A DNA stretch of 57,006 nt. It comes from Sporichthyaceae bacterium (GTDB lineage Bacteria; Actinomycetota; Actinomycetes; Prado026). A model generated the notes under the pieces. That model was not told the DNA's origin, searched no databases, and saw only the letters and a program-made list of their open reading frames with translations. The stretch is from contig JANMWN010000085.1 in assembly GCA_031394045.1 (NCBI GenBank), positions 1 through 57,006 of the forward strand, given 5' to 3'. Positions 1 to 57,006 of the stretch are shown here, one piece after another. Position 1 is the first letter of the stretch, and the number at the start of each line of letters is the position of its first letter. Made by a program: the position numbers and the translations under genes.

Positions 1-141
1 ACCTACCAGAAGTTCTGGACCCTGGTCGCTGACCGCCGAGAAGCCGGTCGCTCAGTCCTGGTCATCAGCCATTTCATCGTCGACGAGGACCGGTTCGACC
101 GCGTCGTCGACCTCAAGGACGGGCGGGCGGTGACCCGATGA
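1..141 (+). CDS. ABC transporter ATP-binding protein, C-terminal fragment (5' end outside window)
   Basis: Frame 1 is open from the window edge (..GRSVLVISHFIVDEDRFDRVVDLKDGRAVTR*). The stop overlaps the ATG of the next gene (ATGA coupling). Confidence 0.55.
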   Translation, partial: TYQKFWTLVADRREAGRSVLVISHFIVDEDRFDRVVDLKDGRAVTR

Positions 142-1622
142 CCACCGTGGTCTTCGTCCGCCGGTTCCTCGCCGACTACGCCCGTAACCCGGTCAACGTG
201 CTGTTGCTCCTCGTGGTGCCGCTCGTTTTCGTCGTCGTCGTGTCTGGCAGCTTGTCCGACGCGGCCAAGCTGCTCGGGGGGACCGGCTCGTTGGTGGAGA
301 CCGCCAGCGCTGGCTGGGCGGCGGCGTTCCTGGCCGGCATCGCGATGTACTACCAGACCGCCAGCACCCGGGACACTGACCGCCGGATCGTCATAGCGGG
401 GCTACCGGCCGAGCGGCTCGTGGTCGCTCGGCTGCTCACGGGCGTGTGCCTCGCTGCCCTTGCCAGCGCGGCGGCGCTGCTCGCCCTTGCCGCGCGCACA
501 GGCATCGAGGACCCGGTCCGAGCGATCGCCGGCACGTTCATGTTCGCGGTGATCTACGTCGCGGTCGGTGCCGTCGTCGGCACGCTCGCACGAAACCCGC
601 TCAATGGCACCGTCATCGTGCTGTTCGTGTGGATCCTTGACGTGTTCTTCGGCCCCGCCATGGGTGCGGCGGATCGGATCGCCACCCGCGGCCTACCCAC
701 CCACTTCGTCACCCTGTGGATGGTTGACCTACCGTCCCGTCACAGCGGCAGGCCGGGGGACCTTGGTTGGGCACTGGCCTGGACCGTGGTCGCCCTGCTC
801 GGTGCATGGGCGATCGTGGTGGCTCGCACTCGCACAGCCCACGTCCACCGCTCCACGCCAGCGCGCAACGGGCAGCTAGGGGCAGCGTTTCAGGCGGCCT
901 GGCGCGATGCTCGCCGCAACCCTGCCCAATGGGCGCTGTTCGTGGTCGTCCCCGTCGTGTTCATCCTCACGGCATCTGCCGTTACCCCAGACAAACCCAT
1001 CAGCCTCACTCTCGACGAGGGCGGTCGCAGCGCGGTCAGAACCTTCGCGATGCCTGACGTGCATGGCGCGACCATGGCCCCCATCGCCATTGCCTCTCTG
1101 GCCGCGCTGGTGGGGTTGTTCGTCCTGCTGGACAGCCGTGACGGTGATCGCCGAGCCGCCATCGCGGGACTCAAGCCACGCCTCCTGCTCGGGGCCCGCA
1201 TGGGCGTTCTCGCGCTGACCGCGCTGGTCGCGACGGCGGTGTCCTTGGCAACCACTGCGCTGGTCTTCCACGCCACCAGCTGGCCCATCTACGCCGCCGC
1301 CAACCTGCTACTCGCGTTCACCTACGGTCTTATCGGCGCACTGCTCGCACCGATCTTCGGTCGGGTAGGGGGTGTCTTCATCGCCTTCCTCCTGCCGTTC
1401 CTGGACATCGGCGTAGTCCAGAGCCCGATGCTGCATTCCACGCCGACGGCGCTGTCCCAGCTCCTGCCCGGCTACGGCGGCTCCCGAGTCCTTCTCGACG
1501 GGGCATTGACCAACGGCTTCGACGAGACCAGGCCGCTGCTCATCGGCCTGGCGTGGCTAGTCGCGCTGGGCCTCGCCGTGGTCATCACTTACCGCCAGAG
1601 TGTGCGTCCGTCCATCTCTTGA
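138..1622 (+). CDS. ABC-2 type exporter permease (multi-TM membrane protein)
   Basis: 494-aa very hydrophobic ORF with two multi-helix halves, ATGA-coupled to the upstream ATPase fragment. Family is assigned by composition and context only. Confidence 0.6.
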   Translation: MTTVVFVRRFLADYARNPVNVLLLLVVPLVFVVVVSGSLSDAAKLLGGTGSLVETASAGWAAAFLAGIAMYYQTASTRDTDRRIVIAGLPAERLVVARLLTGVCLAALASAAALLALAARTGIEDPVRAIAGTFMFAVIYVAVGAVVGTLARNPLNGTVIVLFVWILDVFFGPAMGAADRIATRGLPTHFVTLWMVDLPSRHSGRPGDLGWALAWTVVALLGAWAIVVARTRTAHVHRSTPARNGQLGAAFQAAWRDARRNPAQWALFVVVPVVFILTASAVTPDKPISLTLDEGGRSAVRTFAMPDVHGATMAPIAIASLAALVGLFVLLDSRDGDRRAAIAGLKPRLLLGARMGVLALTALVATAVSLATTALVFHATSWPIYAAANLLLAFTYGLIGALLAPIFGRVGGVFIAFLLPFLDIGVVQSPMLHSTPTALSQLLPGYGGSRVLLDGALTNGFDETRPLLIGLAWLVALGLAVVITYRQSVRPSIS

Positions 1623-1664
1623 TCAGAGGCGAACCAGGCTTCACAGCGCCGAGGAGGTGCCCTC

Positions 1665-1892
1665 ATGATCAAGTACCTGCTAGGCAGCATCGTGGTGCTA
1701 TTCCTCGTCCTGCTTGTCTACGGCGGGCTCACCGGGCGCGACCGTCGAGCACGTAGGGGTCCGGCCGACCGAGGCTGGCGGCTGTGGTGCCGTCTCGCTC
1801 AGCCTTGCGCCGGGCTATCAGGGTCAGCGGACGCCCACTCAGGCCATCACGGCCTTTCTCGCGTCCGGAACGACGTCCTTCGCCCCGCCTAG
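1665..1892 (+). CDS. small membrane protein, paralogous at its N-terminus to 7935..8102 (C-terminus unresolved)
   Basis: AGGAGG RBS upstream of the ATG. The first 25 aa (MIKYLLGSIVVLFLVLLVYGGLTGR) form a TM helix. After about 1740 the third-position GC is better in the overlapping 1714..2133 frame. Confidence 0.3.
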   Translation: MIKYLLGSIVVLFLVLLVYGGLTGRDRRARRGPADRGWRLWCRLAQPCAGLSGSADAHSGHHGLSRVRNDVLRPA

Positions 1893-2075
1893 TACCGGCT
1901 GGGCCACGGTCGAGGGTCAGGCGTACACCAGCGACCAGGCGCATCTGGAGATGTGGCACATCGCCAATGCCGGATTCGCAGTGACCGGGCGAGCAACTGC
2001 TAGGTGCTGCTCGGCTGAGTGCCGCGGGACCTATGACCCTGTTCAGGGTGCCCGGGCGAGTGTGGACTTCGGAGC

Positions 2076-2678
2076 ATGCGTCATACCGCCAAGAGACTGT
2101 CGGCCCTCGCGGTTCTCGGCCTCGCCCTTGTGACACTGGCCGCGTGCAGCACCACCAGCCAGCATGCCGGTTCGCCGATGATGGGGGATGGTTCGGGCAC
2201 CAACAGTGGCAGTACGGGCTACCACTACGCGAGCCAGACCTGCGCGGCTCCGACCAGCCTGCCCAGCCCGACGGTCCGCGTCGTCCTCGGGGACATGGGC
2301 ATGACGCGGATGATGGGCGGCACCGCGCCGCTCGGGGCGCATATGATGCTGCACGCGGGCCCAGCCAAGGTTGCCGCTGGCAGCGTGACCTTCCTTGCCA
2401 GCAACATGGGATGGCGCACCCACGAGCTGGTGGTCATGTCCCTGCCAGCTGGCGCGAACGCCGGCTCCCGAACCCCGGGTCCCGACGGCAAGGTCGACGA
2501 GACGGGGAGCCTTGGGGAAGCGTCGAGCAACTGCGCCACCGGGGCCGGGGAAGGCATCCCGTCAGGCAGCGCGAGCTGGATCACCCTGACGCTCGCGCCC
2601 GGTCGTTACGAGCTGATCTGCAACCTGGTGAACCACTACGCCGACGGGATGCACCAGGAGTTCGTGGTCACGCCATGA
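2076..2678 (+). CDS. cupredoxin-like copper-binding lipoprotein
   Basis: Signal peptide with lipobox (LALVTLAAC), a Met/His-rich region, and a C-terminal type-1 copper ligand pattern ELICNLVNHYADGMH (C-x4-H-x4-M). Confidence 0.7.
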   Translation: MRHTAKRLSALAVLGLALVTLAACSTTSQHAGSPMMGDGSGTNSGSTGYHYASQTCAAPTSLPSPTVRVVLGDMGMTRMMGGTAPLGAHMMLHAGPAKVAAGSVTFLASNMGWRTHELVVMSLPAGANAGSRTPGPDGKVDETGSLGEASSNCATGAGEGIPSGSASWITLTLAPGRYELICNLVNHYADGMHQEFVVTP

Positions 2679-3070
2679 CGCGAATCGAGCCCAGCGTGTT
2701 GGTTGACCATCAGGCCGGGGCGTTCGGGTCGGTGCGAAGAACGATTTCCGCGGTGGTGGGTGCCCTGCTTGGGCTGGCTCCGCATGTCCTCCATCACGTC
2801 GGGCTCCTGGCCGGGGCAGGCCTGGTGACCGGCGCCGGCGGGAACCTGTTGTTCGGAGTCGTCGGCCTGGTCATGTCGCTGCCGCTGCTCAGAAGCGTCT
2901 ACCGACGCTTTGGCACCTGGAAGGCTCCGGCGATCGCTCTGGCTGTCTTTGCGGTCATGTTCGCCCTGTCCGCCTTCGTCGTGGGGCCGGCGTTGGCAGG
3001 GAGCTCGCCTGCGGAGTCGCCAAGCGCACCGCAGCAGCCGTCATCGGGACACACCAGCCACCACGGCTAG
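2675..3070 (+). CDS. His-rich integral membrane protein
   Basis: ATGA-coupled to the cupredoxin gene. Several TM helices, an HVLHHVG motif and a GHTSHHG tail. Confidence 0.5.
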   Translation: MTRIEPSVLVDHQAGAFGSVRRTISAVVGALLGLAPHVLHHVGLLAGAGLVTGAGGNLLFGVVGLVMSLPLLRSVYRRFGTWKAPAIALAVFAVMFALSAFVVGPALAGSSPAESPSAPQQPSSGHTSHHG

Positions 3071-3348
3071 TCAGCCGCGGTTGGTTCCCGTCGGCGTTAC
3101 GGCGGGGATCCGGCGCCTCGCCCGGTCTAGAGCGATCAGCACCCGCGAAGACAGGGTCAGCGCCGCAATGAGGACGACACCGCTGACCGCTACCCGCAGC
3201 CCCGTGACCGGTCCGGCCGGGGCACCCAACGCCGAGCTCAATGATCCGATAGCCAATACGGCGACGACAATGAGGAGCCAGAAGGAGAGGCGCGCCCGTC
3301 CGACGGCTGTCCGAGCGGCCGGCTTCTTCCAGGACCAGAAAGGCCTCA
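3071..3348 (-). CDS. small two-helix membrane protein downstream of cytochrome b
   Basis: GTG start directly abutting the cytochrome b stop. 92 aa with two hydrophobic segments. Weak call. Confidence 0.3.
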
Positions 3349-4449
3349 CTACATCCCCAGGTGCTGCTTGGCGGGGGTAACGGCCATCAGTACGGTCAAC
3401 GCGATCATGATCAGCAGCACCGCCAGCCCGAGGGCCATGGCGACGGGGCGCTTGCGCCAGTAGCGGTTGGGGTTGCGGTCGATGAAGGGCAGGATCACCA
3501 GCACGCCGAAGAACGCCAGCTCCCCGAGCAGGATGCCGTTCAGCCCGATCCAGTTCTCCAGGGTGAACATCCACCAGAAGTTCCAGGGCGGGCGGGTGAC
3601 CTCGAGGCCGGTCACCGGCGGTGCGCCGACCTCCGGTGGCCACAGCACAGCCAGGACGCCGAGCAGCCCGAGGAGCGCGACTCCGAAGACAGCGATGCGC
3701 CGCAGGTGGTGGGTGAACGGCTCGGTGGGCTCGGCGACGGGGGCTTGGGTGCCGGTCTCGTCGGTCGGGAGCGCGGGATGCGGTGAGATCTTGTGGCGCT
3801 TGACCAGCAGGCCGTGGAGGACGACCAGCACGATGATCAGGCCGGGAACCATGACCACGTGGGCGCCGTACAGCCTGACGAGGATGGGCACGCGGTCGGC
3901 GAAGTCCGGCGAGAACCAAAGTCCTGCGCCTCCGAGCAGCCGTCCGATCTCGATGTTGTGACCGAGCGCCTCGAAGCCCTCCTGGTCCCACTTCAGGACG
4001 GTACCCGTGAAGACGCCGAGGGTGACCAGCCCGAACATCGCCACGCCGATGAGCCAGTTGCCCTCGCGCGGCTTCTTGTACGAGCCGGTGATGAACACCC
4101 GGATCATGTGCAGCAGCGCGGTCACGTACATCGCTTGGGCGGCCCAGAAGTGCAGTGAGCGGATGAACCAGCCTCCCCACACTCCACTCACGATGTGGCG
4201 AACCGACTCGTTGGCCGTCTCGGGGACCGGGCTGTAGAACTGGACCAAGACGACACCGGTGACAATGAGAATCCCCAGAGAGGCAGCGGTCACACCGCCC
4301 AGGCTCCACGCGAGGTTGTTGGCGTGCTCGGGGACCGGATACTCCAGGGCGGTGATGCCGAGGCGCTCGTCGATGACGTCGAGAGCCCGTCGGGCGCGAC
4401 CGGGGCGCCGTGTCTCCGGCACGCTGCTGGGGGGAATTGTGACTGTCAT
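3349..4449 (-). CDS. cytochrome b (N-terminal cytochrome b/b6 domain protein)
   Basis: Two bis-His haem ligand pairs in TM helices: HFWAAQAMYVTALLH (13-residue spacing) and HVVMVPGLIIVLVVLH (14-residue spacing). The overall pattern matches a cytochrome b N-domain. Confidence 0.8.
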   Translation of the reverse strand: MTVTIPPSSVPETRRPGRARRALDVIDERLGITALEYPVPEHANNLAWSLGGVTAASLGILIVTGVVLVQFYSPVPETANESVRHIVSGVWGGWFIRSLHFWAAQAMYVTALLHMIRVFITGSYKKPREGNWLIGVAMFGLVTLGVFTGTVLKWDQEGFEALGHNIEIGRLLGGAGLWFSPDFADRVPILVRLYGAHVVMVPGLIIVLVVLHGLLVKRHKISPHPALPTDETGTQAPVAEPTEPFTHHLRRIAVFGVALLGLLGVLAVLWPPEVGAPPVTGLEVTRPPWNFWWMFTLENWIGLNGILLGELAFFGVLVILPFIDRNPNRYWRKRPVAMALGLAVLLIMIALTVLMAVTPAKQHLGM

Positions 4450-5048
4450 GACGCGTCCTCGGAGGTAGGGCCAGCATCGTCGGTCGAAATCGTCTTAGCC
4501 GAGGTCACGAGCGTTCGGCGCAGATCACCGACCGTATCCGTCGGGCGGAACCGCCAAGCGACCCATACACCCACAGCCACGAGCAGCACCGACACCACCA
4601 GCGTGAGCCAGCCGGCGAGCGCAAACCGGCCACGCCCGTTCTGAGCGGAGAGCACCACCTTCGTGCCCGTCTCCTCGCCCGTTGCCGCCATCAGCTTGCT
4701 GACCGCCTCGCTGATCGAGTGCTGCAGCAGAGCCCGGCCCTGCACGACATCGCCAGCCTCCAGCGCGGCCTTGGCCTGGGTGACCTCGACGATGTTCACG
4801 CCGTCCTGGTCCTTGGTCTTCAGTGCGTCATCGACCTTCTCCATGGCGAGGTCGATGCCGGTGCTGGTCGTGTCGTGCGCCAGGTGACCGAGAGCCTGCT
4901 GGACCAGCAGATACCCCTCCTCCGTCTCCCCAGTCCCGTGCGCCCAAGCCGGCGTAGCGAACAGCACACCACCGAGCACGAACATGAGCGCAAGCACAGC
5001 CGTGGTCACCCGACCTCTGGCGCCATGGCGCTCGAACGAAAGGCCCAT
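4446..5048 (-). CDS. secreted, C-terminally membrane-anchored helical protein
   Basis: ATGA overlap with the cytochrome b start. The internal Met at 5048 gives a signal peptide (..LFATPAWAHG). A TM anchor lies near the C-terminus. The track ORF extends to 5123. Confidence 0.5.
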   Translation of the reverse strand: MGLSFERHGARGRVTTAVLALMFVLGGVLFATPAWAHGTGETEEGYLLVQQALGHLAHDTTSTGIDLAMEKVDDALKTKDQDGVNIVEVTQAKAALEAGDVVQGRALLQHSISEAVSKLMAATGEETGTKVVLSAQNGRGRFALAGWLTLVVSVLLVAVGVWVAWRFRPTDTVGDLRRTLVTSAKTISTDDAGPTSEDAS

Positions 5049-5322
5049 CAGGAGCCACCTCCTGGTCGGTGCCGGCTGACCGGGGCAAACCCCGGGACAC
5101 GCGAGGACGAGTCCACCGCACATGCAACCGAGCCGTCAACGCTGAGGGTAAGGGTCGAAAGTCCCGAGCTCACGCAAATTCTCCACGACATCGGGACGAA
5201 AGCCCCTGCCCGGCGCCGGTATGGGAACGGTGGGCCGCCATCCCGGTGGTCGCACCCGTGGCTGAAGCAACCGCGCGGGTGAGCCCGGTCGTCCCGTACT
5301 TGCAGAGGTGGAAGGCCGCCGG

Positions 5323-6767
5323 TCACTTCTCACCGGCGACCGGCACACGTGAACCTTGATCGCCCGGTATGGCCTCGGCCGCATGTGCGGCACCCGAGGG
5401 GTCGCCGGCGGCCTGATCAGGAAGGCGGCGTCGCAGCAGCAGCGCGTTGACAGCTACGAGCACCGTCGACCCGGACATCGACAGGGCGGCAATCTCCGGC
5501 CGCAGGGTCAACCCCCACGGTACGAAGGCGCCGGCGGCGATGGGCAGGGCGATCGCGTTGTACCCGATCGCCCAAGCCAAGTTCTGGTGCATCTTCCTGA
5601 CGGCGCCACGGCTGATCCGGATCGCGACCCGACCGCCAACCGGTGCCCGTCGACGCTTGCGGTCACCCCATGCCCGGGCACGTTCTCGAAGTCGGTGGCA
5701 GTGCTGTTGGCGGCTCGTCGGGCGCCTGAATAGCTGGCGACCGCTTGGGCGATGGGGTGCTCGGACTCAGCCTCGACAGCGCCGATCCACCGCAACAGAT
5801 CCGCCACAGCGACATTGCCGAGCGGGTGCACCTCAACCACCTCTGGATGGCCCTTGGTCAGCGTCCCGGTCTTGTCCACAACGACAGTGCTCACGCTTGC
5901 CAGCGCCTCGAGCGCGGTGGCGTTCTTGAACAGCACGCCCCGCTTCGCGCCAAGTCCGGTGCCGATCATGATGGCCATCGGGGTGGCGAGGCCGAGCGCG
6001 TCGGGGCAGGTGACGACGACGACCGTGATCGCGAAGAGCATCGCTTCGCTGACCGTGCGGCCGCCTAGGGTCACCCAAAACGAGAACGTCGCCAACCCTC
6101 CGACGAGCGCGACCATCACCAGCCAAAACGCGGCCCGGTCCGCGAGTCGCTGTCCAGGCGCCTTCGAGTTCTGGGCTTGATGCACCAGGTCGACGATCTG
6201 CGCGAGCGCAGTGTCGCGCCCGACCTTGGTCGCGCGAACACGCAGGGTGCCGTTCAGGTTGATCGTCGCCCCACGACCGCCGACCCGGGCGACGTGGATA
6301 CCGGCAGACTTTCACCGGTCACCATGGACTCATCGACCTCGGACTCGCCTAGCTCGACGGTTCCGTCAACCCCGATCTTCGAGCCCGGCCGGACCAGGAT
6401 GACGTCGCCAACCTGGACTTCCGCGGTGGGAAGCTCGACCTCGGCCCCATCACGCACCACCACGGCCATCGGCGGCGCCAAGTCGAGCAGACTTCGGATC
6501 GCTGTGCTGGTCCGCGACCGCGCGCGCATCTCCAACCAGTGCCCCAGGAGCACAAACGCGGACAGGACCGCAGCGGCCTAGAGGAAGACGTCCCCGCCTC
6601 CGGTCAGCGTGACCCCGACCGAGTAGAGCCAACCCGGTCCCCACCGCGACGGCGACCAGAACCATCATGTCCAGCGTGCGGGCCTTGAGTGCCTGCACGG
6701 CCCCGGTGAAGAACATCGAGTAGGAATAGAAGACCACGGGGAGCGAGAGTAGGAGCGAGAACCACAC
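5323..6767 (-). pseudogene. heavy-metal P1B-type ATPase, decayed
   Basis: Pieces lie in three minus frames: [11 protein letters not shown] and MVTGESLPV (6767-6254); VTCPDALGLATP and DKTGTLT (6185-5630); [12 protein letters not shown] (5592-5323). There are frameshifts near 6630 and 6270 and an in-frame TAG at about 6578-6580. About 170 aa of the nucleotide/phosphorylation domain is missing near 5625. The N-terminus abuts the csoR stop. Confidence 0.75.
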
Positions 6768-6809
6768 GCGGTGCTGATCATGGAACTGGTCTCCTTCCGA
6801 ACGTTCGAG

Positions 6810-7133
6810 TCAGGACCGCACGAGGCGCGCGATGGCAGCCGATGCTTCCGCGATCTTCGCGTCCGCCGTCGCACCGCCGACGCCGATCGCCTCCGCGACG
6901 CAGTGCGACAAGTGATCTTCGAGGAGCAGTAGCGCGACCGACTCCAACGCCTTGGTCGCTGCTGAGATCTGGGTGAGGACATCGATGCAGTAGGCGTCAG
7001 TCTCGACCATGCGTTGGAGTCCCCGAACCTGGCCTTCGATCCGCCGCAGGCGCTTCAGGTGCGCACTCTTCTTGTCGCTGTAGCCAGGGGCTGCAGTGTC
7101 CACTGTTCTCTCCCGTTCCTCGGGTACCCCCAT
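6810..7133 (-). CDS. csoR: CsoR-family metal-sensing transcriptional repressor
   Basis: 107 aa with the DUF156/CsoR core LKRLRRIEGQVRGLQRMV and the C-H-C ligand set (YCIDVL .. HLSHC). Confidence 0.85.
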   Translation of the reverse strand: MGVPEERERTVDTAAPGYSDKKSAHLKRLRRIEGQVRGLQRMVETDAYCIDVLTQISAATKALESVALLLLEDHLSHCVAEAIGVGGATADAKIAEASAAIARLVRS

Positions 7134-7139
7134 GGGGTA
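7125..7139. promoter_or_regulatory. candidate CsoR operator (TACCCC-N3-GGGGTA)
   Basis: Inverted repeat TACCCCCATGGGGTA resembling GC-rich CsoR boxes. It overlaps the csoR ATG. Confidence 0.4.
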
Positions 7140-7343
7140 TCAGTCGTACTATAGCCCTGTCGGAGCACGTGTACGACCACGCTCACGCGCGCCCATCGAT
7201 TTCTTCACGGACCACATTGCCAGCACGGGCGTCGCGAGCGTAGGGACGTTGGTCCCTACCCCACCTGGGTATGCCGGCGCATCCTGGACGCAGGAGTCTG
7301 GGATCTCCCCACACTCAAAGCTACGGAGAGGTGGCTGAGTTCC

Positions 7344-7625
7344 ATGATGTGGTGGGACCACAACGACTGGGGCTTCGGCAACTGGCTCGCCATGGGTCTG
7401 ACGATGCTCATCTTCTGGAGCCTGGTCATCGGCCTGATCGTCTGGGCCGTACGGTCCGTCTCCGGCAACCCCAGCGCGTCCGCCGGTGACCGGCTGCGGG
7501 AGGCGAGCCCGGAAGACCTGCTTGCCGCACGCTTTGCCCGAGGCGATATCAGCGAGGACGAGTTCACGCGCCGCCGCGCGCTCCTGCACGGCACGCCATC
7601 CGCACCAGCTGGGCGAGGCGAATGA
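7344..7625 (+). CDS. SHOCT domain membrane protein
   Basis: N-terminal TM helix plus a C-terminal SHOCT-like motif (LLAARFARGDISEDEFTRRRALL). Confidence 0.7.
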   Translation: MMWWDHNDWGFGNWLAMGLTMLIFWSLVIGLIVWAVRSVSGNPSASAGDRLREASPEDLLAARFARGDISEDEFTRRRALLHGTPSAPAGRGE

Positions 7626-7870
7626 CCGTGCCTTCCTTGCTGCCCCTGTTGCTCATCCTGGCCTGCCCGCTGATGATGATCTTCATGATGCGAGGGATGA
7701 GCGGGGGCCACGACCGCCGACCGGCGTCGACCCCCGGTGATCGGTCCACGGTGGATCCAGCGAAGGCGAGCGTCGCCAAGACCGACCCGCGGGATGCACG
7801 GCTGGCCGAGCTCGAACGAGAGGTCGCCCGCCTGCGTGCCGCCGAAACCCACCGAACCGAGTCACGGTAG
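7622..7870 (+). CDS. small membrane protein (DUF2933-like)
   Basis: ATGA-coupled to the SHOCT gene. The hydrophobic N-terminus LACPLMMIFMMRGM is of the kind seen in metal-island small proteins. Recall-based call. Confidence 0.55.
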   Translation: MTVPSLLPLLLILACPLMMIFMMRGMSGGHDRRPASTPGDRSTVDPAKASVAKTDPRDARLAELEREVARLRAAETHRTESR

Positions 7871-7934
7871 GCCCAACCTGCTCGAAGCAGTTCGCCTACG
7901 CTGAACAGCGTCGGACCGAGACGAGGGAGGGCGC

Positions 7935-8102
7935 ATGATCAAGTTTGTGATCGGTGCCGGGCTCGTCGTCTTCCTCGTCCTCCTGGTCTTCGGTGGGCTG
8001 ACAGGGCGAGTACGTCCGCAGAACGGCTGCTGCTGCCCACCAGACCCAGAGCGTGATCTCCGGATGCGCGATCAGACCGAGGGCAGCGAGGAGTTCGCGT
8101 GA
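7935..8102 (+). CDS. 55-aa membrane peptide with Cys-rich tail
   Basis: RBS GAGGGAGG. Sequence MIKFVIGAGLVVFLVLLVFGGLTGRVRPQNGCCCPPDPERDLRMRD... It is shorter than the ORF-track cutoff. Confidence 0.45.
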   Translation: MIKFVIGAGLVVFLVLLVFGGLTGRVRPQNGCCCPPDPERDLRMRDQTEGSEEFA

Positions 8103-8303
8103 GCCGACCGCGGCGGTGTAGTTGGCGGCTGGGCTCGCCAGGACAGGATCACAGGGAAGGGCTCACAACGTGGATCCAGCGAATCCCGTCGGGATCCGTG
8201 GTGTCCTCAGCCGGCATCGACGCGATCGGGGTAGGCCATCCGTGCGGCAGTCGCTGTCGATCAACCGATCGAGGTCCCTCCCGGGACAGACGGCTGAGGT
8301 TTG

Positions 8304-8509
8304 CTACTCGATCACGCGGTGCCGCAACCGGTGCCGGACGAACCGCGCGACCAGGAGGGGAACGAAATCCCTCACCCGGGCCAGCTCGAAGGTCCTTGCG
8401 CTCGATCCCGATGGCCTCGTGGACGGCGATAGCTGGGACGTTGGGGAACTCGCGGCGCAGCTCAGACTCCGCAACCCGCGAGGTGTCGGGCTTCCTCTGT
8501 CGGGGTCAT
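8304..8509 (-). pseudogene. three-helix-bundle dimerisation-domain-like small protein, frameshifted
   Basis: Pieces lie in three frames: MTPTEEARHLAG / ELRREFPNVPAIAVHEAIGIERK / TFELARVRDFVPLLVARFVRHRL. The RDFVPLLV C-terminus is the family hallmark as I recall it. Confidence 0.4.
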
Positions 8510-8837
8510 GCCCTCCACTGTCGCCAAGCCGACGGTCAAACGGCAAGCGAACAGCCGATGAACACACCTCGTGCGCGTTCGGTGACACTTAGAAGTAACG
8601 AGCGCCGGGCAGTGTGGCTGCCGCACCTCGCCGTTCGCCCCGAGCGGCGAGGTGCTTGGTGCCACACACCAGACGAAGTGACGTAGGACCAGTCGACGCC
8701 CCAGGTCATATTCGATCTCCAACCCTCTGGTGCGCAGGCTTGACTGTCTCGGCGGGTGAACTGGCCGTCTGCGTTACCCGACTGCTCGGGACTTTCGACC
8801 CTTCACGAAGGCCGCCGGTGAGGCTGACCCTGCGAAC

Positions 8838-9248
8838 GTGCTTCCTGACACCCCGCGTCTACGCTCGCTGAGCCGACCTGAGTGCATTGCACTCCTGGTC
8901 GGGGCGTCAGTCGGACGCCTCGGGCTGAGCATCGACGCGTTGCCCGTCATCCTGCCCGTGAACTACTTGCTCATTGACGGTGGCATCGTGTTCCGCACTG
9001 TCCACGGGACCAAGCTGGACGCTGCCACCCGTCACGCGGTAGTGGCCTTCGAGGTCGACGAGTATGAGCGCGATGGCAGCGCGGGGTGGAGCGTCCTGGT
9101 CCGTGGAGTCGCCTCGGAGACAACCAGCCAAGAGATTCTGGCTGCGGCCCGATCGCGCGGTCTCTCGTCCTGGGCGCTGGATGGTTCTGCCGACCACCAC
9201 GTGCTGATCGACACCGACGTGGTGACCGGCAGGCGCTTCGGGTTCTAG
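8838..9248 (+). CDS. pyridoxamine 5'-phosphate oxidase family (split-barrel) protein
   Basis: 136 aa with GRLGLS..LPVILPVNYLLIDGGIVFRT and WSVLVRG patterns typical of the Pyridox_ox_2-like fold. Confidence 0.7.
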   Translation: MLPDTPRLRSLSRPECIALLVGASVGRLGLSIDALPVILPVNYLLIDGGIVFRTVHGTKLDAATRHAVVAFEVDEYERDGSAGWSVLVRGVASETTSQEILAAARSRGLSSWALDGSADHHVLIDTDVVTGRRFGF

Positions 9249-9398
9249 ACCCGGTCGAGGGAAGTCGTCTGATCGCGGCGGCTAGAGGACAGGCGAACCC
9301 AGAGGTCAGGGCATCGCAAATCGCCCGAGATGCCGCTTCGGTCAGCCATATCGTCACGTCCAGAAGTCACCTGGATCGTGGCTCACATTCCAGGTCTG

Positions 9399-10523
9399 TC
9401 AACGCTGAGCACGCTGCTCGGTTCGGGTGAGTGCTTGGAGTGCCCGGTCGTGGGTGTCGGGCAGGGTGTGCAGGTACTTCTGGGTGGTCTGGATCTGGGA
9501 GTGCCCGAGGCGTTCCATGACGGTCTTGAGGTCGGCTCCGCCGGCGAGCAGCCAGGATGCGTGGGCGTGCCGCAGGTCGTGCATGCGCACAGGGAAGCCG
9601 AGGTTGGCGGCGTCGAGGGCGGGAAGCCAGTAGCGGGTGCGGAAGGTGTTGCGGCTGAGCGGGTTCCCTGCGGCGGTCTCGGTGGACGGGAACATCAGGT
9701 CGTCACGACCCAGGCCGAGCCGGTCGATCTGCACGCTCAAGGTGTCGAGAAGTTCGGGCCTGACGCCGAGGACGCGTGGTTCGTCGTCTTTGGGGTAGGC
9801 CTTGATGATGAACCGCTGGCCGGTGGGGGAGAGCTTGCGGGAGACCTCCACGATGGTCTCTTCCACGGTGATGGTGCGGCGCAGGAAGTCCACATGGCGC
9901 GGTCGTAGGGCGATAAGCTCACCCCACCGCAGGCCGGTCTCGATCTCGGTCAGGACCAGGGCTAGGAACCGGTCGGGGACGTGGCCCAGGAGCCGCTGGA
10001 ACTCCTCGGGGGTCAGGGTCCGGGTCTTGCGGGGGATCACCTTGGGGAGCTCGGTGTCACTGCTCGGGTTGTAGCCGATGACCCGGTCGCGGACGGCTCG
10101 TTTGAAGATGGACTTGAGCATGGCGTGGTACTTGGCGATGCTGCGCGCGGACAGCCCGCCGTCGGCGGCTTGGGTGACCCAGGCCTGCACGGTGGAGGGG
10201 GAGATGTCGGCCAAAGCCATGTCGCCGAAGTAGGGCAGGAAGTGCTTGTCGAGGTAGGACCGGTACCCGGCCCTGGTGGTGACCTCCAGGTGCCGGCTGG
10301 GCCACCAGGACTCCTCCACATACGAGTGGAACGTGACCCGGCCGGCTTGCCGGTTGTACCAGCTGCCGTCCTCGACCTTGCCCTCGGCCCGCTGCCCAGC
10401 ACGTAGGGCTGCACGTTCGTTGGAGAAGGTCCCCGCGGAGCGAGTGTTGCCGGCGGGGTCGCGGTAGTAGCCGATGTGCCGACGTTGACCGTCGGAGGTC
10501 ACCCGGACCCTGGTCCATGCCAT
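9399..10523 (-). CDS. int: tyrosine-type site-specific integrase (copy 1)
   Basis: Motifs RMHDLRHAHASWLL and LGHSQIQTTQKYLH (catalytic Tyr region). Preferred start is MAWTRVRV. The track ORF runs on to 10697 through the att core, which is unlikely to be coding. Confidence 0.9.
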   Translation of the reverse strand: MAWTRVRVTSDGQRRHIGYYRDPAGNTRSAGTFSNERAALRAGQRAEGKVEDGSWYNRQAGRVTFHSYVEESWWPSRHLEVTTRAGYRSYLDKHFLPYFGDMALADISPSTVQAWVTQAADGGLSARSIAKYHAMLKSIFKRAVRDRVIGYNPSSDTELPKVIPRKTRTLTPEEFQRLLGHVPDRFLALVLTEIETGLRWGELIALRPRHVDFLRRTITVEETIVEVSRKLSPTGQRFIIKAYPKDDEPRVLGVRPELLDTLSVQIDRLGLGRDDLMFPSTETAAGNPLSRNTFRTRYWLPALDAANLGFPVRMHDLRHAHASWLLAGGADLKTVMERLGHSQIQTTQKYLHTLPDTHDRALQALTRTEQRAQR

Positions 10524-10540
10524 CAGCTGCTCCCGAGGCC

Positions 10541-10562
10541 GTGACCGCAGTGTGACCGCAGT
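10541..10562 (+). repeat. tandem direct repeat GTGACCGCAGT x2 upstream of int copy 1
   Basis: Two perfect 11-bp units, 18 nt from the int start codon. The identical pair is present upstream of int copy 2. Confidence 0.7.
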
Positions 10563-10689
10563 CCTTGCCACGCAGGGGTGGACGCCGGCGGACGCCAACG
10601 GAACGAGCGCTGAGCCTCTGACCTGCACATATGTCGAGTCTGCCACGAATTTGAGCGCGAGGGTAGGGCTCGGTCTACGAGGGTGGACT

Positions 10690-10735
10690 CGGCTCATAAC
10701 CCAGAGGTCGCAGGTTCAAATCCTGCCCCCGCTAC
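10690..10735 (+). repeat. att core a: 3' half of tRNA-Met(CAT)
   Basis: CGGCTCATAACCCAGAGGTCGCAGGTTCAAATCCTGCCCCCGCTAC covers the anticodon loop CTCATAA, variable region, T arm GCAGG/CCTGC and acceptor 3' strand. There is no D arm or acceptor 5' strand upstream. Confidence 0.85.
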
Positions 10736-10928
10736 AAAGTAAGTGCAGGTCAGAGGCATGATCACCGATCTTGGTGGTCAAGCCTCTGATGCTCGTGACT
10801 GCAGATGACCGCCGAATGGGCCGCGCATCTGCTGCGAAGCTCAAGAGCGGCCTGACCTCTGGGTCATTCGCCCAGTGGTTTTGGACAGGGTGAGGGAACG
10901 GGTGCCGTCTGCGGCGCGTCGCTGGATC

Positions 10929-11450
10929 ATGGGGACCGTGCGAGCGAACTGGGTTCTGGGAGCGGTCGGCGCACTAGCGGCTGCGCTGCTGGTCTCGAGC
11001 TGCACGAATGGATCCGTTGGGCCCCAAGGAAACTCGGCGCTGGCCATGTCGACGTCGTCGTCCCCGTCCGGTCCGGCAGCCCCGACGGCGACGGTCGGCG
11101 TTGAGCCGGCAACTCTGGAGGATCCGCGGGGATGCGCGGTCGCGGGGGAGGGGGAGGGGCCGAGCGCCATCGTGACGGCGTCGCTTGCGAGTCCGCCCCG
11201 GCAGTTCTCGGCGCTACTTGGGCAGCAGTTCGAGACAGCGGAGCTGACCGCGGTGTCGCCCGGACGGTCTTCGGCTAGCGACGGGCGGGTGCTGAAGGTG
11301 ATTGGGTTCCGGGCGGAGCCGAACGGGATGACGTATACCGAGTTCCAGGCTGTCGGTATCGGTCCGCCGTTGGTGACGGTGACGCGCACGAACGTAAGCG
11401 GGGCGACTTCAAGGTTGCAGGTGCTGGTCACCGTCGCCTGCCACCTGTAG
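10929..11450 (+). CDS. hypothetical lipoprotein
   Basis: The internal Met gives a signal peptide with lipobox (AAALLVSSC). Good third-position GC. No family recognised. Confidence 0.5.
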   Translation: MGTVRANWVLGAVGALAAALLVSSCTNGSVGPQGNSALAMSTSSSPSGPAAPTATVGVEPATLEDPRGCAVAGEGEGPSAIVTASLASPPRQFSALLGQQFETAELTAVSPGRSSASDGRVLKVIGFRAEPNGMTYTEFQAVGIGPPLVTVTRTNVSGATSRLQVLVTVACHL

Positions 11451-11509
11451 GCGTCCGCGGCTCTGGTCGGCTGCGACGTCTGGCCCAGTGGAGCTCGAGC
11501 CACACCCTC

Positions 11510-12162
11510 GTGGTCATGACTCGCCGCGCCCGGCTGTTGATCGTGCTGGGGTTGAACCTGGCCTTGATCGCTGGGTTGGTCGCGGTCGGTATCGCCGGGC
11601 ATTCGGTCGGACTGCTGGCAGCGGGCGGGGACTATCTGGCTGATTCGGGTGCCATCGTGTTGGCGCTGTTGGCGCTGTTGGCGATCTGGCTGCGGGATCG
11701 GCCCCCGACTGCCCGCAGACCCCAGGGCTATCCGCGGGCGCCCGCCTACGCGCCTTGGTGAACGCGGGGCTGCTGCTGGTTGTCGTGGTGTTGGGTTTCG
11801 TCGCCGCGGCCCGGCGGCTGCTCACAGGGACCGGCCAAGTCCACGGTCTGCCCGTCATGGTGACGGCGGGTGTCGCGGCCGCGGTGATGGTCGGCGGGGC
11901 GCTGATCCTGGGTGGCGACGTCGATCAGGACGACGACACCGACGCCGACCGGGCGAACATGCGTGCCGTGCTCTTGGACACCGTCGCGGACGCGGCCGCC
12001 GCAGCCGGCGTTGCCATCGCTGGTCTGGTCATTCTGGTGACGGGGGGTTGGTTCTGGCTCGACCCTGCGGTCGCCCTACTCATCTCCGCCGTCATCGGCT
12101 ACCACGTGGTCCTTCTGCTCCGCGACATCTCCCGCAGCCTGCGCCACCCAGCCAGCAGCTAG
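11510..12162 (+). pseudogene. cation diffusion facilitator (CDF) transporter, frameshifted
   Basis: HSVGLLAAGGDYLADS and ..GYPRA in one frame continue as RLRALVNAGLLL.. and ..LDPAVALLIS.. in the -1 frame. The shift is near 11740 in a G/C run. Confidence 0.6.
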
Positions 12163-12204
12163 CGCCCCGGGCCACCGAGCGCCGTAGCGGGTGAGTTCGC
12201 CTGG

Positions 12205-12582
12205 TCATCGGATTCCGCTGTCCAAAGTGATCGTGATGGTGCTAGCGCTGCTGGCCGTGACTTGGACGACCCGGCTGGCCAATGTTCGGTACCCGCCGGG
12301 TCGGGTTGCTGTCAGCGTGTAAGTCCCGGCCGGGAGCGTGAGAGTGAAGGAACCGTCGGGGGCCGAGCGAACTCGGGCGACCTCGACGGTGCCGAGGGAG
12401 GCGACAATGCTGGCGCCGGAGACGCGGATCGCGGGGCATGGCGACGCCGCCCGCTCCACTGGGCAACCGGGCGCGGCCAGCACTGTCCCCTGTACGACGG
12501 CAGTGGATCCAGACGAAGCCGTGATGTTCCCGCAGGCCGCGAGTGTCAGCGTGGCCACCAGGATGAGCAGGCCGTTCTTCAC
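12205..12582 (-). CDS. lipoprotein with carboxypeptidase-regulatory-like beta-sandwich
   Basis: GTG start gives VKNGLLILVATLTLAAC (lipobox). DGSFTLTLPAGTYTLTA is typical of CarboxypepD_reg-like domains. Confidence 0.55.
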   Translation of the reverse strand: MKNGLLILVATLTLAACGNITASSGSTAVVQGTVLAAPGCPVERAASPCPAIRVSGASIVASLGTVEVARVRSAPDGSFTLTLPAGTYTLTATRPGGYRTLASRVVQVTASSASTITITLDSGIR

Positions 12583-12637
12583 GCCTGGTTCGACGCGGCC
12601 CCCACGAATCGCGTTCCGAGAACGGACGGTCGAAGGC

Positions 12638-12669
12638 TTGACCTTCGAGTCCACTTGAAGGTCTACCGT
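12638..12669 (+). promoter_or_regulatory. MerR-type promoter with 20-bp spacer and internal dyad
   Basis: TTGACC (12638) - 20 nt - TACCGT (12664). The dyad GACCTTC-N10-GAAGGTC lies inside the spacer. The merR-like ATG is 7 nt after the -10, so the transcript is probably leaderless. Confidence 0.45.
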
Positions 12670-12675
12670 CGCGGC

Positions 12676-13494
12676 ATGAGCGACACATTGCTGATCTCCG
12701 AGCTTGCGGCTCGCAGCGGTTTCACCGCGTCAACGCTGCGGTACTACGAGCAGGTCGGCCTGTTGGCTGCGGCTGACCGGACACCTGCGGGCTACCGGCT
12801 GTACGGCGAGGCGGCGTTGACGCGGCTGCGGTTCATCGACCGGGCCAAACAGCTCGGTCTGCCGCTGGAGGAGATCCGCGAGCTCGTGGGGATCTGGGAC
12901 CAGGGCCAGTGCGCGCATGTCCAGGACAAGCTCCGGGCGCACATCAGCGCGCGGTCGGCGCAGGTGAGGACGAGGATCGCGGAGCTGACCGTGTTCAGTG
13001 TGCAGCTGGACGCCGCCGAGGTCGACCTGGCAACGCAGTCTCCGGACGGGGCGTGTGGTGATGGCTGCGGCTGCCTCCCCGTCCGGCCAGCCGGTACTCG
13101 GGTCCCGCAACCGGTCGACTTCACCCGAGCACGGCCGGAGCCGACCCCGGGAACCGGCCGGATCGACAGTGCCGCTGTGGGAAAGGGTCTCGCGGCAGCG
13201 ACCGCGGTGGCGTGCACCCTTTCGGTGGGCGACCAGCCGGCGCGGATGGGCGAGTGGAACGAGCTGCTGGCGTTGGCCGTCGACCGCGCGCCGGTCCCCG
13301 GTGGGCTGCGGCTGCGGTTCCCCGCCGACCCCGAACTCGCGGGACGTTTGGGTGACCTCGCGGTCCGCGAGCAGGCGTGCTGCTCGTTCTTCGCCTTCAC
13401 CCTGCACCTGACGCCCGGCGCGGTCATGTTGGACGTACTGGCACCGGAAGATGTGCGGCCGATCGTGGCCGAGATGTTCGGGATCCGCGCATGA
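12676..13494 (+). CDS. MerR family transcriptional regulator with Cys-rich C-terminal extension
   Basis: N-terminal HTH ISELAARSGFTASTLRYYEQVGLL, a coiled coil, a Cys cluster GACGDGCGC, and an extra ~120-aa domain with an ACCSFF motif. Confidence 0.85.
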   Translation: MSDTLLISELAARSGFTASTLRYYEQVGLLAAADRTPAGYRLYGEAALTRLRFIDRAKQLGLPLEEIRELVGIWDQGQCAHVQDKLRAHISARSAQVRTRIAELTVFSVQLDAAEVDLATQSPDGACGDGCGCLPVRPAGTRVPQPVDFTRARPEPTPGTGRIDSAAVGKGLAAATAVACTLSVGDQPARMGEWNELLALAVDRAPVPGGLRLRFPADPELAGRLGDLAVREQACCSFFAFTLHLTPGAVMLDVLAPEDVRPIVAEMFGIRA

Positions 13495-13814
13495 AGGCCG
13501 CCAGGATGACCCGAGGCGACAAGGGCGTGCTGGTGGCGGTGGTCGCTGCGTGTGCGGCCTGCTGCGCCGGGCCGCTGCTCGCGGTCCTGGCGGCGATCGG
13601 GGTGACATCGGCGCTGGCCGCGTTCGTCTTGCCTGGCTTGGCGGTGGTCACCGTCGCCGCCGGGGGAGGGGTCTGGTGGCTGCGCCGACGGTCCCGCGCT
13701 GGCTGCGTGAACTTGCCTGGGACCGTCGATCTGGCGATGCCCACGCTGCGTCCCGTTGGCGAGGTCCATGACGGCGCGAGCGCGTCCGAGTCCGCGACGC
13801 GACACGTCCAGTAG
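13491..13814 (+). CDS. MerF-like two-TM metal ion transporter candidate
   Basis: ATGA-coupled to the MerR gene. [22 protein letters not shown] matches the MerF-type CC-x2-P TM1 pattern as I recall it, and a second TM helix follows. Confidence 0.5.
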
Positions 13815-13899
13815 ACGTCAGTGGTGCGGGGTACAGCGATCGACGTCGAGCCGGTGTTGTGGTCCAGAGGCGACATGGCCGGTCTGCCAGGATGGCGAG

Positions 13900-14231
13900 A
13901 TGACGGTGGTCCGGTCGCTTCTGCTCTTCGTCCTTGCTGCCATCGCCGAGATCGGCGGGGCCTGGCTTGTGTGGCAGGGCGTCCGCGAGCAGGAGGCTTG
14001 GCCTGGGTTGGGGCGGGCATTGTCGCGTTGGGTGCGTACGGGTTCGTGGCGACGTTGCAGCCCGACGCGCACTTCGGTCGCATCCTGGCTGCGTACGGCG
14101 GGATCTTTGTTGCGGGCTCCCTCGCCTGGGGCATGGTGTTCGACGGTTTCCGACCCGACCGCTTCGACATCGCCGGCGCGGCGCTGTGCCTGATCGGTGT
14201 CGCGGTGATCATGTACGTTCCGCGCACCTGA
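13900..14231 (+). pseudogene. YnfA (UPF0060) family membrane protein, frameshifted
   Basis: [30 protein letters not shown] in one frame continues as [38 protein letters not shown].. in another. The shift is near 13995. Confidence 0.6.
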
Positions 14232-14264
14232 CCTCGACTGGCTTCCGTGGCTCGCGTACCGGCT

Positions 14265-15038
14265 CTAAGTCGGCGGGACCTCGGCGGTGACAGGGCTTGG
14301 CTCGCGGCTCACCCAGGCAGCCGCAATCGCAGCCCCGAGGTGCAGCAAGGCCACAAAGGCGGCCAACAAGGCCAGCCCGGTTCGGGACTCGTTGACCTGG
14401 TGGACGACTTCTCGGATGTCCAGGGCGGTAAAGACCAGCATCGTGGCCGCGATTGCCACGGCAATGGCGCGGGAGCGGACGGTCAGAATCAGTGCCGCGA
14501 ACCCGAGCGACAACAAGACGGCCACAGCGACCAGTGCCGGAGCTTCAGGGTTGACCCCGAGCAACGTCTCGGAGCTGACCTCCGCCGAGTGCGTGGCAGG
14601 GTTCTCACCCACCTCGCTGTGCCCGGTTTCGGTCGTCGACGCACCCGGTGTGGCGGGCGTGGACTCGCCGCCATCGCCGTCCCCGGTGGCGCTCGGCGTC
14701 GCTGTGGGTGTCGGCGTCGGTGTGCGGGTGGTCGGTGGTTGCGTGGTCTTAGGTATGGGGCTGGTCTCACCGTTGTCGCCATCACCGCCGCTAGCCTTCG
14801 GCGTTGGGCTCGGTGCGGGCGCCTGTTTCGACGGGGCGGTGGCGACCGGGCTGACAGCGCTTGACCTTGCCGAGGGTGAGGCATCAGGCCGCGCACTCAC
14901 GGCTGCGCCCGTGTGGGACGGGTTGGCGTGGGTCTCGGAGCGTGTGCTGCCACGTTCGATGGCTGCGCCGGTGGCGAACGCGGCAGCGGAGATGATCAGC
15001 AGCGCGGCCGTGGTGATCCGGGCCCGGGTGGTCAGCAT
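14265..15038 (-). CDS. secreted/membrane protein with Pro/Thr/Ser-rich low-complexity region
   Basis: Signal-like N-terminus, a long PT-rich linker and three C-terminal TM helices. Good codon bias. Confidence 0.5.
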   Translation of the reverse strand: MLTTRARITTAALLIISAAAFATGAAIERGSTRSETHANPSHTGAAVSARPDASPSARSSAVSPVATAPSKQAPAPSPTPKASGGDGDNGETSPIPKTTQPPTTRTPTPTPTATPSATGDGDGGESTPATPGASTTETGHSEVGENPATHSAEVSSETLLGVNPEAPALVAVAVLLSLGFAALILTVRSRAIAVAIAATMLVFTALDIREVVHQVNESRTGLALLAAFVALLHLGAAIAAAWVSREPSPVTAEVPPT

Positions 15039-15187
15039 GAGTCGCCTTCGCGTCGAATGGGGTGTCTTGCTTACAGGGACGCCACCACCCGATCGGTGAT
15101 TGCATCGAGTCAGGGGCTGCGTGCAATCAAGCTGGGCCTGGCGGCGTCCCTACCGATGACAGGCACAGCCGGCGGCGGGAGGTGGGC

Positions 15188-15754
15188 ATGGATAGCGGTG
15201 ACGATCACGAGGAGTTCCTTGAGGCGACGCTGCGGCACGCCGATCTCGTTCACGCCTTGGCGCGCCGACTCGCCACCCGACCTGCCGATGTCGCCGACCT
15301 CGTACAAGAGACCTACCTACGTGCCTACGCGGCCTGGGGTCGACGCCGCCCCGACGACCCGGGGGCGTGGCTGGCCACGATCTGTCTGAACGTGGGCCGC
15401 GACGAGCTACGCCGCCACGCCCGACGCAAGGCCGCCGTCGAGGATGGGCCGGTCCCTGACCTGCCCGGACCGCAGGACACCGCGGAGGCCGCGTTGGCGA
15501 ACCTGCGCAGCGACAGGGTTCACCTCGCCCTGTGGCAACTGCCGGCGGCGCAACGGGTAGCGATCACCTTGATGGACCTGTGCGGGTTCACCGCAGCGCA
15601 GGCCGCCTCGATCACCGATGCGCCTAGGGGCACGGTCCTGGCCCGGGTCCATCGAGGCCGCAAAGCGTTGGCGCTGCACCTGTCCGACCAACGAGACCTG
15701 CCCGTCCAGGGAACCGGCCGAGGAAGCGAGGCCAGCCATGAGCCACGATCCTGA
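15188..15754 (+). CDS. ECF-type RNA polymerase sigma-70 family factor
   Basis: Region 2 DLVQETYLRAY and region 4 LPAAQRVAITLMDLCGFTAAQAASITDAPRGTVLARVHRGRKAL. Confidence 0.8.
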   Translation: MDSGDDHEEFLEATLRHADLVHALARRLATRPADVADLVQETYLRAYAAWGRRRPDDPGAWLATICLNVGRDELRRHARRKAAVEDGPVPDLPGPQDTAEAALANLRSDRVHLALWQLPAAQRVAITLMDLCGFTAAQAASITDAPRGTVLARVHRGRKALALHLSDQRDLPVQGTGRGSEASHEPRS

Positions 15755-16481
15755 GCTGCTCGCCGCGCAGTACCTGGACCACATGCCCGAGCCGGCCCGC
15801 GGTGACTTCGAGGCGCACCTGCTGACCTGCGACGGGTGCTGGCGGGAGATCAGTCTGGCCCGCGAAGGACGCGAGATCGCCGAAGGAGCCCGCGAGCTGG
15901 CACCGGCGGGGATCCGCGACGACATCCGCGCGACGATCACAGCATCGATCACCGCCTCGGCGGCCGGACGGCCGAACATTCGCAGGCGTCACCGTGCTGC
16001 TCTGGTCCTCGCGGTGGTCGCCGTCGTCGCATTAGCCGGCGCGGTCGTCATGCGCACACCAGCGCAGCGGTCATCGCGTTCGTCCGCGGCCGTCGCGTCG
16101 CCACGTACCGCGGTGACCGCAGCCGTCGACGACTACCGGGAAAACGAGCTCCCCGGAACCACCGTGCCCGCGCAGAGCGCACCAGACCTGTCGAGCATCG
16201 GCCTGCACCTGGTCGGCGCCGGGGCCGGCCACCTCGACGGCGCGGCCGTGAGCGTGTTCGCCTACCGCGATGCTGCGGGGACTCGGCTGTCGGTGTACCA
16301 GAGCAGTCGCGCATTCCCCGAAGGCGCCGAGGCACAGCACCTGGGCGACGACGACGACGCCTGGACGATGCAAGCCAGTGGGGTGTCCGTGCTGTGTGCC
16401 AAAGGCGCCCATTCCACGCTTCTGCTCAGCTCCGACTCCGCCCTCGTACGACAAGCAGGCGTCGTACTGAACGTGATCTGA
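15738..16481 (+). CDS. anti-sigma factor (zf-HC2 type) with TM helix
   Basis: Overlaps the sigma gene end. HLLTCDGCWREI is a zinc-finger-like motif, followed by a single TM helix (ALVLAVVAVVALAGAVV). Confidence 0.7.
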   Translation: MSHDPELLAAQYLDHMPEPARGDFEAHLLTCDGCWREISLAREGREIAEGARELAPAGIRDDIRATITASITASAAGRPNIRRRHRAALVLAVVAVVALAGAVVMRTPAQRSSRSSAAVASPRTAVTAAVDDYRENELPGTTVPAQSAPDLSSIGLHLVGAGAGHLDGAAVSVFAYRDAAGTRLSVYQSSRAFPEGAEAQHLGDDDDAWTMQASGVSVLCAKGAHSTLLLSSDSALVRQAGVVLNVI

Positions 16482-16488
16482 GGCGGTG

Positions 16489-17091
16489 TCAGTGCTTGAG
16501 CGCTGCCCGTCCTTCGACGACCGCGTAGTACACCAGAACAAGGCCGGCTATCGGGTCGGCCCACCACCAGCCCAGCGTGGCGTTCATGGCCAGCCCGACA
16601 AGTACGGCCGTGGCCAGCAGCCCGTCGATCAACGTGACCCGTCCTTCGGTGCGCAGGACCGGGTTGTCCAACGCCCGACCCACCCGGGCCTTGCCCGCTG
16701 CGAGGGAGAACATCACAACAGCTGTGACCGCAGTCCAGATGATCCCGGCGGGACTGTGTCCAGGATGCCATCCCGCAATGAGAACGACGACGGACTGAAC
16801 AGTCAGGTAGATCGCGAGAGCAAGGAACGCGACACCGATCATCCGCAGCGCGCGCCGCTGCCGAGCCTCACCCGTACCGGACAGCTCCCAGATGACGACG
16901 GTGCTCGCACCGATTTCGATCAGCGAGTCCAGACCGAAGCCGGCCAAGGCCACCGACCGCGCACTAATGGCCGCCGCGGCGAGGACGAAGATTCCCACGA
17001 CGTTCCAGCCGAGGGTGATCCACTCCAGGGTGAAGCCCTGGCGGAGCAGCCGGTCTCTGTGTGCGGCGTCAATCGAGGTCACGCCAGTCAT
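16489..17091 (-). CDS. cation efflux-type transporter (short, membrane domain only)
   Basis: 200 aa with 5-6 TM helices. SVALAGFGLDSLIE and LIDGLLA motifs are of the short cation transporter family. Confidence 0.65.
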   Translation of the reverse strand: MTGVTSIDAAHRDRLLRQGFTLEWITLGWNVVGIFVLAAAAISARSVALAGFGLDSLIEIGASTVVIWELSGTGEARQRRALRMIGVAFLALAIYLTVQSVVVLIAGWHPGHSPAGIIWTAVTAVVMFSLAAGKARVGRALDNPVLRTEGRVTLIDGLLATAVLVGLAMNATLGWWWADPIAGLVLVYYAVVEGRAALKH

Positions 17092-17383
17092 CTAACCGTC
17101 GCGGCGACGAGCAGTTGAAAGGGGATGCGGGAAGGGGTCCGTGTCCGCTGGATCCATGCGTTGCCTGGCCTCGCCGCCCGGTCCCGAACGGAGTGTGGGC
17201 GGCGAGGCGCGTTGTCAGCAGCAGCCGGAGCTTGACGAGTCACACGCGCAGCCGTCCTCGCACGTGCAGGAGAGAATTGGCGCATCTTCTCAGCCGTTCA
17301 CCCGATCCTGGCCGATGCCCGCGGTGCGTGAGCGCCCGACAATCATCGAGACAGTCAGCCGGGATTTTGGCTGTGGCTCGCTG

Positions 17384-17887
17384 CTATGCCGTGCCGTGCG
17401 TTGCGACGTAGGCGGTGAGCTTGTCGAGTGCCATCGTCCATCCGGCGGCGCCGGGGGATTCCGCAGGGATTCCGGCGTGGGTCATGACCATCATGGTGCG
17501 ACCGCCGACGTCTTCGAGGTCGACGCGGACCTCGGTCGTCACCGGATGTCCCTCGGGCATGCCCAGGTCCGCCGGTGATGTGATGTTGCCGTTCTCGTCG
17601 CACATTGCTTCGGTGTAGACGAGTCGCTTGTTCTCGACGACCTCCCGGTACTCCCCGGTGAACCACATGTGCATCGGACCATTCGGGGTCTGGACCAGCA
17701 TGCACACCAGTCGAATGCCGCCGACGCGCAGGTCGATGTTCGCGACGGGGATGGTGGCGCCGTTGGGGCCGTACCAGGCCTGGAAGTGCTCCGGGACGGT
17801 CCACATCTGCCAGATGAGCTCCACCGGAGCGTCGAAGGTGCGCTCGATCACGACCGCATTTGGGGGGCGGGTGGTGTCATCGCTCAT
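17384..17887 (-). CDS. SRPBCC (AHSA1/START-like) domain protein
   Basis: VIERTFDAPVELIWQMWTVPEHFQAWYGP is a typical Aha1-like N-terminus. Overlaps the upstream ArsR gene by 11 nt. Confidence 0.75.
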   Translation of the reverse strand: MSDDTTRPPNAVVIERTFDAPVELIWQMWTVPEHFQAWYGPNGATIPVANIDLRVGGIRLVCMLVQTPNGPMHMWFTGEYREVVENKRLVYTEAMCDENGNITSPADLGMPEGHPVTTEVRVDLEDVGGRTMMVMTHAGIPAESPGAAGWTMALDKLTAYVATHGTA

Positions 17888-18242
17888 CGTGTCCTGATGC
17901 CTTTCGTTGTGGTCGGAACGTCTTGAGGTACTCGTCCATCCGGTCGAAGCGGGCCTCCCAGATCGGCCGGTACTGCTCGGCCCAGGTCGAGACCTCCGCA
18001 AGGCGGGCACCGTCGAGTGCGCACGGTCGGTACTGGGCCAGCTGGCCGCGCACGACCAGCCCGGCGCGTTCCAGCACCTTGATGTGCTTGGAGATGGCCG
18101 GCAGCGACAGCGCAAACGGGGTGGCGAGCTCGTTGACCGTTGCTTCGCCTTGTGCGAGACGGGCCAGGATCGCTCGCCGTGTCGGGTTGGCCAGCGCGGC
18201 GAACGTCTCGTTGAGCCGATCTTCGTCGACCGACACTGGCAT
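17877..18242 (-). CDS. ArsR/SmtB family transcriptional regulator
   Basis: FAALANPTRRAILARLAQGEATVNELATPFALSLPAISKHIKVLERAGLV is a canonical ArsR wHTH. Confidence 0.85.
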   Translation of the reverse strand: MPVSVDEDRLNETFAALANPTRRAILARLAQGEATVNELATPFALSLPAISKHIKVLERAGLVVRGQLAQYRPCALDGARLAEVSTWAEQYRPIWEARFDRMDEYLKTFRPQRKASGHDER

Positions 18243-18267
18243 GGGTCGAGTCTCGCTTTCTGCCTCG

Positions 18268-18277
18268 GTTAATTAAC
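18268..18277. promoter_or_regulatory. AT-rich perfect palindrome GTTAATTAAC upstream of the ArsR gene
   Basis: An isolated 10-bp AT palindrome in GC-rich DNA, 26 nt upstream of the ArsR start. Possible operator. Confidence 0.3.
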
Positions 18278-18376
18278 TCATACGGAAAGTATCTCGTTTC
18301 CCGAGGCCCGTCAACGGGCTCGGATCAATCAGGCGCGGCCCCCCGGCCCCTGGTTCGCAGGGCCGAACACCCACTG

Positions 18377-18419
18377 CTTGCGAATAGCAAGTTGTGCGCG
18401 TAACTTGCTATTAGCAAGT
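18377..18419. promoter_or_regulatory. double palindromic operator upstream of the HxlR gene
   Basis: CTTGCGAATAGCAAG (18377-18391) and ACTTGCTATTAGCAAGT (18403-18419) share the half-site CTTGC/GCAAG. They end 12 nt before the HxlR ATG. Confidence 0.45.
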
Positions 18420-18431
18420 TGAGGAGGGTGC

Positions 18432-18860
18432 ATGCGAGCGAGGCGTCGCCGGTCGGACTGTCCGGTCCACTTCGGCTTGGAGGTCTTCGGCGACCAGTGG
18501 TCGTTGCTGATCCTGCGAGATCTGATGTTCAAGGGCCGCACGACCTACTCCGAGTTCTTGCGGGCAGAGGAGGGTATCGCCACCAATGTGCTCGCGGACC
18601 GGCTCGTCCGTCTTGAGCAGGACGGCATCGTCACCTCTGAGCGGGATGAGCGAACCGGCCGGTCGGTGCGCTACCGCCTGACCGCCAAGGGGGTGGACCT
18701 GCTGCCGGTTCTGCTCGACATCATTGCGTGGAGCGCGACCTACGACGCGCACACCGCGGCCGAGCCTGAGTTCGTCGAGCGGCTGCGTTCAGACCGCCCG
18801 GGGCTCGAAGCAGCGATTCGCCGCGACCTTGCGCAGTCCAGCTCGATCGAGTCGTCCTGA
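18432..18860 (+). CDS. HxlR family winged-helix transcriptional regulator
   Basis: CPVHFGLEVFGDQWSLLILRDL..YSEF..IATNVLADRLVRLEQDGIV..RYRLTAKG is the HxlR signature. Confidence 0.8.
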   Translation: MRARRRRSDCPVHFGLEVFGDQWSLLILRDLMFKGRTTYSEFLRAEEGIATNVLADRLVRLEQDGIVTSERDERTGRSVRYRLTAKGVDLLPVLLDIIAWSATYDAHTAAEPEFVERLRSDRPGLEAAIRRDLAQSSSIESS

Positions 18861-18888
18861 GCCGTCATCACCTGTGGGAGGTAGCCGC

Positions 18889-19353
18889 ATGACAACCCTG
18901 CGCAACGAGATCACCATCGCGGCCCCCCAGTCGGCGGTGTGGCAGGCGCTCACGCGCCTGGACGCACTCGGTCAGTAAGACCCGGGTGTGAAGGCAGCGA
19001 CGCTGGTCGGCGTGACTGCCTCTGGGCCGAGCGCGCAGCGCCGGTGTGAGCTCCGCCCAGCCGGCTGGTTCATCGAACAAGTGGCGGTCTGGGAACCCGA
19101 GAAGGCACTCGGTTTCGAGCTCGTCACCTGCTCCTTACCCGTCGCCTCGCTGCGCCACGACTACACCCTCAGCCATGCGGCCGGAGCGACGCGCGTCAAC
19201 CAGGTCATGACTTACCAGCTGAAGTACGGCCAGCTCGGTCGCGCGCTCGACATGGTCGCCATGCGGCGCAAGTGGGACCGCGGCATCAAGGCCTTCCTCG
19301 CCGGACTCAAGGGCCACGTCGAGGCCGGCCACGTCACCGCAAGCCCGATCTGA
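18889..19353 (+). pseudogene. SRPBCC family protein interrupted by in-frame TAA
   Basis: MTTLRNEITIAAPQSAVWQALTRLDALGQ-TAA(18976)-DPGVKAATLVG.. The two halves are in the same frame, with the stop replacing one residue of the conserved motif. Confidence 0.65.
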
Positions 19354-19355
19354 CG

Positions 19356-19727
19356 ATGGCCGTCAACCCGGCATTGGCCGAGCGGGTGCGCAGCGCCGCG
19401 ACGGACGAAGCCCTGAGGCGTGGCCTCGATATCCGCGAGAAGCACATGTTCGGCGGCCTCGCGTTCATGCTCAACAACAAGATGGCCTGCGGCGTCATCG
19501 CCGACGAACTGATGGTCCGCGTCGGCCCAGACGCCTACCAAGCCGCACTGAGCCAACCACACGCCCGGCCGATGGACTTCACCGGACGGCCCATGCGCGG
19601 CTACGTGTTCGTCGCGGCAGACGGCTGCGCGACCCAAGCAGCTGTTGACCGCTGGGTCGCTCGCAGCGCGACCCACATCGAGGAGCTCACCTCCATGCGG
19701 AAATCGTCAGCCAAACGGGACAGCTGA
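19356..19727 (+). CDS. TfoX/Sxy N-terminal domain protein
   Basis: REKHMFGGLAFMLNNKMACGV..LMVRVGPD is the TfoX_N pattern. Confidence 0.65.
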   Translation: MAVNPALAERVRSAATDEALRRGLDIREKHMFGGLAFMLNNKMACGVIADELMVRVGPDAYQAALSQPHARPMDFTGRPMRGYVFVAADGCATQAAVDRWVARSATHIEELTSMRKSSAKRDS

Positions 19728-19766
19728 AGGCCCTGCCCGTCGAACCGGGCCAAGCCTGCCAACGGG

Positions 19767-20153
19767 TCACTCACGATCCAGCCTGGCAATGAGCGACTTC
19801 GGGGCCACGGTGCGGTAGGCATCCTCAACGATGGCGCCAACCTCGACCCAATCTACGGCGTCCTCCCCCGTCGCATCCAGATACACCCCCAGCCAACCGG
19901 AGAACGCTCCCGCGACCGACGTCAGAGGCGCGAAGAACCGCTCAGGCTCGGCGTTGACTAACGACTCCGCGACACCGGCCGGAGCTGGACACCACAACGA
20001 GATCCGGTCATCACCGCGATGGTGGTCATGGAAGTAGCAGATCGGCTGGGTGCCCCGGACGAAGAAACATGGGGCGCCGTGGCTCAGCCGCTCACTCACC
20101 TCGGGAAGCGCGAGCGCAGTCCTGCGGAGCCGGTCGAGTTCGGAAGCGCCCAC
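19767..20153 (-). CDS. MmcQ/YjbR family DNA-binding protein
   Basis: LRRTALALPEVSERLSHGAPCFFVRG...ISLWC is the YjbR-like pattern. Confidence 0.7.
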   Translation of the reverse strand: MGASELDRLRRTALALPEVSERLSHGAPCFFVRGTQPICYFHDHHRGDDRISLWCPAPAGVAESLVNAEPERFFAPLTSVAGAFSGWLGVYLDATGEDAVDWVEVGAIVEDAYRTVAPKSLIARLDRE

Positions 20154-20306
20154 CCCACGAGCATTCCACGCGGATCAGCGATCGCGTTGCCGCGACCTCG
20201 CAAGCTCGACTAGGAGTCGATGGCGCATCACAGGGCCTCACCGAATCCGGGACGCATGAGTTGCTGACTCACCATTCACGGTCGGCCATCCGGCGGCTGG
20301 AACCGT

Positions 20307-21344
20307 CTACGGCTTGCCGTTGCCGTGGCGGGTGACGAGGTCGGGTAGTCCGTCCAGACGCGCGAGAACGTGCGTTCTGAACTCGCTGTCGAGATGTGCC
20401 CGATTGACGACCACGTCCCAGGCCTTCTTGTCTGTCACCACGATGTCGCAGTATGGGATTGCGGCCGAGAGGGCGGCTATGTCTCGAAGGTCGTTGATCG
20501 TCCAGTCACGGGTGATGTCCTTCAGGTAGTGGAACTGGATCATCGTTGCCACTCGGCGCGATGGCAGCGACATGAGGAAGCTCGTCAGTGCCTCAGCGCC
20601 GTGGAACGGTCGCCGGTCCATCGTGAACCCTGCGCCGAGGTAAGCCGCGGTGTATTGATCAAGGAACTCGAAGGTGAACTGGCGGGCTGCGATTGCATCC
20701 AGTGGTCGCTGGCTGATGTCGGGGTCCGTTCGGAGAGTCTCGATCATCACGTTGAAGCTCGCCAGATGCTCATCAGCGAGCGTCCGAGCACCGTACGGGT
20801 TGTAGCCCTCGATCTGGGCCGCCACTGCCCGTGGCGGCTGCGCGAGCAGAACGAACTCCGCCCAAGCGTTGACGTGCGCCTCCCACTGGGTCACGGACAT
20901 GCCAAGCGTGCGCTCAAGCTCGCGCAGCTGGTCATCAGTGCCACCCCGCAGCGAAAACCGACCGGGTTCGTTGAAGGCGAAGCCGACCCCGACGCCGAAC
21001 TTCGGCACCCTCTTGGGGAAGGCCGGCCTGCCGAAGCGGGCGTTGAAGCCGAGGTCGAGCTCCTCGCGGATGATCACGCTCAGCGGGGCCATGGTGCGAA
21101 AGCGAGACAGAGTCGCCATAGCTCGTGCGGCCTCGTTTCGCTGCTCGTCCCGGGGGTTCTCGGTCAACTCCATGTAGTGCACCGATGAGAGGGGGAACTC
21201 CGCCAGTCCATCGGCTACGAGTCGCTGCAGCTCCCCGAGCACGGCGACATGGGCGGGCTCGCGGGGATGTCCTGCCATCGCCGCCCCGAGGGTGTACCAG
21301 TGGTTCAAGTCCAGGTAGACCCTCGGCGGGCGGGCGGTGTCCAT
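20307..21344 (-). CDS. hypothetical protein, possible split PIN-like fold
   Basis: 345 aa with good codon bias. N-terminal strand RVYLDLNHW and a C-terminal NDLRDIAALSAAIPYCDIVVTDKKAW resemble the first and last acidic motifs of PIN domains. Confidence 0.6.
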   Translation of the reverse strand: MDTARPPRVYLDLNHWYTLGAAMAGHPREPAHVAVLGELQRLVADGLAEFPLSSVHYMELTENPRDEQRNEAARAMATLSRFRTMAPLSVIIREELDLGFNARFGRPAFPKRVPKFGVGVGFAFNEPGRFSLRGGTDDQLRELERTLGMSVTQWEAHVNAWAEFVLLAQPPRAVAAQIEGYNPYGARTLADEHLASFNVMIETLRTDPDISQRPLDAIAARQFTFEFLDQYTAAYLGAGFTMDRRPFHGAEALTSFLMSLPSRRVATMIQFHYLKDITRDWTINDLRDIAALSAAIPYCDIVVTDKKAWDVVVNRAHLDSEFRTHVLARLDGLPDLVTRHGNGKP

Positions 21345-21417
21345 ATCGACTGTGTATCACTCGGGGCCGACCGGTCCGACCCGGTCATCGAGCCGCGGGC
21401 GCGGGGCCGTGCGAGGT

Positions 21418-22227
21418 TTAGCCGAGCACCGAAGCGATGTGGTCCAGCGTGCCGGGTTTGATCGCGAGCAGGGAAATGCTCTTGATGCCGTAGGTCGCGG
21501 TGGCTCCGCGTGCTGACCCGGAGAGGAAGGCATAGGCGGTGTTGTCGCGGGTGGTGTCGACCCGTAGCCCAGCTTTCTCGATGGTGCCGAGGTAGTCGTC
21601 GATCTGGGCGGCTCCACCGACGCATGCCGCCCAGAGCTCGGCGTCGCAGGTGATCGACTCGGCCAGAGGCTGTTGCGAGACGATGTCGGCGAGAGCTAGT
21701 CGCCCACCAGGGGCGAGGACCCGGGCCACTTCGGAGAACACGGCCGCCTTGTCCGCGGCCAGGTTGATGACTCCGTTGGAGATCACGAGGTCGCACGACC
21801 CGCCTGGCATCGGGACGTTGTCGATGCGGCCCTCGACGAAGCGAACGCGCTCGAGCCCCGCTGCCACGCGTAAACGCGCCGCTTTGGCGAGCTGGGCCGG
21901 GGTCATGTCGATCCCGGTCACCGCACCGGTGGTTCCGACGAGGGCGGCTGCGGCGAAAGAGTCGGTCCCTGAGCCACTGCCCAGGTCGAGGACTCGCTCG
22001 CCGGCCTGGGGGGCGGCCAGGTCGAGGAAGTACCCGACGCCGGCGAAGGACTCCAACGCCTCAGCGGGGATGCTGTCCAGGAGATCCTCGGGGTATCCGA
22101 GTCGCCGCGCCAGGGCGGCGCCCATCTCGAAGTGGTACGTGCGGTGTGGCTCGTCCGCGACCTGTTGGTAGACGTCTTGGACTCGGCGCTCCAAGTCTGC
22201 AACGTCCAGCCGCCCCGGTGTGGTCAT
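21418..22227 (-). CDS. class I SAM-dependent methyltransferase (ArsM-like)
   Basis: VLDLGSGSGTD (motif I), CDLVISNGVINL, and Cys residues ITCDAELWAACVGG as in arsenite methyltransferase-like enzymes. Confidence 0.8.
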   Translation of the reverse strand: MTTPGRLDVADLERRVQDVYQQVADEPHRTYHFEMGAALARRLGYPEDLLDSIPAEALESFAGVGYFLDLAAPQAGERVLDLGSGSGTDSFAAAALVGTTGAVTGIDMTPAQLAKAARLRVAAGLERVRFVEGRIDNVPMPGGSCDLVISNGVINLAADKAAVFSEVARVLAPGGRLALADIVSQQPLAESITCDAELWAACVGGAAQIDDYLGTIEKAGLRVDTTRDNTAYAFLSGSARGATATYGIKSISLLAIKPGTLDHIASVLG

Positions 22228-22264
22228 CGTGTCTCCATTCCCTTGAGGTCAGCTAACGGATCGT

Positions 22265-23005
22265 TCATGAATAGATGGCGGTCTCGGCGCGGGTGACGTC
22301 GTACTCCTGGGGATCGAGGATCTCCCAGACCCCATGCCCGACCGCGAGCACGCCTCGGGCCGGCAGCGGGAAGTCGCCGATCGTCGGGTTGTCACGGAGC
22401 CGAGCTGGCGGGCCCAGGTCCATACCGTTGAGGGTGGCCGCTGCGTCGTTGATGAGGTAGATCCGCTGCGGCATGAGGGTGCCGACATGTCCGCTGGGCA
22501 TGACGCCTCTCAGCCGCAACTCACCCATTCCCAGGGCCCTGGCCATCCGTTCCCGGGTGTGCAGCATCGCGGGATGGCACCAGGTGGAGAGCGGGACGGC
22601 CCCGTTGACGACGTTGAGGATCCGCAGCAGCGGTGTCTGCACCGCGGTGAGCACCCAGTCCAGGTCGAGTGCGTCCAGGTGGACTCTGAGGGTGGCGGGG
22701 CCTAACCAATCCAGGTCGAGTCGCCCGAATCCCGTGTAGTTGCACGCCGCGCCGTAGTAGCGCGGGCAGGCCGTGTCCAGGCGAGGTCCGTCGACGTAGA
22801 TCGACCAGGCCCCTTCGGGATCGCGGTGCCACAGCGTCCGATACGCACCGAAGTCGTTGTCACGGACGACCCTGAGCGCGAGCACGTGTCCGGTGGCGAA
22901 GGGCTGAGCGAATACTCCCCAACCCTTCGCGTACTCGTGTCCCGGCCAGGGAGCTTGACCTCGAGTGCCTGGATTGCCGCCCAGGTCTAGGCGCAAGTCC
23001 AACAT
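22265..23005 (-). CDS. hypothetical protein
   Basis: 246-aa ORF with strong third-position GC, co-directional in the cluster. No family recognised. Confidence 0.55.
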   Translation of the reverse strand: MLDLRLDLGGNPGTRGQAPWPGHEYAKGWGVFAQPFATGHVLALRVVRDNDFGAYRTLWHRDPEGAWSIYVDGPRLDTACPRYYGAACNYTGFGRLDLDWLGPATLRVHLDALDLDWVLTAVQTPLLRILNVVNGAVPLSTWCHPAMLHTRERMARALGMGELRLRGVMPSGHVGTLMPQRIYLINDAAATLNGMDLGPPARLRDNPTIGDFPLPARGVLAVGHGVWEILDPQEYDVTRAETAIYS

Positions 23006-23095
23006 GTCGCCTCCTCGTCCGTCCGTCCGGCCGTCGGTCGGTGGGTGCCTGATGCCACCCAGGTGTCGACTTGCTCGTTTCCGGGTGCGAGCTCT

Positions 23096-23461
23096 TCAGT
23101 AGCTGAAGGTGGTCGCGCCTTCGTCGCCGATCCACTGCCACATCGGGACCGTGCCGCCCAGCTCGGCACCTGGGATGAGGTCTCCCTTGTCGAGCTTGCG
23201 GGCGTCGAAACAGATGGGGCAGACGAAGTAGCGTCCACCGGCGGCGGCGTAACGCTGCACGAGCGACTCGATTGGCGGGCAGCCCTCGCAGGCCGTCCCG
23301 GTCGCGAACCCGTCCGTGGCCAGCCGGACGGCCTCCTTGGTGAGGAACATGAGTGTCTCGCGGCCCTGCTCGGCCGCGCCGACCGAGACCAGGAACGCGA
23401 CCGTGACCTTCTCGGCGTCCTCGAGTCCCGTCGTCAGACTGATCACTGCTTTGCCGGACAT
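23096..23461 (-). CDS. DsrE family sulfur-relay-like protein
   Basis: The start MSGKAVISLTTGLED.. gives 121 aa. FLTKEAV, CEGCPP and YFVCPICF are typical of DsrE/peroxiredoxin-like small proteins. Confidence 0.7.
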   Translation of the reverse strand: MSGKAVISLTTGLEDAEKVTVAFLVSVGAAEQGRETLMFLTKEAVRLATDGFATGTACEGCPPIESLVQRYAAAGGRYFVCPICFDARKLDKGDLIPGAELGGTVPMWQWIGDEGATTFSY

Positions 23462-23586
23462 GTTGCCTCCTCGCGATTCGGTTGCCCTTGTCGTGGCCGG
23501 TCGGGTCACCCTCGGATCGAGCGGTGGCTTGGACTGCCAGGGGAAACGCTAGGGAGGACGGCGAGGCGCGTCGTCCGGAGTTCTCC

Positions 23587-25179
23587 CTACGAATCGAGCG
23601 GTGTGAGCGTGTCGAGCAGGCCGTTGTGCAGGGCGAAGAGGGTGGCGGTGGAGCGGGTGGATGCGCCCGTCTTGCCGTAGATCCGCTCGATGTGGGTTCC
23701 TGCGGTCCTCGGGCTGATGTCCAGCGAGCGGGCGACCTGGCGGGTAGAGGCGCCTCGGGCGATCATGATGAGCACCTCGACTTCACGGGGGGTGAGCCCG
23801 GCTGGTCCGCTGGGCCGCCGGGGCCGGGTCTCTCCGGCGGCGCTGAGGACGGCGTCGACTGCGAGCGGGGCCAGCCGTCCGGCGCGGACGTCGTCCAGGA
23901 TGGCTTGACTGGCCTGCTTGGCCGACATCGCGGGCCGGTAGGGGCGCGGTTCCCGCATGGCGCGGTAGGCGTCGGCGGCGGCGAGGATCCGCGCGGGCGC
24001 GGACAGAGCCGCTCCGGACAGGCCCCGGTGGTAGCCGGACCCGTCGAGTCGTTCGTGGGTGAGCGAGGCGATAGCACCGAGGCGGGCCAGAGCCGGTGGC
24101 CGTGCGAGTACTCGCTCGGTGTAGTAGGAGTGCATCCGCATCCGTTCGGACTCGGTCGCCGTCAGGGTGCCTGGCTTGTCGAGGATGGTTGCTGGCACCC
24201 CGTGGAGTCCGACGTCGTGCAGCAGGCCCGCGCGACGAACGGCGGTGACGTCGCCTGGAGGGAGCCCGGCGAGCTCGGCGGCATGGGCGGCCAGTTCGGA
24301 CACGCCGCGGCTGTGGCCGGCACGCCACGCGGAGCGTAGGTCGGTGAAGTCGGCTACGACCTCGAGTGCGTCGTCGAGCTCCTGGCCGGTCAGTCGGTGT
24401 TGCAGTGCTGGTTCGGCGGCGATCAAGGCATGCCAGTCGGGCTCTTCAGCGCCGTCTGCGAGGACGTCGCCGGCGGCCGCGCAGAACGCGTCCACGAGGT
24501 CGGGATCGAAGTGGCTGCCGCGTCGGGCACGGGCCACCTCGATCGCTGCGTCGACCCCACGGGTGCGGTGGTAGACCTCGACGATGTCGGAGAGGTGGAA
24601 TAGCCGCACGGTGGTCGCGATGTCGGCTCGCCCGATCCCGCGGGGCATGCCCTTGCCGTCCCAGCGGGTGAAGAACTGGTTCAGCGGGTCGCAGACCTGT
24701 GGGCCCATCCCGAGGAGGTCGGCCATCCGGGAGGTGGTCAGGCAGTGTGACAGCAGCCCGTTCTGGATGCCCTTGCCGCCGGTCGCGACCAGAGTCGCGG
24801 CGAGGCGCAACCGATGCAGCGCCTGGTCACCTGCGCCGGCGTGGCCGAGCATGAAGGTGAGTCCGGACAGGCCGGCCAGTTCGGTGTCGTAGCTGTCGGC
24901 CCGGAAGGCGATGTCGTCGCCGAACCACCGCGCCACCTCGGGGGTGTCGGCGACGCACCCGACCCAGGCGAGCACGGCGATGTAGTACAGCGACGCCTGC
25001 GCGCTCTCGTCGAGGCCCACTTCCTCGCCCAGGCGTGAGGCGATCCGCCAGGATCTGAGCACGTGTTCCATGGGTTGGCCGAGGCCGAGGTCGGTGGCGA
25101 GGGAGAAGGACGCGAGCAGCTCAGCGAGGGTCACACCTTCATCGGGCTCGCTTGCGTGCACGCCTTGAAGCGTAGCCAC
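23587..25179 (-). CDS. HD/HD-GYP domain protein fused to LuxR-type HTH
   Basis: HSRGV..AGLLHDVG..THERLDGSGYHRG (HD-GYP-like with GYH), an upstream degenerate HD-like domain, and a C-terminal LTPREVEVLIMIARGASTRQVARSLDISPRTAGTHIERIY. Start is uncertain (GTG 25179 or 25161). Confidence 0.8.
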   Translation of the reverse strand: MATLQGVHASEPDEGVTLAELLASFSLATDLGLGQPMEHVLRSWRIASRLGEEVGLDESAQASLYYIAVLAWVGCVADTPEVARWFGDDIAFRADSYDTELAGLSGLTFMLGHAGAGDQALHRLRLAATLVATGGKGIQNGLLSHCLTTSRMADLLGMGPQVCDPLNQFFTRWDGKGMPRGIGRADIATTVRLFHLSDIVEVYHRTRGVDAAIEVARARRGSHFDPDLVDAFCAAAGDVLADGAEEPDWHALIAAEPALQHRLTGQELDDALEVVADFTDLRSAWRAGHSRGVSELAAHAAELAGLPPGDVTAVRRAGLLHDVGLHGVPATILDKPGTLTATESERMRMHSYYTERVLARPPALARLGAIASLTHERLDGSGYHRGLSGAALSAPARILAAADAYRAMREPRPYRPAMSAKQASQAILDDVRAGRLAPLAVDAVLSAAGETRPRRPSGPAGLTPREVEVLIMIARGASTRQVARSLDISPRTAGTHIERIYGKTGASTRSTATLFALHNGLLDTLTPLDS

Positions 25180-25247
25180 AATGTGCGGGTGACCGGGTGG
25201 TCTCGCTGTTCCCGCCGCGGTGCCGTCTGTGCTGCGCGCGGGACCCC

Positions 25248-26045
25248 TCAGGGCGCGGAAGCGGTCGCCACGATCACGTCGCTGCTGTCCAGGAAGTTCT
25301 CGGCTGCCAAAGGTTCGAGGCGTTGGCGGACATCGTGCAGAAACTCTGACCGCAGCCGCTCGTCGAGGACGGCGAGCCGTCGGCCGGTGGCCCCCAGCGA
25401 AGCGTGCCGTTCGACGAACTCGGTCAGAGTCGGGTGATCGGACCACGCGACCACCTCCGACGTCACGGACTGGAACCCGGCCTCTTGGAGCAGCCCGGTC
25501 ACCTTGGCCGGGGAATCCATCAGTTCGTGCTGAGCTAACAACGGGTCCGCGGCCGTGGCCCCGTATCGGTCGAGCTCGTCGTTCCAGACGCGGAGCGCGG
25601 GTGCGGGTCGATCCTCGCCCCAGGTGGCGAGCCCGATTCGACCGCCCGGGCGCAGAGCCCGGCGGGCGGCTCGCAGGGCATCGACCGGGTCGGGCACATG
25701 GAAGAGCATGAAGGCGAGCACGACCACATCGAACGACGAAGCCGCGAAGGGCAGTTCGCCCGCGTCCGCCACGACCCGCTCCGCCGTGCGCGGCGCTCGA
25801 GACACCATGCCGCTTGCGCGGTCGGCCGCGACGACAACCGCCTTCGGTGCCTTCCGCAGGATTGACGGGACCAGGGTGCCGACTCCCGTCCCGAGGTCGA
25901 GCACCCGCGAGGCTGTGCTCAGCGGGAGCCGGGTGAGTAGTTGCTCACTGGCAGGCAGCAGCGCGGAGGCCCACCGGGTCTCGTAGCCCGCTGCATGTGT
26001 CGAGTAGTACGTGGCGAGCGCGGTCCTCCCGTCCGGCGCGCTCAT
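25248..26045 (-). CDS. class I SAM-dependent methyltransferase
   Basis: ATGA-coupled to the ArsR-rhodanese gene. [10 protein letters not shown] (motif I) and [13 protein letters not shown]. Confidence 0.8.
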
Positions 26046-26719
26046 GCGTCGACCTCCGCCCTGGCGCTGACGGGCCGCCCTGAGCGTGCCCATTCGGGGT
26101 AGCCGTCTTCGAGTCGGGCGGCTCGGTACCCGCGGCGTCGAAGGGTGCGCACCGCGTCGTCGGCGAAGACGCAGTACGGCCCGCGGCAGTAGGCGACGAT
26201 CGCGCGGTCCTTGGGCAGGTCCCGCAGCCGTCCGGTGAGGTCGGCGACGGGTACCGAGACGGCGCCGGCGATGTGACCGGCGAGGAACTCCGGTTCGGGG
26301 CGCACGTCGAGCACGACGACATCCCCCAGGCGCAGTCGCTCGGCGAGCTGGTCCTGGGTGACGCTGTCCAGCTGGGAGCGGTCGCCGAGGTAGGCCGCGG
26401 CGAGCTGGTCGAGCTCGGCGACGTGTTCGGCCGCGACGTCACGCACGGCCGCCCACAGCTCGGCCACCCGAGGGCTGGCCAGGGAGTACTGGATCCGGGT
26501 CCCGTCGCGGCGGGTGCGGACCAGCCCCGAGCGCAGCAGCTGCTGCAGATGCTGGGAGGTGTTCGCGACGCTCTGCCCGAGCTCGCCGGCGATCTGCTCG
26601 ACCGAGCGCTCGCCTTGGCTCAGCACGTCGACGATCTCGGCACGGCGGCCGTTGCCGAGGGCCTTCGCGACGCTGGCGAAGGCGTCGAACAGGGCGTTCT
26701 TGGCCTGCCGGTCACCCAT
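26042..26719 (-). CDS. ArsR family regulator fused to a rhodanese domain
   Basis: N-terminal ArsR wHTH ([41 protein letters not shown]). C-terminal rhodanese with active-site loop YCRGPYC. Confidence 0.85.
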
Positions 26720-26733
26720 GGATCCACCTCGAG

Positions 26734-26798
26734 ACTATTCAAGGATTCGCTTGACAAGCGTAGCGCGTGACCGGAACTATTCAAGCATTCTCTTGAAC
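26734..26798. promoter_or_regulatory. two repeated operator-like sites in the divergent intergenic region
   Basis: ACTATTCAAGGATTCGCTTGACA (26734-26756) and ACTATTCAAGCATTCTCTTGAAC (26776-26798). Each contains the dyad TTCAAG-N6-CTTGA(A/C). Confidence 0.5.
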
Positions 26799-26814
26799 CC
26801 TAGGGAGGGTTGTC

Positions 26815-27261
26815 ATGGCAACGTTGACCGCCGACCAGGTCCGTGCGCTCGATCCGTACGCCTTCCTCGCCGTGCTCGGCAAGAGAGTCATTCACCCGGG
26901 CGGCCGCAGATCCACTGACCGGCTGCTGGAGTGGGCCGCCGTGCGACCCGGCGAACAGGTCGGGAACATCGGCTGCGGGGTCGCCACCACCGCACCACGT
27001 CTCACGAGGGAGACCGACGCTGACGCCGGCCTTGAGGGTGTGCGCACCGAGACCGGACCGTTCGACATGATGACCCCGCGAGGGTTCCTGGCCGATGAGG
27101 GTGCCCACTGCGTCGCGGTCATGGCCCGGGGCATGACGCGAACAGTGTACCTGCGCAAGATGATGTGGCTCATGCCCCGGATGGCGCGCGCCGTCCCCTA
27201 CCTCGGATACGTGTTGGTCATGGCCCACAGGCCCGCCGTCGACCGCAAGGACCCAGCGTGA
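26815..27261 (+). pseudogene. SAM-methyltransferase-like gene with apparent in-frame internal deletion
   Basis: The N-terminus LDPYAFLAVLGKRVIHPGGRRST.. and motif-I remnant NIGCGVATTA jump after ~15 aa to the C-terminal block TETGPFDMMTPRGFLADEG..YLGYV. The methyltransferase core appears absent. Confidence 0.45.
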
Positions 27262-28616
27262 ATCGTGTCGTGCCCGTCGTCGACGAGGGCCTGGGCAACT
27301 CCACCTACCTCGTCGACCTGGGCGACGGTCGGGCGCTGGCCGTCGACCCCAGCCGAGATCTCCGCAGCCTCCGCGAGGTCGCCGCCGCGCGAGGACTCCG
27401 GGTCGCATTCGCGGCCGAGACCCACCTGCACGCCGACTTCCTTTCCGGCAGCGTGCAGCTAGCCGCAGACGATGCCCAGGTGATCGCCTCGGCAGCCGGA
27501 GCCCGGGACTTCCCCCACCGAGGCCTCGGGGACGAAGACGAGGTCGATCTGGGCGGGCTCACCTTGCGGGCACTTGCCACCCCGGGTCACACCGCCGAGC
27601 ACCTGTCCTACCTGCTGCTGGACGGCCCCAATGCGCTCGGGGTATTCACCGGCGGCTGCCTGCTCGTGGGGGCTGCGGCGCGCACGGACCTCTCAGGGGC
27701 GGAGCACACCGCGGGCCTGGCGCGCGCGCAGTACCGCTCGCTCCAACGTCTGGCCCGCCTTCCCGACCCCACCACGGTCTATCCCACGCACGGAGCGGGA
27801 TCCTTCTGCTCCGCGCCCCCGGGCGCCGAACGCACCAGCAGCATCGGCGTCGAGCGCCTCACCAACCCCTACCTGTCCGCCCCGGACGAGGACTCCTTCG
27901 CGGCCGCGCTGCTTGCCAGCCTCGGCAGCTACCCGCCCTACTTCGACCGGCTCGGTGACATCAACCGCCTCGGTCCCCCGCTCCTCGGCACCGACACGCC
28001 GTTGATCGCGCTGTCCCCCGACGCCGTCGAGGTGCTGCGCGCCTCCTGTGCTGAGATCGTCGATGTCCGACCGTTCGAGGGCTATGCCCACGCCCACATC
28101 CCGGGGTCGCTGTCGATCCCGCTCCGCCCGGTGTTCGCCACCTGGCTCGGCTGGCTCGTCCCGTCCGCGGCCACGCCGCTGGTGATCGTCCGCGACCCCG
28201 ACCAGGACCCCGACGAGGTCGTCTGGCAAGCCGCCAAGATCGGGTACGACCACCTCGCCGGGGAGGTCGCTGACGGACTCCGAGCATGGACCGACGCCGG
28301 TTTCGACGTCTCGAGCAACCGGCTGTCGACACCCTTGTCGGCCGACCCGAGAACGGTCATCGACGTCCGGCAGGTCTTCGAGTTCGCCACCGGTCACCTG
28401 CCTGGGGCCGCCAACATCGAGCTCGGCAGCCTCGACGCCGCAGCCCCGGACCTGGCGGGCCGCGATGTAGTCGTCATGTGCGGGCACGGTGAACGGGCGG
28501 CGACCGCCGCCAGCGTCCTCGAACGCGCCGGGGTCACCAGCGTGGCCATCCAAGCCGGCGGGCCAGAGGACTGGGCTGCGGCGACCCCAGGGCGTGCCGT
28601 CCAGGTCGACACGTGA
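27258..28616 (+). CDS. MBL-fold hydrolase (persulfide dioxygenase-like) fused to two rhodanese-like domains
   Basis: GTGA-coupled. Metallo-beta-lactamase motif THLHADF, then TPGHT. C-terminal rhodanese modules, the last with the active-site loop VVMCGHGERA. Confidence 0.85.
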   Translation: MNRVVPVVDEGLGNSTYLVDLGDGRALAVDPSRDLRSLREVAAARGLRVAFAAETHLHADFLSGSVQLAADDAQVIASAAGARDFPHRGLGDEDEVDLGGLTLRALATPGHTAEHLSYLLLDGPNALGVFTGGCLLVGAAARTDLSGAEHTAGLARAQYRSLQRLARLPDPTTVYPTHGAGSFCSAPPGAERTSSIGVERLTNPYLSAPDEDSFAAALLASLGSYPPYFDRLGDINRLGPPLLGTDTPLIALSPDAVEVLRASCAEIVDVRPFEGYAHAHIPGSLSIPLRPVFATWLGWLVPSAATPLVIVRDPDQDPDEVVWQAAKIGYDHLAGEVADGLRAWTDAGFDVSSNRLSTPLSADPRTVIDVRQVFEFATGHLPGAANIELGSLDAAAPDLAGRDVVVMCGHGERAATAASVLERAGVTSVAIQAGGPEDWAAATPGRAVQVDT

Positions 28617-29899
28617 CCACGTCGGACCAACCGACCCAAGTGGGTATCCGTCTCGGCCTGCGAGCCAACCTCGCCCAGTTCATGCTCCTGGTCGCCGTCA
28701 ACGCAGTCGTCGGCGCCACCCTCGGCCAAGAACGCACCGTCGTCCCCCTGCTCGCCGACCAGGTCTTCGGACTCACCGCCTTCGTGAGCGGGCTGTCGTT
28801 CATCGCCGCCTTCGGCCTGGTCAAGGCCGTCACCAACTTCTTCGCCGGAACCCTGTCCGACCGCTACGGCCGCAAACCGGTCCTGGTGGTCGGGTGGCTC
28901 TTCGCCCTTCCCGTGCCGTTGCTGCTGATCTGGGCGCCCACCTGGGGCTGGGTGATCTTCGCCAACGTCCTGCTGGGCATCAACCAGGGCCTGACCTGGT
29001 CCACCACCGTCATCATGAAGATCGACCTCGTCGGCCCCGCACGGCGCGGGCTCGCCATGGGGTTCAACGAGGCAGCCGGCTACGGCGCGCTGGCACTCAC
29101 CGCGATGGCCACCGGATACCTCGCCCAGGAGTACGGGCTCCGTCCCACGCCGTTCTACCTCGGGATCGCCTTCGTGGGACTCGGCCTCGGCCTGTCGGTT
29201 CTCGCCGTCAAGGAGACTCGGGAGCATGCGAGGTTCGAGGCCGCGAGCCATGTCAGCCGCCACGAGCACCTGCATGCGGACCTCACGACCAAAGAGGTCT
29301 TCTGGCTGACCAGCGTCAAGGAACGCGCGCTGTCGTCCGCGAGCCAGGCCGGGCTGGTCAACAACCTCAACGATGGCCTGGCGTGGGGCCTGTTCCCGAT
29401 CCTGTTCGCCACCCGCGGGCTCTCGATCGCACAGATCGGCCTGCTCGCCGGCATCTACCCAGCCGTCTGGGGTGTCGGGCAGCTCGTCACCGGTGGGTTG
29501 TCCGACCGGATCGGGCGGAAGTGGCTGATCGCCGGAGGTATGTGGGTCCAGGCCGTGGGGATCGTCGTCGTTGCGGTCGGTGACAGCTTCGCCGTATGGG
29601 CGGTGGCCGCCGCGGTCATCGGGGCCGGTACAGCGATGGTGTACCCGACCCTGCTCGCTGCCGTCGGTGACGTCGCCCACCCGGCCTGGCGGGCCCGGTC
29701 TGTGGGTGTCTACCGACTGTGGCGGGACAGCGGCTTCGCCGTCGGAGCCCTTCTCGTCGGCCTGGTCGCCGATGCCACGAGCCTGGTCACCGCGATCTGG
29801 GTCGTGGCCGCGATCACCGCCGCGTCAGGGGTCGTCGTCGCGGTTCGGATGTACGAGACGTTGGGACACCACACATCAGCCCCGGTCTCGACGCCATGA
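28613..29899 (+). CDS. MFS transporter
   Basis: GTGA-coupled. 12 TM helices and the MFS loop motif GTLSDRYGRKPVL (repeated as GGLSDRIGRKWLI). Confidence 0.85.
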   Translation: MTTSDQPTQVGIRLGLRANLAQFMLLVAVNAVVGATLGQERTVVPLLADQVFGLTAFVSGLSFIAAFGLVKAVTNFFAGTLSDRYGRKPVLVVGWLFALPVPLLLIWAPTWGWVIFANVLLGINQGLTWSTTVIMKIDLVGPARRGLAMGFNEAAGYGALALTAMATGYLAQEYGLRPTPFYLGIAFVGLGLGLSVLAVKETREHARFEAASHVSRHEHLHADLTTKEVFWLTSVKERALSSASQAGLVNNLNDGLAWGLFPILFATRGLSIAQIGLLAGIYPAVWGVGQLVTGGLSDRIGRKWLIAGGMWVQAVGIVVVAVGDSFAVWAVAAAVIGAGTAMVYPTLLAAVGDVAHPAWRARSVGVYRLWRDSGFAVGALLVGLVADATSLVTAIWVVAAITAASGVVVAVRMYETLGHHTSAPVSTP

Positions 29900-30293
29900 T
29901 CAACCAGATCCCGCCGAGCAATAGGACTCCGTCCTGGTCCTCGTGATCGAGCAGGGCCCTACGAACGGCGCGACAGCCGCGCGACGCTCCGGTCCGTCCG
30001 CGATTGCGAGCAGCACCGCCCGCCCTAGCCAACTCCGAGGACGGAATCGACACGCTCACCACACCTACGACGCGGCCGGCCGAGAGCTGTCGGTGCACTC
30101 CCGACCGATCTCGGATAGCTCGAACCTGTCTCGCGCAACACGCGGAAACGGCGAAGCGGTCGACAAAATGGGTCGACAGATCGGTGGCCTACGTGGCTGC
30201 GCTGCCGCCGAAGGCACGCAAGCAGACATAGCCCGCGTCGTCGCGTTCGCGCGCTGGGCGCTGTTGACGGGTCCGCGCTTGCGCCGCTCCAGC

Positions 30294-31418
30294 TCAGTGG
30301 CTGTTGCGTTGTTCGGTTCGGGTGAGTGCTTGGAGTGCTTGGTCGTGGGTGTCGGGCAGGGTGTGGAGGTATTTCTGGGTGGTTTGGATCTGGGAGTGGC
30401 CGAGGCGTTCCATGACGGTTTTGAGGTCGGCTCCGCCTGCGAGGAGCCAGGAGGCGTGGGCGTGCCGGAGGTCGTGCATCCGCACGGGGAAGCCGAGGTC
30501 GGCGGCGTGCAGGGCGGGGAGCCAGTAGCGGGTGCGGAAGGTGTTGCGGCTGAGCGGGTTCCCGCCGGCGGTCTCGGTGGATGGGAACAGCAGGTCGTCG
30601 CGACCCAGACCGAGCCGGTCGATCTGCACGCTCAGAGTGTCGAGGAGTTGGGGTCGGACGCCGAGGACGCGCGGTTCGTCGTCTTTGGGGTAGGCCTTGG
30701 TGATGAACCGCTGCCCGGTGGGGGAGAGCTTGCGGGAGACCTCCACGATGGTCTCCTCGACGCTGATGGTGCGGCGCAGGAAGTCCACATGGCGGGGCCG
30801 TAGCGCGACGAGCTCGCCCCACCGCAGCCCGGTTTCGATCTCGGTGAGGACCAGCGCCAGGAACCGGTCCGGGACGTAGCCCAGGAGCCGCTGGAACTCT
30901 TCGGGGGTCAGGGTCCGGGTCTTGCGGGGGATCACCTTGGGGAGCTCGGTGTCGCTGGCGGGGTTGTAGCCGATGACCCGGTCGCGGACGGCTCGTTTGA
31001 AGATGGACTTGAGCATGGCGTGGTACTTGGCGATGCTCCGCGCGGACAGCCCGCCGTCTGCTGCCTGGGTGACCCAGGCCTGCACGGTCGAGGGGGAGAT
31101 GTCCGCGAGGGGCATGTCGCCGAAGTAGGGCAGGAAGTGCTTGTCCAGGTAGGACCGGTACCCGGCCCTCGTGGTGACCTCCAGGTGCCGACTTGGCCAC
31201 CACGAATCTTCGACGTAGGCGCGGAAGGTGACCCGGCCGGCCTGCCGGTCGTACCAGGAGCCATCCTCGACCTTGCCCTCGGCCCGCTGCCCAGCACGTA
31301 GCGCGGCGCGTTCGTTGGAGAAGGTCCCCGCGGAGCGAGTGGCGCCAGCGGGGTCGCGGTAGTAGCCGATGTGCCTGCGCTGCCCATCGGAGGTCACCCG
31401 GACCCTGGTCCACGCCAT
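30294..31418 (-). CDS. int: tyrosine-type site-specific integrase (copy 2)
   Basis: About 90% identical in protein sequence to copy 1 by eye, with the same motifs and the same preferred start MAWTRVRV. Confidence 0.9.
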   Translation of the reverse strand: MAWTRVRVTSDGQRRHIGYYRDPAGATRSAGTFSNERAALRAGQRAEGKVEDGSWYDRQAGRVTFRAYVEDSWWPSRHLEVTTRAGYRSYLDKHFLPYFGDMPLADISPSTVQAWVTQAADGGLSARSIAKYHAMLKSIFKRAVRDRVIGYNPASDTELPKVIPRKTRTLTPEEFQRLLGYVPDRFLALVLTEIETGLRWGELVALRPRHVDFLRRTISVEETIVEVSRKLSPTGQRFITKAYPKDDEPRVLGVRPQLLDTLSVQIDRLGLGRDDLLFPSTETAGGNPLSRNTFRTRYWLPALHAADLGFPVRMHDLRHAHASWLLAGGADLKTVMERLGHSQIQTTQKYLHTLPDTHDQALQALTRTEQRNSH

Positions 31419-31436
31419 CAGCCGCTCCCGAAGCCG

Positions 31437-31458
31437 TGACCGCAGTGTGACCGCAGTC
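31437..31458 (+). repeat. tandem direct repeat GTGACCGCAGT x2 upstream of int copy 2
   Basis: Identical to 10541-10562 and at the same distance from the int start. Confidence 0.7.
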
Positions 31459-31584
31459 CTTGCCACGCAGGGGTGGACGCCGGCGGACGCCAACGGAACG
31501 AGCGCTGAGCCTCTGACCTGCACATATGTCGAGTCTGCCACGGATCTGAGCGTGGGGCCAGGTCTCGGTCCTGAGAGGTGGACT

Positions 31585-31630
31585 CGGCTCATAACCCAGA
31601 GGTCGCAGGTTCAAATCCTGCCCCCGCTAC
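31585..31630 (+). repeat. att core b: 3' half of tRNA-Met(CAT), followed by CCA
   Basis: Identical to core a. The upstream sequence is the int arm and does not fold as a D arm or acceptor stem. Confidence 0.85.
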
Positions 31631-31644
31631 CAACGTTTACGCAG

Positions 31645-31677
31645 GTCATGGCCATGATCATTGATCATGGCCATGAC
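31645..31677 (+). terminator. near-perfect 33-nt palindrome after core b (tRNA-terminator-like hairpin)
   Basis: GTCATGGCCATGATCA-T-TGATCATGGCCATGAC. Homologous hairpins follow cores c and d. Confidence 0.45.
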
Positions 31678-32293
31678 TTGTTGGCGGCAAAATGTCAACA
31701 GCTGCTAACTTCGTGCGCGGGTCAACTTGTGAGAACCGGTAGATGATGGACACCTTGGTTCCGGTTCCTGGCTGACGGGTTGCGGACGCGGTTCCGGTAG
31801 CTGGGCGACAGTGGTTCGGTAGGTGCCTGACACTCACGCTCACTTCCTGCTGGCGAGCTCCGCTTCCACGAACACGTGCGCTCCAGCCATCGCATCATCG
31901 GTCTAGCAGAGGACGCGGCTGGTCCGATCTGGTCGCGTCTTGTAGGGGGCTGCCACCTCGATCGCGACACCGGCACGCGGATTCGCAGGGTGTTTGGTTC
32001 GTCGGTGTTGCCTGGCGTGCGACAGATATCAGTGCCTGGCCGATCGCCACGGCAGCGAGGCGCTGATCAACGCAGACCGCCACATCAGCGGCCGGGACAC
32101 GATTGATGCAGGTCACGTCCATTGGGCGGTGGTGACGGACCGGCGACTACGGCGTTCTCCTCGACCCCTCGAGCCTGTGACGTGGGGCCGACGAGCGCGC
32201 AGTTGCCGCCGGCCAACCTCCGTCTCATTGGTGTGGACGGACTAGCCCGTTCGGTCGCTTGGGCTTTCTTGATCGTGTCCCGATGCCCCAGGT

Positions 32294-33394
32294 ATGCGCT
32301 TGCGTGACACCCTCGTCGTCCTGCTGCTCGCTCCGGCCGTCGCGACCGCCGCGCTGATCGCCCCCGCCGGCGCCGCCCTACCTCCTCGGTCAGCCGCTCC
32401 GCCGACCCAGGCGATCGTCACTTCCGGGCACGCCAAGGGCTCCACGGCCGCATACACCCCGACGGCCGATGTCGGCTCCGGGCTGACCGGTTACGGCGGC
32501 GGGACGACCGGCGGTGACCTCGGCGACGTCTACTGGGTGACGACGCTCGCCGACACCGGTCCCGGCAGCCTGCGGTACGGCGCGACCCTGCCGCAGCCGT
32601 TGTGGATCCGGTTCGCGGTCTCGGGCACGATCGCCCTCAAGACCAAGCTGAACATCGCGTCGGACAAGACCGTCGACGGAAGGGGGGCATCGATCACGAT
32701 CACGAGCATGGTCGTGCGCATCAGCGGCGTGAGCAACGTGATCGTCGAGAACATCCGCTTCCTCAAGGCGCGGAGCGACCCGAACGCCAACGGCCTGCGG
32801 ATCATGGCCGGCTCGGACCACGTCTGGGTCGACCACTGCGACTTCTCGGTCGCGAGCGACGAGGTCATGAGCGTCACCCAGGGCTCCACGGACGTGACCT
32901 TGTCCTGGAACCGCTTCCACGACAACGACAAGGGCGTGCTCGTCAGCGCCCTCAACTCGGGCCTCCCCGAGCAGGTGACGATGCACCACAACTACTTCTA
33001 CAAGACCTACCAGCGGAACCCGTTGGTCAACCTCGCCGACGTCCACGCGTACAACAACCTCCTGACCACCTGGGGCGACATCGGCATGCAGACGACAGCT
33101 GGCGGCCGACTGGTGTCGCAGGGCAACGTCTTCGACGCCACCGGGGTCGGCAAGGACGGCATCCGGAACCAGCTCGGCAACTGGGGGGTCGGCGCTGCGT
33201 CCTCGGACGGTGACCTGTACCTCCACGGCGCGCGGTTCGTGCAGCAGGGGACGTCGGACACGTTCGCGCTGCCGTACTCGGTCGTCGTCGAGCCGGCGAC
33301 GGACGCCCTCGAGGCGCGGATCAAGGCTGGCGCCGGGCTGCAGGCACTGGCCCTCGCGGCGGTGACGAGGTCACCGACCCTCTCGCTGGGCTGA
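32294..33394 (+). CDS. secreted pectate lyase-like protein (PL1 family), copy 1
   Basis: Signal peptide. PL1 core blocks HVWVDHCDF, TLSWNRFHDNDKGVLVS, MHHNYF..YQRNPL and HAYNN. Confidence 0.8.
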   Translation: MRLRDTLVVLLLAPAVATAALIAPAGAALPPRSAAPPTQAIVTSGHAKGSTAAYTPTADVGSGLTGYGGGTTGGDLGDVYWVTTLADTGPGSLRYGATLPQPLWIRFAVSGTIALKTKLNIASDKTVDGRGASITITSMVVRISGVSNVIVENIRFLKARSDPNANGLRIMAGSDHVWVDHCDFSVASDEVMSVTQGSTDVTLSWNRFHDNDKGVLVSALNSGLPEQVTMHHNYFYKTYQRNPLVNLADVHAYNNLLTTWGDIGMQTTAGGRLVSQGNVFDATGVGKDGIRNQLGNWGVGAASSDGDLYLHGARFVQQGTSDTFALPYSVVVEPATDALEARIKAGAGLQALALAAVTRSPTLSLG

Positions 33395-33545
33395 TAGGGG
33401 ACGGGCACGTCACCCACATGTCGTAATTTGCCCGCTATCGGGCGCAATAGGGGTTGACGCCCCTTCTGTGCAAGGACAAGATCGCCGCTTCTGGCTGAGG
33501 ACATCGAGAGCCCGATGTCCCTCCCCCTCTCGGCTGGAGGCTTCG

Positions 33546-34403
33546 ATGCATGCTGCGACGGGTTCGAGCGCCTCGCCCTGGGCGAGTGATGCGCCCCGGC
33601 TGGACGCGATCCGGCGGCTGCCACGGCAGCTGACGGTGGGCCACCGGCCCCTGCCCGACTTCCTCGTCATCGGTGCCCAGCGCAGCGGGACCACGACGCT
33701 CTACGACCTCCTGGTACAGCACCCGCTGGTGCGCGCCGCACGTACGAAGGAGGTGCACTACTTCGACCTGCACCACGAGGACGGGCCGGACTGGTACCGG
33801 TCCAACTTCCCGTTCCACCGAGGTACGGGTCCGCGCCGGTGGCAGACCGGTGAGGCGTCGCCGTTCTACCTCTACCACCCGCTGGCCCCCGACAGGGCGG
33901 CCGCCGAGCTGCCCGAGGCGCGCCTCCTGGCGGTGCTCCGCAACCCCGTCGACCGCGCGTTCTCGCACTACCAGCACGAGCGGGCGAAGGGTCGCGAGCC
34001 GCTCTCGTTCGCAGAGGCGATCCGCCACGAGGATGCCCGCATCGCCTCGGGCTGGCGGCGGGCCAGCTCGGGCGCCCCGGCGACGGACCGTGCGCTGCGC
34101 TCGTACTCCTACCTGAGCCGCAGCGACTACGCGACGCAGGTCGCACGCTGGCTCGCCGCTTACCCCGCCGAGCAGCTGCTGGTCCTGCAGTCGGAGCAGA
34201 TGTTCGCTGACCCCGCAGCGGAGATGGCCAAGGTCTACGACTTCCTCGGGCTCCCGGCGTACCCCGAGCTCGCCTGCCGGCACCTGAACGAGCGCAGCTA
34301 CCCCCCGATGGACCCCGGGCTGCGTGCCGAGCTCAACGCCCGGTTCGCAGAGTCCAACCGGGCCCTGGCCGCCCTCATCGGCCGCGAGCTCGACTGGGCC
34401 TAG
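33546..34403 (+). CDS. sulfotransferase 1
   Basis: GGAGG RBS. 5'-PSB loop DFLVIGAQRSGTTTL and 3'-PB motif LRNPVDRAFSHY. Confidence 0.8.
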   Translation: MHAATGSSASPWASDAPRLDAIRRLPRQLTVGHRPLPDFLVIGAQRSGTTTLYDLLVQHPLVRAARTKEVHYFDLHHEDGPDWYRSNFPFHRGTGPRRWQTGEASPFYLYHPLAPDRAAAELPEARLLAVLRNPVDRAFSHYQHERAKGREPLSFAEAIRHEDARIASGWRRASSGAPATDRALRSYSYLSRSDYATQVARWLAAYPAEQLLVLQSEQMFADPAAEMAKVYDFLGLPAYPELACRHLNERSYPPMDPGLRAELNARFAESNRALAALIGRELDWA

Positions 34404-34464
34404 GTCGACAGCGGCAGCAGGCAGCGACAGTCCAACCCGGATACGGCGAGGAGGTGATCGGTTC

Positions 34465-35880
34465 GTGCAATCGCTCCGATCTGACCCGCAGTCGACATTG
34501 AACGTCACCTACGATCGACCGCTCCTCGTACGCCATGCGCGGATCCCGCTGCCGTCCGTGGCGGTGCTCATGCTGGTCGTCGACGTCTGCGCGTTCGCGG
34601 TCGCCGTACGCCTCAGCTACCGCCGCGACCTGCTGGCCTTCCCCTTCGGCGTCGTGACCTCTGGCGCCCTCACCCTCGCCCTGTTCCGCGCGTCCGGCCT
34701 GTACCGCCGCCGGTTGAACCTGTCGGTCCTCGACGACCTGCCCCGGCTCGTGACCCGCTCATTCACCGCAGCTGGCCTGGTCGCGCTCGGCGACGCGGCC
34801 ACCCGCAGGCACGCGTTGGGCTGGGCGCTGCTCGAGACGGCGGCCTCGTTCAGCGTCGTCGTGCTGGTCCTGCGTACAGCGGCGTACTCATGGGTCCGAC
34901 ACGTACGCCGGCGCCGGCTCATCGCGCATCGAACCCTGATCGTCGGCGCCGGCCTGGTGGGCAGCCGACTCGGGCGGGTACTCGTCGACCACCCGGAGTA
35001 CGGGCTGGAGCCGGTCGGGTTCTACGATCCCGACCCGCTGCTACAGGCGGGCCTGCCGGTCTCGGTGATCCGAGAGGGCACCCTCGGCGACGCGATCGTC
35101 GATACCGGTGCCGCCATCGTCGTCGTGGCGTTCTCCTCCGACAGCGAGTCCGAGATCGTCAACATCATCCGGTCCTGCGACCTCATGCGACGCGAGATCT
35201 TCGTGGTACCGCGGCTGTTCGAGATGCAGTCGATCAGCCGGGGCATGGACGCGGTGTGGGGGATCCCCCTCATCCGGCTCCCGCGGCCACCGCTGGTCGG
35301 ACGGAGCTTCGGCCGCAAGCGGTTGTTCGACCTCGCCGTCTCCAGCGTTGCTCTGCTGCTGCTGCTCCCGCTGCTCGCCGTCCTCGCGCTGCTCGTCCGC
35401 ATCGACGGTGGACCGGGCATCTTCTTCGAGCAGGAGCGCATCGGCTATGGCGGGCGCCGATTCCGGCTGTGGAAGTTCCGGACCGTACCCTCGTCGCTCG
35501 TTTCGGCCGCCACGCCCCGCTGGACCGTCGCCGCCGACCCGCAGCTCTCGCGGTTGGCCCGGTTCCTGCGGCGCACCTCGCTCGACGAGCTCCCGCAGCT
35601 GTGGAACGTGGCGCGCGGTGACATGAGCCTGGTGGGGCCGCGCCCCGAACGGCCGTTCTTCGTGGATGAGTTCCAGGGGAAGTTCCCGCGCTACCTGGAC
35701 CGGCATCGGGTGCGCGCGGGCCTGACCGGCCTGGCCCAGGTCAATGGGCTGCGGGGGGACACCTCGATCGAGGACCGGGCCCGGTTCGACAACGCCTACA
35801 TCGAGAGCTGGTCGATGTGGGGCGACGTCAAGATCCTGCTGCGTACTGTCGGCGCGGTCGTGGGGCGGTCCGGTGGCTGA
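34465..35880 (+). CDS. polyprenyl-phosphate glycosyl-1-phosphate transferase (priming sugar transferase, WbaP/EpsB-like)
   Basis: GGAGG RBS and GTG start. N-terminal TM helices and a C-terminal bacterial sugar transferase domain (KRLFDL, RFRLWKFRT, DELPQLWNVARGDMSLVGPRP). Confidence 0.85.
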   Translation: MQSLRSDPQSTLNVTYDRPLLVRHARIPLPSVAVLMLVVDVCAFAVAVRLSYRRDLLAFPFGVVTSGALTLALFRASGLYRRRLNLSVLDDLPRLVTRSFTAAGLVALGDAATRRHALGWALLETAASFSVVVLVLRTAAYSWVRHVRRRRLIAHRTLIVGAGLVGSRLGRVLVDHPEYGLEPVGFYDPDPLLQAGLPVSVIREGTLGDAIVDTGAAIVVVAFSSDSESEIVNIIRSCDLMRREIFVVPRLFEMQSISRGMDAVWGIPLIRLPRPPLVGRSFGRKRLFDLAVSSVALLLLLPLLAVLALLVRIDGGPGIFFEQERIGYGGRRFRLWKFRTVPSSLVSAATPRWTVAADPQLSRLARFLRRTSLDELPQLWNVARGDMSLVGPRPERPFFVDEFQGKFPRYLDRHRVRAGLTGLAQVNGLRGDTSIEDRARFDNAYIESWSMWGDVKILLRTVGAVVGRSGG

Positions 35881-36985
35881 CGACGTGCTGGAGCCCACGC
35901 GGACGGTGCTGCACGTCGCGTGCAACCTCGGGTCGGGCGTGGCAGCGGTCATCGCGTCGTACGCCGGCCTGACCCCCGAGTACCGGCACGTGCTGCTGGC
36001 CGACCTGGACCCCTCCTGCCCGATCGAGCACCTGACTTCGGCGATGGCCGAGGTGCTGCCGCTGGGATCCGGAGCGGTGGAGCGCGCCTGGCGGATCCGC
36101 TCCGAGGTGCGGCGGCTGGCCCCCGACGTCATCCACGCGCACTCGTCGTACGCAGGGGCGTTCGTACGCCTCGCGATCGCAGACCGCGACCGCATCGTGC
36201 ACACCCCGCACTGCTACGGCTTCACGCGCAGGGACCTCGGGTGGCCGGCCCGCTCAGTCGTGTGGCTGGCCGAGGCAGCGCTGAGCCTCCGGGGCCGCCA
36301 CGTCGCCGCCTGCAGCCCGCACGAGTACCGGTCGGCGCGACGCCTCCCCGGTCGGCGAACTGTCACGTACGTGCCCAACGCCGTTCCCGACCGCGCGCCG
36401 GTGCCCGTGGTGGGCCACAGCAGCCCGCTCGTCGTCAGCGTCGGGCGGTTGTGCCCGCAGAAGTCGCCAGAGCTGTTCGCCGCCGCCGCCGAGCTCTCGC
36501 GCCGCCGTGGCCTGGACCTGCGCTGGCGGTGGGTTGGCGGCGGTTCCCCGGAGTACGTCGACCGGCTGACCCGCGCTGGCGTCGAGGTGACCGGTTGGGT
36601 GCCACGCGAGCGGGCCTGGGCGCACATCGCGGGAGCGCAGGTGTACGTCCACACGGCCGCCTGGGAGAGCGCTCCGCTGACGATCCTTGAGGCGGCCGCC
36701 GCCGGCGTCCCCGTCCTCGCGCGCGACCACCCGGCGCTGCGCCTGCTCGGACTGCGGCCGTTGTGGACCGGCGTCGACGAGGTCGTCGACATTCTCGCGG
36801 GATTCCCGTCGGCGCAGGTGTTCGCCGTCGCCGTTGCGGCCGGGCGCGAGCTCGCCGCCGCCCACCAACCTGCCAACCAGCGGGCCGCGCTGCTCAGGGT
36901 GTACGCCGCCGTCGCTGCACGGGAGGGCACGCCAGCGGACCTGACGCCGCTCGGCGCAGGGACCCGAGCAAGGAGATCGACATGA
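35873..36985 (+). CDS. glycosyltransferase (GT-B, GT4-like)
   Basis: VGRLCPQKSPELF and the E-x7-E-like block WESAPLTILEAAAAGVPVL. Start is uncertain (GTG 35873 or 35885). Confidence 0.7.
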   Translation: MADDVLEPTRTVLHVACNLGSGVAAVIASYAGLTPEYRHVLLADLDPSCPIEHLTSAMAEVLPLGSGAVERAWRIRSEVRRLAPDVIHAHSSYAGAFVRLAIADRDRIVHTPHCYGFTRRDLGWPARSVVWLAEAALSLRGRHVAACSPHEYRSARRLPGRRTVTYVPNAVPDRAPVPVVGHSSPLVVSVGRLCPQKSPELFAAAAELSRRRGLDLRWRWVGGGSPEYVDRLTRAGVEVTGWVPRERAWAHIAGAQVYVHTAAWESAPLTILEAAAAGVPVLARDHPALRLLGLRPLWTGVDEVVDILAGFPSAQVFAVAVAAGRELAAAHQPANQRAALLRVYAAVAAREGTPADLTPLGAGTRARRST

Positions 36986-38691
36986 CCCCGTCCAACCGCT
37001 CGACCGAGTCGTACGAGCCGGAGGTCGGCCTGCTCGCAGCGCTGCGGCGCTACGCGGTGCTCGTCGTCGCGGTGGCCCTGGTCCTTGCTGCCGCTGCGTA
37101 CGCGCTGGCGTGGAGCCTGCCGAAGGAGTACACCGCCACAGCGACAGTCACCGTCGCCCGCCCGGACACCCAACCCGTCTACCGAACGGTCTCCGCGGGC
37201 GACGTGTCCAACCGTCAGCTCACGATCGTCCAGCAGCTGCACGACTCGCGTACGCTCACCCGCGCCGCGGTGGCGCTGGGGACGACACCGGGCAGCCTGG
37301 AGACTCGGCTGACCGTCCAGCCCGAGGCGCAGACCGCGCTCATCGACGTGAAGGCGACCGCGCCGACCGCCGCCGGGGCAGCGGACACGGCGAACGCCGT
37401 CGTCACTGCCTACCGGGCGATCTTCGCCGACGACCAACGACGGGTCACCGAGGCCGGCATAGCCCCGCTCCGGACCTCCGCCAACCAGCTCGCGGCGCAG
37501 ATCGGCAAGCTCAGGCTGCAGGTCCAGGCTCGTAGCGCGGCGCTGCGGCAGCAGGTGGTCCAGACATTCGCCGGTGCCTTCCCGCCCCCTGTCGCAGGGG
37601 CCGAGGATCGGGCGGTTCAGACGGCACTGCAGATCGACCCGACGTACACGGCGCTACGCGCGTCGCTGGTCAACCCCCAGATCCAGCTCGACGGTCTCAA
37701 CGAGAAGATGCGCGAGCTCAGCGTCGACGGCGGCCTGATGGGCGTCCCGTTCTCCCATGTCGACGACGCGATCCCGGCGAGCGCGCCGGACACCCTCGCA
37801 CCCACGCGTGGCGCCCTGCTCGGCGGCATCGTCGGGCTGCTCTTCGGGTGCGGGCTGGCGTGGCGCCGGGCCGAGCGAAACCGGCCGATGTCGGGGGCCC
37901 GTGTCGCGGCGATCCTCGGCGTGCCGGTGCTGCTCGACGTGGCGCTGCCGAAGCGATCGCTCGCCCAGCTGAGCCGGCTCAGCGACTTCGCCTCCACCGA
38001 GAAGCGGCTCGGGTCGGTCGCGGTCTCGCTGATGCGCTTTTGTGAGGTGCGCGGCCTCCGCCGGCTGGTGGTCGCCCCGGCCACCACCGAGAGGGCTGGT
38101 CCGGCCGTCGCCCTGGCGCTCGCGACGTCGATCCGCGGGTCGGGGCGCGATCTGCTCCTGGTGGACCTGGGGGACGACGGCGGCCACCTGACCAGCCTGT
38201 CCGGCCTGCGCGACGAGATCGGGCTGCGCGACGTGATCGCGGGCCGGGCCCTCCTGGTCGACTCCTGCGTCTCGCTCGGGGTCGGGCACACCTCCGTGGA
38301 GTTCATCGGCCTCGGCGCGGGGCCTGAGCAGTCGGCCGTCGCTGTCGCGGAGCACCTGGCTCTGCTTCCGCACGAGGCGCTGGCCGTCGTCGACGCGCCC
38401 GGTCTGGAGACGTCCGGACTGGCCATCGGTGCGGCAGCCGACGACAGCGCCCTCGTGCTGGTCACCTGCGACTCGACCGAGGCTGAGGCCCTCGCCGTCA
38501 CGGCCACCAAGCTCGAGCTTGCGGGAACGCTCGTGGTCGGGGTCGTGCACGTACGCACCACGCGAGGCTGGTGGCGGCCCCGTCGACGGTCGGGGGTGGA
38601 CCATGTCTCCGTCGTGCGGCAGTCCGTGCCTTCGTTGGCGACACCGCTGCACCCGGCCCGAGTGGTCGAGTCACGGCGGACCGCGCCGTGA
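36982..38691 (+). CDS. polysaccharide chain-length determinant (Wzz/PCP) with degenerate BY-kinase-like C-terminal domain
   Basis: TM1, a long coiled-coil periplasmic-type region and TM2 (GALLGGIVGLLFGCGLAW), then a P-loop NTPase-like fold. It lacks the GK[ST] Walker A (VVAPATTERAGPAVAL) and has no C-terminal Tyr cluster. Confidence 0.7.
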   Translation: MTPSNRSTESYEPEVGLLAALRRYAVLVVAVALVLAAAAYALAWSLPKEYTATATVTVARPDTQPVYRTVSAGDVSNRQLTIVQQLHDSRTLTRAAVALGTTPGSLETRLTVQPEAQTALIDVKATAPTAAGAADTANAVVTAYRAIFADDQRRVTEAGIAPLRTSANQLAAQIGKLRLQVQARSAALRQQVVQTFAGAFPPPVAGAEDRAVQTALQIDPTYTALRASLVNPQIQLDGLNEKMRELSVDGGLMGVPFSHVDDAIPASAPDTLAPTRGALLGGIVGLLFGCGLAWRRAERNRPMSGARVAAILGVPVLLDVALPKRSLAQLSRLSDFASTEKRLGSVAVSLMRFCEVRGLRRLVVAPATTERAGPAVALALATSIRGSGRDLLLVDLGDDGGHLTSLSGLRDEIGLRDVIAGRALLVDSCVSLGVGHTSVEFIGLGAGPEQSAVAVAEHLALLPHEALAVVDAPGLETSGLAIGAAADDSALVLVTCDSTEAEALAVTATKLELAGTLVVGVVHVRTTRGWWRPRRRSGVDHVSVVRQSVPSLATPLHPARVVESRRTAP

Positions 38692-39545
38692 CCGCCCGGC
38701 TGCCGGACTTCGTGTGCATCGGTGCACTGAAGGCGGGCACGACCTACCTCGAGGCGCTGCTGCGCGACCACCCGGGCCTGTGCCTGCCGTCGGCGGTCAA
38801 GGAGGTCGACTACTTCTCGCTCCACCACGAGCGCGGCGAGCAGTGGTACCGCGACAAGTTCGACGGGTGTGCCCAACGCAAGCACGGCGAGGTCTCGCCC
38901 CGCTACCTCGTCGACGCGGACAGCCCGGCGCGCATCGCGGCAGCCAACGCCGACGTACGCCTGCTCCTCCTGGTCAGGGACCCGGTCACGCGCGCGGTCT
39001 CCCAGTACAAGCACCGGGTCCGCACGACGTTCTACCGCGCGAGCTTCGAGGACTACCTCGCTGACAACCCTGGCGCCCTCGAACGCGGTCGCTATGGCCA
39101 CCACGCGGGCCGATACCTCGAGTGGTTCGACCGCGCCCAGCTGCACGTCGTGGTCTTCGAGGATCTCGTAGCCGACCCGGTCGTCGCCATGCGGTCGGTG
39201 TACGGGTTCCTGGGTGTCGATGCCGGCCATGCGCTGTCGCAGCACGACCGGCCGCACAACGAGGCATGGCAGCCGAGCCGGCGGCGCGCCTACGTGCTGG
39301 CCAAGCGGCTCAGCGGGCACGTGCACGACCTCGGCTACGGGTCTGTCGCGTTCCGCCTGGCCAGGTCGCCGCTGGCCGTCTGGGTCGCTGGACGGCACCA
39401 GCAGCTGGACGTCTCCGCGCCGAACGAGGCGACGGCCAGCAGGCTGCGTAAGCACTACGCGGCCGACGTCGACGCGCTGTCCGCGCTGGTCGGGCGCGAC
39501 CTCGCGGAGCTGTGGTGGGCCCGCCAGCCGGAGCCGGTCGCGTGA
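38688..39545 (+). CDS. sulfotransferase 2
   Basis: GTGA-coupled. DFVCIGALKAGTTYL (5'-PSB) and VRDPVTRAVSQY (3'-PB). Confidence 0.8.
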   Translation: MTARLPDFVCIGALKAGTTYLEALLRDHPGLCLPSAVKEVDYFSLHHERGEQWYRDKFDGCAQRKHGEVSPRYLVDADSPARIAAANADVRLLLLVRDPVTRAVSQYKHRVRTTFYRASFEDYLADNPGALERGRYGHHAGRYLEWFDRAQLHVVVFEDLVADPVVAMRSVYGFLGVDAGHALSQHDRPHNEAWQPSRRRAYVLAKRLSGHVHDLGYGSVAFRLARSPLAVWVAGRHQQLDVSAPNEATASRLRKHYAADVDALSALVGRDLAELWWARQPEPVA

Positions 39546-40648
39546 GCGCGCACACCGGTCTGGGCCGGCGGCCGCGCGAGGTGCTTACCGTGCTGCTCGT
39601 CCTGGCCGTCCTTGCGGCAATCTCCGGGGTGCTCGTGCGATGGACGGCCGCCGATCGCGGTGCTGCGACGGGGGCGTCAGCGGCGCCTCGTACGCCGCGA
39701 GATGCGCAACCGACCGGCTGGATGAGTGACACCGCGCTGCAGGGGTTCGCCCAAGGCACCCTGGGCGGTCAGGGCGGCACGTTGCGTGAGGTGACGACGC
39801 TTGCCGACAGTGGTGTCGGGTCGCTCCGGGAGGCGCTCGCGGCGGGCGGCCCGAGCTGGATCCGGTTCCTGGTCTCCGGCGCCATCGTCCTCGGGCAGCC
39901 GCTCGAGGTCCCGTCGCAGACGACGATCGACGGACGAGGAGCCGACGTCACCCTCGAGAACAAGGGCCTGATCATCGACGGGACGTCCAACATCATCGTC
40001 GAGAACCTCAAGTTCACCGCCATCCACGGGTCGACGTCCGACGCCCTCTCGGTACGCAACGGGGCGCACGACGTGTGGATCGACCACGACGACTTCTCGA
40101 ACGGCAGCGATGGGCTGGTCGACATCACCCTCGGGGCCACCGACGTGACCGTGTCCTGGTGCCATTTCTTCAACCACGACAAGACGATGCTGATCAGCGC
40201 CCTGACGAGCACGGCACCGATGCACGTGACCGTGCACCACAACTGGTTCGACCACACAAACCAGCGCAACCCGCTCGTCCGTGACGCCTACGCGCACGTC
40301 TATGACAACTACGTCGACGGCTTCGGGTCGTACGGGATGCAGGCACAGGAGGGTGGCTACCTCCTCTCGCAGCACAACGTGCTGCGGGCCGTCCTGGGCT
40401 CGCAGGAGACGGACGGCATCCGGATCACCGACAACAAGCATGGCGCCGGCGTCGTGCGTGCCGAGGATGACCTCCTGCTCGACGGGGCCACCCAGCTGGT
40501 CCGTCTGTCGGGGCTGCTCCACCCGGTCCCGTACCGCTTCGTGCTCGAGCCCGCCGGACCGCGGCTGGAGGCCGAGATCACGGTCGGCTCCGGCTGGCGC
40601 GCGTTCCCCGGCTCAACCAGCTCTGCCCCACCCCTGCCCATCGCTTGA
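39542..40648 (+). CDS. membrane-anchored pectate lyase-like protein (PL1 family), copy 2
   Basis: GTGA-coupled. N-terminal TM anchor. PL1 blocks DVWIDHDDF, TVSWCHFFNHDKTMLIS, VHHNWF..NQRNPL and HVYDN. Confidence 0.8.
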   Translation: MSAHTGLGRRPREVLTVLLVLAVLAAISGVLVRWTAADRGAATGASAAPRTPRDAQPTGWMSDTALQGFAQGTLGGQGGTLREVTTLADSGVGSLREALAAGGPSWIRFLVSGAIVLGQPLEVPSQTTIDGRGADVTLENKGLIIDGTSNIIVENLKFTAIHGSTSDALSVRNGAHDVWIDHDDFSNGSDGLVDITLGATDVTVSWCHFFNHDKTMLISALTSTAPMHVTVHHNWFDHTNQRNPLVRDAYAHVYDNYVDGFGSYGMQAQEGGYLLSQHNVLRAVLGSQETDGIRITDNKHGAGVVRAEDDLLLDGATQLVRLSGLLHPVPYRFVLEPAGPRLEAEITVGSGWRAFPGSTSSAPPLPIA

Positions 40649-40695
40649 CCCGACTCCATCGACAACAGCTCGACCACCACACAAGGAGGATCGCG

Positions 40696-41649
40696 ATGCG
40701 AGCACTGGTGACCGGCGCAGCTGGATTCATCGGCAGCCACCTGGCCGAGCGGTTGGTCGCGGACGGTGCCGACGTGATCGGCATCGACTGCCTGACCGAC
40801 TACTACTCACCCGACCGAAAGCGGGCGAACCTGTCGGGCCTGGCCGGATCGGCAAGGTTCCGGCTGGTCGAGGAGGACATCCTCCGAGCGGACCTGCACG
40901 ACCTGGTCCGCGGCGTCGACGTGGTGTTCCACCAGGCCGGCCAGCCGGGTACGCGGCTGTCGTGGTCCGAGCACTTCCGGATGTACGTCGACCGCAACAT
41001 CCTCGCGACGCAGCGGTTGCTCGAGGCGTGCCGGGGCACGGACATCCAACGGCTCGTTAACGCGTCGAGCTCATCGGTGTACGGCAACAGTGACAGCTAC
41101 CCCTGCCGCGAGACGACGCTGCCCAGGCCGTTCAGCCCCTACGGCGTCACGAAGCTGGCGGCCGAGCAGCTGTGCGACCTGTACGCCGTCAACTGGGGTC
41201 TGCCGGTGGTATCGCTGCGCTACTTCACCGTCTACGGTCCGCGGCAGCGGCCGGACATGGGGATGAACATCTTCCTTGACGCCGCCCTGCGCGACGCCCC
41301 GATCCGGGTGTTCGGCACGGGGTCGCACATTCGCGACTTCACCTACGTCGCCGACGTCGTCGAGGCCAACTGCGCGGCGGCGGACGCCGACATCGCGACT
41401 CCGACGATGCTCAACGTCTCCGGCGGCAGCTCGGTCAGCGTCGCCGACCTGCTCGCCCTGATCGCCCGGCTCGTCGGCCACCGGCTGCGCGTCGAGCACC
41501 TGCCCGAGCAGCCCGGCGACGTACGGCGGACAGGCGGCTCGACCGAGCGCGCGCAGGCGCTGATCTCATGGAAACCGCAGACCAGCCTGGAGGAGGGCGT
41601 ACGCCAGCAGCTGGACTGGCAGAGCGCCGCCCTCGCGACGCAGGCATGA
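40696..41649 (+). CDS. NAD-dependent epimerase/dehydratase (SDR family)
   Basis: AAGGAGG RBS. GAAGFIGSHL Rossmann motif and catalytic Y-x3-K (PYGVTKLAAE). Confidence 0.85.
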   Translation: MRALVTGAAGFIGSHLAERLVADGADVIGIDCLTDYYSPDRKRANLSGLAGSARFRLVEEDILRADLHDLVRGVDVVFHQAGQPGTRLSWSEHFRMYVDRNILATQRLLEACRGTDIQRLVNASSSSVYGNSDSYPCRETTLPRPFSPYGVTKLAAEQLCDLYAVNWGLPVVSLRYFTVYGPRQRPDMGMNIFLDAALRDAPIRVFGTGSHIRDFTYVADVVEANCAAADADIATPTMLNVSGGSSVSVADLLALIARLVGHRLRVEHLPEQPGDVRRTGGSTERAQALISWKPQTSLEEGVRQQLDWQSAALATQA

Positions 41650-42836
41650 CCCTGCAGGAGTCGGACGCGAGGGTGTCCCGGTTCGCCAGCGCCTCCTCAT
41701 GGCGTGCGGTGCTGGTCATCAACTCGCTCGCCCGCGGCGGTGCCGAGACCCAGCTCGTCCGGCTGGCGGTGCACCTGGCGGCAACCGGCCATCACGTGAC
41801 TGTCGCGACGCTGATGCCGGACAACGACTTCGCGGCCGAGCTCGAGCCGGCTGGTGTCGAGGTGGTGTCGCTGACCGCAGGGCGCCGGCCGCGGGCGGTC
41901 CCGACTGTCGTGGGGCTGACCCGGCTGCTCCGGCGGGAGCGCGCGGACGTCGCGGTGAGCTTCCTCTACCAGGCCAACGTCGTGACCAGGGTCGCCGCGA
42001 AGTCAGCGGGTGTGCCCGTCGTCGTGTCGTCCATCCGCAACGAGTACTTCGGTGGGCACGGACGCGAGCTCGCCGTGCGCGGCACCGGCCGGCTCGCCTC
42101 TCTCACGACGACCAACTCCGTCCTGTCCGCGGACTCCCTCGTCCGCCGGGGGGTGGTGGCACGCGATCGCCTCATGGTGATCCCGAACGCCCTGCCCCCG
42201 GCGGCGTTCGACCCGGGCGGGGGAGGGGCAGCCGTACGGAGCGAGCTGGGTGTGGCCGCTGACGAATTCCTGTGGCTCGGCGTCGGCCGGCTCGCCGTGC
42301 AGAAGGCCTGGCCGGACCTGCTACGGGCGTTCGCGTCGGTCGAAGGGGGACGCGTACCCGGCCGGCTGGTCGTCGCCGGGGAGGGACCGGAGGCGGACGC
42401 GCTCGCCGCCACGGTCGACCGGCTCGACCTGTCCGGCCGGGTACGCCTTCTCGGGGTACGCCGAGACGTCGCCGACCTGATGGCGGCAGCCGATGCGCTC
42501 GTCCTGCCCAGCGCGTACGAGGGGCTGCCCAATGTCGTGCTCGAGGCCATGGCCGCTGGGCTGCCCGTCGTCGCGACAAGGGTGGGAGGGGTGCCCGAGC
42601 TCGTCGACGATTCGGTCGGGATCGTAGTCACCCCGGGGAGCCCGGCCGATCTGGCCGCCGCGATGCGACGCATGGCCAGCCTCGACGTCTCGACCCGCGC
42701 CCGGATGGGGCAGACAGCCAGGCTGCGGGCGCGCGACGGCTTCAGCCAGGACGTCGTGATGGCGTGCTGGCTGTCCGTGCTCGACGGACTCGTCGCCCGC
42801 AGCGGCACCGGCCGGCGTCCCCGGCGTTGCCGGTGA
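41646..42836 (+). CDS. glycosyltransferase family 4
   Basis: ATGA-coupled. ARGGAETQLVRLA and EGLPNVVLEAMAAGLPVVAT (E-x7-E). Confidence 0.85.
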   Translation: MTLQESDARVSRFASASSWRAVLVINSLARGGAETQLVRLAVHLAATGHHVTVATLMPDNDFAAELEPAGVEVVSLTAGRRPRAVPTVVGLTRLLRRERADVAVSFLYQANVVTRVAAKSAGVPVVVSSIRNEYFGGHGRELAVRGTGRLASLTTTNSVLSADSLVRRGVVARDRLMVIPNALPPAAFDPGGGGAAVRSELGVAADEFLWLGVGRLAVQKAWPDLLRAFASVEGGRVPGRLVVAGEGPEADALAATVDRLDLSGRVRLLGVRRDVADLMAAADALVLPSAYEGLPNVVLEAMAAGLPVVATRVGGVPELVDDSVGIVVTPGSPADLAAAMRRMASLDVSTRARMGQTARLRARDGFSQDVVMACWLSVLDGLVARSGTGRRPRRCR

Positions 42837-44386
42837 GGCCGGCCGAGGCACCGTCCGACAGAGCCGCACTGCGCCGCCGCTCGGTGGCCGGCATCGGCTG
42901 GATGGGACTGTCCGCCGCCACGCAGGCCGTGCTCCAGGTCGCCGTGCTGGCTGCCCTCGCCCGGCTGGTCGCTCCAGCCCAGTTTGGGCTGGTGTCCGGC
43001 GCGCTCATCGTGGTGGCGGTCACGACGATCGTGGCGCAGTGCGGGCTGGGCAGCGCGATCGTGCAGCGACCGGTGCTCACCGAGCTGCACGTGCGCGTCG
43101 CCTTCACCGCCGGGCTCGTGCTCGCCGTCGCCTGCTCCGGGGCACTCCAGCTGCTCGCACCGCTGGTGGAGCACGCGTTCGGGCTACCCGGCCTCGCCCC
43201 CATCCTGCGGGTGCTCGCGCTCGGGCTGGTGATCAACGCGATGACCCTGGGCGACTACCTGCTCGCGCGCCGGGTCCAGTTCAGCCGCCTGGCTGCCGCC
43301 GAGACGGCGTCGTACGCCATCGGCTACGGCGCAGTGGCCGTCCTGATGGCGTGGCTGGGTCTGGGGCCGTGGGCCATCGTCATCGGCCAGCTCGCGCAGG
43401 CGACGATCCGCACGGCCAGCGTGATGGCGCTGGCCCCGCACAGCGTCCGGCCCTCGCTGGCCCGCGGCCCGCTGCGCGAGCTCCTGGGCTACGGCGTCGG
43501 CCACCTGCTCGCCCAGCTGGCCAACAGCGTCGCGATCCTCGGCGACAACATCGTCGTCGGCCGATTCCTCGGCGCGGCAGCCCTGGGCCTGTACGGGCGG
43601 GCCTACCAGCTCGTCGCAGCGCCGGCCTCACTCTTCGGCCAGGTGGCGAACGAGGTGCTGTTCCCCGCCATGGCCTCGGTACAGGAGGACAAGGCAGCGC
43701 TGCGTCGGGTCTACGCCACCGGTGCGGCGCTGCTGGCATTCGTGGCGCTGCCCATCTCGTCCATGTGCGCCGTCACGTCCGAGCAGCTCGTCCTCGTTCT
43801 CCTCGGCCGGGACTGGCTTCCGCTGCGGGACGCGTTCGACGTGATCCTGTTCGGGATGCTGTTCCGTACCGGCTACAAGCTGAGCGACTCGCTCGCTCGG
43901 GCGACCGGCGCTGTCTACCGCCGTGCGTGGCGGCAAGGCCTGTATGCAGCGTGCGTCGTCGGTGGAGCCCTGCTGGGGCGGCACTGGGGGATCCGTGGCG
44001 TTGCGGTCGGCGTCCTGCTCGCCCTGCTGGAGAACTACCTGCTGATGGCGCAGCTGAGCCTGTCGCTCATCGGCATGTCATGGTCGCGCTTCCTGGCGCA
44101 GCACATTCCGGGGGTCGTGGTCTCGGTCGTGGCGGCGGTGGCCGCGCTGGGGACGCGTACGGTCGCCGAGTCTTTCCAGGCACCGGTCCTGGTCGTGCTG
44201 GCCTCGGCCTGGCTGGGCGGCGCCGCAGCCGTCCTGCTGCTGTTGCGACTCGCGCCGGGTGTCCCGGTCCTGCGGAGCGTGAGCCGGCTGGTCGCCGACA
44301 CCTGCCTGCTGCTGCCACCACGGCTCGGGTCGGTGGTCGGCCGGATCGCAGGCTTGCGCGGCCAGGCAGCGTCGGTGGATCGATGA
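42833..44386 (+). CDS. Wzx-like polysaccharide flippase (MOP superfamily)
   Basis: GTGA-coupled. About 12-14 TM helices. The upstream part of the 704-aa track ORF overlaps the GT gene out of frame and is not counted. Confidence 0.7.
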   Translation: MRPAEAPSDRAALRRRSVAGIGWMGLSAATQAVLQVAVLAALARLVAPAQFGLVSGALIVVAVTTIVAQCGLGSAIVQRPVLTELHVRVAFTAGLVLAVACSGALQLLAPLVEHAFGLPGLAPILRVLALGLVINAMTLGDYLLARRVQFSRLAAAETASYAIGYGAVAVLMAWLGLGPWAIVIGQLAQATIRTASVMALAPHSVRPSLARGPLRELLGYGVGHLLAQLANSVAILGDNIVVGRFLGAAALGLYGRAYQLVAAPASLFGQVANEVLFPAMASVQEDKAALRRVYATGAALLAFVALPISSMCAVTSEQLVLVLLGRDWLPLRDAFDVILFGMLFRTGYKLSDSLARATGAVYRRAWRQGLYAACVVGGALLGRHWGIRGVAVGVLLALLENYLLMAQLSLSLIGMSWSRFLAQHIPGVVVSVVAAVAALGTRTVAESFQAPVLVVLASAWLGGAAAVLLLLRLAPGVPVLRSVSRLVADTCLLLPPRLGSVVGRIAGLRGQAASVDR

Positions 44387-45537
44387 ACGCGTCGGCGAGC
44401 GGCCCGCGCGTCACGGTGCTCCTGCCCAATCTCGCCGGTGGCGGTGCGGAGCGGGTGATGCTGACCGTCGCCGGGGGTTTGGCGGACGCGGGTGCCGACG
44501 TACGCCTGCTGCTCGGTGACACGTCGGGCCCGCTGGCCGAGCAGGTCCCCGGCAACATCGCGGTCGAGAGCATGGGCCGGGTGCACCTGCGCGATGCCGT
44601 CCCAGCGGTGGCCAGGCATCTGCGCCGGGAGCGCCCGCACTGCCTGCTCAGCACCCTCGAGCACGCCAATGTCGTGGCCCTCGCTGCGAACGCGATGAAC
44701 GGGTCCAGGACCGCCGTCGCCGTACGCGTGGCGAACACCCTCGGCGAGATGGCCGCGGCGAACCCGTCGGCCAAGGATCGGCTGGCCCTGGTCGCAGCGC
44801 GACGCCTCTACCCCCGGGCCGCGGCCGTCATCGCCCCGTCCCGCGGGGTCGCCGACGACCTCAGGGCCGTGGTCGGCAGTCGCGTCGAGCACCTGATGAG
44901 GGTGATCCCTAACCCGGTGATCGGGTCCGACCTGCCGGCGCGGGCGGCGGCTCCGGTCGAGCACCCGTGGTTCGCCGTTGGCCAGCCGCCGGTCCTGCTC
45001 ACGGTCGGCAGCTTGACAGCCAAGAAGAACCACGCGCTGCTGCTGCGGGCCGCAGCAGCGCTCGTGCCGGCGATCCGGGTGCGCACGCTCATCCTCGGCG
45101 AGGGCCCCGAGCGTCCGCGCCTGACGACGCTGGCCGGAGAGCTCGGGCTCCGGATCGACGAGGACGTGAGCATGCCGGGCTGGGTCGACGACCCGTACCC
45201 GTACCTTTCGAGGTGCTCGGTCTATGTCCTCGCCTCGGACCGCGAGGGTCTGCCCGGTGCATTGATCCAGGCGCTGGCGTGCGGGGCCGCGGTGGTCTCG
45301 ACCGACTGCCGCAGCGGTCCCAGCGAGGTGCTGGACGCCGGGCGGCTGGGCCGGCTCGTCCCGGTCGGCGACGTGGCGGCGATGACCGCGGCGATCCGCG
45401 CGACGCTGGCCGAGCGTACGACGGGCGTGCCGTCGGCTGACTCCTCGTCCGTGCTGGCGGCGTACACCGTCGCGGGCGCCGTCGCCGCGTACGTCAGCCT
45501 CGTCGACGAGCTGACCACTGCGGGGGTGGCCGTATGA
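44383..45537 (+). CDS. glycosyltransferase family 4
   Basis: ATGA-coupled. LPNLAGGGAERV and REGLPGALIQALACGAAVVST. Confidence 0.85.
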   Translation: MNASASGPRVTVLLPNLAGGGAERVMLTVAGGLADAGADVRLLLGDTSGPLAEQVPGNIAVESMGRVHLRDAVPAVARHLRRERPHCLLSTLEHANVVALAANAMNGSRTAVAVRVANTLGEMAAANPSAKDRLALVAARRLYPRAAAVIAPSRGVADDLRAVVGSRVEHLMRVIPNPVIGSDLPARAAAPVEHPWFAVGQPPVLLTVGSLTAKKNHALLLRAAAALVPAIRVRTLILGEGPERPRLTTLAGELGLRIDEDVSMPGWVDDPYPYLSRCSVYVLASDREGLPGALIQALACGAAVVSTDCRSGPSEVLDAGRLGRLVPVGDVAAMTAAIRATLAERTTGVPSADSSSVLAAYTVAGAVAAYVSLVDELTTAGVAV

Positions 45538-46481
45538 CCGCGGCCGGCCGGCTCGTCGGCCGCCCGATCCTGGTCGGCGGCTGCTCCCGGAGCGGGACCA
45601 CGCTTCTCGGGGCCATGCTCGGCTGGGGGGAGGGCCGGCTGACGGTCCCCGAGGCGAACTTCAAGTGGGAGCTGTACGCCTCGGGTGCGGTGGACCAGGA
45701 CATGGTCGACCTGTCGCGGGCCCGCGAGTTGCTCGCGGGCGACCCGAAGTTCGCACTCTGGGGGATCGCTCCCGTGACCGGCCGCGGCCGCATGCCGTTC
45801 GGTGAGCTGATGAGCTTGCTGGTCGAGCGGCACGCCGCGGCACTCGGGGCATCCGCGCACGTGGCCTGGATCGACCACACGCCGGGCAACATCCGCTTCG
45901 TGCCCACCTGGCGCCGGGTGCTGCCGGAGGCACGGTTCGTCCACATGATCCGGGACGGCCGCGCCGTGGCGGCCTCGGTCCTGCCGCTGGACTGGGGGCC
46001 GAACACCGCGACCGAGGCCGCCAGGCACTGGGCGCTCCAGGTGGCGGCTGGTCTGGCTGCCGCCGGGGCGCTCGGCCCCGACCTCGTCCACACCGTCCGC
46101 TACGAGGACCTGATCCTCAAGCCCGAACGTACGCTCAAGCTGGTCTGCGACTTCGCCGGGATCGAGTACGACGACCAGATGGTCGACCAGCGCGACTACG
46201 CCCTTCCCGCGTACACCGCAGGGCAGCATGGCCTGGTGCTGAGCCGGCCCGACCCGGGGCGCGTGGAGGCCTGGCGGGACGTGCTCCGGCCGGCACAGGT
46301 CCGTGCCTTCGAGCGGCTCACCGGTGAGCTGCTCGACCTGCTGGGCTATCGGAGCGACTACGGCATCAGCGCTGCCCGGCAGGGTCCGGTCGAGCACTAC
46401 CGCGAGCTCGCCGACAGCGCCCTGCGGCGCGTGGTCCTCGACCGGCTGAGGCGGAGTGCGCGCTGGAGGCGGGGCAGGTGA
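45534..46481 (+). CDS. sulfotransferase 3 (Sulfotransfer_3-like)
   Basis: ATGA-coupled. VGGCSRSGTTLLG (PSB loop) and HMIRDGRAVAAS. This is a different subfamily from sulfotransferases 1 and 2. Confidence 0.75.
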   Translation: MTAAGRLVGRPILVGGCSRSGTTLLGAMLGWGEGRLTVPEANFKWELYASGAVDQDMVDLSRARELLAGDPKFALWGIAPVTGRGRMPFGELMSLLVERHAAALGASAHVAWIDHTPGNIRFVPTWRRVLPEARFVHMIRDGRAVAASVLPLDWGPNTATEAARHWALQVAAGLAAAGALGPDLVHTVRYEDLILKPERTLKLVCDFAGIEYDDQMVDQRDYALPAYTAGQHGLVLSRPDPGRVEAWRDVLRPAQVRAFERLTGELLDLLGYRSDYGISAARQGPVEHYRELADSALRRVVLDRLRRSARWRRGR

Positions 46482-47722
46482 CGCTGACCTGGCCAGTGGC
46501 GGGGGACCGGCGGTCGCCGGTGACTCGAGGCGTGCGTTCGGCCGGGCCGGCGGACCGGCTCGATCTCGTCGCCTACCTCGGCGTGTGTGCGTTGTACGCC
46601 ACGATCCCTTGGCAGGACGTCGTGCAGGTCTCGGGCATCGGCACGGTCGCCAAGGCGGTCGGCCTGCTGGTCATCGTGGTCTGCGGCCTTGCGCTCGGGG
46701 TCGGCGGCGGCTTCCGCCGACCTGGCGAGACGCTCGTGCTGATGCTGCTCTTCACCGGGTGGCTGGTGCTCTCGCCGCTCTGGAGCGCGTACCCGCAGGA
46801 GTCCTTCGCGCGCGGGGGCACGATGCTGCAGCTGGCAGTGATGGTGCTGCTCACCGTCCTGGCCGTCACCACGCCGCAACGGCTGAACGGACTCCTTGCG
46901 GCGTTCGTGGTAGGAGATCTCCTGCTTGGGATCAGCGCGCTGCAGCAGCGGGCTGGGGGCCCCACCCTGGTGCGTTACACGGCTGAGGGCACGAACCCGA
47001 ACGACGTCGCCTTCCTGATGTGCCTGGGGATCCCGATGGCGTGGTACCTCGCGGTGTCGCTCCGGAAGCCGGTGTGGCGCGCAGCGGCTGCCTGCTTCCC
47101 GCTGCTGGCCGTCTTCGTCGTCCTGCTCACGGCGTCGCGCTCGGCGCTGCTCCTGCTGCTGCCGGCGTTCGCCATCGTGCCGCTGACCATCCGGCTGCTC
47201 TCGCCGACGGCACGGACCCTGCTGGCGACACTGGTCCTCGTCGTCATGGCCGGGGTCGTCAGCGGGGGCCTGCTGCTGCCGTCCGCACCGTTGCAACGGC
47301 TGGGCACGACCTGGAGCGAGCTGCAGAGCGGCACGCTCGACAACCGCACGGTCCTGTGGGGGATCGGGCTGGACGTCTTCGAGCATCATCAGGTCATCGG
47401 GGTGGGCGCCGGTGTCGTCCCGGAGTACGTCGGGCAGAGCTATCCCCTTCAGGCCGGGGTCCACAACACCTACCTGTCGGTCGCGGTCCAGCTCGGGACG
47501 GTCGGCATCCTTCTGTTCGGCCTGCTGCTCATGTCGGCCGTACGCCACGCGGCCCTTGTCGCCGGGAGGGCCGAGCGGGCGATGGCCGTCGTGCTGGGCG
47601 TGGTCCTTGTCCTCGGGCTGCTGCCCCGGCACTGGGAGTTCTCGAAGGGGCTGTGGGCCGTCTTGGCCATCCTGGTCTGTATCGCAGCAACGGGTCGGGA
47701 ACCGAGGAGCCGTGATGGCTGA
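46478..47722 (+). CDS. O-antigen ligase/polymerase family membrane protein (Wzy-like)
   Basis: GTGA-coupled. 10 or more TM helices with a larger loop containing LQSGTLDNRTVLWG..GVGAG, typical of the Wzy_C family. Confidence 0.7.
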   Translation: MTLTWPVAGDRRSPVTRGVRSAGPADRLDLVAYLGVCALYATIPWQDVVQVSGIGTVAKAVGLLVIVVCGLALGVGGGFRRPGETLVLMLLFTGWLVLSPLWSAYPQESFARGGTMLQLAVMVLLTVLAVTTPQRLNGLLAAFVVGDLLLGISALQQRAGGPTLVRYTAEGTNPNDVAFLMCLGIPMAWYLAVSLRKPVWRAAAACFPLLAVFVVLLTASRSALLLLLPAFAIVPLTIRLLSPTARTLLATLVLVVMAGVVSGGLLLPSAPLQRLGTTWSELQSGTLDNRTVLWGIGLDVFEHHQVIGVGAGVVPEYVGQSYPLQAGVHNTYLSVAVQLGTVGILLFGLLLMSAVRHAALVAGRAERAMAVVLGVVLVLGLLPRHWEFSKGLWAVLAILVCIAATGREPRSRDG

Positions 47723-48539
47723 GCGCCCGCTGCCCTCGTTCACCGAGGCGACCGGGAACGTCAAGCTGCGTCCCCTCGAGGACGGGGTACGGGAGCCGGC
47801 GGCCACGACCCAGCGGTTCGTCGCCAGGGCGGCCGCAGCAGCCGGCCGGCCGGCCGGGCTGGTTCGGGTGCTCGACGTCGGCTGCGGCCGGGGTGACGCG
47901 GTGGCCTGGCTGTGCGACCGCGGCTACGACGCCCATGGGGTGGAGATCCGCAGCGACTATCTGGAGCGGGGGCGCGGCTTCCTCGAGCGGGAGGGGCACG
48001 GCGCGGACCGGCTGGCCGAGATCGTCGGTGGCAGCTACCCGTACGCTGACGGCACGTTCGACGTGGTGCTGTCGGACCAGGTGCTTGAGCACGTCGCGGA
48101 CCTGGCCGGGTTCGCCGCCGAGGTGGCGCGGGTTAGCGCCCCGGGCGCTGTCGGGCTGCACGTGTTCCCGGCGCGCTGGCGCCCGGTCGAGGTGCACATG
48201 AAGACCCCGCTGGTGCACTGGCTGCCCAAAGGGCGGGCCCGCCGTGCGGCGCTGCGGACGGTCCTGGGCGCCGGCCTCGGCGCGCCGTACTTCCCCGGGC
48301 TCGGGCTCGGTGACCGGGTCGAGGTCTTCGCGCGCTACAGCGACGCCGAGACGTTCTATCGCCCGCTCGCCCGCATCCAGGAGGTGTTCCGCGAGCACGG
48401 TCTCGACTCGGACGTCGCCGGCCCTTCCCGCGAGCGCGTCGCGGCTCGACTCCCCTCGATCCCCGTGCCGCTGAGACCCGCTGCGGGCCTGGTCTATCGG
48501 ACGGTGTTCTCGGTCTGCCTGGAGACCCTCCGCCGCTGA
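47715..48539 (+). CDS. class I SAM-dependent methyltransferase
   Basis: Overlaps the Wzy stop. VLDVGCGRGDA (motif I) and FDVVLSDQVLEHV. Confidence 0.8.
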   Translation: MAERPLPSFTEATGNVKLRPLEDGVREPAATTQRFVARAAAAAGRPAGLVRVLDVGCGRGDAVAWLCDRGYDAHGVEIRSDYLERGRGFLEREGHGADRLAEIVGGSYPYADGTFDVVLSDQVLEHVADLAGFAAEVARVSAPGAVGLHVFPARWRPVEVHMKTPLVHWLPKGRARRAALRTVLGAGLGAPYFPGLGLGDRVEVFARYSDAETFYRPLARIQEVFREHGLDSDVAGPSRERVAARLPSIPVPLRPAAGLVYRTVFSVCLETLRR

Positions 48540-48561
48540 GCCGGCTGATGGCCAGGTGCCG

Positions 48562-48684
48562 TCCGAGGACTCCACCCTGCGACTTGCCGAGCGGGCTCGG
48601 CCAGCTCCGCCCAACCGGGATCTCATGGCGGGTGTCTCCGTGTCCCGGCAACCCCTCCGACCCCGATTTGCGATCGAGTTCTAG
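48562..48684 (+). pseudogene. remnant of an AbiEii-WYL C-terminus
   Basis: ..SEDSTLRL..MAGVSVSRQPLRPRFAIEF* aligns to the last ~42 aa of 54039..55211 (..SEGNLRL..IAGVSVTREPFQPRFAIEF*). There is an internal frameshift, and nucleotide homology continues downstream to core c. Confidence 0.65.
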
Positions 48685-48878
48685 CTCCGCCAAGTGGTTC
48701 GAGTAGCGCGAGTTTCAGAACAAGATCGTTTGTCTGCAGAATGTCAACAGCACGTGCAACGACGACCGTGGACGCCGCTGGACGTCCCCGGACTTCGACG
48801 GGCCGCTGACCTGCGAAGACACCTGATCCACCGGCGTCCAGGACCGTCCAGCCGGTGCGCGGACGTCCGTTGCTCCCG

Positions 48879-48923
48879 CGGCTCATAACCCAGAGGTCGC
48901 AGGTTCAAATCCTGCCCCGCTAC
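48879..48923 (+). repeat. att core c: 3' half of tRNA-Met(CAT), 1-nt deletion
   Basis: Same as cores a and b, but the C5 run is C4 (CCTGCCCCGCTAC). Confidence 0.85.
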
Positions 48924-48936
48924 GAAGTAAGTGCCG

Positions 48937-48969
48937 ATCAGGCCCATGATCATTGATCATGGGCCTGAT
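48937..48969 (+). terminator. 33-nt palindrome after core c
   Basis: ATCAGGCCCATGATCA-T-TGATCATGGGCCTGAT. The stem differs from the core b hairpin by paired (compensatory) changes. Confidence 0.45.
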
Positions 48970-49108
48970 TCGTTGTCGGCAAAATGTCAACAGCGGCTTA
49001 CTTCGTGCTCGGGTCAACCGGCCGATTCATGGTGGGCGCCTGTCAGTCCTGGACAACGGTGGACGTCGGTGGACGCAAGGGCTGGCTCGAGGCGCAGATT
49101 GGTGCGAT

Positions 49109-49134
49109 GACCTCTGGGTCGATTCCCAGAGGTC
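49109..49134. repeat. perfect 10-bp inverted repeat GACCTCTGGG-N6-CCCAGAGGTC
   Basis: The right arm is identical to 10 nt of the att core (CCCAGAGGTC). A related half-copy GACCTCTGGGTCATTCGCCCAG is at about 10853-10875, right of core a. Confidence 0.6.
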
Positions 49135-49406
49135 CCGCGTTGAGAGTTGTTGTGGCTCCACGCGGTCACAGGTACCACCTTCGTCTGGACCCGACGAAGG
49201 TAGGGCGAGCCACCGACGCTGCGTCGTAGCCCGCGCGCCGGATCCACAGGGCGCCAGTCGCGCGGGTTGTGCACAGCCGGGCCGCCGCCCCCGCGACCGC
49301 TTGCAACCACTTGCCAGTGTTCGGGAATGGCAGACATCACAGACCTCCCGCCCTCCGGCCCCGGGATCCGTCGGTCCGTCCCCGTGGCTGGACTTTCGAT
49401 CTCGGT

Positions 49407-49934
49407 GTGCCCGACCTCCTTGCGCCGTACGCATCCGCGTCCGCGCTCGAGGCGGATCGTGCGCTCGGCGCGCCTGTCGGCGCCGGCGAGCGATCGGGGC
49501 CTGGCGGCTCGATTGGCCTGCTCCATTTCGCGGGTCTCGGCGCGACCGAGGCTGCGATCCTCCTCGAGCGCCTGCCTCCGGGCGATCTGCTCGACAGGCA
49601 GAACTTCTCGCCCACGCTGGGCGCGTTTCTCCGCTCGGCCGTGGCGTACCCCGGCGAGGTCGAGCTGCACGGCTACTGCGTAGGACCGGACCGGGAGGAC
49701 GAGCGTGTCTCTGTCGAGGGGGTGCTGCTGTATGCGCACTCGGAGCTGATCATCGCCCAGGAGACTCCCTGGCGCGAGGCTCCTCATCCCGCGAGTTGCC
49801 AGTGCGCCGAGCTGTGGCGGATCGCCCAGCACCAGTACGGGCTGGCCGACGCCGAGTGCCCACCGGACGAGTACGGGCGGTTCCGTTCGAGGCGGCGACC
49901 GGACGAGCATTGTTGGCGGCTGTGGTGGGACTGA
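49407..49934 (+). CDS. hypothetical protein upstream of the primase-like/helicase gene
   Basis: Strong third-position GC in this frame through 49934. The start is uncertain (GTG 49407; the ATG at 49327 is in another frame). No family recognised. Confidence 0.45.
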   Translation: MPDLLAPYASASALEADRALGAPVGAGERSGPGGSIGLLHFAGLGATEAAILLERLPPGDLLDRQNFSPTLGAFLRSAVAYPGEVELHGYCVGPDREDERVSVEGVLLYAHSELIIAQETPWREAPHPASCQCAELWRIAQHQYGLADAECPPDEYGRFRSRRRPDEHCWRLWWD

Positions 49935-49994
49935 CAGGCGCAGAGTGCATGGCGACGCAAGCTGCGTAGCTGGGTCGTAGGTAGCGTTCTCCTG

Positions 49995-50381
49995 GTGGAA
50001 GATGAGCTCGCCACATTGCGTGCGGAGGTACAGCGCCTTCGTGCGGAAACCATGCGATTGAACGCATTGCTGAAGCTCACGCCGTCAGAGGCGGGGCCGC
50101 CGGGGCCAGCGCAGACGGGCGGCTTGGGTCTCCGTGGTGGACCGGTGTCAGTCGCATCTGCGCCGGCTGCGAAGGTGGCGTTCTTCGGGGCACTGTTCGT
50201 GGCACGTTCAGATGTGTACGCGGTCAGGTGGGAGAGCGCGCGCGGCGACCGAGCTGGTTGGATGCCCGCCGTCGCCGGTGGGTGGCGCCGTGGGATGACG
50301 GCACGGTCGGCGAAACATCTACCGCTGACCGCCGCGGTGATCACTGCGCACCTGGCCGGCGAGATTGACGTAGGCCTTTCT
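49995..50381 (+). pseudogene. primase-polymerase-like/SF2 helicase fusion, N-terminal fragment
   Basis: Coiled coil LATLRAEVQRLRAETMRLNALL, then FFGALFVARSDVYAVRWESARGDRAGWMPAV..LPLTAAVITAHLAGEIDVGL. It is cut by the ISL3 left end. Confidence 0.6.
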
Positions 50382-51842
50382 GGCTCCTCTGACGCTTCCG
50401 TGGGTGTCTGAGAGCCACTGACGGGCGACACGCCGTTCTCCGCCTACGGTTTCGAGTGTCGAGTTCGTCTTCGCAGGTGTCAGGGGAACGGCGTGCGCAA
50501 CGCAAGGTTATGGGCTGGGCTGCTGGGGATCGAGAAGGCGTCGATCGTGAGGATCGAGTACGACGAGGATGAGCAGGTTCTGGTCGCGCATGTGAAGCCG
50601 TATGAGCGGGAGCGCAGGCGCTGTCCGCAGTGCGGTCGGCGGTGCCCGGTCTATGACCGGGGTGAAGGCCGGCGCCGGTGGCGTGCCCTTGATCTGGGGA
50701 CGATGGTGGCCGAGCTTGAGGCGGACGCGCCCAGGGTCAGCTGCCGGGAGCATGGGGTGCTGGTCGCGGCGGTGCCGTGGGCTCGGCATCACGCTGGTCA
50801 CACTCGGTTCTTCGATGATCAGGTCGCGTGGTTGGCCGTGCAGACCTCCAAGACGGCCGTGACGCGGTTGATGCGGATCGCGTGGCGCACGGTCGGGTCG
50901 ATCATCACCCGGGTGGTCGCTGACCTCGATGCGACCGTCGATCGGCTCGAGGGGCTACGTCGGATCGGGATCGATGAGATCAGCTACAAGAAGGGCCACC
51001 GCTACATCACGGTGGTGATCTGTCACGACAGCCGCCGGCTGGTCTGGGCCGCGCCAGGCCGTGACCGGGCAACTGTGGGGGCGTTCTTCGACGCTCTCGG
51101 ACCAGAACGCACCGCCCTGCTGACGCACGTGTCCGCGGACGGGGCTGACTGGATCGCCTATGTGGTCGGCAAACGCGCACCCAACGCGATCCGTTGCGCC
51201 GATGCCTTCCACGTCGTCTCCTGGGCGACCGAGGCTCTGGACAAGGTCCGTCGGCAGGCCTGGAACGACGCTCGTGTGCTGGCCCGGACCGAGCCGAAGG
51301 GACGCGCCGGCCGACCTGGCAAGGACGGGACGCAAGCGTCCGGCCCACGACCTGGGCACGAGCGCGCCAGGGCACTCAAGCACGCCCGCTACGCGCTCTG
51401 GAAGAACCCCGAGAACCTCACGGCCAAGCAGCAGACCAAGCTGGACTGGGTCGCGGCGACCGACCCCGTGCTGCACCGCGCCTACCTGCTCAAAGAGGGC
51501 CTACGGACAGTGTTCGTCCTCGGCCACAGCGACGGACCCGACGCCGGAATCGAGGCCCTGGACCGGTGGCTCGCCTGGGCTGCACGGAGTCGACTAGAAG
51601 CGTTCGTCGATCTCGGCCGCAAGATCCGCCGACACCGACCGCAGATCCAAGCCGCCATCCGAGAAGACCTCTCCAACGCCCTCGTCGAGTCGACCAACAC
51701 CAAGATCCGCGTCCTGACCCGCGTCGCCTTCGGCTTCCACTCCGCCGAGGCACTCATCGCCCTCGCCATGCTCAGCCTCGGCGGCTACCGACCCGACCTC
51801 CTCGGACGCACCCAATGACCCACGGATCAGTCAGGAGAGTCC
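50382..51842 (+). mobile_element. ISL3 family insertion sequence
   Basis: Terminal inverted repeats GGCTCCTCTGACGCTTCCGTGGGT (left) and GGACTCTCCTGACTGATCCGTGGGT (right, reverse complement), about 19/25 matching. Single transposase ORF. No perfect 8-bp target duplication. Confidence 0.75.
50493..51818 (+). CDS. ISL3 family transposase
   Basis: 441 aa. MRNARLWAGLLGIEKASIVRIEYDEDEQVLVAHVKP..RRCPQCGRRCPVYD (zinc-finger region), ..DEISYKKGHRYITVV.. and the C-terminal DDE region are typical of ISL3. Confidence 0.9.
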   Translation: MRNARLWAGLLGIEKASIVRIEYDEDEQVLVAHVKPYERERRRCPQCGRRCPVYDRGEGRRRWRALDLGTMVAELEADAPRVSCREHGVLVAAVPWARHHAGHTRFFDDQVAWLAVQTSKTAVTRLMRIAWRTVGSIITRVVADLDATVDRLEGLRRIGIDEISYKKGHRYITVVICHDSRRLVWAAPGRDRATVGAFFDALGPERTALLTHVSADGADWIAYVVGKRAPNAIRCADAFHVVSWATEALDKVRRQAWNDARVLARTEPKGRAGRPGKDGTQASGPRPGHERARALKHARYALWKNPENLTAKQQTKLDWVAATDPVLHRAYLLKEGLRTVFVLGHSDGPDAGIEALDRWLAWAARSRLEAFVDLGRKIRRHRPQIQAAIREDLSNALVESTNTKIRVLTRVAFGFHSAEALIALAMLSLGGYRPDLLGRTQ

Positions 51843-53146
51843 GTTTTCTTCGCTCGTACGACGAAACCATCGCTGGTGACCTCGTTCTACCTCGTCGCAT
51901 GCTCGCGCTCGTCGAGTCCCTAGTGGCCGAACAAGGGTCGCGGCTAGATATGACGGACACACGTCCGGACGGATTGCCCATCGGGCTGGAGTTCCGCGGA
52001 ACCCTGCATGACGTGCAGGTGGCTGCGTTGCAGGCGGTCACTGCCCACGACCTGGGTGTCTTCGTCGCACCACCAGGTGCTGGCAAGACTGTGGTCGCCC
52101 TCGCCGCCGCCGCGAAGGCTGGGTGGCCGACTCTGGTTCTGGTCGATCGAAAGACGCTCGCCGACCAGTGGCGGGCCCAGATCACGGGGCTGTTGGGCGT
52201 TAAAGCGGGGCAACTCGGCGGAGGCCGAACCAAACGTGGCGGCGTCGTGGACGTCGCGATGTTGCAGACGTTGGCTCGCCGCGACGACGTCGCGGAGCTG
52301 ACCACGTCATACGGGCTTGTCATCGTTGATGAATGCCACCATGTACCGGCCGCTGCATTCGAGGATGTAGTGCGACAGATCCCGGCCCGCCGCTGGCTCG
52401 GGCTGACGGCGACTCCCTATCGGCGCGACCGGCTGGACGATCTCATCGCTCTGCAACTGGAGCCCGTAAGACACACCATCAGCGCGGAGGCCCCGTCGAC
52501 CGGGCAGCTTCCCGTTGAGGGCGTCGTCCCGGCACCCGAGCGCAAGCTCGTTGTTCATCACACCTCTTACAGGTACCACGGGGACGCCGATCCCGGCGCT
52601 CCTGGCGGAATGGCCGCGATCTACCGAGACCTCGTCGCCAACGACGACAGGCTTGCGCACGTTGTCGACGGTGTCGCCGAGGCAATGAGTCGCGGTCGCC
52701 ATTGCATGGTGTTGACCCAGTGGACCGCTCACGTAGACCGACTTGCCGCGGAGTTGACCGACCGGGAGTACGACCCCATTGTGCTCATCGGCGGGATGGG
52801 AGCCCGAGCTCGGGTGGCGGCCCTGGCCAGGCTTGATCCTGGTGTGGGTGATTCTCCGCTGCTTGTCGTTGCCACTGGTCCCTACGTCGGTGAAGGCTTT
52901 GACTGCCCGGTGCTGGACACTCTCTTCCTCGCTGCGCCCATCTCATTCTCTGGACGGCTGGTTCAGTACGCCGGTCGTGTCCTGCGGCCCTGGCCAGGCA
53001 AGGAGGTTGCCGAAGTGCACGACTACGTCGATGTGGGCGTACCCGTGCTTGCATCCTCGATGGCGAAGCGAGCGCGCGGCTACACCAGTCTCGGCTTCCC
53101 CGACCCCCGTCGACTCGAAGCCGTGGCGTCGAGTTCCGGAGTCTGA
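51842..53146 (+). pseudogene. primase-polymerase-like/SF2 helicase fusion, C-terminal helicase fragment
   Basis: Resumes at RFLRSYDET.. Helicase motifs APPGAGKT (I), DECHH (II), TATP (III) and QYAGRVLR (VI). The upstream part of the 650-aa track ORF is an out-of-frame overlap with the transposase. Confidence 0.7.
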
Positions 53147-53157
53147 GTGAGGCGGCC

Positions 53158-54042
53158 ATGAGCCGGAACACCCTGCTGGTCGACATCGCCAAGCCAGTTG
53201 TTCACTCAAGCAGCGGACAAGTGGTGTACTGTTGTCCCATGAGCGCGGGCATCTCGGGAAGATCGCGAGCGGACTTGGCCCAGATCACCGGCCATGGACG
53301 GCGATTCGTCACGGTCGCAGATGCTGCCGACTCGCTGAGGGTCGAACGGCCTGAGGCCGCCAGACGGCTGGCGCGCTGGGCTGAGCAAGGGTGGCTACGT
53401 CGAGTAAGGCGTGACCTCTACATCCCGGTTCCCGTCGACACGGTGCACCCGGAAGGGTGGGGCGCCGACCCGCTGGTGCTCGCCGACGCGGTGTGGGGTC
53501 CCTGCTACGCGACAGGCTGGACGGCAGCAAACCACTGGGGGCTGACCGAGCAGAGCTTTCGGACCACGGTGGTCAAGACGGTGCAACGGGTTCGTCGAAC
53601 CGATCAGCGGTTGCTGGACAACGACTTTCTCATCGCGCATACCTCGCCGGAGTTGCTGACCTGGGGGATGAAGCGGGAGTGGCGCGAGGAACGGCGGATT
53701 CAGATCGCGGATCCCGCCCGTACCGTGATCGATGCGCTTGACGACCTACGACTCGTCGGAGGGATACGGCTGGCAACGGAGATTCTCGCCGCCTACCTCG
53801 ACGCACACGACCCCGACAGCCTGGTCAGCTACGGCGATCGTCTCGCGAACCGCACAGTCTTCAAACGCATCGGGCTGCTTGGGGAAGTCATCGGGGCAAA
53901 TCCGGGACTGCTTGCTGACTGTGAAAGCCGACTGTCGGCAGGCTTTCCTATGCTCGATCCGACCCAGCCACCGGCTGGGATCCGCTCCCAGCGATGGCGT
54001 CTGCTGGTGAACGCTCGCATCGATGATCTGGAGCCTTCTTGA
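53158..54042 (+). CDS. abiEi: AbiEi family type IV toxin-antitoxin antitoxin
   Basis: N-terminal wHTH (FVTVADAADSLRVERPEAARRLARWAEQGWLRRVRRDLY) and a C-terminal AbiEi_4-like domain. Alternative start at Met 53239. Confidence 0.75.
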   Translation: MSRNTLLVDIAKPVVHSSSGQVVYCCPMSAGISGRSRADLAQITGHGRRFVTVADAADSLRVERPEAARRLARWAEQGWLRRVRRDLYIPVPVDTVHPEGWGADPLVLADAVWGPCYATGWTAANHWGLTEQSFRTTVVKTVQRVRRTDQRLLDNDFLIAHTSPELLTWGMKREWREERRIQIADPARTVIDALDDLRLVGGIRLATEILAAYLDAHDPDSLVSYGDRLANRTVFKRIGLLGEVIGANPGLLADCESRLSAGFPMLDPTQPPAGIRSQRWRLLVNARIDDLEPS

Positions 54043-55211
54043 TCCCGTCCCGTGAGGTGTTGGCGCTGCGTGACGAATGGCAGCTTCGCACCGACGTCAT
54101 CGAGAAGGACTGGGCACTGGGATGGATGCTCGCAGGCATTGCCGCCCAGCCAGCGCTCGCCTCGTGGGTGTTCAAGGGTGGGACCGCACTGCGCAAGTGC
54201 TACTACGAGACATACCGCTTCTCAGAGGATCTGGACTTCACCGTGGTCGAGGGCGGACCCGATGACCCCGAACAGGTGAGGGCGATCTTCGGTGAGATCG
54301 CCGAGTGGCTCGACGAGCATGCTGGCCTCGAGCTGGTCGTCGATGGCAAGTCCTTCTCTCAGCGGCGCAACCGCAGAGGAAACCCCACACTGATGGGACG
54401 GGTGGCGTACCGAGGACCGACGAACCCGCCGGTACTCCCCAAGCTCAAGATTGACGTGACCTCGGACGAGGTCGTCGTGAATCGGCCGGTCTACCGGCAG
54501 GTCCTTCACCCGTACTCGGACGCTCCACAGCCGTCGGCGGGCATCGCCTCTTACTCCATCGTCGATCTGCTTGCCGAGAAGCTGCGCGCTCTCGCCGAAC
54601 GGTGTCGACCGCGAGACCTGTACGACATCGTCTACCTCTTCCGGCATCCCGACCTACTCGGCCAGGCGACAGCCGTCATGGCGTCCCTGGAACGCAAATG
54701 CGAGTACGTCGGCATCGCAACTCCCAGCCTCGACTCGATCCATGCCACCCCGTTCCGGGCGGAGATCGAGGGCGAGTGGGCCAACATGCTCGATCATCAG
54801 CTTCCAAGCCTTCCCCCGTTCGCGCACTTCTGGGCCACCCTGGACGAGATCTTCGACTGGCTGGCCGAGAAGGTCATCGTTTCGACGCTTCCTCGGGCCG
54901 AATTCGGCGACCTCGACGCCAGCTGGGTCGCCCCTCGTTCGATGACGTCATGGCGAACTGGCGCTCCGCTTGAACTTGTCCGTTTCGCCGGGGCAAACCG
55001 GCTCAAGGTCGAGATCGACTACCGGGCTGAGCAGGGCCGGCAAGGATCCCGCGTCGTCGAGCCGTACGCACTGCGCCGGACCAGTGAAGGGAACCTGCGA
55101 CTGTTCGTCGTCAACGACTACGGCCAGCTCCGCTCATACCGGGTTGACCGCATCGCGGGTGTCTCCGTGACCCGGGAGCCCTTCCAACCCCGATTCGCGA
55201 TCGAGTTCTAG
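54039..55211 (+). CDS. abiEii: AbiEii/AbiGii nucleotidyltransferase toxin with C-terminal WYL-like domain
   Basis: 4-nt overlap with abiEi. FKGGTALRKCYYETYRFSEDLDF (NTase motif). The extra ~90 aa at the C-terminus, RVVEPYALRRTSEGNLRLFVVNDYGQLRSYRVDRI, is a WYL-type pattern. Confidence 0.8.
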   Translation: MIPSREVLALRDEWQLRTDVIEKDWALGWMLAGIAAQPALASWVFKGGTALRKCYYETYRFSEDLDFTVVEGGPDDPEQVRAIFGEIAEWLDEHAGLELVVDGKSFSQRRNRRGNPTLMGRVAYRGPTNPPVLPKLKIDVTSDEVVVNRPVYRQVLHPYSDAPQPSAGIASYSIVDLLAEKLRALAERCRPRDLYDIVYLFRHPDLLGQATAVMASLERKCEYVGIATPSLDSIHATPFRAEIEGEWANMLDHQLPSLPPFAHFWATLDEIFDWLAEKVIVSTLPRAEFGDLDASWVAPRSMTSWRTGAPLELVRFAGANRLKVEIDYRAEQGRQGSRVVEPYALRRTSEGNLRLFVVNDYGQLRSYRVDRIAGVSVTREPFQPRFAIEF

Positions 55212-55405
55212 CTCCCCGAGGCAGCACGACTAACCAAGTCCCACAAGAAGATCGTTTGTAAGCAGAATGTCAACAGCACGTGCAACGACGACCGTGGACG
55301 CCGCTGGACGTCTCGGGACATCAACGGGCCGCTGACCTGCGAAGACACCCGATCCAGCTCAGTCCAGGACCGTCCACGACTGTCCGCTGGCGTCCCGTGC
55401 TTCCG

Positions 55406-55451
55406 CGGCTCATAACCCAGGGGTCGCAGGTTCAAATCCTGCCCCCGCTAC
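55406..55451 (+). repeat. att core d: 3' half of tRNA-Met(CAT), one substitution
   Basis: Same 46 bp with A to G (CCCAGGGGTC). Confidence 0.85.
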
Positions 55452-55465
55452 GATGTTTTCGCAGG

Positions 55466-55497
55466 TCAGGGCTATGATCAACGATCATGGCCCTGAT
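55466..55497 (+). terminator. palindromic hairpin after core d
   Basis: TCAGGGCTATGATC-AAC-GATCATGGCCCTGA. Homologous to the hairpins after cores b and c. Confidence 0.4.
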
Positions 55498-55748
55498 TGC
55501 GTGTAGGCAAAATGTAGGCACGCCTGCCCACATTCCGGGGCTGCCGGAGTGGGTCGAGGCGATGCCGTGGACGCCCCTGGACGTTGGTGGACGTCGGATC
55601 GGACCAAATCGCCCTGCGCAGGGCTCAGGTCGGGCAGGTGGTCCGTGTTGACCTGATTTCTTCCGTCCGGAGTGGTGGCTGACCTGGCATGCGGGGTCAG
55701 CGGCGTCTCCGAACCCGAGCCGCAGGGTCTGCCGCAGGTGCTCGCAGG

Positions 55749-56375
55749 CTAAGGCGCAAGCAGCGCGAGCCAGTCGGCAAGCACACCGACGTCGTCGGAT
55801 GTGAGCCCGTGACCACCGGGGGAACGGTGGGTGGTGAGGTCGGCGCCGGACTCTGCGCGCAGGTACTGCCAGGTCCGGGCCTGAAGCTCCGGCGGGATCA
55901 CATGGTCGGCATCGCCCTGGATGACGAGGACGGGGGCACCCTGCAGGTGATCGTGCGTGACGGGGAGGCCGACGTCGAACGGGAGCGTCGCGTACAGAGT
56001 TGCGAGGCCAGCGAATCGCTTCGGCTCGTCGAGAAGCAAGCCACCGGCGAACGTGGCGCCGCCGCTGAGTCCGACCAGCACGACCGGGCGCCCGGGCGGC
56101 GCTACCTCGTCGAGCCAGTCACGGAACCAGCCGATCGTCGCCGTGAGCGATTCAGGGCGAGGCCGATCGATGCCGCGGTTGGCAAACCACGCGTAGCCGC
56201 CGCCTTCGGTGATCGGTGCGCGCAGGGCGACATAGGCGAAGTTGTCGGGAAGTTGGCCGGCGAGCCCGATGATGTCGGTCTCGTTCGACCCGCGACCATG
56301 CAGCAGGACCACGAGCGGCGCTTGCAGGCCGGCGCTGCCGGCGGTGACGACGACCGGTGCGGGGAAGCTCGTCAC
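55749..56375 (-). CDS. alpha/beta hydrolase (phospholipase/carboxylesterase-like)
   Basis: GTGA-coupled to the upstream VOC gene. LVVLLHGRGSNE, the nucleophile-elbow-like GLSGGA and GDADHVIP. Confidence 0.7.
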   Translation of the reverse strand: MTSFPAPVVVTAGSAGLQAPLVVLLHGRGSNETDIIGLAGQLPDNFAYVALRAPITEGGGYAWFANRGIDRPRPESLTATIGWFRDWLDEVAPPGRPVVLVGLSGGATFAGGLLLDEPKRFAGLATLYATLPFDVGLPVTHDHLQGAPVLVIQGDADHVIPPELQARTWQYLRAESGADLTTHRSPGGHGLTSDDVGVLADWLALLAP

Positions 56376-56917
56376 CGGGGAACCTCTGCCGCCGCCAGCG
56401 TGTCGCCTGTGTTCTGGTTGAAGACGACTCGTCCGGCTGTCGGCCGCCCGCTCCACTGTGCGAGTTCGCTGGCGAGGTCGAGACGGTCGACTGGCGCTGC
56501 GTTCTCGTAGGGTCCCCATTCGTCGCGGGGGAGCATCCACATCACCTCGAACTCGTTGCCGTCGGGGTCTGCGCCGTACACGCTCTTGGTCGCACCGTGG
56601 CTCGACTGACCCGTCAACGCGCCCAGCTCAGCGAGGGTGTGCATCGCCGCCTGGAGGTCCTCGATCGTGTCGACCTGCCAGGCGAGGTGGTATAGCCCGA
56701 CCGTCCCGGGCTGGCGGGCAGGTGCCCCAGCGCCGATCCCGAACAGGCCGAGGTCGTGATGGTTCTGCGAGTTCGGCAGCCGGAGGAATGCCGCGTTCAT
56801 GCGTGGTTCGCGTGTGACGATCTCGGTTCCGAAAGCCTTGGAGTAGAAGTCGAGTGCCCGGTCGAGGTCGGCGACGAACAGCACGGCGTGGTTGAGGCGA
56901 ACGGCGGCGATGGTCAC
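56372..56917 (-). CDS. VOC (glyoxalase/extradiol dioxygenase) family protein
   Basis: LNHAVLFVADLDRALDFYSKAFG and GADPDGNEFEV are hallmark VOC blocks. Preferred GTG start is at 56917 by codon count, while the track ORF extends to 56998. Confidence 0.75.
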   Translation of the reverse strand: MTIAAVRLNHAVLFVADLDRALDFYSKAFGTEIVTREPRMNAAFLRLPNSQNHHDLGLFGIGAGAPARQPGTVGLYHLAWQVDTIEDLQAAMHTLAELGALTGQSSHGATKSVYGADPDGNEFEVMWMLPRDEWGPYENAAPVDRLDLASELAQWSGRPTAGRVVFNQNTGDTLAAAEVPR

Positions 56918-57006
56918 GGCGAGACTCCTGTCATGTGGAGGCGAATGTGTCTGGTCTTGTCGCCGTGGGCGCCCCACAAGGGGGGGCGACCGCCACAAAC
57001 AAATTT

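Follow-up and report, generated by a model that had tools for sequence, protein, structure and literature searches.

Organization of the locus

The window, that is, the whole stretch of DNA analyzed here (57,006 nt), is one entire contig of an actinomycete MAG (371 contigs, 3.84 Mb, about 70% GC). Four partial copies of the initiator tRNA-fMet gene (cores a to d) divide it into the islands listed below.

1..10689: island 1, left end outside the contig; ABC-2 transporter, cytochrome b, CsoR-type repressor, P-type ATPase fragment, integrase Int1
10736..31584: island 2; CDF efflux fragments, ArsR-rhodanese, MBL-rhodanese, DsrE, HD/LuxR protein, methyltransferase, MFS transporter, integrase Int2
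31631..48878: island 3; Wzx/Wzy polysaccharide cluster (sugar transferase, GT4 glycosyltransferases, Wzz, epimerase, flippase, sulfotransferase, Wzy, two pectate-lyase-like proteins), no integrase
48924..55405: island 4; AEP-TOTE/ResIII helicase gene broken by ISL3, AbiEi, AbiEii-WYL, no integrase
50493-51818: ISL3 transposase ORF in island 4, within an inserted segment of about 50378-51841
53158-54042: AbiEi in island 4
54039-55211: AbiEii-WYL in island 4

A core stands at either end of islands 2, 3, and 4. Copper, metal/sulfur, polysaccharide, and defence cargo had been proposed for the four intervals from the sequence alone, and these assignments were confirmed by Pfam. The match of the island 4 AEP-helicase is to the TOTE conflict-system family and not to RepSA. 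Parts of islands 1 and 2, namely the truncated ATPase and CDF genes, look decayed. The GC content of island 1 is 66.9%, and island 3 is host-like in composition (GC 71.1%, tetranucleotide distance 0.09). Searches with tblastn using Int1 and Int2 and with Pfam detected no integrase in islands 3 and 4, no conjugation or replication genes were present in the scanned ORFs of islands 1–3, and no excisionase/RDF, phage, or transfer function was recognized with PHROGs in the unannotated ORFs.

Half copies of the initiator tRNA gene

The cores correspond to the last 45 nt of initiator tRNA-fMet, from the anticodon stem/loop to the 3' end. Their positions are as follows.

10690..10735, plus strand: core a, initiator tRNA-fMet 3' half; between island 1 (attR side) and island 2
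31585..31630, plus strand: core b; junction of islands 2 and 3
48879..48923, plus strand: core c, 45 bp, acceptor run shorter by one C; between islands 3 and 4
55406..55451, plus strand: core d, one A to G change; junction of island 4 with a further island or the chromosome

The sequence-only reading had placed four plus-strand copies at 10690, 31585, 48879, and 55406, and all of them were recovered. Exact and mismatch searches of the window returned identical 46-mers at a and b and a third 46-bp match with a single mismatch at d, and the shortened copy c (CCCCC to CCCC) was seen by reading of the sequence and with blastn-short, so that both of the differences described earlier for c and d were found. 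No further degenerate copies were detected by blastn-short in the 57,006 nt, and none of 100 shuffled sequences contained a match to the repeat; no copy is expected by chance. The cores align to positions 31–75 of the intact 75-nt tRNA, which occurs at two loci on other contigs of the genome (C67 and C271/C240) and has the initiator marks C1xU72, A11:U24, and GGG/CCC. The earlier description of the whole 46-bp repeat as a tRNA-Met 3' half is correct for 45 nt (10691-10735 in copy a) and fails for the leading C, which is common to the half copies only, the real tRNA having G at this position. The D arm and the acceptor 5' strand are missing from the copies, as had been stated, but that strand reads CGCGGGG in the real gene, with the C1xU72 mismatch of the initiator type, and not AGCGGGG.

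A search for a complete tRNA at any of the copies gave none. ARAGORN found no tRNA genes in the window. The Rfam tRNA model gave borderline matches at copies a and b (29.5 and 30.7 bits; gathering score 29), nearly all of the score coming from the 3' half, and had no match at c and d. In the alignments at a and b the D arm is deleted and two of the seven acceptor pairs and one anticodon-stem pair are non-canonical, which rules out a functional tRNA at these positions. No half copy is a working tRNA.

The intact tRNA at the head of the array is not on the contig. Where an intact gene is visible, on C67 and in the locus L061, the layout is tRNA ... int(<-), and the intact gene is therefore expected to the left of the array. 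The sequence-only reading had expected it there, a prediction that fits this layout. The window is a whole contig with no join to C67 or C271/C240, and either of these two loci may head the array. A 44-mer of the core occurs nine times in the genome itself, 11 times in the relative G010, and once or twice in most relatives. The 3.8-Mb genome has at least nine att copies, located at two tRNA-fMet loci.

Integrases of islands 1 and 2

Two intact integrase genes lie directly to the left of cores a and b, starting about 165 bp away, and belong to islands 1 and 2 only.

9399..10523, minus strand: Int1, tyrosine integrase of island 1, 374 aa counted from M59, within an open frame extending to 10697
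30294..31418, minus strand: Int2, tyrosine integrase of island 2, with Pfam Phage_integrase and SAM-like domains

Int1 has Pfam Phage_integrase (1.6e-22) and SAM-like domains and matches PHROG 1 integrase (8.7e-71), and the alignments with its homologues begin at residue 1 of the 374-aa form. Int2 matches PHROG 1 as well. The motifs RWGEL..., HDLRHAH, and GHS...QKY are readable in both proteins, which are 93.5% identical. As judged from the coding sequences, their divergence (dN 0.034, dS 0.327, dN/dS about 0.1) indicates purifying selection, and both integrases are working-looking.

Homologous integrases were compared at 80 loci of Nocardioides, Actinotalea, Cellulomonas, Sporichthyaceae, and other groups of Actinomycetes. 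The same half-tRNA was present 160–200 bp upstream of the integrase gene, on the opposite strand, in about 60 of these 80 loci, with no intact tRNA there. The genes adjoining the homologous integrases elsewhere are variable cargo. Several genomes contain two such integrases 18–36 kb apart on one contig, and tandem pairs of the Int1/Int2 family are present in isolate genomes.

Attachment-site arms

Two kinds of attachment site are found in the window. Family 1 is accompanied by an integrase (islands 1 and 2) and family 2 is not (islands 3 and 4). In both families the core is flanked by a P arm on the left and a P' arm on the right.

10524..10689, plus strand: family-1 P arm, island 1; boxes GTGACCGCAG twice (10541, 10552), GGACGCC twice about 10 bp apart, CTGACCTGC (10618-10626)
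10736..10875, plus strand: family-1 P' arm (type R1), island 2 left end; hairpin GCAGGTCAGAGGC..., then GTGACTGCAGATGACCGCC
31419..31584, plus strand: family-1 P arm, island 2
31631..31851, plus strand: family-2 P' arm (type R2), island 3 left end; hairpin and AATGTCAACAGC box (31691)
48734..48878, plus strand: family-2 P arm, island 3 right end; TGTCTGCAGAATGTCAACAG box, TGGACG twice, CTGACCTGC
48924..49145, plus strand: family-2 P' arm, island 4 left end
55260..55405, plus strand: family-2 P arm, island 4 right end
55452..55530, plus strand: R2-like flank after core d

The short repeat boxes of the arms include GTGACCGCAG, TGTCAACAG, and TGGACG. In the family-1 P arms, positions 10538-10647 are identical to 31433-31542, and the R1 arm is homologous to the arms that follow the core on contig C44 and the intact tRNA on C240. 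Family 2 keeps a left arm of 145 bp and a right arm of about 220 bp; joined to the core, they would form an attP of about 410 bp. The box CA(G/A)AATGTC(A/G)(A/G)CA occurs six times in 3.84 Mb, each time beside a core. None of the boxes of families 1, 2, and 3 was found in the 80 integrase loci of other genera, and the arm boxes are, on this comparison, lineage-specific. The flank at 55452..55530 is similar to what follows the single tRNA-fMet of the relative G006 and the attR of G005; it may be the native flank on the downstream side or else an arm belonging to a fifth island.

Family-2 arms recur in two other genera (G005 and G010) and in 14 metagenome contigs; in 13 of these 14, the stretch of sequence covered contains no integrase homologue. 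The left boundary of the island 3 P arm is sharp and common to 12 distinct arms. The outer boundaries of family-2 arms in general are likewise shared around unrelated cargo, including TOTE primase-helicase, PNKP/RlaP, Wadjet-like genes, and the polysaccharide cluster. No AbiE or integrase genes were found beside the other family-2 arms in G005, G010, and the genome itself, and an exact search of JGI metagenomes with the left arm of island 3 gave no match.

An explanation that has to be weighed for this family is that true integrative elements are limited to islands 1 and 2, and that in islands 3 and 4 the arms and core act as homology anchors between which cargo was swapped by homologous recombination between strains, as in a defence-island hotspot. 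The absence of an integrase from islands 3 and 4 and from other complete family-2 islands agrees with this, the arm copies are 83–93% identical, which is enough for RecA-dependent recombination, and island 4 is collinear with the metagenome island L094 (93–96%) except for one internal module, so that recombinational swapping of cargo does happen. However, the arms are built like a complex attP, with phased short repeats on both sides of the tRNA core and the sharp outer boundaries described above, a complete core is kept at every joint, and family-2 arms share homology with arms linked to an integrase in family 1, L095, and L041 (for L041 by a weak blastn match only). Recombination between anchors is accordingly considered rather unlikely as the origin of islands 3 and 4, and site-specific integration is preferred for all four islands.

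Assembly and comparison with relatives

Many short contigs of the assembly (C44, C51, C240, C271, and C312) end in or near the repeat, as might be expected in a 371-contig MAG if islands of different strains at one tRNA site had been strung together through the shared sequence. Such a chimera is very unlikely. The assembler contig overlap was 141 bp, longer than the 46-bp core and than the longest exact run between copies a and b (110 bp), so the joints are not assembly guesses; they needed real k-mers with unique flanks. Contamination of the MAG is 0.18%, and the tandem integrase pairs of isolate genomes also speak against an artefact. No alternative junction contigs were found in the assembly.

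The flank upstream of the tRNA is syntenic in relatives and the downstream flank varies (G005, G006, G007, and G009). It differs in every relative examined, and neither a clean empty site nor a filled/empty pair was found among them; tblastx comparison of the flanks gave mostly noise in this GC-rich DNA. The sequence-only reading had held that the same gene order without the repeats in relatives would speak for an ancestral arrangement; islands 1, 2, and 3 were found as blocks in none of 30 relatives. This absence bears on the view that the arrangement is ancestral and non-mobile, the half-tRNAs being old pseudogene duplicates and the integrases unrelated neighbours. The host-like composition of island 3 and the decayed-looking genes of islands 1 and 2 could be cited for such a history. 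It is nevertheless extremely improbable in view of the regular pairing of integrase and half-tRNA at homologous loci, the near identity of the cores to the live tRNA, and the purifying selection on the integrases.

Probable serial integration at the initiator tRNA gene

The window is very probably an array in which at least four genomic islands stand in tandem as a result of serial site-specific integration at the initiator tRNA-fMet gene. The proposal that the repeats are att sites of this origin had been made from the sequence, and it gains support from the integrases at a and b, the pairing in about 60 of 80 loci, and the absence of islands 1–3 from the 30 relatives. Under serial integration, the attP core of each element would copy the last 45 nt of the tRNA, and the tyrosine integrase would recombine attP with the tRNA gene. 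At attL the tRNA would be made whole again by the copy that the element carries, and the half it displaces would come to lie at the far end as attR beside the integrase gene, giving the order tRNA-P'...cargo...int(<-)-P-core. Elements arriving later could integrate at the restored tRNA or at another of the cores, and each 45-bp half would thereby turn into a joint with the structure P(left island)-core-P'(right island). What we infer from this organization is the recombination as such, the sequence in which the islands arrived, and the integrase that serves family 2.

Islands 3 and 4 have a core and an arm at both ends but carry no integrase, and this makes them CIME-like, non-autonomous elements that would move only via an integrase from a neighbour or from elsewhere. 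The Int2-bearing island 2 adjoins island 3. Their entry may have involved an integrase of their own that was later lost, an integrase acting in trans, or arm–arm recombination. With cores c and d mutated and islands 3 and 4 lacking an integrase, part of the array may now be fixed.

It is conceivable, though somewhat short of an even chance, that family 2 represents, rather than decayed remnants, a lineage of proliferating integrase-less cassettes, bounded by the two halves of the attP of about 410 bp, each with one defence or surface-polysaccharide module and shuffled into and out of tRNA-fMet arrays by an integrase in trans. Cassettes shuffled in this way would be somewhat integron-like, with the tRNA gene as platform. 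Points that fit the cassette reading are the common arm boundary, the unrelated cargos, the several copies per genome, and the occurrence in three genera and 14 metagenome contigs.

Comparison with known systems

The gain of islands via site-specific integrases is a well-known route of gene acquisition in bacteria. The array described here is a case of tandem accretion with CIME-like islands, a known kind that is unusually crowded at this locus. In the ICESt1/ICESt3 family of Streptococcus thermophilus, elements of one att specificity stack head to tail (Pavlovic 2004, Bellanger 2011; PMC5704250), and CIMEs are defined by the loss of integration and transfer genes with attL and attR kept (PMC5704250). 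Islands 3 and 4 share this structure, with att ends kept and integrase and transfer genes absent. The target differs from that of ICESt1/ICESt3, being an actinomycete initiator tRNA gene, and no conjugation module was seen in the window. In addition, family 2 is an integrase-less lineage with one arm boundary and many cargos across genera and metagenomes, and not the one-off decay of a neighbouring ICE.

Tandem pairs are also known among the AICEs (Fean5518/Fean5534 and Sav3708/Sav3728), and Faln5456 is located at tRNA-Met (PMC3218068). The islands resemble AICEs in the tyrosine integrase, the tRNA 3'-end target, the order att-...-int-att with int beside attR, and the tandem arrays (PMC3218068). 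No Rep (RepSA/prim-pol) or FtsK/SpoIIIE-type Tra was found in the scanned ORFs of islands 1–4, and AICE membership was rejected because rep and tra genes are absent. This absence, together with the variable cargo beside homologous integrases, identifies the elements as plain genomic islands or IME-like elements rather than AICEs. The tycheposons and additive islands of Prochlorococcus (bioRxiv 10.1101/2020.12.28.424599) belong to another phylum and integrase lineage, and no tycheposon replication module was seen here. For the tandem ssrA islands of Dehalococcoides, successive site-specific integration events at one small RNA gene, at its 3' end, are reported, with direct repeats between islands (PMC3146451); this mode of integration is shared, the target being tmRNA there and tRNA here. 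A literature search for the initiator tRNA as an integration site gave nothing specific.

Overall, an uncultured actinomycete gathers metal-resistance, sulfur, surface-polysaccharide, and anti-phage genes at a single essential gene, that of the initiator tRNA, which acts as their docking point. The integrase family is widespread in Actinomycetes and its 45-bp target is very conserved, so that it could be of use as a site-specific integration tool for these bacteria. If family 2 is truly mobilized in trans, it would offer a simple example, open to testing, of defence systems being spread by non-autonomous islands.

Half-tRNA Repeats and Intact tRNA Genes

The sequence-only reading had described four direct copies of a tRNA-Met 3' half, and exact search and blastn have located all four on the forward strand, where they separate islands 1 (1–10689), 2 (10736–31584), 3 (31631–48878) and 4 (48924–55405):

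10690–10735, + strand, copy a, exact 46-bp match
31585–31630, + strand, copy b, exact 46-bp match
48879–48923, + strand, copy c, 45 bp, one C lost from the CCCCC run of the acceptor strand
55406–55451, + strand, copy d, 46 bp with one A to G change

The 46-bp repeat gave no match in 100 shuffles, and low-stringency blastn with the whole tRNA as query found no further copy in the window. As had been claimed, none of the copies is a complete tRNA. ARAGORN detected no tRNA gene in the window, and the Rfam tRNA model scored copies a and b at 29.5 and 30.7 bits, barely above the gathering score of 29. Both were rejected as tRNA genes because the Rfam alignments lack the D arm, have mispairs at two of the seven acceptor positions and at one position of the anticodon stem, and draw nearly all of their score from the 3' half.

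The window is contig C30 in full, and the genome to which it belongs (371 contigs, 3.84 Mb, 70.2% GC) carries intact 75-nt tRNA(CAT) genes on contig C67 and on C271/C240, two contigs that overlap by 141 bp. The tRNA has C1 opposite U72, A11:U24 and an anticodon stem closed by three G:C pairs, which are marks of bacterial initiator tRNAs. The half copies correspond to its positions 31–75, and for these the assignment to tRNA-Met stands; it fails for the first C (10690), which is common to the half copies only, the tRNA having G at that place. Extra half copies occur on C44, C51 and C312; C172 has a shorter one, the one on C25 is truncated, and C173 contains a diverged piece of the T arm. A 44-mer of this tRNA-fMet is present once or twice in most of 30 relatives examined, nine times in this genome and eleven times in G010, a genome of the same family; the eleven copies in G010 are spread over many short contigs, which indicates a second heavily loaded array there. 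On C240, a large protein with a UvrD-like helicase C-terminal domain (593–1873, minus strand) opens an island directly after the intact tRNA-fMet and could belong to a conjugative element as its relaxase/helicase.

Integrases and Their Relatives

Integrase genes lie beside two of the copies:

9399–10697, minus strand, island 1 integrase (Int1) open frame, directly left of copy a
30294–31592, minus strand, island 2 integrase (Int2) open frame, directly left of copy b

Both proteins contain a tyrosine recombinase catalytic domain and SAM-like N-terminal domains and match the PHROG 1 integrase. Because homologues align from M59, this residue is likely the start of both, giving 374 aa (9399–10523 and 30294–31418). 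Int1 and Int2 are 93.5% identical (dN 0.034, dS 0.327), and therefore both have been kept by selection. No excisionase was recognised. Homology between islands 1 and 2 is limited to the integrase, the arm, the half-tRNA core and about 40 bp beyond (9412–10774 versus 30307–31670). Between integrase start and core, 110 bp of non-coding arm are perfectly identical (10538–10647 and 31433–31542) though the adjoining genes differ at dS 0.33, which points either to recent gene conversion or to strong constraint, as on operator or arm sites. Chimeric assembly is an unlikely source of the array, since the assembler overlap of 141 bp exceeds both the core and this 110-bp identity, the longest between a and b, and contamination is 0.18%. 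A further integrase beside the half-tRNA of C51 is interrupted by an ISL3 transposase after about 107 codons; in its arm, CGGTGCCGGTC occurs twice as a third type of box.

A scan of one genome per species has yielded 80 loci with Int1 relatives (51–94% identity) in Nocardioides, Actinotalea, Cellulomonas, Sporichthyaceae, Frankiales, Mycobacteriales and others. About 60 of them have the same half-tRNA on the opposite strand, 160–200 bp upstream of where the integrase begins, and ARAGORN found no intact tRNA at those sites. Variable cargo adjoins these integrases, including SNF2 helicase, IS110, ABC transporter, AbiEi, DUF4132 and luciferase-like oxidoreductase genes. Two such integrases occur 18–36 kb apart on one contig in Nocardioides sp. 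Root682, Actinotalea ferrariae and N. pelophilus, so tandem arrays are common for the Int1 family. Where an intact tRNA is visible (a locus of another genome, L061, and C67), the order is tRNA, cargo, and integrase facing back to the tRNA. The intact gene should therefore lie left of the window, where it had been predicted. The order att-...-int-att has been described for actinomycete elements (PMC3218068).

Cargo and Distribution of the Islands

Pfam matches agree with the cargo classes first assigned to the four intervals (copper, metal/sulfur, polysaccharide and defence):

1–10689, island 1: ABC-2 transporter, cytochrome b, CsoR, P-type ATPase fragment
10736–31584, island 2: CDF fragments, ArsR-rhodanese, MBL-rhodanese, DsrE, HD/LuxR protein, methyltransferase, MFS transporter
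31631–48878, island 3: complete Wzx/Wzy polysaccharide cluster and sulfotransferase
48924–55405, island 4: AEP-TOTE/ResIII helicase gene interrupted by an ISL3 element, followed by AbiEi and AbiEii-WYL
49995–53146, island 4: split helicase gene region, with ISL3 transposase ORF at 50493–51818 and inserted segment at about 50378–51841
54039–55211, island 4: AbiEii toxin with C-terminal WYL domain (Pfam 1.8e-08)

The P-type ATPase and cation-efflux (CDF) ORFs at 5508–6185, 11755–12162 and 16489–17091 are partial, fragment-like Pfam matches; a fuller copper cluster (78% identity) is present on C97. Metagenome contigs L094 and L104 have an intact copy of the helicase gene (93–96% identical), relative to which that of island 4 lacks about 700 bp. 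The 280 bp or so left of core c (48598–48878) are homologous to the end of the AbiEii gene and its arm, and therefore island 3 formerly had this module at its end.

GC content is 66.9, 68.3, 71.1 and 65.8% in islands 1 to 4 and 70.2% in the genome, so that islands 1 and 4 stand out from the host and island 3 resembles it. Islands 1, 2 and 3 were not found as blocks in the 30 relatives, which gave scattered single-gene matches only. The upstream flank of the tRNA (C271) is syntenic in the relatives G005, G006, G007, G009 and G022, and the downstream side is different in each. An ancestral, non-mobile arrangement is contradicted by this absence and by the family-wide integrase–half-tRNA link. 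The integrases beside copies a and b, the half-tRNA at about 60 of 80 homologous loci and the missing blocks thus support the proposal of att repeats left by serial integration into tRNA-Met.

Two att Families

Each joint consists of the P arm of the left island (left of the core), the core, and the P' arm of the right island (right of the core). Paired GTGACCGCAG-type boxes on both arms characterise family 1, whose P arms stand at a and b and whose P' arms follow a, C44 and the intact tRNA of C240. In family 2, with P arms at c, d, C44, C312 and C25 and P' arms following b, c and C312, both arms carry the box CA(G/A)AATGTC(A/G)(A/G)CA, which the genome has at just six places, every time beside a core. 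A pair of GGACG(C/T)C boxes, spaced by about 10 bp, is common to both families, as is a CTGACCTGC box, whose inverse, GCAGGTCAG, opens a hairpin just past the tRNA end. In all, the genome has 21 instances of the hairpin box GCAGGTCAG(A/G)G(G/C)C (e.g., window 10745 and 55461; C26:3563, C288:3799, C144:1692), several of them beside unrelated integrase genes, and the box also stands after tRNA-fMet in numerous other actinomycetes; its role could be that of a general terminator or of a palindrome associated with recombination. The att site on C25 is truncated: after its family-2 P arm, the core breaks off at about nt 17 and gives way to unrelated sequence.

On this reading, island 2 belongs to family 1 and has an integrase, and islands 3 and 4 belong to family 2 and have none. 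A further family-2 island without integrase runs from C312 into C44 (79-bp overlap) and carries DUF2397, DUF2398 and a 1331-aa SMC-like protein (ATPase), presumably a Wadjet-type defence set.

The family-2 P arm is also present in G005 and G010, which represent two further genera of this bacterial family, and in 14 JGI metagenome contigs, 13 of which lack an integrase homologue in the sequence examined. Two complete islands bounded by family-2 arms have no integrase; one of 5.5 kb carries the intact AEP-TOTE/helicase and one of 7.6 kb carries PNKP ligase, RlaP and an AAA ATPase. Island 4 is collinear with the 5.5-kb island (93–96%), with about 700 bp of its own helicase gene replaced by ISL3; the right-hand module is AbiE in island 4 and small ORFs in the metagenome island. 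Among twelve distinct P arms, pairwise identity rises from 0.2–0.4 to 0.7–0.85 at 48734 and stays high until the core, and conservation of the P' arm extends over about 220 bp and ends near 49145. An attP of about 410 bp would result from joining the two arms and core. Arms so conserved could also serve homologous recombination, by which islands 3 and 4 would turn over without any integrase, an explanation we regard as rather improbable. Family 2 probably descends from an integrase-bearing element, because metagenome contig L095 encodes an integrase 60% identical to Int1 with an adjoining arm that carries a paired TGTCAAC box, and the integrase-linked arm of a Nocardioides locus (L041) weakly matches family 2.

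Serial site-specific integration remains the best reading of the array. The integrase would recombine the attP of the element with the tRNA, the 45 nt of the element would restore the tRNA gene, the displaced half would mark the distal end, and repeated rounds would stack islands. Continuing recombination here, the arrival order and the integrase that acts on family 2 are inferred rather than observed. Islands without integrase that keep both att sites match the definition of CIMEs, and the stacking of islands matches "accretion" (PMC5704250). Pairs of AICEs in Frankia and Streptomyces have been reported to excise singly and jointly (PMC3218068), and Prochlorococcus elements stack in the same way as the islands here. 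Overall, the array represents a known phenomenon, the tandem accretion of islands, some of them CIME-like, at a tRNA gene. Its integrase and att family appear to be previously undescribed, and it is unusually dense.

Follow-up and report, generated by a model that had tools for sequence, protein, structure and literature searches.

A sulfated-polysaccharide cluster of the kind considered here is reportedly found in the cyanobacterium Synechocystis, in which the xss genes encode synechan. In actinomycetes, wps-1 of Actinoplanes missouriensis, a functionally analogous cluster published in 2026, combines genes for Wzx, Wzy, Wzz, a methyltransferase and an enzyme that cleaves glycans with genes for two sulfotransferases from separate families; it has been studied genetically, and its product is chemically unverified (PMC13390465). 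Most of the characterized sulfotransferases of bacteria act on Nod factors and mycobacterial glycolipids (PMC8205485), and VexL, a lyase for the poly-GalNAcA of the Vi antigen, is encoded in the biosynthesis locus of that polymer (PMC6003464). We analysed a locus with a related gene content in a 57006-nt stretch of DNA from a Sporichthyaceae bacterium (hereafter the window), which an earlier note had read as a candidate sulfated-polysaccharide cluster. The features of the locus are as follows.

30294–31592, minus strand: tyrosine integrase of the neighbouring island, segment B (Phage_integrase, 79.5 bits, and SAM-like N-terminal domains)
31585–31726, plus strand: att-like repeat copy 2, left segment boundary (tRNA-Met(CAT)-like 3' half, hairpin, conserved arm)
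31727–32293, plus strand: non-coding leader 5' of G1, presumed promoter region (composition)
32294–33394, plus strand: G1, exported PL1 (pectate-lyase-family) beta-helix protein (Pectate_lyase_4, 79.8 bits)
33546–34403, plus strand: G2, cytoplasmic sulfotransferase 1, heparan-sulfate NST/3-OST-like (Sulfotransfer_1, 80.4 bits)
34465–35880, plus strand: G3, polyprenyl-phosphate hexose-1-phosphate transferase (PHPT), initiating enzyme (Bac_transf, 205 bits)
35873–36985, plus strand: G4, GT4 glycosyltransferase (Glyco_trans_1_4, Glycos_transf_1, Glyco_transf_4)
36982–38691, plus strand: G5, Wzz/PCP co-polymerase with a degenerate C-terminal BY-kinase-like domain (Wzz, 31.6 bits; Pfam cut-off 25.5 bits)
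38688–39545, plus strand: G6, cytoplasmic sulfotransferase 2, HS 3-OST-like (Sulfotransfer_1, 64.4 bits)
39542–40648, plus strand: G7, exported or anchored PL1 lyase, VexL-like (Pectate_lyase_4, 92.4 bits)
40696–41649, plus strand: G8, SDR nucleotide-sugar epimerase, most likely UDP-glucuronate 4-epimerase (Epimerase, 184.7 bits)
41646–42836, plus strand: G9, GT4 glycosyltransferase (Glyco_trans_1_4, 121 bits)
42833–44386, plus strand: G10, Wzx flippase, MOP family (Polysacc_synt_3, 237 bits; ~11 TM-like segments)
44383–45537, plus strand: G11, GT4 glycosyltransferase (Glyco_trans_1_4, 105.9 bits)
45534–46481, plus strand: G12, cytoplasmic sulfotransferase 3, Sulfotransfer_3/TPST-like fold (Sulfotransfer_3, 97.9 bits)
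[quoted passage not shown]
47715–48539, plus strand: G14, SAM-dependent methyltransferase, presumed sugar O-methyltransferase (Methyltransf_11, 58 bits)
48598–48878, plus strand: right-arm remnant (83% identical to 55121–55405)
48879–49018, plus strand: att-like repeat copy 3, right segment boundary (tRNA-Met 3' half, hairpin, arm)

The region at 32294–48539 contains 14 intact genes rather than the 15 counted earlier, all co-directional on the plus strand as had been described, and the gene models agree with those called independently on identical contigs from other samples. The 11 junctions between G3 and G14 comprise eight 4-nt ATGA/GTGA overlaps, two 8-nt overlaps (one of them between G3 and G4) and one 47-nt gap, close to the near-universal ATGA/GTGA coupling that had been proposed from 34465 onwards. 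Because ten of these junctions overlap by 4 or 8 nt, the arrangement indicates a single translationally coupled operon with sulfotransferases and one lyase inside it. Pfam recovered every family named in the earlier note (Bac_transf, three GT4s, the SDR, Polysacc_synt_3 for Wzx, Wzy_C, Wzz and Methyltransf_11); the two PL1 genes at 32294–33394 and 39542–40648 had been left unnamed. As the earlier note also stated, none of the 14 genes is a PAPS-synthesis gene (cysDNC), nor were such genes found in the Pfam scan outside the cluster, which covered part of the window's ORFs, and UDP-glucose dehydrogenase is likewise absent from the 14. The supply of PAPS and UDP-glucuronate would depend on the rest of the genome. 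Upstream of G1, the GC content is 62.5% (31633–32293) compared with 71.6% across the cluster, and no sigma-70-type consensus was found in the leader.

All three proposed sulfotransferases scored above the Pfam curated cut-offs, and the motifs attributed to them (GAQRSGTT with RNPVDRAFSHY, GALKAGTT with RDPVTRAVSQY, and CSRSGTT) are present in the translations. For G2, the start of which was corrected to the ATG at 33546, the exact 285-aa product was also called elsewhere; its closest PDB structure is the N-sulfotransferase domain of NDST1 (E 5e-28), with the 5'-PSB loop aligned, 'KEVHYF' paired with 'EEIQFF', and a 3'-PB of 'RNPVDRAFSHYQH'. G6, which is 37% identical to G2 and joined to G5 by a GTGA overlap, matched 3RNL (E 6.5e-23) and HS 3-OST-3A (E 2e-20). 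G2 and G6 resemble heparan-sulfate NST/3-OST enzymes, and G12 resembles TPST: its AF2 model (pLDDT 94) gave TPST2/1 as the top Foldseek matches (E 8e-12), followed by the OLS and CurM sulfotransferase domains, so that the closest folds are protein-tyrosine and polyketide sulfotransferases and none is a carbohydrate enzyme. The GCSRSGTT, Glu40 and RDGRAVAAS elements of G12 are invariant across 33 homologues. No TM segment was detected in the sulfotransferases, the methyltransferase or the epimerase.

The VexL-like lyases and the epimerase-like SDR are the most informative genes on the chemistry of the polymer. G7 has VexL (6FI2, E 4e-43) as its closest PDB structure, followed by Jun a 1 (E 4e-30), and retains the full catalytic set (WIDH, SDGLVD, HDK and QRNPLVR), with the catalytic arginine and lysine conserved. 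G1 is a diverged G7 paralogue (44% identity) that retains 'NDK' and the arginine of 'QRNP'; the SDGLVD and QRNPLVR motifs of G7 are replaced in G1 by SDEVMS and QRNPLVN, and two residues retained by G7 are not conserved in it. Each lyase carries one N-terminal hydrophobic segment (residues 7–25 in G1 and 14–32 in G7), and G7 is joined to G6 by a GTGA overlap. Exported lyases inside a biosynthesis cluster parallel the position of VexL in Vi-antigen loci; among more distant relatives, the PL1 homologues at 41–44% identity, none lay in a polysaccharide cluster. The best solved matches of G8 were 6ZL6/6ZLA (E 1e-75), which we take to be the UDP-GlcA 4-epimerase of B. cereus, and MoeE5 (6KV9, E 3e-66). 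Members of its 90% cluster are named 'UDP-glucuronate 4-epimerase' by JGI. This activity is the most likely one for G8, although no NCBIfam equivalog cut-off was reached.

G3 reached 364 bits against TIGR03025 (EPS_sugtrans; cut-off 295.55) and has four TM-like segments. G5 has TM segments at residues 25–43 and 304–322 and a C-terminus that matches the kinase domains of BceF (E 0.005) and Etk (E 0.11) weakly and contains no Walker-A GK[ST]. We infer, with a probability of about 0.65, an operon for a Wzx/Wzy-dependent heteropolysaccharide that is acidic, sulfated and O-methylated, carried as the sole cargo of an att-flanked segment. In such a pathway, G3 would transfer hexose-1-phosphate to polyprenyl phosphate, and G4, G9 and G11 would extend the lipid-linked sugar to a repeat unit of approximately four sugars, including galacturonic acid supplied through G8. 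Before this unit leaves the cytoplasmic face, the soluble G2, G6 and G12 would sulfate it with PAPS from elsewhere in the genome and G14 would add a methyl group. G10 would then flip the unit and G13 polymerize it, with chain length set by G5, a PCP with a presumably dead kinase domain, and outside the membrane G7 and G1 may cleave the uronic-acid polymer by beta-elimination, either to trim it or to set it free.

The synteny comparison proposed in the earlier note revealed an orthologous cluster on another contig that is 74% identical and has the same gene order, including the position of G12. Comparison of the two gave dN/dS values of 0.21–0.39 for all 13 testable genes (0.22 for G1 and 0.23 for G2). 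Two other contigs carry looser clusters in which Wzx, Wzy and PL1 accompany four sulfotransferases; one of these contigs belongs to an NCBI MAG named 'Actinomycetes bacterium'. The reading as a candidate sulfated-polysaccharide cluster is upheld in silico by the HMM cut-offs, catalytic motifs, confident G12 fold, synteny and purifying selection; what was said of its rarity and its boundaries needs correction.

The same chemistry could instead serve a polymer that is not released as exopolysaccharide: a capsule, or an anionic glycopolymer linked to the cell wall in the manner of teichuronic acid. Wzy-made polymers of monoderms are commonly ligated to peptidoglycan, G8 implies a uronic-acid pathway, and the Wzx and a GT4 resemble two proteins that make teichuronic acid, TuaB (150.8 bits) and TuaC (79 bits), respectively, G9 showing sub-threshold similarity to both TuaC and TviE in NCBIfam. 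These TuaB and TuaC scores, however, are all far under the cut-offs, Pfam found no LCP (LytR-CpsA-Psr) ligase gene among the cluster genes, and two exported lyases fit polymer release or trimming, leaving a wall-linked product unlikely. We considered it more doubtful still that one or more of the sulfotransferases, G12 especially, act on protein tyrosine (as do RaxST and TPST), a glycolipid or a small molecule, with the polymer less sulfated or unsulfated. The nearest solved folds of G12 and the usual substrates of characterized bacterial enzymes (PMC8205485) would suit such a role, but G12 overlaps both the upstream GT4 (ATGA) and the downstream Wzy gene (GTGA) by 4 nt in an arrangement kept in the orthologous cluster, and carbohydrate enzymes are closest to G2 and G6. 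Moreover, among 80 genomes from many phyla that each carry a G12-type sulfotransferase, this gene lies within 10 kb of a GT4 in 29 and of an HS-like sulfotransferase in 18. Least probable, and only a slight chance in our view, is that G13 is an O-oligosaccharyltransferase or ligase that passes a short sulfated glycan to proteins or another acceptor. The Wzy_C domain also covers ligases and O-oligosaccharyltransferases (WaaL and PglL-type), and the best NCBIfam match of G13 was 'putative O-glycosylation ligase' (57 bits; cut-off 188), with 'O-glycosylation flippase' (103 bits; cut-off 720) among those of G10. Both scores are far under the cut-off, whereas the operon includes, by translational coupling, a Wzz/PCP protein for chain length, and the presence of two lyases implies that their uronic-acid substrate is a polymer.

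Self-BLAST and a four-copy alignment revealed that a tRNA-Met(CAT) 3' half with a downstream hairpin is present in four direct copies on the contig. Copies 2 and 3 are 86.6% identical over 142 nt, and the cluster is the sole cargo of the 17.3-kb segment between them, which lacks an integrase and sits in a tandem island array beside one. The tRNA core of copy 2 ends at 31632 and reaches 30.7 bits for Rfam tRNA (GA 29) with a mismatched acceptor and 5' half, and that of copy 3 carries a 1-nt deletion and falls below threshold (18.3 bits). Rfam tRNA matches in the window were borderline only, with degenerate 5' halves, and ARAGORN found no intact tRNA in the whole window. The 'tRNA-bounded' description therefore holds for tRNA-derived repeats and not for tRNA genes; the boundaries look like att sites. 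Contigs from two other samples start exactly at 31607, inside copy 2. The integrase at 30294–31592 lies directly left of copy 2 and shares 94% identity with a second integrase (9399–10715) that abuts copy 1; it might act in trans as a recombinase on the cluster segment, which may be mobilizable in cis, like a CIME. Neither an excised form nor an empty site was observed. There is an even chance that the repeats are instead old scars of successive islands in an upstream tRNA-Met gene and that the cluster is ordinary, non-mobile chromosomal DNA. The missing integrase and the deletion in copy 3 are consistent with scars, as is the orthologous cluster, which is preceded by other genes (CHAP, FHA-GerE and Ser/Thr kinase), has no att sequence around it, and has a GC content of 72.2%, little different from the 70.0% of the flank upstream of it. 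Set against these are the exact bracketing of the cluster with no other cargo, its GC content above every other part of the contig (62.5–68.3%), the adjacent integrase with its matching att, and a right arm that is 83% identical over 396 nt to that of the next segment (48598–48987 against 55121–55515, of which 55121–55405 is the 3' end of an AbiEii/WYL gene and spacer).

The earlier note had called the cluster intact unlike its neighbours; the first half holds, and the neighbours were spot-checked only, yielding one partial P-type ATPase (5508–6311, matched in part by its family models) and a helicase ORF that overlaps an ISL3 transposase gene. The best plasmid matches of this transposase are all from Actinomycetota, which points indirectly to the host as a probable actinobacterium, uncultured and of high GC content.

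The rarity claimed for the locus was overstated, given the analogous wps-1 cluster and the 18 of 80 genomes that pair the two sulfotransferase types. The operon is a useful, though precedented, lead to sulfated sugars outside cyanobacteria: it has Wzx/Wzy/Wzz, a methyltransferase and a predicted glycan-cleaving enzyme in common with wps-1, and encodes three sulfotransferases where wps-1 has two.

Inspection of GC3 frames and start codons across 32294-48539 of the window (GC 65–73%) revealed 14 genes instead of the 15 counted in the earlier note, all of them in the same direction as it had described. The gene coordinates agreed with independent gene calls on 99.7–100%-identical contigs from other samples. 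The HMM searches that the earlier note had proposed were run against Pfam and NCBIfam and gave the following assignments, in which the genes are named G1–G14 in order.

Genes of the polysaccharide cluster
G1: 32294-33394, + strand, Pectate_lyase_4 (PL1, pectate-lyase family)
G2: 33546-34403, + strand, Sulfotransfer_1/3
G3: 34465-35880, + strand, Bac_transf; TIGR03025 364 bits
G4: 35873-36985, + strand, GT4
G5: 36982-38691, + strand, Wzz
G6: 38688-39545, + strand, Sulfotransfer_1/3
G7: 39542-40648, + strand, Pectate_lyase_4 (PL1)
G8: 40696-41649, + strand, SDR epimerase
G9: 41646-42836, + strand, GT4
G10: 42833-44386, + strand, Polysacc_synt_3 (Wzx)
G11: 44383-45537, + strand, GT4
G12: 45534-46481, + strand, Sulfotransfer_3
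G13: 46478-47722, + strand, Wzy_C
G14: 47715-48539, + strand, Methyltransf_11

The two PL1 genes of the cluster, G1 and G7, had not been named in the earlier list. Almost all genes from 34465 onward had been described as joined by overlaps, and this held for ten of the 11 junctions between G3 and G14 (eight overlaps of 4 nt and two of 8 nt), the remaining one being a 47-nt gap ahead of which stands AAGGAGG. The initiating transferase G3 matched Bac_transf with 205 bits, and its TIGR03025 score of 364 bits exceeded the 295.55 cut-off. G10, the MOP-family flippase Wzx, matched Polysacc_synt_3 with 237 bits (cut-off 23) and has ~11 TM-like segments, as does G13, which scored 59 bits (cut-off 31.7) with Wzy_C, a model that also covers ligases and O-OTases. 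G5, the Wzz-type co-polymerase (PCP), scored 31.6 bits with Wzz (cut-off 25.5) and has a two-TM PCP topology; its C-terminal domain showed weak likeness to the BY-kinases BceF and Etk, without a Walker A motif. The Pfam scan detected no regulator gene among the 14 cluster genes, and scans for consensus promoters and terminators around both cluster ends found nothing.

The three proteins previously taken for sulfotransferases all passed the family HMM cut-offs (80.4 bits for G2, 64.4 bits for G6 and 97.9 bits for G12). The PAPS-binding motifs quoted for them were present in the translations and also visible in the PDB alignments, and the division into two subfamilies was borne out, with G2 and G6 of the heparan-sulfate type and G12 in a separate subfamily. 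G2 and G6 share 37% identity, and their nearest solved relatives are carbohydrate sulfotransferases: the N-sulfotransferase domain of NDST1 (E 5e-28) and the HS 3-OSTs for G2, and 3RNL (E 6.5e-23) and HS 3-OST-3A (E 2e-20) for G6. The alignments span the 5'-phosphosulfate loop, the Glu-bearing 'KEVxYF' strand and the 3'-phosphate motif. G2 and G6 thus have the 5'-PSB loop, the Glu-containing 'xEVxYF' strand and the 3'-PB motif 'RxPxxRxxSxY' in common with animal NDST and HS 3-OST, although their identity to the animal heparan-sulfate sulfotransferases is low and the loop Lys of NDST and 3-OST is an Arg in G2. N-sulfation by G2 was considered since NDST was its best match, but a GlcNAc N-deacetylase is absent from the cluster, which makes N-sulfation unlikely and O-sulfation the likelier activity of G2 and G6 as judged from gene content.

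For G12, the motifs GCSRSGTT, E40, DH(T)P and RDGRAVAAS were invariant or nearly so across 33 homologues. Its AlphaFold model (AF2) had a pLDDT of 94 and a pTM of 0.91, and the best structural matches found by Foldseek were TPST2 and TPST1 (E about 1e-11, TM 0.6–0.69), followed by the OLS and CurM sulfotransferase domains and the mycobacterial Stf9 and Stf1; this confident model points to a sulfotransferase fold. No TM segment was found in G2, G6 or G12, so sulfation is expected to be cytoplasmic, as PAPS is available there, and would take place on the lipid-linked repeat unit.

Both lyases matched Pectate_lyase_4, with 92.4 bits for G7 and 79.8 bits for G1. Among solved structures, VexL (6FI2) was the best match of G7 (E 4e-43), followed by a plant PL1 enzyme (4e-30), whereas catabolic bacterial pectate lyases gave 1e-23 or weaker. 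VexL is a periplasmic lyase specific for the Vi antigen, poly-alpha-1,4-GalNAcA; its gene sits inside the viaB biosynthesis locus, and K195, R232 and R235 are its essential residues (PMC6003464). The equivalents of K195 and R232 are kept in G7 (the Lys in HDK and the catalytic Arg in QRNP), together with an SDGLVD motif and an Arg at +5 (QRNPLVR). We take SDGLVD to be the canonical PL1 Ca2+ site, and the +5 Arg presumably corresponds to the PelC arginine pair. G1, 44% identical with G7 by pairwise alignment, retains the Lys and the catalytic Arg, with SDEVMS and QRNPLVN replacing SDGLVD and QRNPLVR. One N-terminal hydrophobic segment in each of G1 and G7 predicts export.

G7 resembles VexL of the Burkholderiales viaB locus in its PL1 beta-helix, export signal and conserved catalytic Arg and Lys, and in being encoded within a biosynthesis locus, that of VexL being for an alpha-1,4 uronic acid polymer (PMC6003464). 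However, VexL is metal-independent (SDRLLN) with its second Arg at +3, whereas G7 has SDGLVD and the Arg at +5; VexL belongs to an ABC-transporter pathway and a diderm periplasm, G7 to a Wzy pathway in a probably monoderm organism; and G7, unlike VexL, has a diverged paralogue, G1. A role of G1 and G7 as catabolic pectinases was rejected in view of translational coupling, conserved synteny and VexL as the nearest relative; G7 overlaps G6 by 4 nt, and PL1 genes recur in the related clusters of three other contigs (L088, L007 and L089). A general association of the PL1 clade with biosynthesis was also rejected, as the two distant homologues examined lie outside polysaccharide clusters, and the link thus holds for close relatives only. 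A word-based search gave 26 matches to G7, and the G7 family comprised 292 representatives at E<=1e-30 among 1.84 billion.

The best PDB matches of G8 were 6ZL6/6ZLA (E 1e-75), which we take to be the UDP-glucuronate 4-epimerase of B. cereus, and MoeE5 (E 3e-66), ahead of GalE-, WbgU- and TviC-type enzymes, and members of its 90% cluster carry the JGI label 'UDP-glucuronate 4-epimerase'. As G8 reached none of the NCBIfam equivalog cut-offs, its assignment as a UDP-glucuronate 4-epimerase is probable rather than proven. A polyprenyl-phosphate hexose-1-phosphate transferase (PHPT) and three GT4 enzymes suggest a repeat unit of about four sugars, which in our best prediction would include galacturonic acid, up to three sulfates and one methyl group. 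Wzy would polymerise this unit, and the cluster's own lyases would trim the polymer outside the cell.

On a contig of a different metagenome (L005/L088), the same genes recur in unchanged order with 74% nucleotide identity; the match runs from within G1 to within G13, where the L088 contig ends, with amino-acid identities of 59–79%. Against L088, the NG86 dN/dS ratio lay at 0.21–0.39 in each of the 13 genes that could be compared, the three sulfotransferases and both lyases among them. Upstream of the orthologous cluster, L088 encodes an FHA-GerE regulator and a Ser/Thr protein kinase (2747-5137), which may be regulators missing from the att-flanked copy in the window. Two more distant contigs, L007 (2486-12349) and L089 (157-17002), have kept the gene combination in rearranged form. 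L007, from an NCBI MAG named 'Actinomycetes bacterium' and with a CysS/MetH chromosomal context, encodes Wzx, PL1, a PAP2 phosphatase, four sulfotransferases, GT4 and Wzy; L089 encodes two PL1 enzymes, Wzx, Wzy, four sulfotransferases and three GT4 enzymes, its Wzx-containing protein being 997 aa long. Sulfotransferase-rich Wzy clusters look like a recurring trait of this lineage.

Both sulfotransferase families are large and come mainly from uncultured bacteria. Genome contigs with relatives of the G12 type had, among the matches listed, 27–47% identity and belonged to many phyla. In a crude tblastn survey of the 10-kb flanks of G12-type genes in 80 genomes of many phyla (the matches listed), GT4 was found in 29/80, an HS-like sulfotransferase in 18/80, Wzx in 10/80, PHPT in 8/80 and PL1 in 0/80. 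The occurrence of related sulfotransferases beside glycosyltransferases in many phyla suggests that sulfated glycans are under-recognised in bacteria.

The cluster had also been placed on a tRNA-bounded island. ARAGORN detected no tRNA gene in the window, and we therefore dropped this wording; the cluster is nevertheless bracketed, by att-like tRNA-Met 3' fragments. Rfam gave two borderline tRNA hits in the window, with mismatched 5' halves and good 3' halves (anticodon CAT, T arm and acceptor 3' strand). Self-BLAST and alignment revealed four direct copies of the tRNA-Met(CAT) 3' half with a downstream hairpin, the fourth of which was found by self-BLAST and not matched by a 3-mismatch pattern search.

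Att copies and integrases in the window
9399-10715, - strand, tyrosine integrase
10690-10774, att copy 1 (direct repeat)
30294-31610, - strand, tyrosine integrase
31585-31726, att copy 2 (direct repeat)
48879-49018, att copy 3 (direct repeat)
55406-55515, att copy 4 (direct repeat)

Copies 2 and 3 are 86.6% identical over 142 nt. An intact tRNA-Met is absent from the window, and the target gene should thus lie beyond its left end. The two integrases are 94% identical, each directly left of an att copy (copies 1 and 2), and match plasmid-borne integrases at 31%, too weakly for typing the element. At their 5' ends both integrase genes overlap a degenerate 5' half of a tRNA-like sequence that is apparently derived from the element (attP arm). 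From the att copies and adjoining integrases we concluded that the window consists of integrated segments arranged in tandem. The one between copies 2 and 3 (31633-48962, 17.3 kb) has the 14-gene cluster as its sole content; it contains no integrase, the nearest being in the adjacent segment, and is therefore better called 'CIME-like', after cis-mobilisable elements, than an autonomous island. The cluster has a GC content of 71.6%, compared with 62.5–68.3% elsewhere in the contig. The right arm of the cluster-bearing segment (48598-48987) matches that of the next segment (55121-55515) with 83% identity over 396 nt, a repeat covering the 3' end of an AbiEii/WYL gene and the att. Downstream of the cluster only a remnant lacking the toxin gene is present, suggesting that the right end of the cluster-bearing segment has undergone deletion or recombination. 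Short-read contigs from two other samples start precisely within the core of att2, where a break is to be expected because the repeat occurs in several copies.

The neighbouring segments carry other cargo. The segment to the left encodes at 23096-29899 a DsrE-like protein, an ArsR-rhodanese fusion, an MFS transporter and a metallo-beta-lactamase-rhodanese protein (persulfide-dioxygenase-like). This sulfur-handling set adjoins the sulfotransferase cluster; a link between them is not evident, and the set includes no PAPS-synthesis genes. In the next segment (50412-55211), an ISL3 transposase gene overlaps an ORF with ResIII/DEAD helicase domains, possibly as a result of insertion, and an AbiEi/AbiEii-WYL type IV toxin-antitoxin pair, typical island cargo, follows the helicase ORF. 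A 267-aa ORF at 5508-6311 (- strand) matches only E1-E2 ATPase positions 73-181 and the start of the hydrolase domain; it is probably a fragment of a P-type ATPase gene, as would fit decay of the neighbouring segment. No housekeeping genes were found in the window. Indirectly, its high GC and frequent GTG starts, the name of the L007 MAG and the best plasmid matches of the ISL3 transposase (Frondihabitans, Rhodococcus, Streptomyces and Kitasatospora, 55–62%) point to Actinomycetota.

CIMEs are known in tandem with ICEs in Streptococcus thermophilus. Like these, the cluster segment is att-flanked, integrase-less and in tandem with integrase-bearing elements of the same att; here the likeness is one of sequence layout, and conjugation of the neighbouring islands is putative. 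On this layout we hypothesize that the segment is CIME-like and possibly mobilisable. The stronger proposal, that it is a cargo-only cis-mobilisable module which the neighbour's integrase moves between tRNA-Met sites, with one-step transfer of the polymer coat and the lyases, we regard as unlikely, at roughly one chance in five. Against mobility, the orthologous cluster of L088 has unrelated upstream genes and no att sequence, and no excised form was seen, nor a junction or an empty site. The rival reading, in which the att repeats are scars around resident DNA, is given about the same weight as the hypothesis of a CIME-like, possibly mobilisable segment. Should the segment indeed be a mobilisable module, it would bring a sulfated, methylated galacturonan-type ('GAG-mimetic') coat to a soil actinobacterium in one step and represent a horizontally transferable sulfated-glycan trait outside cyanobacteria.

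Taken together, the cluster is real, and its interpretation as a sulfated-polysaccharide locus is a reasonable one from its predicted gene functions. The operon is compact (17 kb) and fully intact, and it combines three sulfotransferases and two dedicated lyases with a likely source of UDP-GalA. It should therefore be tractable for heterologous expression, which could show whether sulfated polymers of the pectate or Vi type are made by uncultured soil actinobacteria, and it is a candidate source of new bacterial carbohydrate sulfotransferases; the att-flanked arrangement is a possible route for the horizontal spread of sulfated glycans.

Demonstrated gene clusters for bacterial sulfated polysaccharides are few, among them synechan of a cyanobacterium and a handful of marine capsules, and in the sole actinomycete case, wps-1 of Actinoplanes missouriensis, support is genetic and sulfation predicted. 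The synechan cluster xss of Synechocystis, as far as its report describes it, has Wzx, Wzy, PCP and two sulfotransferases of distinct subfamilies on a megaplasmid, with a sulfated EPS demonstrated, and according to its authors no such cluster was known outside cyanobacteria at that time (PMC8205485). Since then, loci for sulfated capsules have been reported from marine Vibrio and Cobetia. Going by the described part of xss, the window cluster shares with it the Wzx/Wzy/PCP pathway, in-cluster sulfotransferases of distinct subfamilies and a potentially mobile location (the megaplasmid pSYSM there, an att-flanked segment here), whereas xss has two sulfotransferases, eight GTs and the XssS/R/Q regulators in a cyanobacterium with an outer-membrane OPX, and the lyases and epimerase of the window cluster are not among the xss genes as described (PMC8205485). 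A regulatory module of the XssS/R/Q type is absent from the 14 cluster genes; the cluster is thus not an xss orthologue and only the same kind of system.

With wps-1, the comparison was one of described gene content. In 2026 this cluster was reported to be required for the formation of sporangia, with a sulfated polysaccharide as its predicted product; it comprises Wzx, Wzy, Wzz, two sulfotransferases of different families, a methyltransferase, a GH26 enzyme and a kinase-like protein (PMC13390465). Both clusters come from a high-GC actinomycete-type organism and have Wzx, Wzy, Wzz with an extended C-terminal domain, sulfotransferases of two families of which one is of the heparan-sulfate type, a SAM methyltransferase, an in-cluster glycan-cleaving enzyme and a predicted sulfated EPS (PMC13390465). 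They differ in that wps-1 (WpsA-K, AMIS_7280-7380) has two sulfotransferases and includes transferases of families GT2 and GT26, a GH26 hydrolase, DUF4262 and a kinase-like protein (PMC13390465), whereas in the window there are three sulfotransferases, an assembly line of PHPT and three GT4s, an SDR resembling UDP-GlcA 4-epimerase, two VexL-like PL1 lyases instead of GH26, no regulator, and an att-flanked segment with the cluster as its only cargo. With at least two sulfotransferase subfamilies in a Wzx/Wzy/PCP cluster, it is of the same kind as xss and wps-1, so that this kind of system was already known; more original about it are the two VexL-like lyases and the att-flanked module, and the known concept is extended rather than changed.
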